Shown: one piece after another, positions 1 to 64,000 of the stretch
How the letters are laid out: every line of letters begins with the position of its first letter
Position numbering within the stretch: position 1 is the first letter of the stretch
Assembly: GCF_963676685.1 (NCBI RefSeq)
Contig: NC_092351.1
Span: 25,482,001 to 25,546,000 of the forward strand
DNA from: Mytilus edulis
Lineage: Eukaryota
Length of the DNA: 64,000 nt
Direction of reading: 5' to 3'
Notes under the pieces: generated by a model
Database searches by the model: none
What the model saw: the letters and a program-made list of their open reading frames with translations, nothing else
What the model was told of the DNA's origin: nothing
Translations under genes and position numbers: made by a program

Positions 1-611
1 CATCGTTTTCCGTCACATTGTACAAGAGAGTCGAAAGACACCAAAGTGACATTCAAACTCATAAGTCGAAAATAAACTGACAATACAATGGCTAAGGAAG
101 AAAAAGACCAACAGACAAAAACAGTACACTAAACACAACATAGAAAACTAAAAACTGAGCAACATAAACCCCACAAAAAACTGGGGATGAATTCATGTGC
201 TTAGATACTTGGATTGCTTAATTCCATTACTATTGCATTTATCTATCTTGTAAGCTTTTTTCGGGTGTAGTGTTTCTTGGAATTCATACAAATATATTTG
301 GTCTATATAAATGAGGTGGCAAATTTAAAGACTCTAAACCCAAAAGACATACATGTACGGTAATAAATAACAGAAGATCTTCAATCATCACCAAAATGAC
401 AAAATGACAAAATACAATTAGATCAGATATAACATGTATAAGACATTCACTAATGAGGACTTGCTTCAGGCACATGCACTTGGGAGGGAGAGAGAAGGGT
501 AGAATAGACTTTCTTTATCCTATAAGAATATTGGAATATTGTAAAAACAAACAAATTCTATTAAATTTCCTTAATTTAATTTTAAATTTGTGTTATATTG
601 TTTTATTTTAG

Positions 612-1543
612 GTACAGCGAAAGGTTTCAGCAAACGACATAAAGAGCCTTCATACTGATGCAGAAAGACTGGCAAGATTATTTCGTAAACGGCATTGCAC
701 AGTCACCATTACTAATCTGTTGGATGTTAGTTAATTCAAATATATATTATTTTCTAGATCAAGATTGCATAACAATACATTTGCATTTACAAAATGATTT
801 TTAAGGTTTCAATTATTTCTATTATGGAGTAAAATTGTACAATGATATATGAACTAGACTTCTACTGGAGTATGTGATGTCGTAAGATGGATCCATATAT
901 CCACAGTGTATAACCACTTTATATTGTTTAATAGACGGGGTTTCGGAAATACATTATTTGTAAAAAGAATCAGAACTGTAAAAACACATTTTCTACGTTG
1001 ACACTTTTTTAAATACGAATTATATATAACTAAGAGATATCGACATACATACATATCAAAGATATATTGAGATAAACCTACAGTAAACCAGTATAGTGTT
1101 AATGAAATATCCAACCAGAGTAAGTTTTACACCATCAGCCTCCGTATGAGGTTTAATCTATATATAATTAACCCTTTTTCAAGGCAATATGTAGAAGACA
1201 GCCCTTTGTTTGGCTCCTGTTTGAACCTGATATTTCGTTTACATTATAATTTCTCTTTCAGAAATTCAATGAACTATTGGAAAGTTTGCCGGACTATAAA
1301 ATACATCTAAAAACTCCAGAGGTATCAACGTTCACTGAGAGATGTCTAGAAACTATATGGTTAATGTTAAACCAAGAACCGCCTATGTCATTAGAATGGC
1401 CTCAGCAAGGAGAAACATTTGATACCACATTGTATAAATATTACAACAGGAAAGGATTTAATGTGAACTTTCCTGTCTGGCCAGCAGTGTTAATGTATAA
1501 CAAAGGACCAGTACTGTGTAAAGGATTTGCTGTTCCCATGTAA
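612..1543 (+). CDS. G1: MIEAP/SPATA18-like protein, 5'-partial (last two exons)
   Basis: Exons 612-725 (VQRKVSANDIKSLHTDAERLARLFRKRHCTVTITNLLD) and 1262-1543, AG/GT bounded, phase 0. Last exon ERCLETIWLMLNQEPPMSLEWP...VWPAVLMYNKGPVLCKGFAVPM* matches the MIEAP C-terminal motif seen in the other paralogues. Confidence 0.85.
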
Positions 1544-2070
1544 CAACTGCTAGTACAATAAATACTTTGAATTGTTTTACATTTTCATATCGGGGCCTTT
1601 TATAGCTGACTATGCGGTATGGGCTTTGCTCATTGTTGAAGGCCGTACGTAATGTCTGGGTGATTTTGGTCTCTTCATACCACATCTTCTTTTTTATATT
1701 TATAACTCACTTTAACACTTGTATTTTGGCTCGTAAATCCAAGAAAAATAACTAAAATGTATCCCTTTATAACTACAAATTTAATTTAGCATCTGCTTTG
1801 TAAGAGTTCACGATTCAAATACCATCTGAGAAAAATGAAAAGTATTTCCTTATCGTCTGCTGCAATCTAATTTTAAAAATGAGTAGAGTAGAATGTTCAA
1901 ACTTGACCAAATAAAATTGATAGTGTTCCCGTTCAAATTGTTTTACCTTTTAAAATACATTGTATTTTATATATGTTATATATGGTTAATAAAATGACTG
2001 CTAGTTCTTTTCAAGCAATTTACCTTATTTGCAAATGTGAATCAAACAAATGAATGTGTTAAATATGTTC

Positions 2071-2354
2071 TTTTTATGCTCCATTTATGAGTATTGTGTT
2101 TTATGGTCTGTGCGTACGTCCGTCTGTTCGTCCGTTCGTCCGTCTGTCCTGCTTCAGGTTAAAGTTTTTGGTCGATGTAGTTTTTGATGAATTTGAAGTC
2201 CAATCAACTTGAATCTTAGTACACATGTTCCCTATGATATGATTTTTGTAATTTTAATGCCGCATTAGAGATTTCCCCCCATTTTCACGGTCCACTGAAC
2301 ATAGAAAATGATAGTGCGGATGCCCCATCCGTGTACTGGGGACACATTCTTGTT
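2071..2354 (+). mobile_element. Non-autonomous Helentron/HINE-like (DINE-1-like) element
   Basis: T-rich start, (GTCC/GTTC)n microsatellite, conserved core and 3' end ...gtactggggacacattcttgtt; matches three other copies in the window. Confidence 0.7.
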
Positions 2355-4567
2355 CTTTGAGAGTCTACATTTCAAATTTAAAGCTTATAAAGTTTTATAA
2401 TTGGCTTTGTCGATTGGTTGAATAGGCATGTCCTTGTCTGCATGAATGTCTCTAGTTGGGCAGTATTTTTCTAGTTTGGAATTTAGATGAAGGAAAAAGA
2501 TGAATGTTTCAAAAAGTGGAAATTTTAATGCATGTGTAAGGAATCAATTGTCTTTTAGCGTGATTTAGAAATGTAAGTAGTTTTTACTTCCTTTATTTCT
2601 TTTCTTCAAAAAGATGAGTAACACTAATCACATTGTCAAAAAATAACAAGATTTCGAGGAAAAAGCAATGCCATATTGAAGAAAAGACCAAAAACACAAT
2701 TGTCAAAAGAAAAAGACGAAAAAGCAAACAACTTATCAACTGTCCACACGTCTTCGCACAGAAACATTATGACAAAATAAAACGCATAGCATAAAAAACC
2801 AAGGGTTCCTGAAAGAACAAGCATATTCCGATCCACTGATTGGACCCATCGCGTTTCACATATATGTGGTTATCTGTGATGCTGATATGCCATGTTACAA
2901 CAACACAATAGCATTCATGAAATTCGGATAGTAGATAGACATGTACGACGAATGGTCCGGAACATATACTTTGAACTCAATATCTATCCTATTACGGTTT
3001 AAGTTATAAGAAGATGTGTTATGAGTGCCAATGAGACAACTATCCATCAAAGTCACAATTACCATTAAACCAATAAACCATCATAAGTCAAAGTACAGTC
3101 TTCAACACGGAGCAGTGGCTACACCGAACAGCAAGGTATAAAGAGCCCCCAAAATGACTTGTGTACATAAACCATTCAAACTGGAAAACCAACGGTCTAA
3201 TCTATATGAAAAAAACGCTTATGAACCACATCATCAAGCGACAACCACTGAACATCAGGTTCCTGGCTGGTTTTACATGTATCAGTCCACTGGTAATACG
3301 GTAGATAAAACGAAGTAGATTAACGTTCCAGTGTTTTAATTATTAAACTTGGTGGAACTCTGTCATAGGCTCCCAGTTCATAATGTTCCATTAATATTAC
3401 TTCGAAGTTAGTCTAATATTTAAATAAATCTGGGCTGTTACAGAAAAACAAATCCCTGTTAGCATATAAAAAGTGTTCATACTAGGGATCGATGGAAAGT
3501 TTATTGGAAAGAAAAAAAGCAATCCGGCATTGAGAGCTGATTTTAGTTATCATATAGCTGCATATGTGAAAAAAAAATAACATTCTATTCACGGATACAA
3601 ATATTGGAATATCGATTACTTAAGTCTAATAATAATGTTTCTTTTAATATTCTAAATGCATATCACTAAAATATGAGAATATAACTAGGTCAGTTTATTA
3701 AGTGGCAAGGTATGAAATATAAAGAAAAAAGTCATTGTGATATAATGTTCTTTCTTTTGGGCATTTAATATAATTGTCTCTTTGTTTTAGAGACATATAA
3801 TTTCTTTATTTTCTTTATTTATACACATTTAAAATGTTCAGTTCAATGAAATGGAAGATTGAAAAGTGTTTATATCAAACAAAGAAAGTCAATAGCAGTT
3901 TGAAACTTTTATCGTTGACTAATTTCCAATGACTAATAAATAGGACAATTTAATTTAAGTCAAATATTTAAAATTTGAAGATTGAATTACGACTGATTGA
4001 ATTTTGAAGATATTTATAAAAGGTAAGCAACATATTTTACACTTGTGTCTCCGGACTCTATGGCAAGAAGAGAGGCTTAAGATACAAAATGGACATTCAA
4101 ACTTATGAATCGTAAACAAACTCTGACAACGCCATGGCAAAAAACCGAACTTTATTTCATAACAATAGATTAGAACGATAACAAAATAAACAAAACAATG
4201 GCATCAACATTCTAATGTTACAGAACCTTAAAACAAAAACAAGGTCGACGATTTTAAAGTTTTTTTTTAAATTTGAACACATTGCGAAAAATTGGGAAAC
4301 ACTGATGGTATGTTGCAAAATGCGCAAACGATTGCATCAATTCGAAATTATGTACTGAACTGCAGATCTAATTAAAATTGCTTGCCTGAACATTTGGTTT
4401 TCTTAGAATCTGGTTTTTTTTTTTGTTATTTTGTTTTGTATTTTCAATTTTTTCAACAAATATACAAATTTACATTTAAACAGATAATGAAGCAAGGAAT
4501 GAAACAAGTACGTGTCTGATACATGTACATAATAAACAGACTGCCTCACATAGTGTACTGTCAATAA

Positions 4568-7500
4568 ATGTATTCAATGGCGCTGGTACCGGTGAGGGCC
4601 AAGTATATCAACTTGTCATCCGACTATTCACCGAGACTGAACATAGAAACTGTCGTACAGGATATGCAAGTGTTTTATCCTAAACACGTCTTGGATGCTG
4701 CTAAATACGAGTATATCGACCTCCTAAAGACGGAGAACCTCCTCCATACAAAGTACCCGGAACAGGTTAGTCAAATCAGATTTCATTGATACAATACAAT
4801 ACTAATGATACCAATTTTACTGTATCAGATGTACTTCCGACAAATAGTGTCTATTCAGTGATATTCGAGGCCAAAATAATTGAAAAAACCCCATCTCTTT
4901 TTATATAAAAAATGAAGAGCTGATAAACCATAAAATTTCATATGCCAAATAAACGAAATCTTCCAGATGTTGATATACGTAATGCTTGGTTATCTTATAT
5001 TCCTTACTGTAATAAAAGAGGGACGAAAGATACCAGAGGGACAGTCAAAATCATAAATCGAAAATAAACTGACAACCCCATGGCTAAAAATGAAAAAAAT
5101 GACAAACAGACAAACAATAGTACACATGACACAACATAGAAAACTAAAGAATAAGCAACTCGAACCCCACAAAAAACTAGGGGTGATCTCAGGTGCTCCG
5201 GACGGGTAAGCATATCCTGCTCCACATGTGGCACCCGTCGTGTTGCTTATGTGTTTACAAATCCGGTAAATAGTCTAAACCGGTAGGTCACATTCATGGA
5301 AGGGAAGGGGATTGTAGTTACGACGCAAGGAACATTTCCGATATCATTTGTGAAACGGTTATTCCATAACGGTCAATCAACTCGTGATGGCGTCCGTAAA
5401 ATTTACGAAGGGATGATTTCAACTTCACCATTTGGAACTCTTGGTTTAATAGCTTGCTTGTGAGCAGCAACCCTCTATCGTGAAAATCATGATAGGAAAT
5501 GCAAGCATGGGAATATCGTATCAATTGGGAGATATATACCCCGTATGAAGGTGCTGCTGGAATGTTGCTACTTAGAAATGGAAAGTTCACATTTGGAAAG
5601 CTGAAATCATCTCTTTTGTCGTAAAGTTTTGTTTTCAACCGACCCTCATTGTCAATTTCTAGATTTCAATAACACCGATGAATTTACAAATCTCTTGAAT
5701 ATTTTGACTTTATAAACTTTTTTTAATCAAAAACAGATACATGTAGATGTTAATTTTGTTTAAATATGACATTACCATGAGCTAAATTAATTTTTTGATT
5801 CTCTTTCTATAGTTTCGGAGCCTGGTCAAGAATGATGACAAAGTTTATGTCAGTGAAGCACAGTTCCCCACTCTGTCTGTCAGCAAACTGTATCAAGTGT
5901 TGAAAACAGCCGAGAGACACCGAAGATCGGCTTGGAGAAACGCAATGCTGGAATTTATATCACTGCAACGTATACAAAAACTGTTTGTTCAACTTGAGGG
6001 GGACAATGTAAGTTTTAAAAATCATTAACTTTAGATAAGGTTACCTCCAAAGAAAAATCCACAAAATGCAGTGCACATTGCGAGAAAACCAAAATATAAG
6101 GACCAAAAGCTGCCGTAGAAAAAGATAAAATTGGTTTCCATCCTCAACAAATTCTCCTGCTCAACTCCAAAATTTTATCATTATGGTCGTCCATTTACCA
6201 TGGGTTTCCTCACATTTCCTTCAAAACTGTAGACAAGATGAATGTGCAGTATTTTTTTCATTAATTGCTACCAAAAACTCCACACGCATAACAAACGTTC
6301 ATTAATTGCTACCAAAAACTCCACACGCATAACAAACGGATTAACGAAGTTCTATATTCTGATCATCTGTGTTATACAATGATTTGATGTTGTTGCAGAA
6401 TAAAGCAATCTATAGAAATTTATTTATAAAAGGTTTTATACTGAAATACATCTGCAGTTTTCATACTTTTCAGAAACATTTGAAGAAAAACCGTCAAAAT
6501 CCAGAAAGAGTGAAAATAGGTCTAATAGGGAGACTAAGTCCACCTACACCACCAAAGTCCCCAAACATGATAGTCACTGCAAGATCCCAGAAATCTCCAT
6601 TATACATAAGAAAGGATGGGTTTGTTTCTGCCGATGAATATGATGAAATGAGGCTAGAACTGACTAAGCGGGATAATGCTATTCAAGAGTTAACAAGCAG
6701 GTACAGTTTATTTGTAATCTTGAAGAACTTTGAGTCAGTATGCTTTATTTTGTCTTGTCTTTTCTATTCTTTTTGGAATTGATTTGTAAAGTAGGTTATA
6801 TCATTAGCATGTAAAATATGTTTCCTTGAAGTCCAGTGACAAATATTTCATTAAAATACAGCGCATCTAATCACATAAGTATCAAAAATATTATTTAAAT
6901 ATTACACATGTTGATGATGAGTTGTATGTTAATGTTTTCTTAAAGTATTTTTTTTTTTTTTTTTTTTGTCATCCTGTTTGGCATACGTTTTCGATGTCTT
7001 AAACACCTATACAAGTTAGATAAAGAAATATGCATATTTAGTATCGAATTGATAGTGTTGAAAGGAAAACATGTTACATTTTTGAAACCAATAGTACAAT
7101 ATCTTGAAGACACTTAAAAACTGAGATAAACAAAAACATATGTCACATATTTACCTTTCTTTCAAGTCGGTTCACTACTTTTGAGAAGTAACTTGAGACA
7201 TCAGCGCAATATCATTTCATGGGTACCATCGTCCTATACATTACAGGGTTAGCGCCTTAGCCAATCAGCACATCTATGATGGGTTCCCTACATTCAAGTA
7301 CGCCAATGAAACCGTCAATTCTACTAACATAGCTGAAAAATTTGCTCTTGTGTTTGAAAACGAATGGAAGGCTGCATATGAGGATTTAGCAGACAGAGGC
7401 TACCACGATGAAGAAATTGTATATAAGTTGATGAGAGTTATAAGGGTAGGTTTTGATATATATTTTTAGATTATTTTGTAATCTTATTTCATTATTCCAT

Positions 7501-9362
7501 GAACAAAAAAACAGGATATTTCATTTGAATATACTTTTTATGTTGAAACCGTATGAAAATTGTTATCATTTTCCAAGTATGTATTCTGCTTGTCAGGCAT
7601 CAAGAGGCATCAATGAAACATATCAGCTTTCGCATAAGAAGATATTTAAAAAATGGTTTGCAATTAGAAGACATAACCTTTCTAACTGCTCTGTGTTTAA
7701 TAGGGCTCATGTTATTTCTTTTTATGAACTATTATATTATATGTAAGCTCATGATAGAAATGCACAAGGAAGAGAGTTTGACATTTTACTTTGACAACAA
7801 CAACAACTTAATATAGAAAGGATTTGCCAATGAGACAGGTATCAATAAGATTTCATTTTTATATGTTTTTATTTTTATTTTAGTATGCATATCCTTTCTG
7901 TCAACAAATAGCAGAGGACCAAATAATAGAACTCATTCACACAATGGAACATCCAAACGTCCGACAGAAGAATATTTACTCTTTAGACAAGGTAATTTAA
8001 AAATATATATATATCATAACACACACATACATTTTAACGCCCTCAGGTTATTTTTATATAAATTAGTTTTTTGTTTGTTTCCGTGATAATCGTGGCTGTG
8101 CTTTATCATGTGTTGTATGTATCATGTATTATTTTATTGTCCATTGAAGTGATGATTTCGATGTTTTTGACATATATGTTTTCGGTTTTTTTATGTTGTT
8201 TAACATACTCCTCTCACAAAATATATCTTCATATATGGAACAACCGTTTAATAATTTTGTATGTTGCAGGGATCATTGATACACGGATATAAATCACCAC
8301 TTCAGTTACCGTCAGGTGTTGCTACTAGGTTAGCTAAGGAATACAGGAGAGCAAGTTCTACATTGTCTGTTCCTAGTGTTATACAGGTATAGGTTAAACA
8401 TTATTCAGTACTGTAAAATACATAACTGGATACTTGACAGTACCATTAGATTCTGTTGAAAGTTATAATTATAAATCATGTATTGCATATTATCAGCAAA
8501 CAAACACTATGATTGCATTTTAGATCAAATCGAGATACAGTGTATAGTAAATTGCAAACAACGAGGTTAACAGACACAGATTCAAGTAAATATTACTCCA
8601 GGAATATATGTTACCTTCGCCATAAATGTCAAAACCTTTCGAATTTCGGGTTATCAATGCTCTTTATCTGACAATGCCTTTGCAAAAACGATCTTAAGAC
8701 AAACAACATTATACAAAACACAACATAGAAAACTATTTAAGGTGGTACCTAACACTACAGGGAGATAACTCTGTAATATCAGCTAAACGTTTCAATTACG
8801 TTGCGTTGTGAAGGCAATATAAAGCTCCTCAATGATCAAAATTAGTGTTTGTCAAACTGCTATATAACCAGTGTAATTTTTCTGACAAAACGGTTGGTTC
8901 AAAATTTTTTAAATTTTTATATTTTTGTAAAAGTGTCAAAATAAATTCTTTGACAAAATTTTATGAAAATTAAACGAGCCAAATTAATTTTAGTGAAAGT
9001 GTTGGGTACCACCTTAAGACTGAGTAACATGAACCCCACAATTTATTCATTACTTTAACGGTAAAGTTTTTGTTTATTTACAGTATTTCAAGGAATCTAC
9101 AGCTTCTAGATTAGAACTGAACTATAAAACATTGGTTTCTATGAACTCATATATAGACAAATGTGTTGAACTCATATGGTACATGTGTGTACAAGACCCA
9201 TCGATGATTCTAAGATGGCCAGATCCTGACGATGCTATGGACCCAACAATTTTTAAATACTACAAGAAAAAAGGAACTGTTGTCAAACATGCTGTATGGC
9301 CAGCTTTATATTTACATGACGCTGGTTTGATGTTGAAACGAGGCTGCGCAAGACCTTACTAA
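4568..9362 (+). CDS. G2: MIEAP-like protein, ~440 aa, 7 coding exons
   Basis: Exons 4568-4765, 5813-6007, 6474-6700, 7247-7445, 7884-7991, 8270-8386, 9084-9362; all GT-AG, frame closes at 1323 nt. Contains NIAEKFALVFENEWKAAYEDL and YIDKCVELIWYMCVQDPSMILRWP...VWPALYLHDAGLMLKRGCARPY*. Confidence 0.87.
5014..5663 (-). mobile_element. Penelope-like retroelement 3' fragment (RT C-terminus plus terminal repeat; repeat family A)
   Basis: ORF 5318-5638 KTKLYDKRDDFSFPNVNFPFLSSNIPAAPSYGVYISQLIRYSHAC resembles the C-terminal RT region of PLE-type elements. Its non-coding end (aaaagagggacgaaagatacc...) recurs many times in the window. Lies in G2 intron 1. Confidence 0.72.
6257..6338. repeat. Perfect 41-bp tandem duplication
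   Basis: ttcattaattgctaccaaaaactccacacgcataacaaacg x2 in G2 intron 2. Confidence 0.92.
8741..9013. mobile_element. MITE with TTAA target duplication (Kolobok-like)
   Basis: TTAA 8737-8740 | ggtggtacctaacact ... agtgttgggtaccacc | TTAA 9014-9017. GG...CC termini with TTAA fit Kolobok rather than piggyBac. Confidence 0.8.
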
Positions 9363-11553
9363 TAATTTCTATAATAATATATCAAACAATCTAAACTTGT
9401 TTAAACTTTCTCTATATGTTTATAACTATCCTCTAACTGTTTCAAATGCTCTTTGATTTCGAAATATTTAATTATTCAGATAACTATTTGATATTCCACT
9501 TGTGATGCGAATGAATAGTTAACAAAGTCTCTAGTATTAAATTAAAAAAAATAAGGCATGTTTATGAAAACAGGCATGTTAATTACATTTTGGAAAATTT
9601 GCCTCAGTAAGCGATGTGTGTTTATTTTGAACGATATTTATTGATTAAATCATTGTATGTTTGAGTTATATATTAGATAGTTTATATTAATGAAATACAA
9701 ATGATAGTGAATCTTTTTTGATATCATTCATGTACTTCTTATCATATCAAATATTCATTAAAAACAATTTCACATCGTTTAAGTGGTTATTTTAATCCTC
9801 CAGTTGGAGACAGGACGAAATGCCATGGAAATGGTAACAGGAAAAATAAACTATTTTAAAAAAGATAACAACAAGTAATGAGTAATAAAGGTAAAAAAAA
9901 AGGTACTCAAAGAGAAAGAATAAAAACAAGACGACAATACTAGAGATGTTGGAAAATACATAAAGATAATCATCACTAAGGGTATTTTCGTTTTGTCTGA
10001 TTTTGTAATTTTCCCATTTAGACATCATGTTTGAGTTTTGAATTCCATGAGTTGTGATGCATACATGGAGACCCTAACCGTGCCAACATACACTTTCTCG
10101 TTCCTTATAAAGGCCATTTGGTTCTCTTAGTATTTTGTTTTCCTTAGGTTTGTGTCTTCTTAAAGGATTTGTTAGATTTTAACATTGATAAACTACTCTT
10201 GCTTGAAATAACTAACATTGGTCTGCTGTTGTTTTTTTTTTTTTTTTTTTTTACTATGGTCGGGTTGTTGTCTCTTTGACACATTCCCCATTTCCATTCT
10301 CAATTTTATTGTTATGGCTGTTGGACTATCATGTCCAGAGGATATCATCCGCAAAGTAATCAGTGATCCGATATTGGTATGATTTAGATGGTATATTTTG
10401 TGTATTAATCCGTTCATTAAATCATATATTTTATTAAAGCAGAAGCTGCAACTTAATCTGCCAAAAATCTTAGACAAACATGGCTCTTCTATTTTTATCA
10501 TTAGGTATGGTCTTTGCGACTTATAGAAATTTACCTTATTTTTGCTTTTATTTCTTTGTGTTTCGAGCTTAGCTAGTAATTATTTTAGAAATACGTATGG
10601 ACATAGCCGAACACAATTCATAACCTCAAAACGATAAAAACAAGACATAAACACATTTACAAAACTATTAGCATTACGAACCAAGGTTATGTCAAAGAAC
10701 GGTTCGTTCTTTTGCAAAAAAAAAAAGTTCATTATAAGATACCAAGACCTTTTTAATGACTATTCCCTATCAGCTTCACAAATAATACACGATGGTCTTA
10801 GGAGTATTGATTCTAGGTACATACATTGTCTGTCATCTTAATACTAGAAACGTGATATAATGTTCTTTTATTTGTCTTCTAAATTATTGATTTTACTGTT
10901 TATTCTATTTTTTTATAATATCCATTTGACGTGATTCGATACTTATATATCTCTTCATTGTGCTATTGTGCTATTGTAATATATGACAGTTGCTATCCAT
11001 TCGTTCAATGTGTTTGAGCTTTTGATTTCAACTATGATTAGGGACTGTTCGTTTTGAATTTTCCGAGGAGTTCGGTATTTTTGTTATTTTACTAAACAGA
11101 GGAGATGGATTAGAACTAATTGCACGTAATGTAACGTCATCTACATTTAAAGCTTACCGTGGGAAAAGAGAAAAAAAGATGTTCGTTTGTATAGTCTGCT
11201 ATATATTTGTTGTGGTACAATTATCTGTAATGCTAACAATAAAAACACACTAACAATTAATACAATTTCCGTTATCGTCAAAGACTTGAATTTGAATGTC
11301 TTAAGAATTTTAAACTGATTTGATCTACACAGAACAATCACAACATTTTTAATTCGAGTGGCAGTGATGAGTCTTGCGAAAAGTGCGTCTAGCGTACAAC
11401 TTGATGAGGTTTAAGTTAATACAATATAGAAATACAACTAGGTCAGATTGTTTCCTTTTTACAGGGAAATCGGAAACACAATGGCCACAGAGTGCCAACG
11501 CTCTTCAACTTTACACTTACAATGTATGTGGTTTTCTAACCATTTCGATCTGA

Positions 11554-11597
11554 GCGTCACTAATGTGTCTTATGTAGACGAAACGAGCGTCTGGCGT
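11554..11597 (+). ncRNA. Degenerate type I minimal hammerhead ribozyme motif
   Basis: gcgtca-CTAATGT-gtct(tatgt)agac-GAAA-cgagc-GTC-tggcgt. Stems I/II, GAAA and GUC are intact; the CUGANGA box has two substitutions. Confidence 0.55.
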
Positions 11598-12904
11598 ATC
11601 AACATTATAAGCCTGGTACCTTTGATAACCAATTGATCCTATTTAGCGTTATTCGTTCAATGGCAATGTATTTTGTAAGGTTTTTTCTTGATTTAAAAAA
11701 AATAATATTTTTGATGGGAAGATGATTTAATTATACAATTACTGTCTTTTGATGATGTAAAAATGTTTAATTGATTTTTGAGAAAAAAAACTGATATTCA
11801 CTGGGGCAACGGCCGAAGTGAATATCAGTTTTTCAAAAGTCAATTAAGAGTAAAATCACAAAAAATACTGAACTTAGAGGAAAATCAATTCGGGAAGTCC
11901 ATAATCACATGGCAAAATCAGATAACAAAACGCATCAAAAACGAATGGACATGAACTGTCATAATCCTGACTTGGTACAGGCATTTTCAAATGAAGAAAA
12001 TGGTGGATTAAACCTGGTTTTATAGCGCTAACCCTCTCACTTTGGTGATGTATTTTCCGAAACAAAAGACAGTAATTGTTTTATTCAATATTCCGAGAGA
12101 AATGTATGTGATGGAAATTATTCATAAAAAAAATCAAACATCAAACGTTTTTTATCACAATTACACACGTAAAAACACGCGACGTTTTGCGCTGAATACA
12201 CGATTTCCGCAGGTGAATATACTAATTTATTCAAAACCCCATTCATAAAGAGAAACCTACTAAAGTTTTATGATTAAAAAAAATTAGATATTCGAACAAG
12301 CTTTTAGCTACCGATCATGCAACATATTTGGTCATTGCTCAGTTATTTTAGACACAATGTGATGTTCAAATGCAGGTGAGATACACAATAAACGAATACA
12401 ATATGTCTACTAGTCAATATTTATTTTGTTACATAAATGTAATATTTTCTTCGATCTTTGTGAGTAAAAAATGTTTTAAAGGTCAATATGCCCAATCAAT
12501 TACATGAAAGACAGCAATAACAGCAATATTAACATCTTACCAATGTCCTGGGAAAATGCAGACAAAACTAAATAAAATATTTCTGTTTCAAATATTTTGA
12601 TTCTGTCATTGATACAGTTGTTCGAAACCAAATTCATAATTTGACGAAAAAGAAAAGCTTGAAGTCTAAATAATAAACTATGCACATGTTGACAGTCAAT
12701 ATATCTGTATCGTGCAACTTTGAAATAGCAAAATAATTTAGATTGTTCACGTTTATAAGCAATAGTTTAAAAACGATACAATTATCTGGTTAAAATATAT
12801 GTTAATCTTCGAGTTGTAAAATACAATGTCAACCGTTAATTTTGGTATTGTTTAATTGTAAGTTAATCACTTGTATTGTAGCGAAACGAACTTACTTATT
12901 CAAA

Positions 12905-15900
12905 ATGGTAACTTTGGTAAAGGTGATATCTTATTTCATTGTTTATTAATATTAGAAAGTCCACACCATTTTGTTTTTGATTTGGTATATATTTGTACAA
13001 TATGAATTCATAATCAAATGAACGGTGAGTATTTTATATGCAAATGTACAAAATTTATTTTATTCATTGAACAAAATGTAGAGCATCATTTTTATTCAAT
13101 GGCATTTACAATTACACTTTGAATACATAATGAAAGATGTAATCGCATTGTACGATACAAAACGATACATTTGATGGTGAAGCATTAAACTGAGAAAGGT
13201 ATGCATCTTTTTGTATTTTCATTGCGTAGTAAAGCAGTAACAGTAGAGCAAGCACCTCATAGTTATGCGCATGTCTATCAAATCTATGAAACTGCAAATA
13301 AGTTGATCTCTATATTACACACTATAAGAACTTGTTGCGTCATTGTTATTTAACAATGTGCATAAACTGATCGCACAATTAGTAAAAATAGAAACGGGTA
13401 TTAAAATTGCTTTTTTCTAGATTTATAAAAAGAAGATGTGGTATGATTGCCAATGAGACAACTCTCCACAAGAGACCAAATGACACAGAAATGAACAACT
13501 GTAAGTCACCGTACGGCCCTCGAAAATAAGCAAAGTCCATACCGCATAGTCAGCTATAAAAGGCCCCGAAATGACAATGCAAAACAATTGAAACGAGAAA
13601 ACTAACGGCCTAATTTATGTACAAAATCAACGAAAAAACTTAAACAAACGACAACCACTGAGTAACAGGCTCCTGACTTGTGACAGGCACATACATACAG
13701 AATGTGGCGGGGTTAAACATGTAAGAGGGATCCCAACCCTCCCCCTAAGCCTACTAGGAAGGGTTACCCCTTAATATTTGAAAATAAGGGTTGTGTAAAA
13801 GGTAGACACATCAGGAGCTATATGACAGAAATCCCTAAATCATCTACAGTAAACTTTGTCTGATGTTAAACCTAAATTTCGTACGAATTTGTAAATTCAT
13901 TTGTTATAAATGCATATATATTATATAAAACATATCAAAGTACAGTATATGCCACACGTATACGGTATAGAGTACGATGTATTTTTGTGTCGTCTGGTTG
14001 TTGTGTTTAATACGCAGACAGAAAATGTGTTATTAATCAAACGATTTTGAACCGTCAAACTATCTAATTGGCAGATGGAAGTCACAATCTTTAGAGAATT
14101 GGAAGATTTTCTTGACCCCTTTCTGGACCCACAGAATGGACCTGTTCGTCCGGATAAAATGATGGCAGGCAGGGCATTAATTGCACTAGATGCATTGATC
14201 AAAAACATGCCTGGTGTTACAGAAGACAGGGTAAGTGATATAAAACGATGAAAAACAATTTGAGATTTTAATATGTAGATGAAATGAAAAGCGATTGATG
14301 AAATACTCTAAATGTAAAATTATCTGGATGTTTAGATATATGGAACTATTATTTTACGTTATTATGAACTGCATGCTCTAGTGTGAATTTTACATATGTG
14401 TTAATTTTTAATTTGTTATTACTTCTTGAATGTGTTGATAGACTAATGTGTTCTGACTATCTAAAATAGAATGTTAACGTTTATGAAGACAATATAACAT
14501 GACAAAAGTAGGTATATCCTCAATTCATGTGACAATTCTTATCTATTTCCAACCTGACCATTCATACAGGTGGAATCACTAAAGATCATGTTGCAAGAAG
14601 CAATGAGAGGACGCTGGACATCTATGGACATGAGAATAGATGACGCAGTAGATCAATTTAATGAAATCAAACGAATGGCATTTGATGAGGTAAATTTCAA
14701 GTTTGTTACAATTATGACAAGGGAACTACCATTTATCTTAGTTAAGGTAACAACAAATGGAAGTTTTAACAACCTTGATTGGCTATACAGCCCTTGCACG
14801 GTCGATAGTTAACGTAGATGGGGTGTCTTCCTTCGTGTTGGATTTGGAAACACCAGAAGACAAGGTCTAGATCTTTAATAGAATGTGCTAATTTTTAGAG
14901 TAGTATGTAATTCATGTGTAAGAACTTCCACTTCGATATAGAAAATGACATGTTTTATCATATTTCTGGTTGTATTTTAAATAAAAACAGAAAACTTTTG
15001 TTTAATCAATTTTTTTCCAACTTTGTCACATAAGGGGAGGCAACTCATATTATGCAAGGGCAGATTATGCAGATTAAGGTACTTTTACAATAGAATGTGT
15101 TAAGAATTTACCTATTTTATTATGTAGCGAGGAAAACGGGTCCGGTGATCACATTGTTTCTTTTTCTGTACTGAAAGCATACTATTAAAAAAGAGGGACG
15201 AAAGATACCAAAGGGACAGTCAAACTCATAAATCTAAAACAAACTGACAACGCCATGGCTAAAAATGAAAAAGACAAACAAACAACAGCTATCTTCAACA
15301 AACAACAAGCTATCTTTGCATATGTAATCTCAAAATTCTATGGTGTAGATTACGCTTTATTGCAGAAAATTGGGTTGTCGTCATGCATAATCTATACAAA
15401 ATTTGTCAATTTTGAACACCGTGAAGCGTGAAAATAAGCCCGGTGACTCATTCTGTTTTTTTTTTTTTGTTTTTTTTAAAGCATGATATAAACTACTAAC
15501 ATTTTGGCAAATTATTTGAAAAATCTATGGATTATTTTTAGACACTAAATCTACCTTAGGTGATCTAAGCTAAAATTAGTTAAATCATTTAAACTGATTC
15601 GAAAAGGTTAAACGCCTCCATTGCAAAATAAAAACGCCACAGAAAAAAGGATTATTCAAGATCTTTTTAATGAATTAATACACTCTTGTGTAGTACATCA
15701 TTGGTTTTCATCTTTCTCTTATTTAATACTAAATATAGTGCTGAAGATATATAAACTTCCTTAGTTAAAATACCTGAAACACAAATGACAGATAAGGTAC
15801 TTTTTCTGCATTTTCTACAATTCTGTCATTTCTACAGTTGTTATCTTTATTACAGCGTATATTGCATGACAGTAAACCACAGTATCTATACAGCTCTAAG

Positions 15901-18900
15901 TCCAAATCAGCAAATTATCAAATATCACCTCGACCACAGCCAAAACGACCGGCATATATTGACGGATTCACATTGAAAAATAAACCATCAGATAATGACG
16001 TTTTAAATGCTGAGGGAACCGGAAGTATTCACAATATGAATACGAGGATCAACAGGAACCCGGATGACCCTCTTAATAGAGAGTTTACGTTAGATGTTAT
16101 AAAGTCTAGCACAAAAATACCACCTCCAACAGGGCAGGACCTGGTTAACCGAAATACGCTGATAAAACAAGAGTTCAAAGACATCAAAAGCAGGTAATAT
16201 AAATAAAAAATTGCCTACTCCTTGCGTAGTTATGCTTTTTAAAGCGTGTTCCACTTAAGAAAACAGGTTTTATTTATATAATTTTTTATTTGTTATTTCA
16301 TCCTTTTTAATGTATTTGAACAGATTTCAAATTTACTACAGTTCTAATTTATTGTAAAGTCGAACACAAATTTCCTTGAACAAATTATTTATATGAGACA
16401 CTATCTTAAAGTGGCATTAAAATTTCTTGTCTAGAAATACCTCCAATTGTTATATTTTTTTAGATATCGCGTGTCCATTTTCCAGGTGAATATTCAGAAC
16501 ATGATAAAGAGAGAGGAAAAAATGCATACGTCATTGCAGTACAAGAGGATGGCCCAGAGGGGTAAACTGATCCTGCTACGCTTTTGGCACCTATCGGGTT
16601 ACTCTTGACATTAAACGGTTTTAGATGTGAATTAATGTATCTCAGCATAATTGAAAGTATCATGTAGGGACATCTTCATCCTACTTCTAATCTGACGAAA
16701 TAATAACAATTTTCCAGAAAAAATCAATATGTGCATTGTATTACAGGTATAGTGAACTCCGGATTCCTGCAACGGTCCCAGAAATTTCAACACGTTCCTA
16801 TATTCCATCTCAGGTGCTAACAAACAACCCAACCAAAATTGCTGATCTATTTACAAAACTTTTTGATGTTGAATGGGCTGATGCTTTTGAACAAGTCTGC
16901 AGAAATAGAATCGGAGTACCTGAAGTGAAGATAATTGTTGATTTAGCCGACATATTAAAGGCAAGTAAAGCGTATGTAAAAAAGATATTTATTAGGTTAA
17001 TATGACGTCAAATGTATTTTCAATCTTTTTTTCATTCCTGGCTTATAGTCAATTCCTGCTTTTTGTATTGCAGAAGAAATCTGTTACTGTGTATAAAATT
17101 AAGAATGTGGCATGATTTCCGAAGAGACATCTCTCTTCAAGATACCAAATGATGTAGACGTTAGCTACTTTATGTCACCGTACGACCTTAAACAATGAGG
17201 AAACCACATGCCATGTAGTAAGCTTTTAAGGGCCCCAAAATAACCATTTAAAAAAAATTAAAACGAAAACACTAAAGGCTTTATTTATGTATACACTGTT
17301 TTATGGGTTAATTGTGTCTTTTGGTTGTGTTCGTCATTGATATATATTCCACTTTAGGAGAAGACCGTATAAATGTGCTGTCGATTTTATACACAACTAT
17401 TTGGTACATGATGTGGGAAAAATAACCGTGACAACCAAAAAAAAACACCTTCAAGAAAATAAAATGGTCGATCCTTTCCTTGAATTCACAACCAATGACG
17501 AAGAAAAGAAGATACCTGTAATTGTTCAATTTCGAAAGAAACAAAACACATACTGTGTGTGTTTAATGACATGAAAATGTTGTGCAATGAAATCGTTGAG
17601 TGTTGAAATACATTTAGAAATAACTGCTGCTGTCGTCTCTCTTTCAGAAATCTTTTCAATATACCCGAGAAGAAGCAAGGAATTTGATTGACAGCATGGC
17701 ATTAAGAGTTCACGATACAATGGCTGTACCACCAGGACATACACCTTATACGGTAATTAGTTTTCAACAAAATCACATTTTCTAGTATTATTTACTTTTA
17801 TTGCGACAACTAAACAAAAAATAATGTTCGTAGACAGTATAAATACTGAAATGTGAGTGGGAAATATGTGGTTTATCTCTTGAAGTTTTTGAGTGGTTTT
17901 GTAGCTTTCTCATTGCTATCCCTCAAATTTATTTGTATTAACTTTATAAAAGAAAACATTTAACAACTTTTCCACTATTAAAGAGGGGAGAAATATACCA
18001 GAGGGACATTCGCTCTCATCTGTCGAACATAAACTGACAAAATACACGAAACACAGTATAGAAAATTAAAGACTGAACTGTTTCACTCATTACTAACATG
18101 AGAAATCAAATTCTGAAAGTAGCAATACTATTAGTATGTATTTTGTTTTAATGTTAATTCATTTAACACAGTTCCAAAAGCATACATGCATATAGCATCA
18201 AAACAGGCAAACTTTGAATTAAAAGTATGGTTATTTATTACATTTATAGGTTCGGTTAAAAGAGAGACATCATGATTACACCTTAAAGCGACATGCTAGA
18301 GAAATAGTGAAAGAAACCGCTGATTTAAGTCTTAATATCATAATTAAAGTAAGTTTATCAAATTAGGTGTTGTACCTGCACCAAGTCAGTATAGTAAAAT
18401 AGCAGTTGTTATCAAATAGTCCGTTTTTTTATATGTTGGCTTTTGTTTTGTATGTTGCTATCCAGTGTTCTGCTGTTGGAGGAGAATAAGTTTTGAACAC
18501 CTACTGTATATACAATGTATACATCAAATGTTCAAAGTACTAGTGTTCGAAGGTAAAGACAGAGCAGCGCTAAAACTAATAAACTAATAGTCATTATTAG
18601 TATAAAAAGAATACTAGTAACTAAATTATATATCCAGCATATTTATACAATAGAATATGTTATATAGGGTGTATATAATTAGTGATAATTATGGTAGAGC
18701 GGGCTGCACAGCTATCAAACTAGATATATTTTGCAGTCATTAGCAATATACTGATAAAAAAAAATCACAAAAATACTGAACTCCGATAAAAATTCAAAGC
18801 AGAAACGCCCTAATCAAATGACAAACACATCAGACAAATTGATAACGACCGTCATACGTTGGTAAAGGCATTTTCGTATGTAGAAAAGGATTGAACCTGG

Positions 18901-19684
18901 TTTTATAGCTAGCTATACCTCTAACCTGTATGACAGTCGATTGGAAAAAGGTAAGTGGGTTTAAAAAAAACACTGGCTCTAGGGGAAAATTCACCCATAC
19001 GTGTTACATCATATTTTAAAAATATTTCACTATTAATATATCATTTAATTCAGTCGCGTTATATCTGTTCATTTCCTGATATAAAAAAGCTATATATCAG
19101 AGGAAATAGAAAAAAATGTAAAAAAAAGAATCTTGAGTAAGTGAGTAAGGTCATACGTCCACCTAATTGATTTCTGAGCGTACCATGTCGAGCATCTTTG
19201 TTATATTCTGCAAAGCTTGTTTCCTTCCCATAATTCTAACCAATGAGGATAATGCAATACTTTATTTCTCCTCTATCTTTCATCGAATATTCGTAATAGT
19301 ATAAGGTAAGTGGTTAGAGTAACCAACAGTTTTAACATATGATTTAATCCATACTAAAACTATTTGCAGGACTTTGAGGACAGATATAACCCGCCAAGCT
19401 TTCGACATCATGTAATACAACAATATGATATCGATGAATACCAAAAACTAGACAAAGTAACCAGGTATCTTCAAAAATGTGTCGAGGTAACTTGGTATAT
19501 GAACGTACAGGATCCACCGATGGTACTTCTATGGCCGAACACAAATGAAAATGAAATATCATTAAACTGTTTCAGACATTTTACAAAATTTGGTAACAAA
19601 CTGGAACATGAAGTTTGGCCAGCTCTATTGATACACGATCAGGGTCCTGTAATCGTGAAAGGAGTTGCACAACTGAGATATTAA
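12905..19684 (+). CDS. G3: MIEAP-like protein, ~450 aa
   Basis: Tentative first exon 12905-12922 (MVTLVK; an alternative start is ATG 14075), then 14075-14230, 14570-14689, 15856(or 15838)-16193, 16747-16960 (GC donor), 17648-17752, 18250-18348, 19370-19684. Motifs NPTKIADLFTKLFDVEWADAFE and KCVEVTWYMNVQDPPMVLLWP...VWPALLIHDQGPVIVKGVAQLRY*. Confidence 0.85.
13427..13748 (+). repeat. Repeat family B copy
   Basis: Colinear with ~30110-30450. Confidence 0.8.
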
Positions 19685-20689
19685 ACTCACTTAAATAGAT
19701 TTACTTACTATCAAACTCTTTTGACAATCATTGAGTAAGAAAAATAATAAATGCTGTCAGGTATTGTAAGCAAATTTTAAGCACGAAAACTCTACTGTGT
19801 ATTTACAGAAACGCATGATAAATGATCATATATTGCGCTAAAGATGTTTATTCTAATTATAACTATTTTTATTATGTATCTACTTTACCATGTATGTTGA
19901 CATAATTGTACGTTTATTGTTTAGACTTTGTTTTAATGATTTAAGGAATTAAAGTTCGAATATTGATTGTCATTCCACTGATATGTATCATTACATACAT
20001 CAACATTGTGTTGCAGTATAAAATTATAACCTTGGTATCATTGGTGATTTGTTTCACTTTACCGTCAAATACAATACACACATTGTTGGTATTTGCTGAT
20101 ATCAATTGATATTGAATCAATTGTGATATGTATTGTCGGACAAGATAGAAATTGTCTACAAAGGGTGGTCAGATATTTTCCTTGATATTGACACATACGT
20201 TTGACGTCAAACTGTAACATAAAAAAGACGTGATGAATTAAACATTTTACACTTGCCAACTTCCCTTTTATAATCAGTTATATTCAATCAGTTTAATCTT
20301 ATATAATCGTATACATGTTTATATTTCTATTAAAACGGTACGCTCTTGAATGTTCACACTATACTACGGACTTCGATATCAGAACTGTGCTGCTGGTTCT
20401 TTTCTGCTTTAACAGAGCTCTGACGAAAAAGTAAAATATCAAAAATACTGAATTCCGAGAAAAATTCAATCGTAAAGTCCCCAATCAAATGGCAAAATCA
20501 AATGACAAAACACATCACACAAATGGACAACAACTGTCCTATTCCTGACTTGATACAGACATGTCCAAGTATAGAAAATGGTGGATTGAACCTGGTTTTA
20601 TAGCGCTAAACCTCACTCTTGTACGACAGTCGCATCAATTTCCATTATATTGACATGAACAGAATGTCACAAATAGGGGTACAAAAACA

Positions 20690-21068
20690 ACACGGACCCA
20701 ACCAAAAACTAGGGATGAATTCAGGTGCTACAAAAGAGGAAGCAGATCCTGCGCCAAATGTGGTACCCGTCGTGTTGCTAATGTTGTTACAAAGCCGGTA
20801 AATAGTCTAATTCGGTAGGTCACATTCGTAAAAAGGGAAGGGGATTATTGTTACGACATAAGGAACATATCCGATATCATCTATAAATCTTTTCCATAGT
20901 GTTCAACCAACTCCTGATGGCGTCCGTAATATATACGAAGTGATGATACAACTTCACCCACCATTTGGACCTTTTGGTTTAAAGATGAAAAGGTAACAAT
21001 TGAACTCATCTCTTTTGTCGTAAAGGTTTGTTTTCAACCGACCCTCATAGTCATTTTCTAGATATAAG
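20690..21068 (-). mobile_element. Degenerate copy of the Penelope-like family A RT end
   Basis: Colinear with ~5160-5663, with an internal deletion and substitutions. Confidence 0.7.
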
Positions 21069-21784
21069 TCCTAATCAAATGGCAAAATCAAAAGTTCAAA
21101 CACATCAAACGAATGGATAATAACAATTAAAACGACAGACATTGTTACATATGTTTTACGAGCAAATGTACGATTGATTCGATGTGTCTAAACTCACAAG
21201 TAACATTTGTTCGATATCTTAGAGTTTTTATTTTATTTTACTTTGATTTGTGTCTTCGATGGATTAATGATATTTGAATATAGAAAACTACTGTTGCCTC
21301 TAACTTGAGATAATCAAGTTTTGTTTCTTTTCCCTTTAATTGGTACCTTCTTACAAGATTTATGAGATTTAAACATCGGTAAACTACTTTTGCCTAAAAC
21401 TATTCATGCTCTTTCATGAGTTTTACCAAGAAGATAAAATGATACCAGCCTTATAAACACAAACTGATGCGCATTTCGTCTAAATAAGATTCATTAGTGG
21501 CGCTCGAAATTTTATACTAACAGTATATTTACAAAATATGGCTATATCAGTGATATTTCATGTAAAACCATACTGTAGAGTCAGCAATAACAAATCCCGA
21601 CATATTACTTTATAAAGAAATGAACATATATCTATATAAGATTAACACGACGATTAGTTGATCAAATTTATTTTCTTTCAAATCGTACTCTAAATGAATG
21701 ACGGAGAAATAAGTTTTACCCTTGAGAAAGGCGGTAATATAACGTGTGAATAAAACAAATAAAACAAGTAAAATGTATGATACC

Positions 21785-22082
21785 ACAAGAATGTGTCCCC
21801 AGTACACGAATGCCCCACTCGCACTATCATTTTCGATGTTCAGTGGACCCCATAAAATTGGGGTAAAACTCTAATATGGCGTTAAAACTAGAAAGATCAT
21901 ATCATAGGGAACATGTGTACTAAGTTTCAACTTGATTTGACTTCAAGTTTATCAAAAACTACCTTGACAAAAAACTTTAACCTGAAGAGGGACAAACGGA
22001 CGAACGAACGAACGAATGGACGAACGAACGGACGCACAGACCAGAAAACATAATGCCCATCTACTATCGTAGGTGGGGCATA
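21785..22082 (-). mobile_element. Non-autonomous Helentron/HINE-like element
   Basis: Reverse-complement copy with atgcccc/ggggcat subterminal inverted repeats and (GAAC)n microsatellite. Confidence 0.72.
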
Positions 22083-22989
22083 CACATGGCTTACTAAAGT
22101 GTTTTACTATTTGGATTATAAATGAGAAATTAAATGAATACTTAAGAAATTCTAATATCAAAATGAAGAGATTTGATTCGATTGTCAATGAGACAACTAC
22201 CCACCAAAGTGAAACGGTGTGAAAATAAGTTGACAAATGAAAACATTAATGATGAATTTGGTTTCACAACGTTAAAAAAATACGAAGAGTACAACCATGT
22301 TTTATGAAGAAAAAAAATCCAACTTTTCTGGGAGTGGTTCCACAGCTGTTATAATTATTAATCAATTCATGAAGTACATAATTTCCCATCTGTCATTAGC
22401 TTGAAAACCAATACACTGATGTATACAAACATCAAATACTGTCTATATATCAATATAAATATACAGAACTGAGTATTCCTAGCAGACTAAATCCAATTTC
22501 ATTGAATGATAAAAACTATATATAAAAAAAGATGGTGGAACAGATAAACTTTTAGGAAAACATTTAACAAATACAGAAACTTTCGATGTAGACAAATGTA
22601 GTATATATGGCTTGAATCTATGAGAAGATTACACACATATATATATATACACATGTATATATTTAATAACACTAATCTACGAATGCAACATAATATATAT
22701 TTACAAATATAAATGAAATATTTTTAAATATAAGAATACATAAAACAGACTGTTTGACAATGTGTATTGTCAAAAATGTCGACCTGTGATTTTTTGTAGA
22801 TTGAATTGTTAAAGTAAATCAACAACCATTAAAACTTTCTGTTGTTAAACATAGTGATTTGAATTTTCCACAATAGGTAACTGTTGATCTACTTGAATAG
22901 ATCAGTAGATTCGTTCTTTAACTCAATGTGTCTATTACTATCAATTTTGTCTATGTAATTATGGCGGGTAAATCACAAAACTAAACAAA

Positions 22990-25900
22990 ATGATCGAGCC
23001 GACACACCAGGTATGTAAATATTTTATTTGAATCCCATCCTTGGGTTCACAACATTTCTTCATAAATAACAATAGATTTTTTATAGATAAGTTTTATAAT
23101 TGAATTAAAAAAATTGAAGAATTCTTATACCTTGAATTTATAAAAGTAAAATACCCACTAGTTAAGTTCAAATATCTCATTTTATGGATTGAGGATCAAG
23201 AATGAAAAATGAAAGTATTTAATGAAGAAACCTACACATATAAAAGGAGAATCAACTCTTTTACTTGTAAATTACGTGCATGCAGTGTATAATATGGTTA
23301 TGAAACAAGTATAAAAAAAAGAACTTCAAGGTAAATTCAAAAAGAGGAAGTCTATTTAAACATTGAAAAAATCAGACACTTTCAACCAATGGAACGAGTG
23401 GAGCGAGTAGAAAACAATTTTAAACTGATAGATTATAAGTTTTCACTCAATATTTTTCAAATTTGAATGTCACTATATGAATAACTATACTTATCTTTGC
23501 AGGCATTTCAGGATATTCAAAAACTTGACAATTTTTTAACAAAATGCAATCTCCTCTTTGAAGATCCCTATGTAGAGGAACACCCGTCACATAATGATGC
23601 TGTTGTTGCTAGAAGGAGTATTTCTTATGTTGACGAATTCTTTAGACAAAGAGGTTTTATTAATGTATGTTTAATTATAATAATCCCTGTTAGCGATGTT
23701 TTTTGTAAAAGCGCTGATCAGTGAATTACAAGTTATAATTGTTTTTGCAACTCATCATGCTAAAACGGACAATGCTTCATAACATATACGAAACATGGAA
23801 CAATGGTGAGCTTTAATATTCGAACATTTTGACGGCTATGCAAATTTTGTCTATTAAATTCACTGTTAAAAAAACAATGTCCATGCTTTTTTCTACAATA
23901 ATTTATTCCCATAATTGTGTCTTACAATTTTTAGTTTTGCTTTGATATATTATCATATGCATACTTTCCCAAATAGGGCATTTGATTTCTTACTATAAGA
24001 ACATATACGTAACAACTATGAAACTGCTTCGAAAATTCTGTTTTTTTGTTTTCTTATTTTTTGTACATATTATCTTAAGAATAAATGAAATTCTAAATAA
24101 TATATATCTAATAAATATAGAAAATATCATGATTATTCACAGGTACAGTCTAAATGGTTACGTGAAGTTACCAATGTTGCTGAAGGAGAAGATTGGAGTA
24201 GGGTATCAAGATACATCAAAGATGCTAATAATGAATTTATGGGATTCAATCGAGTGTATTCTGATATCGTATGTATACTTTAACACACTGTCTACATCTA
24301 GATAAACCAAACAATATTATTTATATCAAGTAATAAAGTGACATTTTCAAACGGTTAACTACATTATTGTAACATGGTAATCTTACCTTTATTGTTTCGC
24401 CAAATGTTTAGCTTGTGCTAAGTCTTTTTCTAACTATTCGAATCATTTATTTATGAACTTTCTAACAACCATTAGTTTACGATTGAAAATTGCTATCAAA
24501 TTCAAAAAACTCTTAAATTTTATATTAATAGTAATTACAAAATCTGTACATGCATAAGAATTTCGATTCAGATGCGGCAAGTTGAAAAGGAAGCTTCTTA
24601 TTCAAAACTGACAAATCAGCAAAACGGAAAACAAGAAAATCAACTTGACACTAGGCTAAGCAAGATTGACGAAGCACCGTCAAGGTTGACCGACGAGACA
24701 AGATATATGTCGCCACAAATGGTACAGTATGTAAAAACGACACATAATGACAGAAAAAACTATAACAGATCACAAAGTGGTGCCAATGAGACACATACAA
24801 GACAACAAGAGACACCAGACGTGTATGCCTCGCATTCCCATAGAAAGGAACATTATGCAGGAAACCAACAAAGGGTTATGGACGAAGAACTCAGATCACA
24901 GCTTCGTCTTGCTTTAGATAAATTGGAGGATTCAAACACAGAGGAAACCACTTTGAAGGACCCAGAAGTAATTGCATCTGAAAGGCTGGAACAAGAAGAA
25001 GAATTTAAACGGTATTTGAAGAATTGCGCATTTCTGTTTTGTTAGACAGGCGTTTTATAATATTTTCATAATACGAAGAGAAATCTGTAACGAAAAATAA
25101 AGTAACATCGCTTGTTATTTCAAGTGATTTATTATTCTATTTTCATTAATAATTACAGCTTATGTAACATTCATCATGATTGAATAAAATATCATATAAA
25201 AATTCATGTACATTTGAGATGACGTATGAATATTTTAAAAGCTTGATTTCAACTTCATTCATACGAAAAATCAGTACAAAAAAGAATATATTCAATACGT
25301 TACTATTAATTGTGTCGTTAAAAATGAAGAAAAGGAAAGTTAAATGCATTATGAAATTGTATTTATTTTACATTTTGTGTTTAATAATTTAGATCTGTCA
25401 AAATTTTAGACGTGGCGAACAAGCAAGCAAAGCTCTACATGACAACAACCCAAATATCACTGATCTCAGCGATATAAATAGACCTAGTAAGATAGCAGAA
25501 AGATTCAGCAATTTGTATGACGATCTGTGGACGGATGCATGCGAGGAGCTTACTAAATTCTACAGACAAGAACATCATTCAGAGAGAATCTGTATTCTTG
25601 ATTTGGCTACTATACTTAAGGTAAAATGAAATAATCTTTAAATTATCTTATTTGCCTTTGTTCTATTATTATTATTATTTTTACTGTTTGCTCTGTTTTT
25701 GGTAATATCCATTTGACGTAACTCGGTACTTATGCATCAGGTCAATATGTTGTTTGTAATATCTTTCATTTTTGCTGGTGTGCTTTGTACGTGTTACTTT
25801 TTGTGTTTCTTTGTTACATATATCGTGGCTCTGTACTTTTAAACATCCCGCCATTATGTTATTGTTTTATTATTATTTTGAAAAAACTTCGAACGACAAA

Positions 25901-28172
25901 ATTATTTTGTACCTCAACCTGTGTGGCGTTTTCATTCTGACGTCAATTACGCGATTCTTCGTATACCAGAGATGATGTGAACCTAACCATCCATGCATAG
26001 GACGTCAAATATTTCAATCCTTTATTGGTTGATATAAAATACAAAAATAAGTAAGCAATGAACGTTGTGGATATATGCTTCGTTATGCTTCTTTGTTAAA
26101 TATTTGTTCAGACATCGTTGTAAATAAACTGAAATTTGATGCGACTGTCATACACATGAGAGGTTTAGCGCTATAAAATCAGGTTCAATTCACCATTTTC
26201 TACATTTGAACATTCCTGTACCAAGTCAGGAATATGATAGGTGTTGTCCATTCGTTTGATGTGTTTTATCATTTGCTTTTGACATCTCATTAAGGACTTT
26301 CCGTTTTGAATTTTCCACGGAGTTCAGTATTTTTGTGATTTTACTTTTTATTTCTTTTGTCAAAACGTTTGACAAATTTGTCAAGAATTTGTCAAGAAAT
26401 ATATTCTTGATGAAAAAGGAAATACGTTAATAACAAGTTATTCGTTATAATTGCTATTATTATTACAACAGTACATGTATGTGTAACATGACATCTTATT
26501 AAGATATTAGATATCATGTGTGCTCATTCATTACTTTGGAATCCTACAACCATTGCTGTTGTTTGGGTTTTTTTTTTATTGAGGTTGATATCAATTTTCT
26601 TTCATCTGAATATTTTTTTTCTGGTAAAATAATGATATAATCGTTTATCTAACAAAAAGTGCAATTTATTTTTACATATATTATAATTCAATCTAAGTGA
26701 TTTACTAGCATGCAATATTTTAAAATAACACTGATTAGATGTTGTAACTTTAAATGTATATACTACATGTACATCCGAGCACACTTTTATACTGTTTAAG
26801 GCAACATTTGAATATTCGTCTAAACACGTGGATACACAAATTGAGAGAATTGCACATCAAACGAGAGAAATGATGCTCGATCCCTGTAGTGATCGACAGC
26901 AGGAGGTATGTTATTTTGTAGATAGATAGTTCTATTCATTTTGATTTTCATATTCCTAAAAGAGAAAGCGTTTTCAATATCCAATGATATAAGAAGACAT
27001 GATATGAGAGCCAATGAGATAACTGTCATTCAAAGTCACTATGTTTAAATAGGTAACAAGTTAAGGTCAAAGTATGGCATTCAACATGGAGCCTTGGCTC
27101 ACATCGAACAGCAAGCTATAAAGGTCACAAAAATGAATAGCGTAAAAACGATTCAAACAGTAAAACCAAATGACTTATACAAGAAACGAGAAACACTTAT
27201 AAACCACACCAACAATCGACAACCACTAGCGAACGGTCTTTTTTTGCTTCATGCTTTATTTGTTTCCCTTTTAGGTTCAGGTATTTCTTGTTTGACTCCT
27301 ACTTAATAAAACATGTATAAGAAATCCGAAAAAAGCGACAGAAATTCATTAAGCATTCTTAAATCTGTTTGCTGTACAGTGATCAATGCGTAGCATTGTA
27401 TATAATTAAAAACACATTGTATTAAGGTAAAATAAGTTAACCACACTTTTATTGTTAATATTATGAATAATTGTTTTACAGACAGATTCAAACGATCCAT
27501 TTCGACATGACAAGACACTTGGACAATATGCATTGATCTGTATAAAGGATACCGCGGATCTAAGTGTTCCTGCTCTACAAAAGGTAATATGCAATGTTGC
27601 ACATTTTGATATGCATGCACTATTTATATTTATATTTAATTGTCAAAGACATTTATTACCAGTTAAAAACAAGATAATTTTAATGATAAAGACATTAATG
27701 GTATACTTTTATAAACTGTGACTTGGATGGAGAGTAGTCTAATTGGCATTCATGCCACATTTCTTATATTTATTGAACAATCATATGTTGTTGTTTTTTT
27801 TAAATGGAAAAGTAATACAAAAAGCAAATATTGTGATTCCAAAATGGTAATTTTGAAAGGATTATTTTTTTTCTATTATAGAATTTCATGGTGCACGCCT
27901 TTCCAAGCAGTAAAGTTACAGCAAATATAACAAAATTATCATCAGTGAAAAAATACACAGAAAGATGCATAGAATTAACATGGCTTATGAATGTTCAAGA
28001 CCCATCAATGGTACTGTTATGGCCAGATATGGTTTCACCAGACAATTTAACCGACATTTTTCGATACTACACTGCCACAGGAACAGTCCTCGATCATGAA
28101 GTTTGGCCAGCACTTCTGTTATACAAAGATGGTCCTATGGTGGTTAAAGGCGTAGCAAAATTTAGGAATTAG
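22990..28172 (+). CDS. G4: MIEAP-like protein, ~485 aa, 8 coding exons
   Basis: Exons 22990-23010, 23503-23664, 24143-24268, 24572-25011, 25410-25620, 26801-26905, 27482-27583, 27882-28172 (1458 nt, in frame). Motifs DNNPNITDLSDINRPSKIAERFSNLYDDLWTDACEEL and RCIELTWLMNVQDPSMVLLWP...VWPALLLYKDGPMVVKGVAKFRN*. Confidence 0.9.
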
Positions 28173-28739
28173 TTCCATTTTCATAGAACATTTATTGCAT
28201 TGCCATTAAAAATGTGGGTTCTATTATTTAGCCATGTGTTCTGACAATACGTTGCATGTTTTTTCCATCGATGTGCATTTTAATTATTACAATCATATTT
28301 GAACAATTTTGATTTATTTATAGGATTTGAAAGGGTATAATACATAAATTCGGCAGCAATTCAACGACAGTTTTAACCCACAAACACCCTAATATCATCA
28401 TACAGTCTTCAATATATTTTCTTGTTAATTCGACCTGTTGATACTGTTTATAATGCTTTTTTGTTATTTTATATTAATATGGAACTTGTCTATATATCAG
28501 CTTTGATTATTTGGAATATCTTTTAATTTTCACTTACTACATTTGTATAAACTTCAAGATTTATCTGTATTATTAAAACTTTTTTTCAAAAGTGATAATT
28601 TTCGACGGGTTAAATATTTTGCAGTGGTGTCTTGCCATGGCTTTGTTTGGACTTGTTTGTTTGCTTTTTGGCCTTGAATGTTTGTCCCTAATATTTTATT
28701 AACTGCATTTACATTCAGATATCGCAGATTAAACTTATT

Positions 28740-29180
28740 CGTTCATAGTTTATTAATTTACGTTTTTTTGATTGAGTTAAGCCTGCCAATTGATATTCTA
28801 TCATGTGTTTTTCTATGTTGTGATGTTATGCTATTGTTTCAGAAAAGGGGAGAAGGTTTGGTACCATTAAACATTTAATCCCGCTGCAAATGTTTGCACC
28901 TGTACGAAGTCAGGAATCTGATGTACAGTAGTTGTCGTTTGTTTATGTAATTTATACGTGTTTCTCGTTTCTCGTTTTTTATGTAGATTAGACCGTTGGT
29001 TTTCCCGTTTGAATGGTTTTACACTAGTAATTTTGGAGCCCTTTATAGCTTGTTGTTCGATGTGAGCCAAGGCTCCGTGTTGAAGGCCGTACATTGACCT
29101 ATAATGGTTTTCTTTTTTAAATTGTTATTTGGATGGAGAGTTGTCTCATTGGCACTCACACCACATCTTCCTATATCTAT
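28740..29180 (-). repeat. Repeat family B subfamily copy
   Basis: Ends ...ttgtctcattggcactcacaccacatcttcctatatctat; matches 45247-45310 and 3010-3265. Confidence 0.75.
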
Positions 29181-30107
29181 TCAACAATACACTGTCCTTA
29201 TATTGTATCAAGCTAAAATAGCACTGTGTCTAAAAAAAATTGACAGAGACCATCGAAAATGTACAATAAATAAACAAATCTCCCAATAAAAAAAACATTA
29301 CGATAGGACCTGTCGAAGTTTGTTGCGCAGAACATGTTGCGAAGCTCAACGAATATTATAAAATATCAATCCTTCCTTAAAGTAGACGAGCGAAAGATAC
29401 ATTACAGGACACATACAAAAATCAGGACAAAAACAAACCCCACAAAACTCTTTCATTACGTTATAATAAATAACAAAATACAAGTAAAAGCATGACAATA
29501 ACAAATAATATCCAAAAAATACCTCATTTACCGAAAGCAAACTCAACCTACTTCACCTACTAAACATATGATAGCTGTTCTATACTTAAACTCGTTCATT
29601 TTACTTCACAGTACTAGTAAATCTTGCAAGCACATAAACATAAACAATACAAGAAAAACGACCCTATATCATGATGAAAAATAAGGAACGAAACATTTTA
29701 GAATTGCTTCAAACAATGAATTAACAAACTGGTATACACTCTTCCAATTGAACAGTAACCATAACATTGTAATCTTTACTCTAACGATTTTGGGGTCAAC
29801 ATGAAAAAAAAAATATACGTCAAATCAAAAACATTTTACATTATAACAACAATCAAAATAATCATTTATTTACATTAATTGGACTACAATAAGTTGTTTT
29901 CAATCAGTAAATAGAAATATCAAAACGAAAGCAGTTTGACCGTATTTTGAGGACCGCATAGTCCAAACAATCCTTACAGACTGGGGCATACTCAAAGTAA
30001 TAGGTTAGAACTATTAAGTTCACGAAGAAGCATAAGATAATGTATCATGTGAGTAGAAACACGATGGCGTCATAGTAGACATGAAATAACCGCAAACATA
30101 TTTACAA

Positions 30108-30650
30108 TATAAAAAAGAAGATATGGTATGATTGCCAATGAGACAAATATCCACAAAAGACCAAAATGACACAGACATTAACAACTATAGGTCACCGTAC
30201 GGCCTTCAACAATGAGCAAAGCCCATACCGCATAGTCAGCTATAATAGGCCCCGATAAGACAATGTAAAATAATTCAAACGAGAAAACTAACGGCCTTAT
30301 ATATGTAAAAAAAATGAACGAAAAACAAATATGTAACACATAAACAAACGACAACCACTGAATTACAGGCTCCTGACTTGGGACAGGCACATACATAAAT
30401 AATGTGGCGGGGTTAAACATGTAAGCGGGATCCCAACCCTCCCCCTAACCTGGGACAGTGGTATAACAGTACAACATAAGAACGAACTATAAAAATCAGT
30501 TGAAAAAGGCTTAACTCATCAGATGGACAAAAATACAAGTGGACGTGGCCGGGTACTTATACATCCCGACACAAAAAGACGCAATGAACAGATCTGAGAG
30601 TACTCGCAGTTATCTGACAACTAGTTCAAAGCCACTTACAACTAATAAGA
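30108..30650 (+). repeat. Interspersed repeat family B (gatgtggtatgattgccaatgagacaac...), long copy
   Basis: Near-identical to the reverse complement of 53021-53558. Other copies at ~1565-1700(-), 3010-3265, 13427-13748, 17103-17290, 26990-27230, 41420-41560(-), 45250-45320. Confidence 0.85.
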
Positions 30651-31699
30651 ATATTTGCTAAATGAAAACATCTATATCATTGTTTGTATGACAATAATCT
30701 TCCTCAAACTCCTTTAACAATGTTATCGATTAATAAAGAATGAAAGAAATGTTATGCAGTGGGCTAAGGATTGATGACTTTTTAATGTCCAGTGACAACG
30801 TTAACTTTTACATGTTTATTGAGGATGTGATATAGTTAGTAAGTTAGTAAGTAATTAGTGTATCATAGAGACTTGTGAATATGTACACACTTACAGAGTT
30901 TGTATAGTGTTAAAAGGATAAACTCGGCCCATTGGATCTATAAGTCGCGTATTTGACTTAAAAATTAACTTTATGCAATATAGTTAACTAAATGTTAATA
31001 TAGTACTTCTCAATTAATTCAAAATTAAAAGAAATGATATAAATTTGGACTCTTTGTACGTATGCATTGTGCAGAGTAGGAACTCAACGTGATTAACGAT
31101 TAAAAAAAGATGTCAATGAGACAACTATCCAGCAGAGACCAAAGGAAATGTAAATTAACAACTTAATCACTTTTTAACAATCTATAATCACATACTCGCA
31201 CACATACATGTTCTTTCTTACTGATGGTTAATACGAATCCTCATCTCTTTTCACAAAATTGATCGTAGTTATAACTTACATTAAATTTACATGACTTGAG
31301 AGTGATTTTACACGAAAGATTTTTTTGTGAAAAGAGATAACAGCAAAAACTTGTCTTGATTGACAGATGTGTTTGTTACTTCAAAACTACCTTTTTAGCA
31401 ATTTTGAAACCGCATTATTTAATGTAGAGAATATCTAATGACTTATTCATAAGAAAAAGGAGCCTATTGAAGCAAGATAGTTAATTGTTATGAATCAGTC
31501 TAAAGAATTAAAATAGGTATGTGTTGCTTCTTTGCTAAGAACATGTGCTTTGTTAGTAAGATTTGTCTATATCCACTGATAGTCACACATTTAAAGACAG
31601 TAAAATTTCTTCATATATATATGCAAACATAGTATTTTCTTTTGTTGTGTCATATCACTGAAGAAAATATACAGTTTAACAGCAAAATTAGATCCATTT

Positions 31700-34600
31700 T
31701 TATTTAAACTGAGCAACCCCTTTGGTCATCATCGGACCATCACTTGTTAGCAGCAATGCCGGCCACACTTCATGTTGTAAGATCGTTCCACTTCTCGTAA
31801 AGAATCTAAAAGTTGTTGTTATATCACCTCGTTTCACATCAACTGGCCATAAAAGGCTCATGGGTGGATCTTGAACGTTCATAAACCACGCTATCTGTAA
31901 ACATTTTTGGCTGTAAGATTTAACACTTGGAATTGTAAGAATATCTCTAATTCGCTCGCGGCGAAGTTGCCATTCAAAATTCTGAAAGCGAAACATACAA
32001 TATAATTACCCGTAGGACATTTTCCGTGCTAGTATCGGATTAAAATGATATGGAATTCCTGTTTTCACGTCTCATATGGTGTGCAAGAAAATGACACAAA
32101 CTTGACCTTTGATTAACACATTAATTAAACTTACTTTTTATCTTTAAGATAATATATATTAACTGTGCTTGTATAACAAGGCGTTACTAATTTTCAGTTG
32201 CAATGGAATATTGTCTTCGCCTTACCATTACTACTACACTCTGTCAAAAACATATGGTCAAATACATACTATTTATTTGTAATCTCTATCTATATCCTTT
32301 GGTATGTTTATATACTTCACCATGCACAGCTAATTTAAACCAGTTTATAGAAAGATTTCCCTCTTTCTTTGCATCTCTAGTAGAAAACGAGAGCATGCTA
32401 GTTCATGTTTCTTGAACATTTCTTTTTTAATCCATATTTTTTTCCAAGAGGCATTACTATTTTGGTAAAACATGCATTTCAATGAAAACAATTACAAACT
32501 ATCGTTTAAGAACTTAACCGAATACCTCATGTAATACTGGCAGGCTCAATTCTGCATTTTCTTTTATACACTGCTTTGCATATCTTGTGAAACGAACCTC
32601 ACAAAGCGGGTCAATATCAACATGTTTATGCTAAAAATCAAATACTAATAATTCAGAAACCTAATAAATATGAAACAAACAAAAACCGAAGATTTTTTCA
32701 CAATTATTGGAATAGAGAAGACAATTCAAGAGCTACAGTCATCTGAATAAAGGTCATAATTTCTTCATAAACAACAATAAAAAATAATAAGAAAAGGCAA
32801 TTTCGTTATAAATTTGAGGTATTTATATAATTATACGAAATTCAAAAGAATTATTAAATTTTGTATCACATAGCACGACGGGTGCCGCATGTGGAGCAGG
32901 ATCTGCTTACCCTTCCGGAGCACCTGAGATCACCCCTAGTTTTTGGTGGGGTTCGTGTTGTTTATTTCTTTAGTTTTCTATGTTGTGTCATGTGTACTAT
33001 TGTTTTTCTGTTTGTCTTTTTCATTTTTAGCCATGGCGTTGTCAGTTTGTTTTAGATTTATGAGTTTGACTGTCCCTTTGGTATCTTTCGTCCCTCTTTT
33101 ATTAATTAAGTCTTAGATTACAAATCAATTTTATTGTTTTCGAAAACGTGTTTTTTAACAAATGACTATAGGTGAACATACATCTACTTTTAGTTAAATT
33201 GAACTAAAATGGCTATCCAACGACTCAATAAGATCGAAAAAGACAGAAAAAGACGAAATGAAAGTAAGAAGTTTTACCTGACTGTCAAGTTCGTTGTTAA
33301 TAAATGAATCACCAGTTGGACTAATCATTAATTCTTTCATGGACATGGCTATTTTACGAGTTTGTTTTTCTGCAGTTTCCTCGGTATATTCAAATGCCTT
33401 CTGTACAAAAACCAGAGTATTTAACTGAAGTTGACATTAACATAAACGACGAATTCAGAAATAATCGGAAAAGTGATATAGAAATATACATACATGAAAA
33501 GCTACTATTGTGCAAATTCCCCTTTTTTACGTTAGGAAGATATTTTGCGATAAATGAATGTAGGATATATTCAATTTAGTTCTAAAACGTTTAACTTACA
33601 GATATTATATCATGAACAAGATACCTTTAAGATGATGGCCATTTCTAAAATGGCTCTTTCTTGACCGTTTATTTCATGCTTGTAAAGTTTTCTCAGATCT
33701 TCAAATGCATCTGTCCATTGGTTGTCATACAAAATGTTGAACTTTTCAGCCACTTTTGTAGGTCTGTTCATATCACTGAGGTCTGTTATATTTGGGTTGT
33801 TGTTCAACCTTGTTTCCATCCTTTGCAAGTCAAAATAAATCAATGAACTTATGATTGAAGAGAGACATGGTCATTTTGCATTAATAAAAAATCAAGAAGA
33901 TGTGTTGAATTGAAAACAATTATTAAATATTCTTTCTGAGATTGATAAAAAAAGATTTTAAAATCACTCCCAAGAACATACAGATACCATGAGCCTTCAA
34001 CAATGGACAACACAAATATTGTACAGTGAGACATAAAAGGTTTCGGTTTTATCATCTTCAATAAGTGGAATAATTCACAAGAGAAAAAATCGACTGGTTC
34101 AAGCTAATTTTTTTAAAACAACGGCATTTAATGACAAGCTCTTGTATTAATCGTATCAGTAAAATCAAATGTGGGGTATACGTCAACAACGACAAAAATA
34201 ATACATTATGGTCTCAACAAAAAATGTTTGTCTTTAATGTGTGCATAGTTTTATAAAGTTTGGTTAATAACTTAAACAGAAAAGAACGATATGTGTCAAT
34301 ATTAAAGATTCAATTCTCTAATTAACGAAACACATAAAGATGTGATATTGGATTACTACTGACGATGTTTTCGATTTGAGACAAGCACATGATAATGTGA
34401 AAACACTAGACACCGGTCAACTTGACATTTTTTAAATATTTCAACTCTTTTTTTCAACCTGAGTCAGTAGCATAACAAAACCTAAAAAAGGACACACAGT
34501 AAAAGAGACACGAGCAATCACAGTCAAGCAAGTTAGGCGACACAAAATAATGACATGTAGAGGTAATGATTTTTATCATGGGTACGAAATGGTAAATGTT

Positions 34601-37600
34601 GGATATGAAATAGTTATTTTGGGTAGGAAATGGCAGAGAAACGAAATGGTTATGGTACGAAATTACTTTCAACCTAACGACACAAATACATCTTAAGATT
34701 CACAGGATGTTTTCAATAATAGATAAGCGATATCTGAAATGTAATGAATAAATTTTACATTACCATCACTGATATGCAAGCAATATCAAATGCACTAGAT
34801 GACAAAAGGCAACCACTTGGGAATATCCTTAGTAATCTTGTTCAGATACATAGCAATTAGTAATGTATTTATTCATTTTTTTATCGATATTATTAAAACA
34901 GATGATAAAAATGCATGCCAATATATAATCATACCTCTCCCTTTCATCCTTTTGACGCCATTCGGTTACTTTACTAATTTCTTTGGGTTTAATGGATGTT
35001 GGTGTCACAGTAGGCGGAGTTTCAAATCCATTAAAACTATGCATATCTGCCTGAAAATAAAATGAAATAACTGTTAGTTATGTGTCCCAAGAAAATATAA
35101 AAAAAAACAATTTATCACAATTATGAGTTACGTAGAATATGAACCACATGCACTCAGCTTGACTAAACCCTTTATTGTTATAAACCATGTCGGGTATGTT
35201 ATAGATGACTCTACAGATAGGTTTTGCCCATAATTGAATGCAAAATGACCTTTAAATAAAGGCAACAGTATTTTACCGCTGTTCACAAGTCATAAATCGA
35301 CCAAGAAAAATCAAATCCGGGTAACAAACTAAAACCAAGGAAAACACATCAATTATTTGATTACATCCACGTAATTTGGACAAGGAATGATCGTTCTCAC
35401 TGGCAAGCATGCCAAATTCCTTACTTGACATTGGTAATAAATATATGTAAATCCGTTCTCTTACGTCGCTAGTATTCTGATATGTTGTTATTCTTTGTAT
35501 GCTTTAAAATAGTGATTTCCCACCGTTTCCTGTGTGTTTAATAAATATGTAAATAACGAATACCCGTCTAATAAAGTTACTTCTTGCTATCAAGAATTCT
35601 TCTAGCGCCTTATTGCTGTATTTATGAATACCGGGAATATCGTTCTTTCTGGCGTTTGTAAGAACTTCAAGTACAGATGGCACCTGAAATGAGTAATGCA
35701 AAGTAAGTCCTGTGATAATTAAATATAAAAACAATTTAAAGAAGAAACATAAATAATATAAGTACAAAAATATGAATTGACTACAAAAGTGGCTGATATC
35801 TAGTTTATAGTAGTATGTCTTTTTTTACAAAATGCTACACAATGTCAAATTTTGTTGTATTGGGTAGATTTTCAGCATTTGCATATTTCAAAGCGATTTA
35901 AAATCATGGTAAATTGACATGATACATGATGTTTGTCTGTTGAAGTACTTCCCGACAACTTTAAACTATTTGTACGTGCTGTGTAGTAAATTTTCCACAT
36001 TTGCCATAAAACTCTATTTTACATTAGTTGTGTGTCGTTTCGATATTTCATCAACCATTCGTATCCATGAAGTCAATAAAACAACTGTTATTGAGTCGAT
36101 AAAAATCAACCTCAGTTTTGTGTACCGGTATTTTTTCAATGTGCAGTATGTAGTTCTATTACCGTTTTTTTTCTTTACACGTTTAAGTATCATTTATTTT
36201 TCGATACTTACATCGTCACAAGTAATTTCTTGGACATTGTCTAGAAGAAAAACAAGTTCGTCCCGAATATTTTTTGCCATTTCTGGTGTTGGCAAACTTG
36301 GCGGATTTGGTCTCTTCAGTTTCTCACATTGTTCTAAGAAATGTTCTAACCGGATAAAAGCTAGATTTATCTGAAAATTTTAATTAAGTCGTAAAAATTT
36401 GATCAAAGAGAGAAACCTACTCATCTCTGAATAAGTATAAAATTCATACGACATATTAAAAGACTATAAATGTGTGTCCACTACACCGGGCAGTACAAGC
36501 TGCTGGGGAATGTCTTAATTGACACGATCACCAAACATGTCTGCATGAGAGGCCTAATTTGTTTGATGCAACATTATATTCATTAAGTGAAACATTCTTA
36601 TTTCCCTTGTCTTTACAAGTAGAAGGAATGTTTAAATTCAAGACAAGAATTGAGAAATAGTTTCACATGTGTATTTACCGTCTAGACATTTATATTCACC
36701 AAAAGGGTTAACAGTAAGTCAAAGCTTGCATGTAAGGTATCATCAAGAATAAAATGAAATACAGAAAACTCTAAAGATTCATTAACAACAATAAAAAGTA
36801 AAATCACAAAAATACTGATCTCAGAGGAAAATCTTATCGGAAAGTTCATTATCACATGGCAAAATCAAATGACAAAACACATCAAAAACGAATGGACAAG
36901 AACTGTCATATTCCTGACTTGGTACAGGCATTTTCAAATGTAGAAAATGGTGGATTAAACCTGGTTTTAAAGCGTTAAACCTCTCACTTTGATGACAGTC
37001 TCATCTAATTCCGTTATATTTACAATGATGCGTAAACTAAACAGACATAATAAATAAAATAGTCAAAATATGGGTACAGCAACAATTTTAAAAGGAACAA
37101 TTTAACAGAACACAAAAACATCTATCTACAAACACATGCATTGATTCGCGTGTCTGACGTCAGAAAATTTTATACGTCACATATATTTGTCGTTCAAGGT
37201 ATATACAAAAAAAAATTAATTTCACATGGGCAATGTTAGCATACAGAGTTAAAAAATCAAAAGTATGTAAGAATTAATTTCAGAAATAGACCGAGATTTA
37301 AAATACTCCAAAAGTTATATAGAATTTATAAGAATCCACAAATAGTTCATTCCACTACGCGATGAAATGAAATGAAACTATGAAACATGTACTTTTGATA
37401 ACCCATGTCTATTATTGAGGGTAAACTGAAGATTTTGCTTTATGAAGTGACCCAATTGTTTTAGTGATATTTATGAGTTTGACTGTCCCTCTGGTATCTT
37501 TCGTCCCTCTTTTAGATAATTCGAATTTATTTTTTAAAATTTATATCTATATCCTTCAAGATATTAGTATAATCATTTAATAACAAGTCAAATCAAATCA

Positions 37601-37709
37601 AATCGTGTAAAATGACGAAACTGATAATGTTTACATTTCCTATTCCTATTGATAGTTATAGTTATCAATAATTTAACAAAATATATTAACATACCTTACG
37701 TCTATCCAT
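31700..37709 (-). CDS. G5: MIEAP-like protein, ~371 aa, 8 coding exons, inverted relative to the cluster
   Basis: Minus-strand exons 37709-37695 (MDRRK), 36370-36212, 35683-35564, 35050-34935, 33820-33625, 33400-33278, 32630-32526, 31981-31700 (1116 nt). Motifs NNPNITDLSDMNRPTKVAEKFNILYDNQWTDAFEDL and KCLQIAWFMNVQDPPMSLLWP...VWPALLLTSDGPMMTKGVAQFK*. Confidence 0.9.
32866..33101 (+). mobile_element. Family A terminal fragment
   Basis: Reverse complement of ~5014-5250 (gcacgacgggtgcc...tttcgtccctctttt). Lies in a G5 intron. Confidence 0.75.
36793..37370 (+). repeat. Interspersed repeat family C (aaaagtaaaatcacaaaaatactgaac...), longest copy
   Basis: Other copies at ~10985-11092(-), 11848-12045, 18758-18940, 20428-20652, 26118-26350(-), 48760-48935(-). 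Confidence 0.8.
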
Positions 37710-38297
37710 TTCCCTCAAAGATTATTGACTCGATTGAAAAAATTGGAACATATCCATATGTTCATTGGTAAAAGTTGTGAACATATAACATTTGTTTCGT
37801 TTGAAAGTATGTCAACCTTGCTTAAATTTATGCTTTATGCAAACAAAATTAACTTATCACCTAAAACAATTAGCTACATGTATAAAGATTCGTTTGTATT
37901 TCATTTCATATATTCACATTTTCAATTCGATAATTAGCCTCCCAATGTGTATACAAGAAAAATACATGTTTTTACTCTAAAATAGTAAATTAGATTATTC
38001 TTTATCTATAAATAGAATTAGTTTGTTTCATCGAATTGTTAAATGATACATTATACATGTACAATCAAATGTTTATTTTTTATTCTTTAAGTAGGAAATT
38101 TAATAACATATCTTATTAAAAAAGTATTGTTCCATATAAGTGATTTGCATAATTCATTGTTTAAATATACAGATAATTGGTTTCACATTTAAATGATTAT
38201 ACTAAACAAGGTTTTCACCTTCAAATGGTAAATAAACGAAAATGTATTACAATTCAAAACAACTTTAGATTTATAGGGAGATAATTACAAATTCATT
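37710..38297. promoter_or_regulatory. Candidate bidirectional promoter between G5 and G6
   Basis: Predicted start codons diverge 588 bp apart; the spacer is very AT-rich and has no recognisable repeats. Confidence 0.45.
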
Positions 38298-41200
38298 ATG
38301 GAAGAAGATACTGTAGAAGATGAAGAAGACAGGAAATTCCAACAGGTACGTATAGTTATGAAAACACCGCAGTTATGAAAACATGGTTGTTTTATTCTGA
38401 TTTTAAACTTATCATCTAGGGATATAAAGGGTGTCGGATGAGATGCCGAACATTAAACTCCTTATATTCAATATTCAATTTAAACTTGTCGAGCATTTAA
38501 TGAAATAAAATTGTGTAATATGACATAAATTATATAACACTTAAAACACTGCTTCCAATTTTTTTTATTTTCCTTTTCAGCATTGCATGTTCTTAATGTC
38601 AGTGACATTTTTTTCATTACTTGCTTACTTATGATTAGTCCTTGGTATGCTATTTGGCACATAAGGCAAGGACAAGTTTCCTCCATTCTTCTCTGTTGTT
38701 TGCTTTTCTGTCCATTGTTCCCCAGGTATATCCTCTTTCCTTATTATTCATTTTCTATAGTGCATCTCCATGTGGTTTTTGGTCTTCCTCTTTTCACTTT
38801 TCCTTTTGGTGTCCATCTAAGTGCCACCTTGGTCATGTCTTCAGATGGTTTGCGTATACCATGACGGAGCCATCTCCATCTCTTTTGTAGCGACAAATTC
38901 TCCATGTCCTTGGTGTTTGTAGTCCAATATAGTTCTTGTTGTTGCGTATTTATTTGGCCAGACTACTTTCATTATCTTCATCAGACACACATGTGTTATG
39001 GAAGCTGACGAATCTTTTTGTATCTTTCTCAGTCATTCTCAAGCACTCTGAGCCATATAGGAGTACAGAGAATACACAACTGTATATAGTCTTAGCTTGG
39101 TTTTCTTTGTAAAGGCTGTTGCTTTCCAGATGTGGCCTAACCTAATTAATGTTGTTTTTTATTATTATTCATTTATTTGCAGCTAGAGGAGGAGTTTTGC
39201 AATTTAGAAACTTTTCTTCGGAAGTGTAAAAAACTTCTTAGATCGAAGATAACATATAAAATGTATCCAACCAAAACAGAAACAGAGGGCGCCATATCAA
39301 GTCTACAAACAATAATTAGTACCGATGAAGAAATAGAAAATGATGTATGTGGACTACATGGTTTCGTACACTNNNNNNNNNNNNNNNNNNNNNNNNNNNN
39401 NNNNNNNNNNNNNNNNNNNNNNNNNNNNNNNNNNNNNNNNNNNNNNNNNNNNNNNNNNNNNNNNNNNNNNNNNNNNNNNNNNNNNNNNNNNNNNNNNNNN
39501 NNNNNNNNNNNNNNNNNNNNNNNNNNNNNNNNNNNNNNNNNNNNNNNNNNNNNNNNNNNNNNNNNNNNNNNNNNNNNNNNNNNNNNNNNNNNNNNNNNNN
39601 NNNNNNNNNNNNNNNNNNNNNNNNNNNNNNNNNNNNNNCGGATGAAAGAACGAAAGAAAGATATTTTTACTTTGTTTCAAGTAATCTGATTATAATCCCA
39701 TGAAGTTAGATACTGAGGAATACTTTAATTATCTTTTTACAGGTTAAACTGGTACCTGAATTTCTGGGATTAGTGCTGAACAGAAAATGGAAACAAGTGA
39801 AGAAAACTGTTTTATCTGTCTGTATGGAGTTAGATGCTGCAGAGTGTAAATATCTTAAAGTATGTCAGTTTATACAAACATTATTTCGCATGTCGATCAT
39901 ATTTTATTCCTTATGTATTAAATAAGAGGTGAAACTAATAAATTTGAATAAATAAAGATGTAATTTGATTGATACACTCTTGGTTAGTTTATGTAATATA
40001 TAAAAATATTATGATATATTCCAGAGAGATACAGTAGAGTCCAAGTTGAACAAACCATCAAGTATAGAGCTTGCGAATTTTGATGTTTGGAAGGAGTCTG
40101 CATTATTACGATTTGGGTGAGAACTTTAATCTTTTTGTCTGATTCAGATTATGTACAGTATACGGTCTTGGCGATACTTACTTTAGTTTGATTCCATAAT
40201 CTGATACACTAGAATATCACATTACGGTTTCACAAATTTGTCTTAACACCTTTAATTGCTACTACAGTATCAGGCTGATCCAATGCATTTCAGGTATTTA
40301 ATCGTACTTTGCAGTCAGGCAATTATAACTGTATCTAATGAAATGTTTTCTTTAGAATGATAAATGAGCGCCTAAAAACTTGTATGATATACATGCACGA
40401 TAAACTTACGTTATTTACTGAAAGTAACTTTGTGAATATTTTCACCACTGCTTTCAGTATAGAACCTGAAGAAGTCTTGAAATACGACACTGAACTTGCG
40501 GAAGAATGCATTGATGAATCTTTACCTACACAAATGGCGAAACAATTTTGTGTTATTTACGACGTTAACTGGTCAGAAGCCTTCATTCAAGCGAAACAAC
40601 ATTTCGTCGACGACAAGGAAGACGAAGAAATAATAAAAGATATAGCAACACTAACACAGGTATAAATAAATCAAATTTACCAGAAATAAATTATTTTTTA
40701 CACTACTGGTTAATGCAAATATTAATCTTGTTATGTTTTTTTCCATGAATTTTTTCTCCTTTTTGCTTACAATTTTCCTTATACACATTATGAAATATCT
40801 TTCATGTCTGAATCTTATAATTTAAAGGGAACACACAAGATAATAGCCAAGTGGACTTAAATTAAATGGAAAATTACTTTTGTCCAAAATTTTTCCTATC
40901 AATTTTAATATTGCCAGTAAAACGACTTTGTAAACGAACCAAATTATAAAAATGTAAGATAATATACATTGTGTCAACATAATATGTAATCCTACCTTTA
41001 CAATATCTCTTTTTTGCAGCTTGTATTTGACTATTTTAAGATTAAGGTAACGAATCAGGTAAAACAAATGACAACTGTCATGACAAAAATAGTCACAGAA
41101 CCAATCATCGTCAAGCAGAAGTCCAGTAGAACACCTGCATCTGTAAGTTGTAGTTGGTATGTTATTATTTCTGCATATGACGTAGGTAGCAAAACATATA

Positions 41201-42883
41201 AAGATATCAAATCAAAGACGGACAGCTACAATCACCCAGTCAAAAAGGATAAAGCTAGTTTGAACATTTGAACAACTGACTTTGGCATTGAGGTATGAAT
41301 TTAATAGAGGATATATTTCCTATTTACGTTATTTTTCGACCCCTGCTAGTTTACACAACATACGTCGTGCAGACATTTTATAGAACTAACATTGGCAAGA
41401 TAAGGCTATGGTAACATACTATTTTGGGTCCTTTAAAGCTTGCTATGCGATATGGTCTTGCTCATTGTTAAAATCCGTACGTTGACTTATAGTTGCTACG
41501 CCATTTGATCTCTGGTGGAGATTTTCTCATTGGCAATCATACCACAAATTCTTATTTCAACACGGAATAAACTTTTATGACAGACATTGTTAACAGTGAA
41601 TAGGAAACATTACAGACCATTACACACGCAAAAAACAAACCAACGTCAAAAAAGTTATGATCTTTCGTTCGATTATTGTGACATATACATTTTAGCATCG
41701 ATCGATAATTATTTCCAATAAAGTTCAAAATAAAGATAAAATGAAATTATATTCTGACCGTTGAGAACTCAATCCCTGCTATTTTAACTTTTTGAACTAA
41801 TTTGTGTATATTTCAGACAACGAAGTCATTAAACACAACTGAAAAAGAATACAAAACAGTGTTACCATATGCTAGGTTGGCAGTAAGAGATACAATACGC
41901 TTCAGTCTTCCAGTACTCATGAAGGTAAAGTTCTGGGATAGTATGGTACAAATGTACATATTACAGTTTTGAACATTGATCTTTGTTTTTATAAAGTCTG
42001 TCTTTTTTACTATATAAACTAGAATAAAAAAATACAGATACTGTGGATTCATTATTATTCGTTGGATACCAATTATCGTGGCTTTCGTGGGTACTGTTGA
42101 ACCACGAAATTAAATGTTCAACGAATAACAAATTTTCTATAGGCTTGTATACAGACTTCAGCAAAACCTCGAAATTAAATATCCACGATCTTGCAAGTTT
42201 TCCCTAATCCACGAAAATTGGTACCCACGAAAATAAACGAATCCACAGTAAGTAATAAATTTATCCCATTGTGACCCGTAAAAAGATAGTTATTGATTTA
42301 AACTTTATTATGAGGAAACATTCAGTCTAAGATAATCTGATATAGATTTAAATGTTTTGAAATTTACAGAAACTTGTATTCATAAATTGGAACACATAAG
42401 ATCGAGGCATTCATATAGTATAACGACAGGATAAAAAAAAAGTATTTTTCTATGAAGCAGACATAAGTATAAAATGTATTGAATAAAAAACAGTTTGTGC
42501 GGGATCACCTTAAAACATTTAAATGGATTTAAAAAGGAACTTTTTTTATTTATTTATGACTCCGTTATCATTGATATAATCCGTGTTTTGTATTACCACA
42601 GGAATTTACAGCAACGCAGATTTCTCGACAGCTCAAACCGTATCTTAGCTTGGACAAAGTAAATAATTTTATTGAAAATTGTTCTCAATTTTCATGGAAT
42701 ATCAATGTGATGGAGACCCCTATGGTGCTTGTGTGGCCAACAGATGCAACTAAAGACAAATTATTTCATTATTTTAGATATTTTACAAAATTTGGAAATG
42801 ATTTTGACCATGGTGTATGGCCAGCTTTGTTATTAAATGAGGGTGGACCAACTATGGTTAGAGGTGTGGTGCAGCTGAAATAA
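38298..42883 (+). CDS. G6: MIEAP-like protein, ~377 aa, 8 coding exons
   Basis: Exons 38298-38345 (MEEDTVEDEEDRKFQQ), 39183-39344, 39743-39859, 40025-40116, 40458-40659, 41020-41142, 41817-41924, 42602-42883 (1134 nt). The N gap falls inside intron 2. Last exon FIENCSQFSWNINVMETPMVLVWP...VWPALLLNEGGPTMVRGVVQLK*. Confidence 0.87.
38617..39143 (-). mobile_element. 5'-truncated RTE-clade LINE fragment
   Basis: Frameshifted minus-strand peptide KTKLRLY/SCVFSVLLYGSECLRMTEKDTKRFVSFHNTC...VALRWTPKGKVKRGRPKTTWRCTIENE, typical of the RTE ORF C-terminus, with a (TAAG)n-like 3' tail. Lies in G6 intron 1. Confidence 0.82.
39373..39638. other. Assembly gap (266 N)
   Basis: Run of N within G6 intron 2; ORFs spanning it are artefacts. 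Confidence 0.99.
42041..42248. mobile_element. MITE with TA target duplication (Tc1/mariner-like)
   Basis: ta|ctgtggattc ... gaatccacag|ta, with internal ccacgaa/ttcgtgg repeats. Confidence 0.78.
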
Positions 42884-43645
42884 TTACGAATTACGAATGA
42901 CTAGTCATGTAAAAGCTCGTATACACTAATGAGGTCGTAAATATTTCATTTCCGTCGTCGTAACTTACGTTGCGCAGTGAGTGATTGGAAATGACGTGTA
43001 GATGAATAATAAAAGTAAAAACAAATAATTGAACAAATTTTTATATTTATTCATGGCATCAATTGTACCAATTCAGAAGGAAGTGAGATTTTTTTCCTTA
43101 AATTATCCAGGCAATTTTAACAAAATATGGTTCATAAGAAACATAGATTTGTAGTTCAACATTTTATATAAACAATATATGAGTAGGAAAAGACAATAAG
43201 TGGGTGAGCTAAATCTGCAAATAAAAACAACCCCATGACCAAACGAAAACAAGAGACCAACTACAATAAAAAAAAACTCGGCACACAGATAATAAGATTG
43301 AGTAATACAAACCCAACATAAACCCGGGTTGAAATTGCGTGCTCCGGTGGAATCATCAGCTTCTGTTGCAATAGTCATATCCGTCTTAATATCTTATTTT
43401 GTTAAAATCTTTTGATGTAACTAATTAAGTGATAAGGAAACGCAAAATCAAGGATTGGCAATTATCACTTGTTTAACAATAAAATATTAACAACTGCATC
43501 AACCATCTCCATGTGTAAACTTTTCAATTCAAATACACAAAGTTCTAAAAAAAAATGAAAACACAGTGTTATGGCAACTGACAGTGATGACCGTTTAAAA
43601 AAACACAACATTATATTTTAAAATTGTTTAAATTCTCATAATTAT

Positions 43646-43669
43646 GGGGGGGGGGGGGGGGGGGGGGGG
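43646..43669 (+). repeat. Poly-G tract (24 nt)
   Basis: Homopolymer seen directly in the sequence. Confidence 0.9.
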
Positions 43670-44289
43670 ATCCGATGAGTAAAATCGTAGATGTCGGTTT
43701 CGCAAGAACATATTTGACTAATTATGTACAATCTGATGTTCTTTTATAATACACAATTGTTGATGGATGTCTACAACGTAAACGTTATTCATGAAATAAC
43801 ATATTAACACAAATTGAATAAATTTGCCTAGATGGTCTTCTTAATTTTTATTTGTTATTATGATGCCATATATGTGGTCTGTATTGTTCATATACAAATC
43901 TTTCTTGAGAAGTTTAAAACTTTAATCTTGGCTTGTATATAGTGTCACACATATTTTCAAAATATTGAAAGTGTTAGTGATGTACTGCTGGTATTAAGGT
44001 AACACGATACCGAATGACGTTACGCCATGAGTTATCGTTCCTGACGTTATCGAATAACGTTCACACATATAAGCCAATGCAGCGGGTTTTGTGTAGCATT
44101 TTTAACGGTAAATTTCCCTAGATGCAGAGTGCCGAGAGTTTTGATGCAATACGTAGCGGTTATTTGACATAGATTGTTTTATCGTTTTCCGGCAATCATT
44201 CTACTCATTGTTAATCTTTAAAAAGTAATAATTTACTTTTTAAATATTCTGTTTCTTTGATATTTAAGCATCTGCACGCTTTATCTATA

Positions 44290-45191
44290 CAAGTACACAC
44301 CCGTGATATCGCTGGTCCGTAACTGAATTGAAGTATACAACTATGCCTAAGCCTTATTTTAGTAATTGGTATTGTCATCTGATAAAGTCATGTCGATTAT
44401 ATTAAGATACACAGTTTTCTCTGCTTTCAAATCTTTCTGTTTGAACCCGTCGACCTGGAACTTGTCAATTATTGGTAATATTAATTATTTGGAAAACAAA
44501 AGGTCCTGGCTATCCAGGAATGGAGTATGTTTTAATCAACATCATTGTCCCATATTAGTTATCTTAGAAAGTCTTGCTGATTACTGAATAAAACTACAAT
44601 AGGGAAAAATTTGACAAAGATTTGAATTTAGTAGTGTCGGCCCTTTGATTATGACCCGTGTATATAGCAAAATCCTAAATACACCGTTTGGTGGTGCGCC
44701 TGTCAAATGCGGAACGTACCCTTTGATTATGACCCGTGTATATAGCAAAATCCTGAATACACCGTTTGGTGGTGCGCCTGTCAAATGCGGAACGTACCCT
44801 TTGATTATGACCCGTGTATATAACAAAATCCTGAATACACCGTTTGGTGGTGCGCCTGTCAAATGCGGAACGTACCCTTTGATTATGACCCGTGTATATA
44901 GCAAAATCCTAAATACACCGTTTGGTGGTGCGCCTGTCAAATGCGGAACGTACAGATAAGGTAATAGGTAACAGGTGAATATATATTATTGGTATCGATA
45001 TCGGATTCGACCCGGAACTTGTTAATTATTGGCAATATTAATTATGTGGAAAACAAAAGGGTCTGGAGTGGTGTAATTTTTAATCTACACCATTGTCCTA
45101 TATTAGCTATATATAGAGTTGAATTCTTTGATTTGTCGTTTTTACCCGATGACGGCTGACAAATTGGATATCGTAATTTTAGTATTATAGA
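44290..45191 (-). mobile_element. Non-autonomous Helitron
   Basis: Minus strand starts A|TCTATAATACTAAAA at 45191 and ends with a GC-rich imperfect hairpin (ccagcgatatcacggg) plus tgtgtaCTTG|T at 44290. Inserted in an AT dinucleotide with no TSD. Confidence 0.68.
44641..44952. repeat. Minisatellite, 4 x 78 bp
   Basis: Units start at 44641, 44719, 44797 and 44875; nearly identical, with no spacers. Diverged ~100-bp direct repeats lie on either side (~44457-44560 and ~45014-45110). Confidence 0.95.
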
Positions 45192-45859
45192 TATGTTCTT
45201 ATGCATAACAGGCACAGTTTTATCACTTTATTTTTATTCTTGGGATAGATATAGGAAGATGTGGTGTGAGTGCCAATGAGACAACTCTCCATCCAAATAA
45301 CAATTTATAAAAGCAAACCTTGGTTTATTTTTGCAATAAGTACTTAGTCATGATTCACGCCGTATCCTCATGAAATTTTGTTTTGAAAGTAGAAACCTAA
45401 TTCATAGAAGCTTAGGATGATGTGTGTAAAAAACGGGGAATTTTACAACTATTAATTCGTTTTAAAATGGTCATCAAAAACACCGCTCGGACAAAATTGA
45501 AATTTATTTGGATGAGAATACGGATATAATTAGGGGGAAAAGCACAATACAAGCAGACGTTGAAAATCATACAGAAAATAGTTTGTTTGTATGGAATGAA
45601 AAAAAGTGGTTATTTAGCCGAATAACTTTTCCTGTGTTCCATGTGTAAACAGTCTCTGAAATTCATTGGTCTGTACAGAGTAAATTCGATATAGTTTTGG
45701 AAATATTTTAAAATACAGTGCCAGCTTTGTAATCGTATAAACCACGTCTACTCAGGACGGACAGCAACATCGGAATGAAGCATTAGAAAGTTAACGAAGG
45801 CTGAGAAATACATGGGCACTTGATTCGGCAGAAATAAAATAACAAAATTCAGGTTCCGT

Positions 45860-45942
45860 TACAGTCTGAATAAAGCCAGCCCCGAGTATCCACTTGCGTC
45901 TACAAACGCAAGTTGATAGTTGGGGCTGGCTGTAGTCAGACC
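45860..45942. mobile_element. 83-bp palindromic mini-element flanked by 8-bp direct repeat GGTTCCGT
   Basis: gtctga..agccagcccc..acttgcgt/ctacaa/acgcaagt..ggggctggct..tcagac; GGTTCCGT at 45852-45859 and 45943-45950. Confidence 0.65.
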
Positions 45943-48193
45943 GGTTCCGTGTTCCCTGATTCCGTTATAATTTTTTTCTCGAAATTTACATGCAAACGGC
46001 TGACTTTTTATTATTCAAACGGCAAGAGACTGTAAAAAAGCTAGATCTTGAAATCATTTAGATTTTATATTCGTGTTAATATACGCTTGCATTGGTATTC
46101 GGTGTTTTTTTAGTTTTGAGTTGGAAATAATGTACATGTACAAGTTGGGAGACAAAACGACCGAAAGAAAATTAACAAAGTTCACTTTTAGGGCTCTGAG
46201 GGCCATATTGCTCGCATAATAGGCGTCGGAAAATGCCCGGAAAGTTTCTTTCTTAAAATTAGTTTTTAGAACAAGTATAAGTATATATATACATGTATAG
46301 CGTCAGTTTAAATTTTCCCGACCATCATCGCGGATGCCCTGCCTCTATTGCAAAACCTACCTATTGTATTTATTGTTAACTTGTTCTCGTCCTGAACATG
46401 CATGAACTATTTTCCACTGGACGTTAACCAACCAATAATCAAAGCAATCAATCCTACAATTTACCCCCGTCACTTGAAACTATAGTTGTTAAAATTTAAA
46501 TCATTGCCTCTAATTTTTTTCAAAAAATTCGACAAAGTTTAAACGCAGACCGCGAGGAAGACCAAAATTGAACAGTTACGCAAAACTAAATATCTACGTT
46601 ACCGCTTGCTCATTTTGGAAGTAGTGTAACATGAGACTTTATTTGTAAAAGTACAAGTACAAATAAAAAAAAATTGTGTACATGTACATGTTATTTGTAC
46701 AAAAGTTGGCTGATAGAATGATAAATGGAGATATGTGATATGCAATTTATAAGATAGCAACAGCTGGGCATTAATTAACTGACATCAACACCTTGAAGAC
46801 ATCAAGAAAATCGTGACTAATGCTTATTGGAATAGTATCTTTACACTTTTTATTTGTAGTTTTAGTAAACGTTGGAAAATTTTGAGTATGTGTAGTATAA
46901 TTGTCACAGTAACATTTCAGTCTCTTGGTAGAACAAAGATATTATTTAAATAATTTTATTTCAAATATTTACGTGAATTTAACGTGTACAAAATTCCGGT
47001 GATTTATGCATGAACTATTATCATAAGATTCACATGGAACCTGTTCACGCAAGTTTCAAGTCATGATATGCTCGTTTGATGTGAAAATCGGACGATATTG
47101 ATAGTAATTCATATGAGTGAAATTCCATGTGCAGGACGAAATAAAATTATATCTGATTCAGTAGAATTTTATATTGCATTACTAGGAACTTTACGACAGT
47201 CGACAGGGGAAATGAAATAAAATATACTCATTCAGATCCCGACACATATTTTTTCTCCATTTCTCTGAGAAGGAATAACGTTATATTCCGTACACCATAA
47301 CGTCACACGTTTTTGGTCAAATTCTAGGCCTATCGATCAACTTTGAAGCCATTTATTTCAAAAACAAGGATGGTGACATATGAGTTTCTATACGTGTATG
47401 GATTCACTATGCAATCCTGGATATTATGTTAGTTTTTTGTTTTTCTCCGTATATAAGAAAATAGCCATCCATTCGAAAATCTAAAAAGGTAAGCCGAAAA
47501 AAAGGCATTTCCCCTATATACCTAAGTAAATTTGTCGCCAAAATTGACGTTTTCCTATGAAAATTACAAAAAAACAAAAATGGTGACCCCCATTTATTAT
47601 TTCATATTCCGATGTAACTCGATTCAAAGTACACGTATGCCAAAAATTTTGGAAATCGGGAGATATGCCATTCGGTATCGTGTTACCTTAACAGAGTTAT
47701 AAACTCATCGTATACAACAGGATTAAAATTGTGTACGCTGTCTGCGCGTTTCGTCTTCTAGAGGCGTTAAAATGGCCAAAACGAATTGAAGTGCCCTGAG
47801 GACCCACACTTTTGAATGATTTTGCAATATACAGCGTATAATGTAATCCCAACATCAAATTACATATACATAAGGTAGAATAGTTTAGGGTTTTGACATG
47901 CTTAATTTTTAATTTAGTTTAACATTATAATGATGAAAACAATTTTCAAAACAAAACAATTTACCGATTCACCTTTAGAGTCCGCTATGCACAAACGGAT
48001 AGACGGGTTTTATATATTTGGTACTTATATTGTTACTGCAAATCTGTTAAATACCATCCTTTATTATATTTGCTTGATTAATCAAAAGATAACATGTATT
48101 TGAATAGCTGTTAACGACAGATTAAATCCATTCGTGTTTCAAACGGAGGTTGTGTTTAAGTATCAGTTAAAGAAGGAATTAGAAATCACAATA

Positions 48194-51100
48194 ATGTCAA
48201 AGGTAAGTCGACATGTAAATAATAATTGTTAATGGTTTCATAATCAAGATTTTTTGGGTGTTTTCAAAGTTGATAAATTTGCAATATTTTCACCTTTTAG
48301 AATGAAATAATCTAGTACAAAATCAGTATTTGATACACTTAAATTTCGAATTATTGTCTGAAATTGTCATTCTTTGTTATGAAAAGAATTCGATTAATTG
48401 AAATATGTTGGTCATAATTAAACCTACGTATAAACAATATACATTTAGATGCTTAACATTTTTAGTACTGTTAAAATGGTATATATGATGAGTAACGATA
48501 CTTAAGTAGAAGTAGTTGAGGTTTGAGTGGTGTTGCTTGCTTAGCTACATAAGGAGCAGCCGATCTCATTGTAAATGATAAGTTAATGACAAAAACACTC
48601 AGCAAAACGTTCTTCAGTTGTAAAAAAAAATCTTAAGCGTGCTGTATCTAATTCTATGGGATCATTAGATGTTGCCTCCAAACCTTATATCAATAAGGGG
48701 CGAGCATGATAGATATTGGACACTGCTTTCAAGTTCAGAAAGTAACTTTTGTTTGACATTCGTTTGATGTGTTTGAGCTTTTGATTTTGCGATTTGATAA
48801 GCTTTCCTTCTTGAATTTTCGTCAGAGTTCAGTATTTTTGTGATTTTACTTTTTGTTATCCATTCGTTTGGTGTGTTTGAGATTTAGATTTTGCCATTTG
48901 ATTAGGGACTTTCCGGTTGATTTTTCATCGGAGCTAGGTGTTTAAGTATATTTTTTTTTCCAAAAAGTGTGGCGACTTTTATTTTCCTGTTCCAGTAATG
49001 AATGTCTTAGCAGCAGCTTTGTGCCGATTTTTCAATATACCTTTTACTTTTACGACACATGGTGAAGTTCGTTTTACATTTTCGACATGTTATAATGTTT
49101 ATTGCTTTTTGTTCGAAGTAATATTAAAAGTATCACTGTGGCTTGAGAAAATGGTTAACAATTAAATAGCTGGTTAATTGTTTTCTTAAATGCTGGTGAG
49201 GTTCCAGGATTAATATACTGAATATGTGTACCTTTAATATGACATTCACTTTTCATTTTGCAATTTTAGTTACAGTTTTCCTTCTCAGTCCTGGACAGAT
49301 TTATTCACGATGTTCAGAAACCGGTTGCACATCCAACCTCTGGCGATGCTAAAAGGGCTTCCTCTGCGATTGACGACATCATAAATAATGTTCCACTGAT
49401 CGATGAATTAAATGTAAGATTAAATTACTTAATTTCTTTATTGAGCATTGTCAAGTAAAATTTACAAACAAATAAGTTAAACAAAGCATGAAACAAAATT
49501 TAAATATGCTACCATTAAGTAAAGAGAAGAAAAAAATGCTATTCAGTTAATATGAATTAAAAAGAATAAGTCAGCATGAATTAATATGTTCTCCTGGGCT
49601 GGAAACAATAATGATCTTATCCTTTTTTTTTAATGCCAGTCTGTCGAAATTTTACCATTGTTGGTTATGCTGCGTGAATCTCCGGAAAAAATAGTTTGAC
49701 ATGTTTCCAAATAGTTTGTAAAATAAATGTACCAAAACTCAAAGAAATTTCTTAAAATCTAAAGCCCAAAGAATCTTTGAATTACAAAAATATATTTCAA
49801 ACATGTATTGATACAACAAAATGTATGTCTGATTTTAATTTGGTACAAACACATATGATAGACAGAACATATATTGCACCCATTTTTGGATTTAAAGGGA
49901 TATAAAAAATGTTCCAAGCGATCTTACAAATCCTAGTCACTATGGCATTTTTATATGACTAAAAAACATCAATCAATTCAACAATCAATTCAACCCTCAT
50001 GACGCTTCACATTAACTTTATCAATAAAATTTAATATTTCAAAGGTGAAAGGCTTACGAGATCTTATCAAACTTGCAGAAAAGGGAAAGTTCACAGACAT
50101 GAAAAACAAAGCCAGTGAAGCTATTTCTGATTACCAGATAATTGAATCATTTTATAAGAAAAAGGTTCGTTTGTAGATTACAATGTTGTATTTCGCTAGT
50201 TTTTTTATGGAAAGTAGTACATGTAGATATTTTATAACGCAAAACAATACATTATACGATTTTTTTCAATCAAACGCATGTTGTTTGTCAATGTGTATTG
50301 TGATTTTAAATTAGTATTGAGACACTAAATTGTTATATGCAGACATTTAACAGACCTGCGCCTTTCCCCTAACTGTCGTTCTACATATATGATGAATGCA
50401 ATCAACATAGAGAAAAGATATTCTGTAATAAATGTGGTTGGATTTCCTTTACCTCCTGATTAGGCGCGGGTCTGCTAAATGTCTGCATATAACAATATGT
50501 AGCGACACGTCTATTAACCAAAGCACCACAGGACAAGAAAAATCAACTACAGTTCACCACACGACCTGCAAAAAAAACCCAATACATCATGCCGTTGAAT
50601 ACGCTATTGAAGGCTCCGAAAATCAAAAAGTCAATCAACTGATGAAATTAACGAAAAACAATTATGACAGGCGGCAAAAAACAACAACTACTGGACAACA
50701 GGCTCTTCCATTGAATGCAAAATGCTCTTACTAGCCGGGATTTTCTCCTTAGTTAAATGATTATATCAAAATACTACTAGTATTGTGTAAGTTTTTTAAC
50801 AAACACATATGTGTTTCTTTTGTTGTATAATGTGATTCAGAAACATATCCAGTAATTAAAAATAAATATTAGGGTATAATGAATGTTTTGTATTTTATGA
50901 TCAGAATAGAAAAACAACATTTAATTTTCATAAAGGATTTTGCAGGTTTTACCCACATCGGAAAGTATAGATTCAAATGATAAGGAAAAGCAACCAAAGT
51001 TGAAAGAGGTTACAGATTCATTGTAAGTGAATGTACCTCGTCTTTCATGTAGTATCAAAATAGTTTAGTTGATCGGAAACAAATGAACGGAAAAATTGTT

Positions 51101-54100
51101 CAATCTGAAGAAAAAAATAATAATTAAATTTTCTAATGATTTACTTGTACTCCAAACCTAAATTGAACCTGTCTTAACAGCTGAAATCTCATTATATTTA
51201 TTAAAAGAAGAGTGTTCTGTTTTTACGATGTTGATATTCGAGGATCAAACCTGTTTGTACTTTATACAAGTGTTGACTTTATTTCCAGACTGAACCCATC
51301 TTACAAGCTTATGGATAACTATACAGCAGATGATAGACCGCATGGTCAAGATTTGGTCAACAGCAGACTTCTGCATCAACACAATACCACAGAAATAAAC
51401 GAAAGGTATGAATAGGTGTACTCTTTTACAGTCTTAGATATAAGAAGATGTGGTATGAGTGCCAATGGCTATGAGCCAACTCGTTATCAAAATGGTCTTA
51501 ATTGTTTAAATTGTAAGTAAAAAAAGATAAGCAATATAACAGTATGACAAATTGCAACTTAAGTTTGATAAACATTACCGAAGATGGTTTTCATGTCGTG
51601 TTTAAAACATTATAGTTTGGGATAAATATCTAATTGCTTTCATCCAGAAGAGATCAAGAAGCCAGTTTTTCTATCCATAACCAGAATCCGATGATAACGG
51701 ACATATCTGATACCAACAGACCTACAAAGGTAGCAGAACAATTCTCTGCGCTGTATGACAATGAGTGGACAGACGCTTTTGATGCCATTGCGAGGCTGGA
51801 GGGAAAGAAGGCAAACATAGAAAAAGAAATCATTATTTATCTGGATGATGTTCTAAGGGTAGTTATTATTTTTCTCCATTTAAATTCAAATGTACTAATT
51901 CATGAGAAGGCTTTCTTTACAGTCGCAGGTGGATTGTCAGTCCAAATTGGCAATTGAAGCCCCGTATCTTGTTACTCGGTATTGACATAACTTAAAACAT
52001 ATAACTTGGATTGTTTTTAAATTTTGTATATTTCATTTAATTATACTTAAACAAAAGCAGTATCTTCTAATGGACAAATGGACAAATGAAATGCCACGGT
52101 TCTCAGCGTTTTATGTGTTTGTAGCTTCCCAAACTTTTGGTCTCAAGCGTCCTCATTATATGGGAAATTTACGGTATACATATTACTTTAGATAAGAATA
52201 GAAAATTATCGAAGAATCACAATGATTGAAAACAAGTTTAGAAAAAATGCCTGTGTATTTTTCCAAAATGTTTTTTCTTTGGAAGATTTGAAGTTTTATT
52301 TCTATTCAGTATTAGAACTGAAGATATATGACTAATAACGTGTTTATATGATATTGTTTTTCCTAGCTTGTATTGATGACTTTATATATTTTGTAGAACA
52401 TTTACGTGTATACAGTTAAACGAGTACCAGCACTGGTAGACAATATCGCACTACAATTGGAGCAGACGATGTTGGATCCAGTAAGCAGTACCAAAGAAAA
52501 AGTACGATTGTTTATTTTAAACATCCATAAATAAACTTAGACATTATAGTAAAAAAAACCTCAACAATTCACTTGAAAAAACTACAATGAATTTTCTGAG
52601 ACAGTTTTATTGCCATACATTACAACACATAATGCTGTTGACTACAAAGTGTGTATATGAATTTGAATAAGGACATCCCATAGAGTATGAAGGTCTAACT
52701 GAATCAAAAGGATATATTTCGTAGCGACTTTTTTCAACTTGCGTATTGGCGGAGGTACTAAGGGAATACGCTAAGAACAGTAAGATCAATCATGAGTAAT
52801 ACCTTGTTTCTTTGATAAATAAAAATAGTATCCGAGTTCATGGTATTCGGCAATGTGTTAAATCATTTTATGTACATGTATGTCCTGCTGTTTAAATTTA
52901 TCAATTTTTTTTTAACAAAAAACATTATATACATAAAACTGCATTTTGGTAAAAGTATATACATTTTGTAAGTAGTGCTGTGTACGGATTGATAGTTGAG
53001 TCTTAGATGCATGATTTTTTTATTAGTTGTTAGTGGCTTTGAACTAGCTGTCAGATAACTGCAAGTACTCTCAGATCTGTTCATTGTGTCTTTTTGTTTC
53101 GGGATGTATAAGTACCCGGCCACGTCCACTTGTATTTTTGTCCATCTGATGAGTTAAGCCTTTTTCAACTGATTTTTATAGTTCGTTCTTATGTTGTACT
53201 GTTATACCACTGTCCCAGGTTAGGGGGAGGGTTGGGATCCCGCTAACATGTTAAACCCCGCCACATTATTTATGTATGTGCCTGTCCCAAGTCAGGAGCC
53301 TGTAATTCAGTGGTTGTCGTTTGTTTATGTGTTACATATTTGTTTTTCGTTCATTTTTTATATAAATAAGTCCGTTAGTTTTCTCGTTTGAATTGTTTTA
53401 CATTGTCTTATCGGGGCCTTTTATAGTTGACTATGCGGTATGGGCTTTGCTCATTGTTGAAGGTCGTACGGTGGCCTATAGTTGTTAATTTCTGTGTCAT
53501 TTTGGTCTCTTGTGGACAATTGTCTCATTGGCAATCATACCACATCATCTTTTTTATACTGTATAAATGTACGCAGAAGGAAACAAAAGGGTATACACAT
53601 ACCAAAACAGGATCCAATAGAATTGAAGTAATTCACTGTGTACAAATCTGTTGGATTTCTTTATTTTAAGGTTACCAATCCGAGTGTGATACACAATAGT
53701 AAGTTTCAGCGGTATGCTAAGACCTGTGTCAAAGAGACAGCGAAATTGAGCATTCAAGCTCTGATTCAGGTAATGTAAATTACATAGGTGCCGCAAAGCT
53801 AACAAAAAATACCCCAAAAAAAAAGCTTATGCGCTCGTGACACATATATGTTTTATATATCGATATTAAATTCATTTCAAGAAATAACCATCAAGATTCC
53901 TACCTCAAGCTTTAACTAAAAACTAATATTAAAAAATAATCCGATGATTTTATTTGTTTTGTTTAAGTGTGTTTATTTTAAAGAGAAGATAATCATTCGA
54001 AACTTTCTTCGCCCTGAACATGCATGAACTATTTGCCACTGGACTTTAAGCAATCAATCAATCAAATCGTAACTGTTTAAAATATATAAGAATGTATATG

Positions 54101-54775
54101 TCACGTATTATTGACTACACATGCAATGAAGTAATTGGTAGATGATAAAATTTTATTGATGCTATTACGGTGCAAAGATGATGTGTTATTTTTACAGAAA
54201 GATAGAAATGTTAAAAATAGTATCCATTGACACCGAAACAACAAATGGATTGGAACAGAGAACTATATAAGCAAGACAGAATAACTTTTAATATGTCAAG
54301 CGAAAGATTGACACACAATGTATGATTGCAGGTTGTCTCAAAATTTGAAAACGTAATAAAATTTCAATCTCAATTCAATCTTTCTTGTAACGCAGGTTAA
54401 CAAATATGCAGCTGTTTTTGAAGTTTGGTGATAACATATTGATAGAAATAAAATTATAATAAATGTTTAAAATGTTTATGGTTATTTTAGGATTTCAAAA
54501 AGACAGAACTACGTCCAAGCCTTCAAAAATATCAAGACAATTTTAATGTGAATAAATATATGGACAAGTGTATAGAGATATGCTGGTTTATGAATGTTCT
54601 TGATCCCCCAATGGTACTGAAATGGCCCATGGAACACCAAAATGCAGAAGATCTAGTTGCAAATTTTAGACATTATACAAAAGCTGGAATTCAGTTGGAC
54701 TTTGCAGTTTGGCCTGCACTGCTGTTCTATGACCAAGGTCCTCTAGTTGTGAAAGGAGTGATGCAAATGAAATGA
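48194..54775 (+). CDS. G7: MIEAP-like protein, ~388 aa, 9 coding exons
   Basis: Exons 48194-48202 (MSK), 49270-49413, 50045-50164, 50946-51022, 51289-51405, 51648-51858, 52397-52501 (or 52480), 53671-53769, 54491-54775. Motifs NPMITDISDTNRPTKVAEQFSALYDNEWTDAFD and KCIEICWFMNVLDPPMVLKWP...VWPALLFYDQGPLVVKGVMQMK*. Confidence 0.88.
53021..53558 (-). repeat. Interspersed repeat family B, long copy in a G7 intron
   Basis: Reverse complement of 30108-30650 with few substitutions. Confidence 0.85.
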
Positions 54776-54950
54776 TGTGGTGCAACTCTAGCATTAAACC
54801 TTCGCTTTATTGATTAAAAAAATATATGATTACAAGATATTGTTTATGTAAGATTTTCATACGAAGTGCTCAAAGACAAATAACTCTTACTAGCTATGTA
54901 CTGTTCTGCTCGGCGGATGTGAATAGATAAGAATTGTTCCGAACGGGCGG

Positions 54951-55243
54951 TTTTTAATGCCCCATATACGATAGTAGAGGAGCATTATGTTTTCTGATCT
55001 GTGCGTCCGTTCGTTCGTGCGTCCGTTCGTCCCGCTTCAGGTTAAAGTTTTTGGTCAGGGTAGTTTTTTATAAAGTTACAGTCCAATCAACTTGAAACTT
55101 AGTACACATGTTTCTTATGATATAATCTTTCTAATTTTAATGCCAACTTAAAGAATTGACCCCAATTCGAATTCCACGGTCCATTGAACATGTAAAATGA
55201 TAGTGCGAGTGGGGCATCCGTATACTATGGACAAATTCTTGTT
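54951..55243 (+). mobile_element. Non-autonomous Helentron/HINE-like element
   Basis: Same structure with a single core unit; just downstream of the G7 stop codon. Confidence 0.72.
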
Positions 55244-56280
55244 CTTCATGTCCTACGATAAATTATTCTACGAATAAGATATCTCAACTTTTAGTAGTTT
55301 TGTGCATATAAACCAAGCAGAACAAACCTTATTATATCGAATCAATGACAATAAATTTCACATTTGAATGATCAACCAATTGTTCACCTTATAAGTACAA
55401 TAGCTTCCTTTGAAATGTATTAGCCTATAAAGATTAAAATAAAGATAGTGCATATGTGAAAGAAATATAATATATAGTCGTTTGTAGATTTGTTTTCTAA
55501 CTTCTCAATCATGCGTTAATTCAGTTAATTGGAATTTAAATTTAAAAACGGGTAGACTACATTCTATAAATAACAAACTTGTCTTAAGGAAATTCATCAA
55601 ATTTGTAGAATTCAACGATGAAATTGACTTCCTGGTAAATATTTTTATACATTATTTAAATTTTGTTTGATTATATTGTTCGATTTAAAACAAACATTTG
55701 CTATAGTCTGCAACGTGCATGAAAAGGTTTGAACACAAGTATAATATGCTTTATTATATTAAACACATAAAAAAACTGGCATCATACAATTTTCGGGCAT
55801 ACCCATGGTTTCCTTCAAGTTGTGTCTAACTTAATATTAAGCATGCCGTAAATATTAATTCTAATGTATATACAGTTCTGTGTGTCTTAAGTTGTCTGTG
55901 GGGATTCTGGTAACAAAAATGCAATATATTGAATTGGTTCCAAAGGCATACAAATTGATATTGATATACGATAAAGGGGTTGGCCGAATACACACTAATT
56001 TATGTTTACTACTTGAACATTTTTAAACAATCTAAATCTATAATAAGATATTGTTTTCCTTACATCCAGTTGCAATTATTTCATGCATGGTCAGGGCGAA
56101 AACAGTATTTACAAGCAATCCTAGATAGCCGAACAAAACTTTGTCAACTGAACGAAGAAGAGTGGAACGTTGGACTGTCAATGGCAAATGTGTCAAAAGA
56201 GGTCCCGGTTATATAATACATACAGAAAGTTGTCCTTGTAAAGGGTTAATTGTAGACACCTTAAAATGTTGTTAGGAGAG

Positions 56281-56933
56281 TTTTTATGCCCCACCTACGA
56301 TAGTAGAGGGGCATTATGTTTTCTGGTCTGTGCGTCCGTTCGTCCGTCTGTCCGTTCGTTCCTCCGTCTGTTCGTTCGTCCGTCTGTCCCGCTTCAAGTT
56401 AAAGTTTTTGGTCAAGGTAGTTTTTGATGGAGTTGAAGTTCAATCAACTTGAAACTTAGTACACATGTTCCTTATGATATGATCTTTCTAATTTTAAAGC
56501 CAAATTAAACTTTTGACCCCAATTTCACGGTTCACTGAACATAGAAAATGAAAGTGCATGTTTCAGGTTAAAGTTTTTGGTCAAGGTAGTTTTTGATGAA
56601 GTTGAAGTCCAATCAACTTGAAACTTAGTACACATGTTCCTTATGATATGATCTTTCTAATTTTAAAGCCAAATTAAACTTTTGACCCCAATTTCACGGT
56701 CCACTGAACATAGAAAATGAAAGTGCATGTTTCAGGTTAAAGTTTTTGGTCAAGGTAGTTTTTGATGAAGTTGAAGTCCAATCAACTTGAAACTTAGTAC
56801 ACATGTTCCCTATGATATTATCTTTCTAATTTCAATGCCTAATTATATTTTTATTCCAATTTCACGGTCCATTGGACATGGAAAATGATAGTGGGATTGG
56901 GGCATATTCGTGTACTTTGGACACATTCTTGTT
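56281..56933 (+). mobile_element. Helentron/HINE-like element with three tandem 169-bp core units
   Basis: Units start at 56393, 56562 and 56731 (ttca[a/g]gttaaagtttttggtcaaggtag...); termini as in the single-unit copies. Confidence 0.8.
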
Positions 56934-57683
56934 CAACATACATTGAATTAACTGATGTCTCAATTTGACTGAATATGTGTGTGTTTTGGTATATCCAACA
57001 CAGTTTAAAAAGTCCTCCTCCATTTACAACTTTGTTTTTTATTATCACGCTAAGGTATACACAAAAGTATTAAACTTCAAGACTAAAAACTATTTTCCAT
57101 TATATACATGCTTATTTCCTGGGGATTATTTTCCACAAACGACGAATATCAAAACAGATAGTGGTTTACACTAGTCTTCGGACATGTACTAGCATATAAT
57201 TGTACCCTTGGTAAAATGAACCAGGTTTAAGGTCGCACGTAAATGTATTTCTATACATTTCGATATCAAATTCTCTTTATGCATCGAAAATAGCCAAGCG
57301 AGTTTGTTTTAAATAACCCCTACTCATTATCCAAAACAATTTTCACAAAGGTGTAGTTATACATCAAACTTCATTGGCGAACGGTCATGAACTGTACATT
57401 GATACTACTTGTTTCGAATTTGTTTTCGGAAATAAACATGGTAAACAAATTCCAAATCAGTACTGTATGTAGAAATAAACATAAGTAAAAAAGCTAACTG
57501 CAAATTTAAAATTACAAAATTACAAAACAACTTAACACCTTAATTGAAATGTGTAAGACCCATAAACGAATTTCTAAAGCTATGTTCTTTTACATTAGAC
57601 ATTACAAACCAAGGAGATCTTCGACTTTTTTGCGAATTAAAAAACACAATATTCTAACATTTTCTTGTAGAAGGAGATTAGCA

Positions 57684-60600
57684 ATGGCTTCCAGTACTGA
57701 AGGTGCCGGTCCTTATAAATCAACAGTGGTAATTTCAACGGTAATGTTTTGCATATTTTGGTTTCTAGTTACAATTTCAAAAAGACAAACAAATGATAAA
57801 TGATTGATGATTGATGAATTTTATCAATTACACCAATCTCTTGCCAAATGCCTGTCCTGGAAAAGCTTTTCAGATTTATAAAATAGAAAATCAAAAAGGA
57901 ACCAAAGAAAATGAAATTAATAAGTTGAAAAAAGTAGACAACACACTAAAATAAAATAAAGGATAAAAGGACAGAAAATAGTTTACAAAAGGCATAAATT
58001 ATGCAACACGAACAAAACTTGAAACCAGAGTGGTTTCATGAGTATCGGGATATTAAGAAACACAAACTTTCCTAAGTTTAACTTGTCGTGTTGCACTGAT
58101 GGTAAGCTGCACTTGGTAACCGTTTATTCAAATGGTCAGGCTAGAGTGCGATATTATGAATCAGAATTGTAAATTCTTATAATACGTAAGGGTCATATAA
58201 GTATGAAATCAGTAGTAAATGTTTTCTCGATTTATTAGAATGTTCGAAGTAATTTACGTATTCATTAGAAAGCCTTAGAACTGTACAAAATTTAGCTTTC
58301 TTGTTTAAAGGGGGATAAAAACCGTTATTTGGAGGAAAGCATACAACAATATTGCTGCTCAATTTAAAACAGAATACACTTAGAAAAGTCCACAAAACAC
58401 TACTGTAAACTATAAATAAATGCTTTCAAGAGAAGTTCACACCAGTAATATTGAAGTCGTTGCATTTGATATAAAATTTAAACATCAAGCGATGTTCTTT
58501 TTATATTTAAATCGAAAAATGAAGTTCTTTGGCTACTTTTTTTTTTTAACAAATTATAAATTTAAAAAAAATCCTATTTACTTGTTCTATGGTCGTACTA
58601 TCGTTTACAATATTTTTCCTTTTATCTCCACTTTTGTATTTTGTACACATTAATTCCCTAAATTTTGTAGTTCAGACTATTCATTTTCGATCTGTCTTCT
58701 GTCGGCTTATTTTCCTTCAGTTACTAGTATTACCTGGCCAGAATATTCATTTTCAATTTCCTCCTGCAATCCATCAACCTCCTCCCCTCCGACGAAAGTA
58801 ACAGTTATAAACACCAGATGCATTTTTACAATATATTTTTCTTATAAATATCTCAGTGATGCTCGAGGATAAAACGTTTAAAAAAGGAAATGAAATGATG
58901 ATATAAACCAAGAATGACAAAAAAAGTATAAACTAACAATGTCCACCAGCAGAGGTACATGTATCTACAAAGTTGTATATGATTTCCAAGTTGCAGCAAC
59001 TTTAGTAACTTTTTTATTAACTGTTTATATATATTCCTAAGATTGCAGTCTTGTACATTGTTGAGAAACATATTTTCATAGACATTCAACGAGAAGAAAA
59101 TAAGATGATACGATGTTATTGCAACAGACGCAAATCCGTCAAAGACGTAAAAATATACATCTGATTTTTCAGTTCGGGCATGAAAAGAATAAGCAGACGT
59201 CATACATGTACTTTAATTCAAGAACACTCTTCTTGTGTCGTTATTGCATTGTTGTTCGCTAGTTTGTATTACTTTGAACCATATTTTGGGGGGATTTTGG
59301 CCCCTGAGTATCTTGTCGTTGATCGTCATACTTATTCTGTAACTTGTTGTAACATAAAATCAATACAAATGTTAATGCTTGTTTGAAAATTGTGAATTTC
59401 TGTTTTTTTTCTCTGAACAACGATATAACGTGTCTTTCTATGTTATAGCAAACAACGAAAGAATTGGACAAAACTGAAACTACTGCTTCAGAACAGGCTT
59501 TAAACAGTACTGCTACACTACAGAACAGGTAAAGTGGAACTAAATTTTGATTTTATATTTCACGTAAAATATTTCCCGCCAAGTCAAGACAACTTCTATT
59601 CATAAAATTTCAAAACTTCGCATGAATATGACCTACCGAATTAGACTATTTACCAGATTTGTAATCACATAAGCAACACGACGGGTGCCACATGTGGAGC
59701 AGGATCTGCTTACCCTTCCGGAGCACCTGAGATCACCACTAGTTTTTGGTGGGGTTCGTGTTGTTTATTCTTTAGTTTTCTATGTTGTGTCGTGTGTAAC
59801 ATTGTTTTTCTGTTTGTCTTTTTTATTTTTAGCCATGGCGTTGTCAGTTTGTTTTAGATTTATGAGTTTTACTGTCCCTTTGGTATCTTTCGTCCCTCTT
59901 TTAAAACTAATCAATGTCCATATGTACTGTACAATTTTAGGGGGAATATCTTCAAACAATTATCATTGGAAAAATTGAGGTGTGTTTGACTGTCACAGAA
60001 GTGACCGACCGAATTAGACTATTTACCGGATTTGTAATAACATAAGCAACACGACGGGTGCCACATGTGGAGCAGGATCTACTTACCCTTCCTGAGCACC
60101 TGCGATCACCCCCAGATTTTGGTGGGGTTTGTGTTGCCTAGTCTTTAGTTTTCTATGTTGTGTCTTCTCTACTATTATTTGTCTTTTTATTTCTTTTTAT
60201 TTTTAGCTATGGCGTTGTCAGTTTATTTTCAATCTATGAGTTTGACTATCCCTCTGGTATCTTTCGTCCCTCTTTTCAAGTTAATTAGTCAACGACTGTA
60301 GTCGTATGTGGCAGGTGTCATCCCATCTCGCACAAATAAACGAAAATTTCTCAGCAGCAAGTTGTTGGTAGTGCATTTGTGTGTACACAAAGCACTATTT
60401 GGACATTGAATATTACATGAAACCTCGTTCAAAATTCAAGGTTTTAAACTTTCTGGACAAAACAAATCAAAGTTACGTTCACCATAGAAAACGTTATGGA
60501 AAGATGCCAGGTACTAGAAATCAACGATACTCTTTCATTCTGTTGTACAAATAGGTGTATCCGATAGAGATCTGAAGAAAAATTTACTTGATATTTATTT

Positions 60601-63412
60601 TCAAAAATGTATGAATATTGTTGATATGAACTTGTCACATTTCAATAATAGTTAAAAAAAAAATAATAAAAGGTTTTTAAATACGTTCATTTCTAGATTT
60701 AGACATACATTTAAAAAATACCATTGTGTAAATTTTAAGTTGCACTACCAATAACTTGCTGCTTAGAAGTAACAATGCATTTTTTGTTATTGTGTTTTTA
60801 AGTTGCTGTCTCATATGACATTACTTCAATGTCTCTTTTTATTCACATTGCAGTGATGTTGCTAAACCAGGTATGATTGAAAAAGCAAAGACTGGACAAC
60901 AGCGAGGAGGAACTAAACATGAAAATAGGATAGTTGGAAATCAATGGAGCGAATGGAAACCGACTGGAGTACAAGACTTGGATGCAATTCGTCAAATCCT
61001 AAAAGAAGCACTAGAAGGTGGTCAGACGTCAATGGAGGTTCTTCATCAAAAAGTGCAAGAGTTGATAGAAAGGTAAGGGTAGATAATTTTGGGATATATA
61101 AAATGAAAACAGATGTCAAAACATTTCTATTAAGTTCTAATAATTACATTAGAAGTATGTTTCATTATAATACGTTATTCTGATTGGCTAACTGCACATC
61201 ACGTGTTATTCCTTCAGCAGTTGCATTACTCAATAAAACTTATCATGCATGATAACACGAGGTCCGACAATAAAGTGCACAGGTGAATATGTAAATTTAA
61301 AAAAAAAATGATAAAATTCGTGCTTTCATGATCCTAGCTCAAAAATGTAATTATAAGTATTGAATGCTTCTTTTTGTAACTTTATACATTGTAGGGTTGT
61401 AAAAGCGTTGACCGTGCGCACATTTTTAGAATGAAGCACTTCCGCGCTTTTACAAAATGTACTTCGGTCAACGCTTTTACACTCCAATAAAGTTACAAAA
61501 AGAAGCATTCAATTTTTAAGTATACTATATTCATACTACCGACTTTTGACTCCTGGTAAAATAATAAATCAACTTGCAACCTATAGCTACTCTGTGGTAA
61601 GATATTTTGGTACTCGTTTAAGTAGGAGCAGCTTTAAAAAGTGAAAACAAGCTTGCAATCTGTTAAAAATTGGTCATATATAGAAATTATAGTACAGTTA
61701 TTTTTCTGCAAATTGTTACGAATAAAAGCTTGCTAATACTTCTGTTGGTTGCTCTTTGTATAAATTATTAGCGCTGGAGTCAAAAGTCGGTATCATGAAA
61801 ATAGTCTATTGCATACGCATTGTATAATTACGCTTCTGTAACGCCATACACATTATTACAACTTTAAATCGCTTTAAATCAAATCACAACGATTGGCCTA
61901 CATGTATGGGTGTGCTTGGTCTGAAACAATCATTTTAGAGTGAATCTGATGAATAACACTTGAGTAAAAAATGTCCAAGTATAACATAGTGATATAAATT
62001 GAAAACTAACAATTATGTCATTTTTAATTTTGTTTTGTATGTATGAAATTATTTTTTTAAATGTTTGTATTTACATGATTTATTACAGTTACACAATAAT
62101 TTTTTCGACTAACTTTCAATTAAAAGTAAGCAAAGAGATACGGAAATGATAGAACAATTACAACAGAAAACAGAAGAACTGTCAAGGTTACTGAAGGAAG
62201 AGAGAGAAAGAAACGAAAAACACAGAACGACACAAACACAAAACCAAATGACAGAAAAAGAGAAAGAAATAGCAGATCTTAGAAAAGAAACCACAGGACT
62301 TAAAGAGGAAACTGAAAAATTGAAACAGGAAGTGGAGACCTTGAGAACAAGGTAATCATGAAAATCATCATCGTCATCTTTTGAATGAAAACAAACATGG
62401 AATGTACATCAATTTTGACAAGACATAATGCTGAACAAAATTAAAGCCCAGTCTAACGTGTGTAATGCATTTACTCCCATTTAATTGGTCATTATTTCAA
62501 ATGTTTCTGTATTTAATAAACACAGAAATGTGCCAAGGATTTTTTGCTAGATTATGAAAATTTAAGACAATACTAAAAGTTATACAGTTTTACCTATTTT
62601 TACCACAGTACCAAAAATAAATCCAACAGGAGCCATAACATTGACCATCAGCTGTTTACAAGTTACTTATTTTTCTTATATTCAATCAATACTAACGTAT
62701 AATTATTTACATTTTATGCTATGCTATTATAAATCTGATTTATATATTTATTTAGTCTAAGTAAAGCTGCAGGAGATAAGTTGACTGATGGTAACCCTAC
62801 CATTACTGATCTTAGTGATCCAAATCGTCCCCAGAAACTCTGTGAAAAATTCAATAGCTTGTATGACAACTTATGGACTGATGCATTTGAACATGTTTTC
62901 AAAGATGAAAATAACGAGAAATTATCCGCCGCAAGACTAGTAGATATATTCAGGGTAAATACAGAGTATTGTTGTGTATAATTCCTACTAATTGCAATTT
63001 TACTTTTTTACCTTGAATTTCATTTTGACTTGTTATATCATTATTCAAATCTTTTTGTTTTATTCAAAATGTATCCATATGCTTCTGTTTTAAAAGTTTT
63101 CCTTTATACGCAAGATCTCAGTAAAACTCTGAATAAATAAATAATTTCAAATACGTGTCCAAAGTATATTTATAACAGATATTTTCTACATTTTAACGAT
63201 AAATCCCATGATAATTACATCAAAATAAGGTAAAAAATATAGCAACTGAATATAGAATATAAACAAACATAAATAATCATTTGAAACAGTCTCTATGATT
63301 AAAATTTCAGAAATGTTGGGAGTTTTGTCGTGAATGCGCTGATCGTCAGCTGGAAATGTTACAAGAAAAGTTTGTGCGACCAGAAGTTATCACGGAAGAA
63401 ATGAATAGACAG
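57684..63412 (+). CDS. G8: coiled-coil MIEAP-like protein, 3'-partial (continues beyond the window)
   Basis: Tentative first exon 57684-57728/57740 (MASSTEGAGPYKSTV), then 59449-59528, 60854-61072, 62127-62351 (heptad-rich E/K/Q coiled coil), 62756-62954 (LSKAAGDKLTDGNPTITDLSDPNRPQKLCEKFNSLYDNLWTDAFE), 63311-63412 (KCWEFCRECADRQLEML). The last two exons are missing from the window. Confidence 0.83.
59630..60277 (+). mobile_element. Two adjacent family A terminal fragments (~59630-59902 and ~60003-60277)
   Basis: Both match the reverse complement of ~5014-5290. Shorter relics at ~26-200, 4064-4140, 15188-15290, 17980-18075 and 37470-37512. Confidence 0.75.
60348..60768. mobile_element. MITE-like element with ~23-28 bp TIRs
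   Basis: agcagcaagttgttggtagtgca (60353-60375) versus tgcactaccaataacttgctgct (60741-60763), one mismatch. Confidence 0.65.
61359..61513. repeat. Long nested inverted repeat (fold-back)
   Basis: Perfect 27-bp arms 61359-61385/61487-61513 enclosing perfect 17-bp arms 61398-61414/61465-61481. Confidence 0.85.
61524..61805. mobile_element. MITE-like element with ~30 bp imperfect TIRs
   Basis: actatattcatactaccgacttttgactcc ... ggagtcaaaagtcggtatcatgaaaatagt. Confidence 0.65.
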
Positions 63413-63494
63413 GTATGTTCACTGTATTAAAAATTTAAAAACCTTCCAGTGAAAGAGAAAAAAAAACAAGCAGAAATACATACAAAAAACGTTA

Positions 63495-63850
63495 TGTAAT
63501 TTATGAAACTTGGATGTTCAGTAAAACCCATCCCAAAGTAGGGAGTGCGGTAGGTTGTGCGGGATGTATAAGTACGTAGCCACATCTGTTGGGAATGGAA
63601 ACGGTCGATCCGATGCATCGTATTTGGAGAGTGCCATTCTTTGCGAACGTTGAGAACCCTTGCAAAATCTGGGAGGGGTCCGTAGTTGACCCTTTGAAGA
63701 GCCCCTACCTAATATGTCCTCTTTTTCTAGTCGCAAATCAAATTTCCCAGACCTTAATTACGGAACCTACATACAATTTTACTGTTAATTTGTTTCGTCC
63801 TGAACATGCATGAAATATTTGTCACTTAACCTAGCAAACCTCAATTTATC
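63495..63850 (+). mobile_element. Probable SINE remnant (core plus 3' tail)
   Basis: GC-richer body followed by the tail tcgtcctgaacatgcatgaa..cact; the same tail, ending in (CAAT)n, occurs at ~46381-46453 and ~54005-54065. The family assignment is from memory of bivalve SINEs. Confidence 0.5.
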
Positions 63851-64000
63851 AAATATAACTACGATTAAAAGAAGATGTAAGGTACTCGTCAAAGTGGCAG
63901 TGGCTAACGACAAAATAACCCTTGGGGTACTCTTTTGGTACTGATTTTAAGTAAACGTCGTATAAAGCAAGGAGAATTGACAGTGACTGACAATCAATAA

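Follow-up and report, generated by a model that had tools for sequence, protein, structure and literature searches.

The window analysed here, 64 kb of Mytilus edulis DNA (C8:25,482,001-25,546,000), contains eight MIEAP-domain genes and is almost certainly part of the largest MIEAP-domain (PF16026) cluster on C8, its eight old paralogues representing at least two subfamilies and being intact, conserved across Mytilus and transcribed at least in part. The array is no novelty: the bivalve expansion has been published and the genes that we checked (G2, G5 and G6) are already in RefSeq/UniProt, and in itself it is ordinary for a bivalve genome. Rather, structure prediction suggests that the new lead is a link between the MIEAP domain and atypical Hsp70s of the HSPA12 type. 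We regard a MIEAP-domain cluster with an HSPA12-docking mechanism as the best explanation of the data as a whole, with a probability just short of even.

Organization of the array

Seven MIEAP terminal exons were found in the window, each scoring 30.6-55.9 bits against PF16026 (Pfam cut-off 27 bits) and sharing the invariant positions C, W, M-x-L-x-WP, VWPA and G, together with seven 'NRP/LYDxxW' exons. A sequence-only reading of this DNA had listed seven of each kind, and both sets were recovered, the terminal exons all above the cut-off:

1250-1540, 9033-9359, 19358-19681, 27882-28169, 42575-42880, 54491-54772, plus strand: terminal-exon matches
31703-32005, minus strand: terminal-exon match
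7197-7466, 16691-17002, 25393-25626, 40342-40662, 51634-51954, 62739-62978, plus strand: NRP exons
33613-33870, minus strand: NRP exon

The claim of eight intact genes stands as to their number, but only six (G2-G7) are complete in the window, G1 and G8 being cut by its ends. As for the tandem order, it is not head-to-tail throughout: G5 is inverted onto the minus strand, standing tail-to-tail to G4 and head-to-head to G6. The array does run past the window, as had been anticipated: the surrounding cluster comprises at least 21 terminal exons (C8:25.317-25.697 Mb), and the genome holds at least 86 MIEAP matches, at least 74 of them on C8. A profile search for the family returned 1386 clusters at 50% identity. 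No credible family match was obtained for the intergenic and intronic ORFs of the window.

Gene models

The genes and the single assembly gap that concerns them are as follows:

612..1543, plus strand: G1, 3' end only, stop at 1541-1543, the remainder upstream of the window
4568-4765, 5813-6007, 6474-6700, 7247-7445, 7884-7991, 8270-8386, 9084-9362, plus strand: G2, 7 exons, 440 aa
14051..19684, plus strand: G3, MIEAP-domain exons 16823-16960, 17648-17752, 18265-18348, 19379-19684
23500-23664, 24143-24268, 24572-25011, 25410-25620, 26801-26905, 27482-27583, 27882-28172, plus strand: G4, 7 coding exons, 479 aa
36373-36212, 35683-35564, 35050-34935, 33820-33625, 33400-33278, 32630-32526, 31981-31700, minus strand: G5, 7 coding exons
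39174-39365, 39743-39859, 40025-40116, 40458-40659, 41020-41142, 41817-41924, 42602-42883, plus strand: G6, 7 coding exons
39373..39638, no strand: assembly gap of N within G6 intron 1
49270..54775, plus strand: G7, MIEAP-domain exons 51646-51858, 52397-52501, 53671-53769, 54491-54775
60873..63412, plus strand: G8, 5' part, with its NRP exon at 62739-62978

A 7-exon pattern with intron phases 0,0,2,0,0,0 is common to the fully modelled G2, G4, G5 and G6. The spliced translation of G2 is identical at 440/440 residues to P0163 (XP_071125514.1, M. edulis), with PF16026 covering residues 233-435, and that of G5 at 366/367 residues to P0158 (XP_071125517.1, M. edulis), its first ~4 codons belonging to an exon further upstream that escaped detection. 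The G4 model was derived from the paralogous transcript P0181; a short upstream ATG exon, beyond the 479 aa, was not located, and the 3'UTR extends to at least 28434. G6 is identical at 317/371 residues to P0170 (M. coruscus) and at 315/371 to P0007 (M. californianus). Its exon 1 donor GT lies at 39366 and its exon 2 acceptor AG at 39741-39742, while residues 14-78 of the orthologue P0170 align before the gap and residues 78-149 after it; the gap is therefore intronic, leaves the frame unaffected and costs zero coding residues.

In G3, exons E4-E7 are in open frame with GT/GC-AG splice sites (terminal exon 47.2 bits), as are those of G7 with GT-AG sites (terminal exon 40.1 bits), and the terminal exons of G1 and G6 score 55.9 and 30.6 bits. 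Paralogue templates failed to recover the 5' exons of G3, G7 and G8, and a profile recovered them weakly at best, returning collinear but weak E1/E2 candidates for G3 (14051-14248 and 14558-14809; E-values 1.3-1.7) and collinear candidates for G7 (49270-49455 and 50003-50173; E-values 0.016 and 0.0015). A candidate M2 exon of G1 (~612-731) and the candidate exons of G8 (helical/coiled-coil, 60873-61076 and 62146-62355; M1, ~63299-63412) are open frames only. The NRP exon of G8 clusters with the other six, and a terminal-exon match just outside the window (C8:25547268-25547480) is taken to belong to G8 by its position.

Transcription, conservation and selection

Read mapping covered one gene, G4, and for this gene the proposed check of RNA against the junctions was successful, since splicing matches the model exactly in RNA-like contigs from two organisms (X1 and X4). 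X1 record 1 joins E2 to E3, X1 record 4 (1127 nt) runs through E3-E4-(E5+E6 by exact length)-E7 and UTR, and X4 record 14 is an exact match to E1 (23500-23664); in X1 and X4 alike, depth is confined to exons. In the raw RNA run X21, almost no reads fell on G4. The variants listed between runs include at least five synonymous and at least nine non-synonymous changes in G4, which we take as a hint only.

Annotated proteins retrieved for G2, G5 and G6 include one-to-one counterparts in three to five Mytilus species at 81-100% identity, those of G5 coming from M. galloprovincialis, M. trossulus, M. californianus and M. coruscus. Paralogues within the window are 27-37% identical in the terminal exon and 21-45% over the domain, and despite this divergence, as had been claimed, stops and frameshifts are absent from the full models of G2, G4, G5 and G6 and from the MIEAP-domain exons of G3 and G7. 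Identity by codon position is 51% at position 1, 58% at position 2 and 38% at position 3, with ~28% expected at random. The intact frames, the Mytilus counterparts of G2, G5 and G6 and the codon-position pattern agree with the purifying selection proposed earlier, and such sequence comparisons support the view that selection on the protein maintains the genes. The expansion had further been described as old and lineage-specific; its age is supported by oyster and pearl-oyster proteins within the G2 subfamily, but it is bivalve-wide (PMC8382680) rather than a new, lineage-specific finding.

The array could conceivably consist of mostly decaying duplicates or gene-prediction artefacts without function, and the high-copy repeats that fill introns and spacers, the 5' exons of G3, G7 and G8 that were not firmly found and the near-absence of G4 reads from X21 would fit such a picture. 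This explanation is, however, already largely refuted by frames of ~370-480 codons that stay intact at such low paralogue identity, by conserved splice phases, by the counterparts in other Mytilus species, by a codon-position pattern indicative of a protein under selection and by the spliced contigs of G4, and we consider it extremely improbable.

Protein architecture

In searches and folding, the database proteins P0163 (equal to the G2 model) and P0158 stood in for the joined models. Exons 1-2 of G4-G6 encode a ~100-residue four-helix bundle, and those of G3 and G7 probably do so as well; exons 1-2 of G2 gave no match to the bundle profile. A linker that evolves fast and the MIEAP domain of ~215 residues come from exons 3-7; in every model the domain is C-terminal, with 0-5 residues between its end and the stop. 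Against PF16026, the full-length proteins of G2 and G5 reach 57.1 and 56.3 bits (profile positions 1-193 of 195), and the MIEAP HMM check suggested by the sequence-only reading was thereby positive for these proteins in addition to the seven terminal exons. When G5 is compared with M. californianus, linker exon E3 is the least conserved at 61%, the other exons being at 87-96%, and in G6 the most divergent exons are 1, 5 and 6.

AF2 models residues 1-104 of P0158 as a compact bundle of four helices, which matches generic four-helix bundles only (Z about 8), and residues 104-156 as disordered. The MIEAP domain modelled alone (pLDDT 90) is predicted to consist of long helices with a small beta domain at the end. 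Neither model had a significant Foldseek match in the PDB, and in a protein atlas the MIEAP domain reached a chance-level 0.80 with the plant GIL1_IRKI_C family and the N-terminal bundle returned nothing. Pfam scans of the mussel proteins return MIEAP only, with no GrpE or other co-chaperone family, and on these grounds we rejected the genes as GrpE members by sequence.

Predicted docking of the MIEAP domain onto HSPA12

Co-folding of the HSPA12 protein P0224 with residues 150-371 of P0158 (the G5 MIEAP domain), run as a single pair without alignments, gave scores of 0.66, 0.66 and 0.67, with 0.04 for the best of a set of controls that left out canonical Hsp70. At least 90% of contacts agree between runs, and the partner pLDDT is at least 83. 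The predicted HSPA12 contacts (47-51, 83, 294, 315-324 and 350-355) would map, by alignment to solved Hsp70 NBDs, to NBD lobes IB and IIB, the site of nucleotide-exchange factors, and those of the MIEAP domain to the LYDNxW helix and to the beta domain around V350. The MIEAP contacts are more conserved than the remainder of the domain (0.58 vs 0.40, p=0.0006); on the HSPA12 side, conservation of the interface is no higher than that of the remainder of the protein (p=0.69). GrpE entries ranked 2-4, 7-9 and 13 in Foldseek, weakly (E 0.5-1.6), and VIA comparisons of GrpE with the MIEAP domain gave Z of 5.6, 5.5 and 4.7, too low to exclude a common arrangement of helices, at rmsd of 6-10 A.

Of solved complexes, 51 of 78 reached the co-folding mark, as did 2 of 108 mismatched pairs; the eukaryotic figures were 39 of 65 for solved and 2 of 126 for unrelated pairs. 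A pass may stem from GrpE-DnaK as memorised by the model and is silent on which paralogue binds. Since the mark is met by roughly 2-5% of unrelated pairs and, among blind pairs of neighbouring genes, by 7 of 44, the pass might be a false positive, and the genes a diversified stress/immune repertoire in which the MIEAP domain binds some other partner, neither HSPA12 nor lipid. It is typical of bivalve defence repertoires to include large, old tandem families whose linkers evolve fast (PMC8382680), and E3, besides being the least conserved exon of G5, holds 7 of the 9 listed non-synonymous variants of G4. Yet a score of 0.66 exceeds the reported false passes (0.34-0.59), the three runs agree, and the predicted contacts fall on the canonical exchange-factor site and on the conserved motifs of the family, and we hold binding to another partner to be quite unlikely.

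An HSPA12 gene lies within the same MIEAP cluster (C8:25,349,026-25,353,963). Of its four exon alignments with P0224, three show 99-100% identity and the fourth HSP 78%; the 64-kb window itself contains no HSPA12 exons. On C8, 3 of 15 HSPA12 clusters are located at most 20 kb from a MIEAP cluster, vs 0.5 expected (P about 0.014), and chromosomes poor in or devoid of MIEAP genes carry over half of the top-scoring HSPA12 matches. A genome search with PF00012 found the classical Hsp70 genes and missed the HSPA12 genes. No Hsp70-MIEAP fusion was present in seven long MIEAP proteins or two extended MIEAP ORFs, and the literature searched contained no link of Mieap/SPATA18 with HSPA12.

Discussion

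We propose that the MIEAP domain would dock onto the NBD of HSPA12-type atypical Hsp70s and bridge lobes IB and IIB in the manner of GrpE and other nucleotide-exchange factors, that each paralogue would owe a client, location or regulation of its own to its variable N-terminal bundle and linker, and that the bivalve Mieap and HSPA12 expansions would make up one matched stress-chaperone repertoire. Binding, the exchange-factor-like mode and the division of labour among paralogues are what we infer, and as a model-based scheme we regard this mechanism as a genuine but tentative possibility, somewhat below an even chance. More boldly, the MIEAP domain may represent an unrecognised GrpE-like Hsp70-NBD-binding module, serving as exchange factor or adaptor for orphan HSPA12 across animals, with Mieap and HSPA12 as a co-evolving repertoire and SPATA18/Mieap acting via HSPA12A/B; modelling makes this conceivable, and we judge it unlikely.

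HSPA12 constitutes the largest chaperone expansion in bivalves, and the literature searched describes no co-factor for it; what the MIEAP domain does biochemically is not settled, even for the human protein. If true, the HSPA12 link would explain the joint expansion in animals under heat, hypoxia and infection stress, and with a predicted interface that is specific and has its residues named on either protein, both questions become accessible to simple assays of binding and nucleotide release.

Comparison with known systems

Regan et al. (2021) reported 53.1 Mieap genes (orthogroup OG24) and 68.1 Hsp70 genes per bivalve species, dated the Mieap duplications to the bivalve ancestor and saw in the expansion a response to damage within cells (PMC8382680). 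The window presents the same family and the same phenomenon; that study provides counts and trees without gene structure, architecture or partner, and treats Hsp70 and Mieap as separate families (PMC8382680). MIEAP-domain transcripts are gill-enriched in a mussel (PMC5549309). Entries annotated as 'Mitochondria-eating protein C-terminal domain-containing protein' belong to the same family, G2 and G5 matching M. edulis RefSeq and G6 M. coruscus/M. californianus.

The genes had also been called MIEAP/SPATA18-like, which is correct for the C-terminal domain, PF16026 being matched over its full length, and not for the N-terminal half, which is a folded bundle. Vertebrate SPATA18 is essentially single-copy. 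The best MIEAP locus of the mussel genome, at C4:83.80 Mb, scores 99.3 bits (window genes 30-60 bits) and, judged by this match, is probably the true SPATA18 orthologue; given this stronger match and clades that are bivalve-only (vertebrate sequences left out), we rejected the window genes as one-to-one orthologues.

Mieap/SPATA18 is p53-inducible and has two coiled coils with four IDRs flanking them; results with deletion mutants of the human protein point to the structured C-terminal region as what gathers Mieap into mitochondrial condensates and as a possible mediator of its interaction with cardiolipin-related lipids; the N-terminal half is both hydrophilic and disordered (PMC10845071). 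The mussel proteins could act likewise, a hydrophobic C-terminal MIEAP domain binding cardiolipin or related phospholipids, a hydrophilic N-terminal half driving condensates in or at mitochondria and the paralogues tuning mitochondrial quality control to hypoxia, heat and infection. That MIEAP is the sole Pfam family matched, over its whole length, and that a disordered region precedes the domain in both the mussel and the vertebrate proteins is consistent with such action, as is the intracellular-damage reading of the expansion. Against it, the mussel N-terminal half is a folded four-helix bundle with a disordered linker and not the coiled-coil/IDR layout, the probable SPATA18 orthologue is elsewhere, and the overlap of the most conserved surface with the predicted HSPA12 interface is left unexplained. 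We consider this explanation, which is compatible with HSPA12 binding, unlikely.

For the HSPA12-docking mechanism that we prefer, the bivalve HSPA12 expansion is among the closest known systems. In oyster, HSPA12 accounts for 89 of 113 Hsp70 genes, 61 of 107 mapped Hsp70 genes are on one chromosome, and expression peaks in labial palp and gill (PMC11268181). HSPA12 is a different protein family from MIEAP, but the two expansions are alike in being large, tandem, concentrated on one chromosome, stress-linked and gill-expressed (e.g. PMC11268181). As regards the mode of action, GrpE/GrpEL1 acts on DnaK and mitochondrial Hsp70, whereas the predicted partner of the MIEAP domain is HSPA12 and not canonical Hsp70, and there is no sequence similarity between GrpE and MIEAP, with structural scores below significance. 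As modelled, the MIEAP domain may resemble GrpE in overall layout, with long helices and a helical bundle followed by a small beta domain at the C-terminus, and the docking predicted for the MIEAP domain would span the same pair of NBD lobes, IB and IIB.

The gene array

When all stop-to-stop open frames of this region (part of a 1.37 Gb genome, GC ~32%) were compared against one another, two clean families of exons emerged, each with seven members, in agreement with the seven terminal and seven NRP-type exons (named for their 'NRP/LYDxxW' motif) counted in the sequence-only reading. The MIEAP identity proposed there was borne out by HMM search: each of the seven terminal exons scores above the 27-bit cut-off of Pfam PF16026 (30.6-55.9 bits). 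Although identity to the first sequence is just 27-37%, a C, a W, the M-x-L-x-WP and VWPA motifs and a G are invariant among them. The seven NRP exons correspond to the beginning of this profile, and a relaxed comparison revealed two short middle exons between the NRP and terminal exons, so that the MIEAP domain is spread across four exons. Pairing of the exons yields the following features:

G1: 3' end only within the window
G2-G7: complete in the window
G5: minus strand, tail-to-tail with G4 and head-to-head with G6
G8: 3' end beyond the window; the terminal-exon match C8:25547268-25547480 (C8 being contig NC_092351.1) is assigned to it from position
39373-39638: assembly gap, in intron 1 of G6

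The proposed count of eight genes therefore stands, but the wording 'tandem' needs correcting because the inverted G5 breaks strict tandem order.

Gene models for G2, G4, G5 and G6 were obtained with a small spliced aligner, guided by proteins from the terminal-exon profile search; the template for G4 was P0181, a paralogous transcript-derived protein. Each model has seven coding exons (E1-E7), splice sites of the GT-AG type and introns in phases 0,0,2,0,0,0. The spliced translation of G2 comprises 440 residues, all identical to XP_071125514.1 (P0163, M. edulis), while G5 agrees with XP_071125517.1 (P0158) at 366/367 residues and G6 with a M. coruscus protein at 317/371. P0163 and P0158 served as stand-ins for the joined gene models in database searches and folding. 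The frames are intact, as had been claimed, in that none of the four models contains an internal stop and the four MIEAP-domain exons of both G3 and G7 are open; candidates for the first two exons of G3 and G7 are weak and collinear. Exon 1 of G6 ends at 39365 and is followed by a donor GT at 39366; an AG precedes exon 2, which begins at 39743. Residues 14-78 of the M. coruscus orthologue align upstream of the gap and residues 78-149 downstream, leaving the N-terminal alignment unbroken. As the gap sits within intron 1, the frame is unaffected and no exon is hidden.

The first large coding exons of the head-to-head pair G5/G6 are ~2.8 kb apart (36373-39174), and the two genes may share a bidirectional promoter region. 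Two intergenic tandem repeats were also observed, one at 44641-44953 (78 bp x 4 copies, 98% matches, with a 26-aa repeat open on both strands) and one at 56393-56893 (169 bp x 3 copies). A further element recurs on either strand in introns and spacers of several genes (4993-5274 (-), 15123-15337 (-), 32818-33113 (+) and 59645-60298 (+)); it carries a short, conserved open frame, and Pfam gave no credible match for it.

Age, selection and extent of the family

The G2, G5 and G6 proteins were each retrieved from three to five Mytilus species (among M. edulis, M. galloprovincialis, M. trossulus, M. californianus and M. coruscus) with overall identities of 81-100%. The linker exon E3 of G5 diverges fastest (61% against M. 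californianus, compared with 87-96% for the other exons), and in G6 divergence is greatest in exons 1, 5 and 6. Among 112 MIEAP domains placed in a tree, G3-G7 group in a single clade (SH-aLRT 98) whose named members are solely from Mytilus, while G2 clusters with proteins of Crassostrea, Saccostrea and Pinctada; subfamilies that predate the mussel-oyster split are thus mixed in the array. Nucleotide identity among the window paralogues is 51% at codon position 1, 58% at position 2 and 38% at position 3 (random expectation ~28%), a pattern characteristic of long-lasting selection at the protein level. Both lines agree with the earlier proposal of an old family under protein-level selection.

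The array had also been suspected to extend beyond the window, and it does: the largest MIEAP cluster, with at least 21 terminal exons, spans C8 25.317-25.697 Mb and contains the window. MIEAP matches across the M. edulis genome number at least 86, of which C8 carries 74, and the terminal-exon profile retrieved 1386 clusters at 50% identity from a representative library (910 at E<=1e-10), near-identical full-length proteins among them. The top match genome-wide (C4:83,802,807-83,807,024, 99.3 bits, with a second piece covering profile positions 1-45) is probably the canonical SPATA18 orthologue, off the expansion's chromosome. At two loci (L009:975-1904 (-) and L012:4702-5658 (-)) a MIEAP C-terminal match stands at the start of an open frame, of 310 and 319 aa respectively, that continues for ~230 residues beyond the point where these proteins normally stop; Pfam finds no match in the extension, which could be a variant architecture or intron read-through.

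The lineage-specific expansion put forward from the sequence is thus old and conserved but not new. In Regan et al. (2021, PMC8382680) the Mieap orthogroup numbers 53.1 genes per species in bivalves and 0.6 in other molluscs, and the Hsp70 orthogroup 68.1 and 4.4, with duplications in the bivalve ancestor for both. UniProt names the array proteins 'Mitochondria-eating protein C-terminal domain-containing protein' and RefSeq lists them as uncharacterized; given these entries and the published expansion, both array and expansion were already known.

Transcription of G4

Fourteen small sequencing runs contain roughly one quarter of the sequence words in the G4/G5 region. Over 22800-28799, coverage by runs X1 and X4 falls on the G4 exons and, except for high-copy repeats, not on the introns. 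One contig spans the E2-E3 junction; another, of 1127 nt, joins E3, E4, 210 nt, E7 and the 3'UTR to 28434, the 210 nt being the exact length of the remaining E4 plus E5 and E6; a further contig combines an exact E1 match (23500-23664) with 73 nt from an upstream exon. The DNA run X18 includes the introns, and the joined form is therefore RNA. The check for spliced transcripts, made on G4 alone, thus found its junctions in contigs, but the raw RNA run X21 holds almost no reads on the gene. We conclude that the array is genuine, old and conserved, and that it is expressed at least in part.

High-copy interspersed repeats occupy the G4 introns and 3' flank (26000-26400, 27000-27200, 27600-27800 and 28400-28800), with a summed depth of 10^5-10^6 in the DNA run and abundance in RNA-like runs too. 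Exon 5 of G5 (33400-33278) is absent from isoform X2 of the M. galloprovincialis orthologue (P0178, 330 aa), which takes 41 residues out of the interior of the MIEAP domain.

Protein architecture and a candidate HSPA12 partnership

AlphaFold2 modelled P0158 (mean pLDDT 83) as a four-helix bundle from exons 1-2 (residues 1-104), a disordered segment from exon 3 (104-156) and a MIEAP domain whose long helices lead into a small beta domain (157-371). The Pfam scan of the proteins found no family besides MIEAP, and the N-terminal bundle matched generic bundles only (Z ~8). The domain-only model P0109 (pLDDT 90, pTM 0.83) had no significant match in the PDB; GrpE structures took ranks 2-4, 7-9 and 13 of its Foldseek list with weak E values of 0.5-1.6, and they came up again near the top of the VIA-align list, likewise weakly (Z 5.6, 5.5 and 4.7 over the whole model; rmsd 6-10 A). 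We regard this modelled likeness to GrpE as a lead, short of a fold assignment.

The same MIEAP cluster contains an HSPA12-like gene of four coding exons, ~130 kb upstream of the window (C8:25,349,026-25,353,963 (+), L014/L015). Its closest comparison protein here is P0224 ('heat shock 70 kDa protein 12B-like'), with 99-100% identity in three of the four aligned exons. A MIEAP-type gene lies directly upstream of it on the opposite strand. On C8, 3 of 15 HSPA12 clusters are within 20 kb of a MIEAP cluster, where 0.5 are expected (P ~0.014). In the Pacific oyster, HSPA12 accounts for 89 of 113 Hsp70 genes, 61 of 107 mapped Hsp70 genes share one chromosome, and expression peaks in labial palp and gill (PMC11268181); in a mussel, MIEAP-domain transcripts are enriched in gill (PMC5549309).

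As the most likely mechanism, and a tentative one, we propose from modelling that the array proteins might be HSPA12 partners, docking in the manner of an exchange factor. Co-folding of P0224 with P0158 residues 150-371 scored 0.66, 0.66 and 0.67 against 0.04 for the best control; at least 90% of contacts agree between runs, and partner pLDDT is at least 83. The co-folding mark is reached by 51 of 78 solved complexes versus 2 of 108 mismatched pairs, and on eukaryotes by 39 of 65 solved versus 2 of 126 unrelated pairs. On the MIEAP side the predicted contacts fall on the LYDNxW helix and, close to V350, on the beta domain; these residues are better conserved than the remainder of the domain (p=0.0006). 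The contact residues of HSPA12 are no more conserved than elsewhere in that protein (p=0.69). Counting against the mechanism are the weakness of the GrpE likeness, the confinement of the co-folding to a single pair, the lack of Hsp70-MIEAP fusions among seven long MIEAP proteins and of HSPA12 exons within the 64-kb window, and a literature search that found no paper joining Mieap/SPATA18 with HSPA12.

With respect to known systems, the predicted contacts on HSPA12 fall on lobes IB and IIB of the nucleotide-binding domain, where known exchange factors bind, as in the GrpE, BAG and HspBP1 complexes. The main rival, a Mieap-like role with lipids or condensates, is compatible with HSPA12 binding. 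The N-terminal half of human Mieap is described as coiled-coil/IDR (PMC10845071), whereas the N-terminal part of P0158 is modelled as a four-helix bundle.

Follow-up and report, generated by a model that had tools for sequence, protein, structure and literature searches.

What is the segment of about 90 residues that precedes the MIEAP domain in five neighbouring genes of this locus, and what may it do there? In the reading that we consider somewhat probable, these genes (G3 to G7) would constitute a subclade within the mussel's array of MIEAP/SPATA18-like genes, with a selectively kept four-helix docking or targeting head that works as a cassette. Each protein would open with 0-16 residues from exon 1, followed by the bundle, then by a disordered linker and, at the C-terminus, by the MIEAP domain. 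The bundle itself would be soluble, independently folding and of up-down topology, with helices 1-2 coming from exon 2 (e2) and helices 3-4 from exon 3 (e3), and it may choose the partner or the site for each paralogue's MIEAP domain. In the following, the window denotes the whole stretch of 64,000 nucleotides that was analysed.

In G3 to G7, two phase-0 exons directly after the start codon (46-54 and 39-42 codons) encode the N-terminal domain, which is thus 86-96 residues long. Such a two-exon layout had been proposed in a preliminary description of this DNA, and it is borne out by the AG/GT flanks throughout, by phase 0 at both ends of each exon, by splice joints of G3 seen in transcript-like contigs from three runs, and by database proteins of the G3 to G6 types. 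Namely, the e2-e3 junction occurs exactly as predicted in P0001 and P0014 (G5 type), P0004 (G6), P0017 (G4) and P0005 (G3). The peptides quoted in that description are all present in the window in the order given, VKGLRDLIKLAEKGKF being the G7 peptide at 50045-50092. The outcome is a set of corrected exon models for the five genes (Table 1). Exon 1 of G3, which ends at 13024, has no in-frame ATG, and G5 and G6 are arranged head to head; where an initial GTG codon appears as M, this is an artefact of the alignment tool. The assembly gap in G6 begins 28 nt past the e2 donor (GTATGT at 39345), and 104 nt separate its end from the e3 acceptor (39742). Because e3 follows e2 without any intervening residue in P0004, the M. 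californianus orthologue of G6, the gap is intronic and interrupts no exon.

Table 1. Exons of the five genes, with positions counted from the first letter of the window
Feature	Positions	Strand	Codons	Remarks
G3 e2, helices 1-2	14075-14230	+	52	Starts with ATG; AG/GT, phase 0; transcript joints 13024>14075, 14230>14570
G3 e3, helices 3-4	14570-14689	+	40	Transcript joints 14230>14570, 14689>15856; e2 and e3 joined in P0005
G3 linker exon, predicted disordered	15856-16193	+		Transcript joints 14689>15856, 16193>16747; P0005 counterpart pLDDT about 46-61
G3 last exon, C-terminal half of MIEAP domain	19358-19681	+		PF16026 E 2.9e-12, profile positions 107-193
G4 e2	23503-23664	+	54	Same segment in P0002 and P0017
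G4 e3	24143-24268	+	42	Absent from the preliminary list; acceptor ttcacag, donor GTATGT; rank 1 when left out of HMM; orthologous segment directly after e2 in P0017
G5 exon 1, coding part (MDRRK)	37695-37709	-		Then gtatgt; matches P0001 start
G5 e2	36212-36370	-	53	Identical to P0001 residues 6-58
G5 e3	35564-35683	-	40	1 residue different from P0001 59-98
G6 exon 1, coding part	38298-38345	+	16	Then gtacgt; matches P0004 start
G6 e2	39183-39344	+	54	Counterpart of P0004 residues 17-70
Assembly (N) gap, G6 intron 2	39373-39638
G6 e3	39743-39859	+	39	Absent from the preliminary list; acceptor tttttacag, donor GTATGT; counterpart of P0004 residues 71-109
G7 e2	49276-49413	+	46	P0008, P0009 and P0012 are G7-type fragments
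G7 e3	50045-50164	+	40	Rank 1 when left out of HMM

Are these segments truly related? One could argue that there is no domain here at all, and that what was aligned is a chance resemblance within some leader, be it helical or disordered, or else part of a coiled coil. In favour of such a view, pairwise identity between paralogues is low (15-44%, as compared with 36-54% for the MIEAP part), and in leave-one-out HMM tests against 2,906 window fragments the left-out e3 came first in only two of five cases. Against it, the left-out e2 ranked first in all five tests, if at only 9-15 bits, and the exons are conserved in number, phase, size and position. What is more, paralogue groups compared by hhalign gave collinear alignments with P between 1.7e-5 and 0.18, an HMM built without G7 recovers G7-type fragments at E about 1e-5, and the five-gene profiles, when run against the 1.37-Gb genome, recover a sixth locus with both exons (E 3.9e-13 and 4.3e-9). 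Finally, structure prediction confidently gives a compact bundle (see below), and orthologous bundles remain 73-95% identical while the linker drifts. The absence of a domain is therefore very improbable and already contradicted by these results; in other words, the five neighbouring genes do carry a real, conserved N-terminal domain. The weak echo that the preliminary description had reported for G2 is not supported: hhalign gives it a probability of 0.9%.

The pattern of divergence deserves a closer look, since the domain had also been said to diverge faster than the C-terminus. This holds between paralogues only, as the identities just quoted illustrate. Between orthologues it fails, the N-terminal domain (95, 94 and 73%) showing no less conservation than the MIEAP part (93, 89 and 58%), with the linker at 65, 73 and 44%. 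From these identities we conclude that the N-terminal domain is under purifying selection. Its conserved hydrophobic core comprises the motif [FI]xxL[ED]xF[LI], a second helix with a Pro cap, and the motifs VxS[LV]...L..A and A..[EQD][FY]. The surface varies among paralogues, with net charges from -7 to +2, and each paralogue's version is nearly constant across species.

How widely is the domain distributed? Counted by MIEAP last exons, the genome holds at least 68 MIEAP genes, and the domain occurs in five of them; its genome-wide total of six copies is made up of G3 to G7 and one Hsp70-linked copy. It is detectable only in Mytilus-type sequences. None of 71 MIEAP proteins of other bivalves, collected with the MIEAP domain of P0026, carries it. 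The long open reading frames with MIEAP on C2 and C5 turned out to be fusions with B-box/coiled-coil or other parts, and the bundle is missing from them. In a tree of last exons the five genes fall on one side of one branch (support 84/86, present in 82% of bootstrap trees), which supports a single origin. G4 and G5 are sisters on this tree and also form the best hhalign pair of N-terminal domains. As for the C-terminal assignment, the last exon of G3 reaches 47.4 bits against PF16026 (Pfam gathering cut-off 27), and P0004 and P0017 score 32.4 (residues 163-374) and 60.1 bits (residues 269-476), the N-terminal domain lying wholly outside the matched range. A selectively maintained module with a predicted fold marks one MIEAP subclade, and, in separating it from the others, gives a handle on what distinguishes the paralogues.

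As for the fold, AlphaFold2 models were obtained for P0005 (G3 type) and P0001 (G5 type), with shallow alignments behind both. The G3-type model has DSSP helices at 2-17, 28-44, 54-65 and 68-96 with pLDDT 84-96; the G5-type model has the same four helices, with a bundle pLDDT of only 51-69. The predicted arrangement, four antiparallel helices in one compact unit, is that of an up-down four-helix bundle, and the two models bear out the earlier suggestion of a helical, roughly four-helix domain. Structural matches of both models are up-down four-helix bundles only, the best covering residues 1-98 and 2-97 (VIA). These matches are generic and silent on partners. Searches, run on single exons or database proteins, agree with the earlier statement that the domain cannot be assigned to a known family. 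Pfam scans of the N-terminal exons and full-length proteins returned PF16026 only; a profile search of PDB sequences gave no match; Foldseek against PDB and BFVD reached best E values of 0.26 and 0.27; and the ESM Atlas yielded unnamed clusters only. A homologue search with P0001 residues 1-100 found orthologues only, and an e2 profile run against 1.84e9 representative proteins found Mytilus-type sequences only, plus two spurious repeat matches (P0010 and P0011).

Could the bundle bind lipid rather than protein? It might be amphipathic, of a type known from perilipin or apolipoprotein, and would then open on membranes or droplets in concert with a MIEAP domain that binds lipid. Moderate amphipathicity is indeed present in the helices (muH 0.17-0.46), and human Mieap has been proposed to bind cardiolipin-related lipids (PMC10845071). 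In that human model, however, lipid binding sits in the C-terminal half and not in the N-terminus (PMC10845071). Moreover, hydrophobicity averages about 0, the net charge of most paralogues is acidic, no hydrophobic segment is present, and structural matches of the perilipin/apolipoprotein type are tied with dozens of unrelated bundles. We consider this alternative decidedly unlikely.

The preferred reading, a docking or targeting head, draws on the sixth copy. This is a duplicate of about 2 kb of the 5' block of G3 (promoter, 5'UTR exon, e2 and e3), located 11 Mb from G3. Window positions 12713-14720 correspond to C8:14350577-14352267 with about 80% match, and the similarity stops 31 nt past the e3 donor. 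The copy lies 374 nt upstream of, and in phase with, an Hsp70/HSPA12-like exon, and its e2 and e3, like this downstream exon, all have AG/GT flanks and phase 0. As to the Hsp70-like assignment, PF00012 appears in 23 of the 30 nearest named clusters of the ESM Atlas; the 99-residue exon by itself gave no match in Pfam or among PDB sequences. The genome has at least 150 paralogous exons that begin at this very boundary. The second ATPase exon of the gene lies 26 kb downstream and is 74% identical to its nearest paralogue, the same as the first. We label the gene HSPA12-like from the motifs AIDFGTTYSGYA and WVITVPAIW. The sixth copy is inserted in intron 1 of this Hsp70/HSPA12-like gene, in phase with its first ATPase exon, and the locus is a genomic chimera: a clean exon-shuffling event in which the module moved onto an Hsp70-like gene. 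The copy would be spliced to the Hsp70-like exon. Its exons are 89% identical to those of G3 and its introns 81.5% (Fisher p 0.004), and the sole exon indel is in frame; both observations suggest selection on the copy. The bundle would appear to act as a cassette, and, given the presence of these two exons before an Hsp70-like gene, it probably serves as a portable module for docking and not as machinery of a novel sort.

One may go a step further. The bundles of G3 and of the sixth copy are about 83% identical (e2 92%, e3 72%). If the bundle were a self-associating docking module, the MIEAP protein of G3 would therefore meet the Hsp70/HSPA12-like protein of the C8:14.35 Mb locus in one complex, via the two N-termini. 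We regard this extension as quite unlikely. In bivalves, MIEAP-domain and HSPA12 genes count among the families that have expanded most, and the MIEAP family has expanded together with Hsp70 (PMC8382680). Self-association, if true, would provide a physical link between two co-expanded gene families, with MIEAP-domain proteins as co-factors or clients of HSPA12 chaperones. That said, a lineage-specific module of common fold outside named families is moderately interesting; given this common fold and the narrowness of the family, the wider significance is moderate, unless the coupling of MIEAP and HSPA12 is real.

It remains to compare the domain with known systems. Among up-down bundles, cytochrome b562/BRIL, the CheA P1/HPt domain, the talin rod, TLNRD1, BRIC1 and designed bundles are 3-18% identical to it, with Z in a range that is uninformative for helical bundles. 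The domain shows no haem ligand pattern, and no His, such as the exposed phospho-accepting one of HPt domains, is conserved across paralogues on helix 2. The preliminary description had pointed to MLKL/HeLo/RPW8 and MIT domains, which resemble the present case in that a small N-terminal helical bundle is fused to a different C-terminal domain. None of them figures among the top structural matches. Namely, MLKL/HeLo/RPW8 bundles are absent from the best 50 of both Foldseek and both VIA searches and have no Pfam match, a weak match still being possible. The MIT domain is a three-helix bundle that binds MIM motifs, while our model has four helices; it too is absent from the best 50 of Foldseek and VIA, and Pfam gives no MIT match.

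The closest comparison is with Mieap/SPATA18 itself, whose PF16026 model in Pfam spans the C-terminal domain only. The bundle may be a fast-diverged counterpart of the structured N-terminal region that precedes the disordered and coiled-coil regions of canonical Mieap/SPATA18, retained here and lost or replaced in most other bivalve paralogues. The first 90 or so residues of human SPATA18 seem to have similar motifs in the same order, a lead only. The architectures also run in parallel: G3 to G7 have the bundle of about 90 residues, a disordered linker and a C-terminal PF16026 domain, and in human Mieap an N-terminal stretch is followed by residues 92-311, which hold the disordered regions and two coiled coils, and by a C-terminal half that is structured (PMC10845071). 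The mussel linker, however, is short, with neither of the two long coiled coils. In the 1.84e9 proteins the e2 profile hit no SPATA18, although this search has low power because the paralogues themselves score so few bits. Also against such descent, neither an e2- nor an e3-like exon turned up within the 40 kb that precede the last exon of the canonical-like mussel SPATA18 gene (on C4, with the best PF16026 score), and a 409-residue open reading frame from this stretch could not be aligned with the domain (hhalign probability 0.2%). The search for canonical SPATA18 with the MIEAP domain of P0026 returned the 71 bivalve proteins and zero vertebrate ones, and none of the other searches yielded a SPATA18 from beyond the bivalves either. 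Taken together, we hold common descent from the canonical N-terminus to be possible, though rather unlikely. N-termini of the other bivalve MIEAP proteins are unrelated to the domain and heterogeneous, MIEAP domains in bivalves being routinely paired with different modules: a TM helix with a coiled coil, long coiled coils, or a B-box/TRIM-like part with a coiled coil. The domain described here differs from these in that it is a compact bundle and no coiled coil, is confined to one Mytilus-type subclade, and has also been copied before an Hsp70-like gene.

The N-terminal domain encoded by two exons, e2 and e3, in G3-G7 of the MIEAP-like array is real and conserved. As the preliminary description held, it has no named family and is probably, judging from models of its fold, a four-helix bundle. 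Pairwise identity among the paralogues is low (15-44%). In leave-one-out comparisons, the left-out e2 came out top of 2,906 fragments every time, while e3 performed more weakly, ranking top in two of five cases. Profile-profile alignment of paralogue groups gave collinear matches with P between 1.7e-5 (G4-G5) and 0.18, and the G7 fragments were recovered by a profile built without G7. Moreover, a profile search of the whole 1.37-Gb mussel genome returned a sixth locus with both e2 and e3. These four similarity results, along with conserved exon position, size and phase, make the homology of the domain across G3-G7 secure. The weak echo of it formerly suspected in G2 found no support on comparison.

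The tandem array itself, G1-G8, is defined by two exon families of seven members each in an all-against-all comparison of open frames in the window (G000:C8:25482001-25546000), and its last-exon family matches Pfam PF16026. All peptides quoted earlier were found in the window and, with exon limits set by AG/GT sites and reading phase, the two phase-0 exons described before are present in all five genes (e2 of 46-54 codons, e3 of 39-42 codons, phase 0 at both ends). The G3 joints e1-e2, e2-e3, e3-e4 and e4-e5 occur in contigs of three transcript-like runs; G5- and G6-type models are backed by RefSeq or UniRef proteins of M. galloprovincialis, M. californianus and M. coruscus, including an M. 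galloprovincialis RefSeq protein almost identical to the G5 exons, and G4- and G3-type models by transcript-derived proteins. Since exon 1 of G3 is non-coding, the G3 protein starts with the bundle; the short first exons contribute 5 residues in G5 and 16 in G6. The head-to-head start codons of G5 and G6 suggest a shared bidirectional promoter. The assembly gap is intronic in G6 and leaves the coding sequence unaffected: in the M. californianus orthologue P0004, e2 passes straight into e3, with nothing between.

Coordinates of features discussed in the text (positions without a sequence name are window positions)
Feature	Position	Strand	Remarks
G4 e3	24143-24268		Absent from preliminary description; Val start right after polypyrimidine tract and CAG; GTATGT at end
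G6 e3	39743-39859		Absent from preliminary description; Val start right after polypyrimidine tract and CAG; GTATGT at end
G5 and G6, head to head	37695-38345	G5 (-), G6 (+)	Start codons 589 nt apart
Assembly gap (N run)	39373-39638		Between G6 e2 donor and e3 acceptor
Tandem repeat	44581-44959		About 4 copies of a 78-nt unit, open on both strands (26-aa units)
Interspersed repeats, G3 introns	13427-13750, 15130-15330, 11550-12140		Many genome copies; very high depth in transcript contigs
Sixth copy, e2+e3 and Hsp70-like exon	L015:7138-8405 = G000:C8:14349937-14351204	(-)	2-kb duplicate of G3 5' block
HSPA12-like cluster	G000:C8:14396071-14487510		Adjoins chimeric locus
HSPA12-like exon and MIEAP frame	G000:C11:43505930-43507897	Both on same strand	
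TRIM-like MIEAP fusion	L020:1483-3627 = G000:C2:459xxxx	(-)	
SPATA18-like gene	G000:C4:83767100-83807099 (L031-L034)		

The domain has a narrow distribution and a common fold. An e2 profile run against 1.84 billion representative proteins found nothing beyond Mytilus-type sequences, a word-based search seeded with the N-terminal part of G5 returned orthologues only, and the domain was not found in 71 MIEAP proteins of other bivalve orders, whose N-termini are mixed (a transmembrane helix plus coiled coil, long coiled coils, disordered leaders). The genome holds at least 68 MIEAP last exons, mainly on C8, and six copies of the domain. In the last-exon tree the five carriers group together (support 84/86), with G4 and G5 as sisters, in agreement with the N-domain comparison, and consequently bundle and MIEAP domain seem to have descended as a unit from a single origin or a single retention. 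The claim that the bundle diverges faster than the C-terminus is true of old paralogue splits and fails for orthologues, where identity is 95/94/73% in the bundle, 93/89/58% in the MIEAP part and 65/73/44% in the linker; there is thus sequence evidence of purifying selection on the bundle. A predicted 113-aa protein from another assembly, P0007, carries a G6-like e2 piece, PTKSETEGAISSLDNLTVMCSS, three times in tandem.

The main alternative is that the bundle would be the diverged ancestral N-terminus of SPATA18, given the parallel architecture of SPATA18 and the G3-G7 proteins and an N-terminus of SPATA18 that seems to resemble the mussel bundle. We consider this a serious possibility, if less likely than not; the indirect checks (the e2 profile search of representative proteins and the mussel SPATA18-like gene on C4) were negative, but weak. 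The C4 gene, with the top PF16026 score of the genome on its last exon (99 bits), seems to be the canonical SPATA18 orthologue; some 8.5 kb upstream of the coiled-coil exon of this gene is a helical open frame of 409 aa, possibly a part of it. Elsewhere, on C2, a complete MIEAP domain shares one unbroken open frame (more than 715 aa) with a B-box-like Cys/His motif and a long coiled coil, and a similar second copy (L022) is found 4.6 kb off. A possible pairing or fusion of HSPA12 with MIEAP occurs on C11, where a full-length MIEAP-domain frame of 333 aa is preceded, at a distance of about 1.1 kb, by an HSPA12-like first ATPase exon in an open frame of 350 aa.

The sixth copy, at C8:14.35 Mb, belongs to a block about 80% identical to window 12713-14720, which covers the upstream region, 5'UTR exon, e2, intron 2, e3 and 31 nt of intron 3, the alignment being broken by a transposable element found in the window copy only. 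Its amino acid identity to G3 is 92% in e2 and 72% in e3, exons are 89% identical versus 81.5% for introns (p 0.004), the one exon indel is of 3 nt, and all splice sites are intact. A phase-0 exon beginning VPNRIVAAIDFGTTYSGYAY, Hsp70-like by the ESM Atlas and read as the first ATPase exon of an Hsp70/HSPA12-like gene, lies 374 nt downstream, in phase; its starting boundary is shared by at least 150 paralogous exons of the genome. Nucleotide similarity to the closest Hsp70-like paralogue starts only at this exon, and the second ATPase exon, 26 kb further on, is again 74% identical to that paralogue. Comparison with MIEAP exons found none in the approximately 7 kb downstream of the sixth copy. 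We read this arrangement as exon shuffling, in which the G3 5' cassette would have been inserted into the first intron of a HSPA12-like gene, and we infer from phase and splice sites that the copy would be spliced to the Hsp70-like exon. The element at 13427-13750, missing from the sixth copy, either was inserted after the duplication or was lost from the copy. Four HSPA12-like paralogues, with first ATPase exons 53-74% identical, adjoin the chimeric locus; where both of the first two ATPase exons were found, the intron between them is about 1-7 kb, versus 26 kb in the chimeric gene.

What is added here to the preliminary description is a corrected exon set, a gap placed in an intron, evidence of purifying selection and a cassette copy before a Hsp70-like gene. 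The bundle behaves like a self-contained module kept up by selection: its core is conserved and its surfaces differ from paralogue to paralogue. It is carried at the free N-terminal end of the protein, held by a flexible tether, and has seemingly been reused on an unrelated, Hsp70-like catalytic body. The conserved core, variable surfaces, tether and reuse favour a docking or targeting head, which we believe to be its most likely role, over a component of the MIEAP domain with a catalytic or structural role. For human Mieap, a published proposal has lipid bound by the C-terminal half and the N-terminal half turned to the aqueous phase, in contact with client enzymes (PMC10845071). By analogy, it is plausible that labour is divided in much the same way in the mussel proteins.
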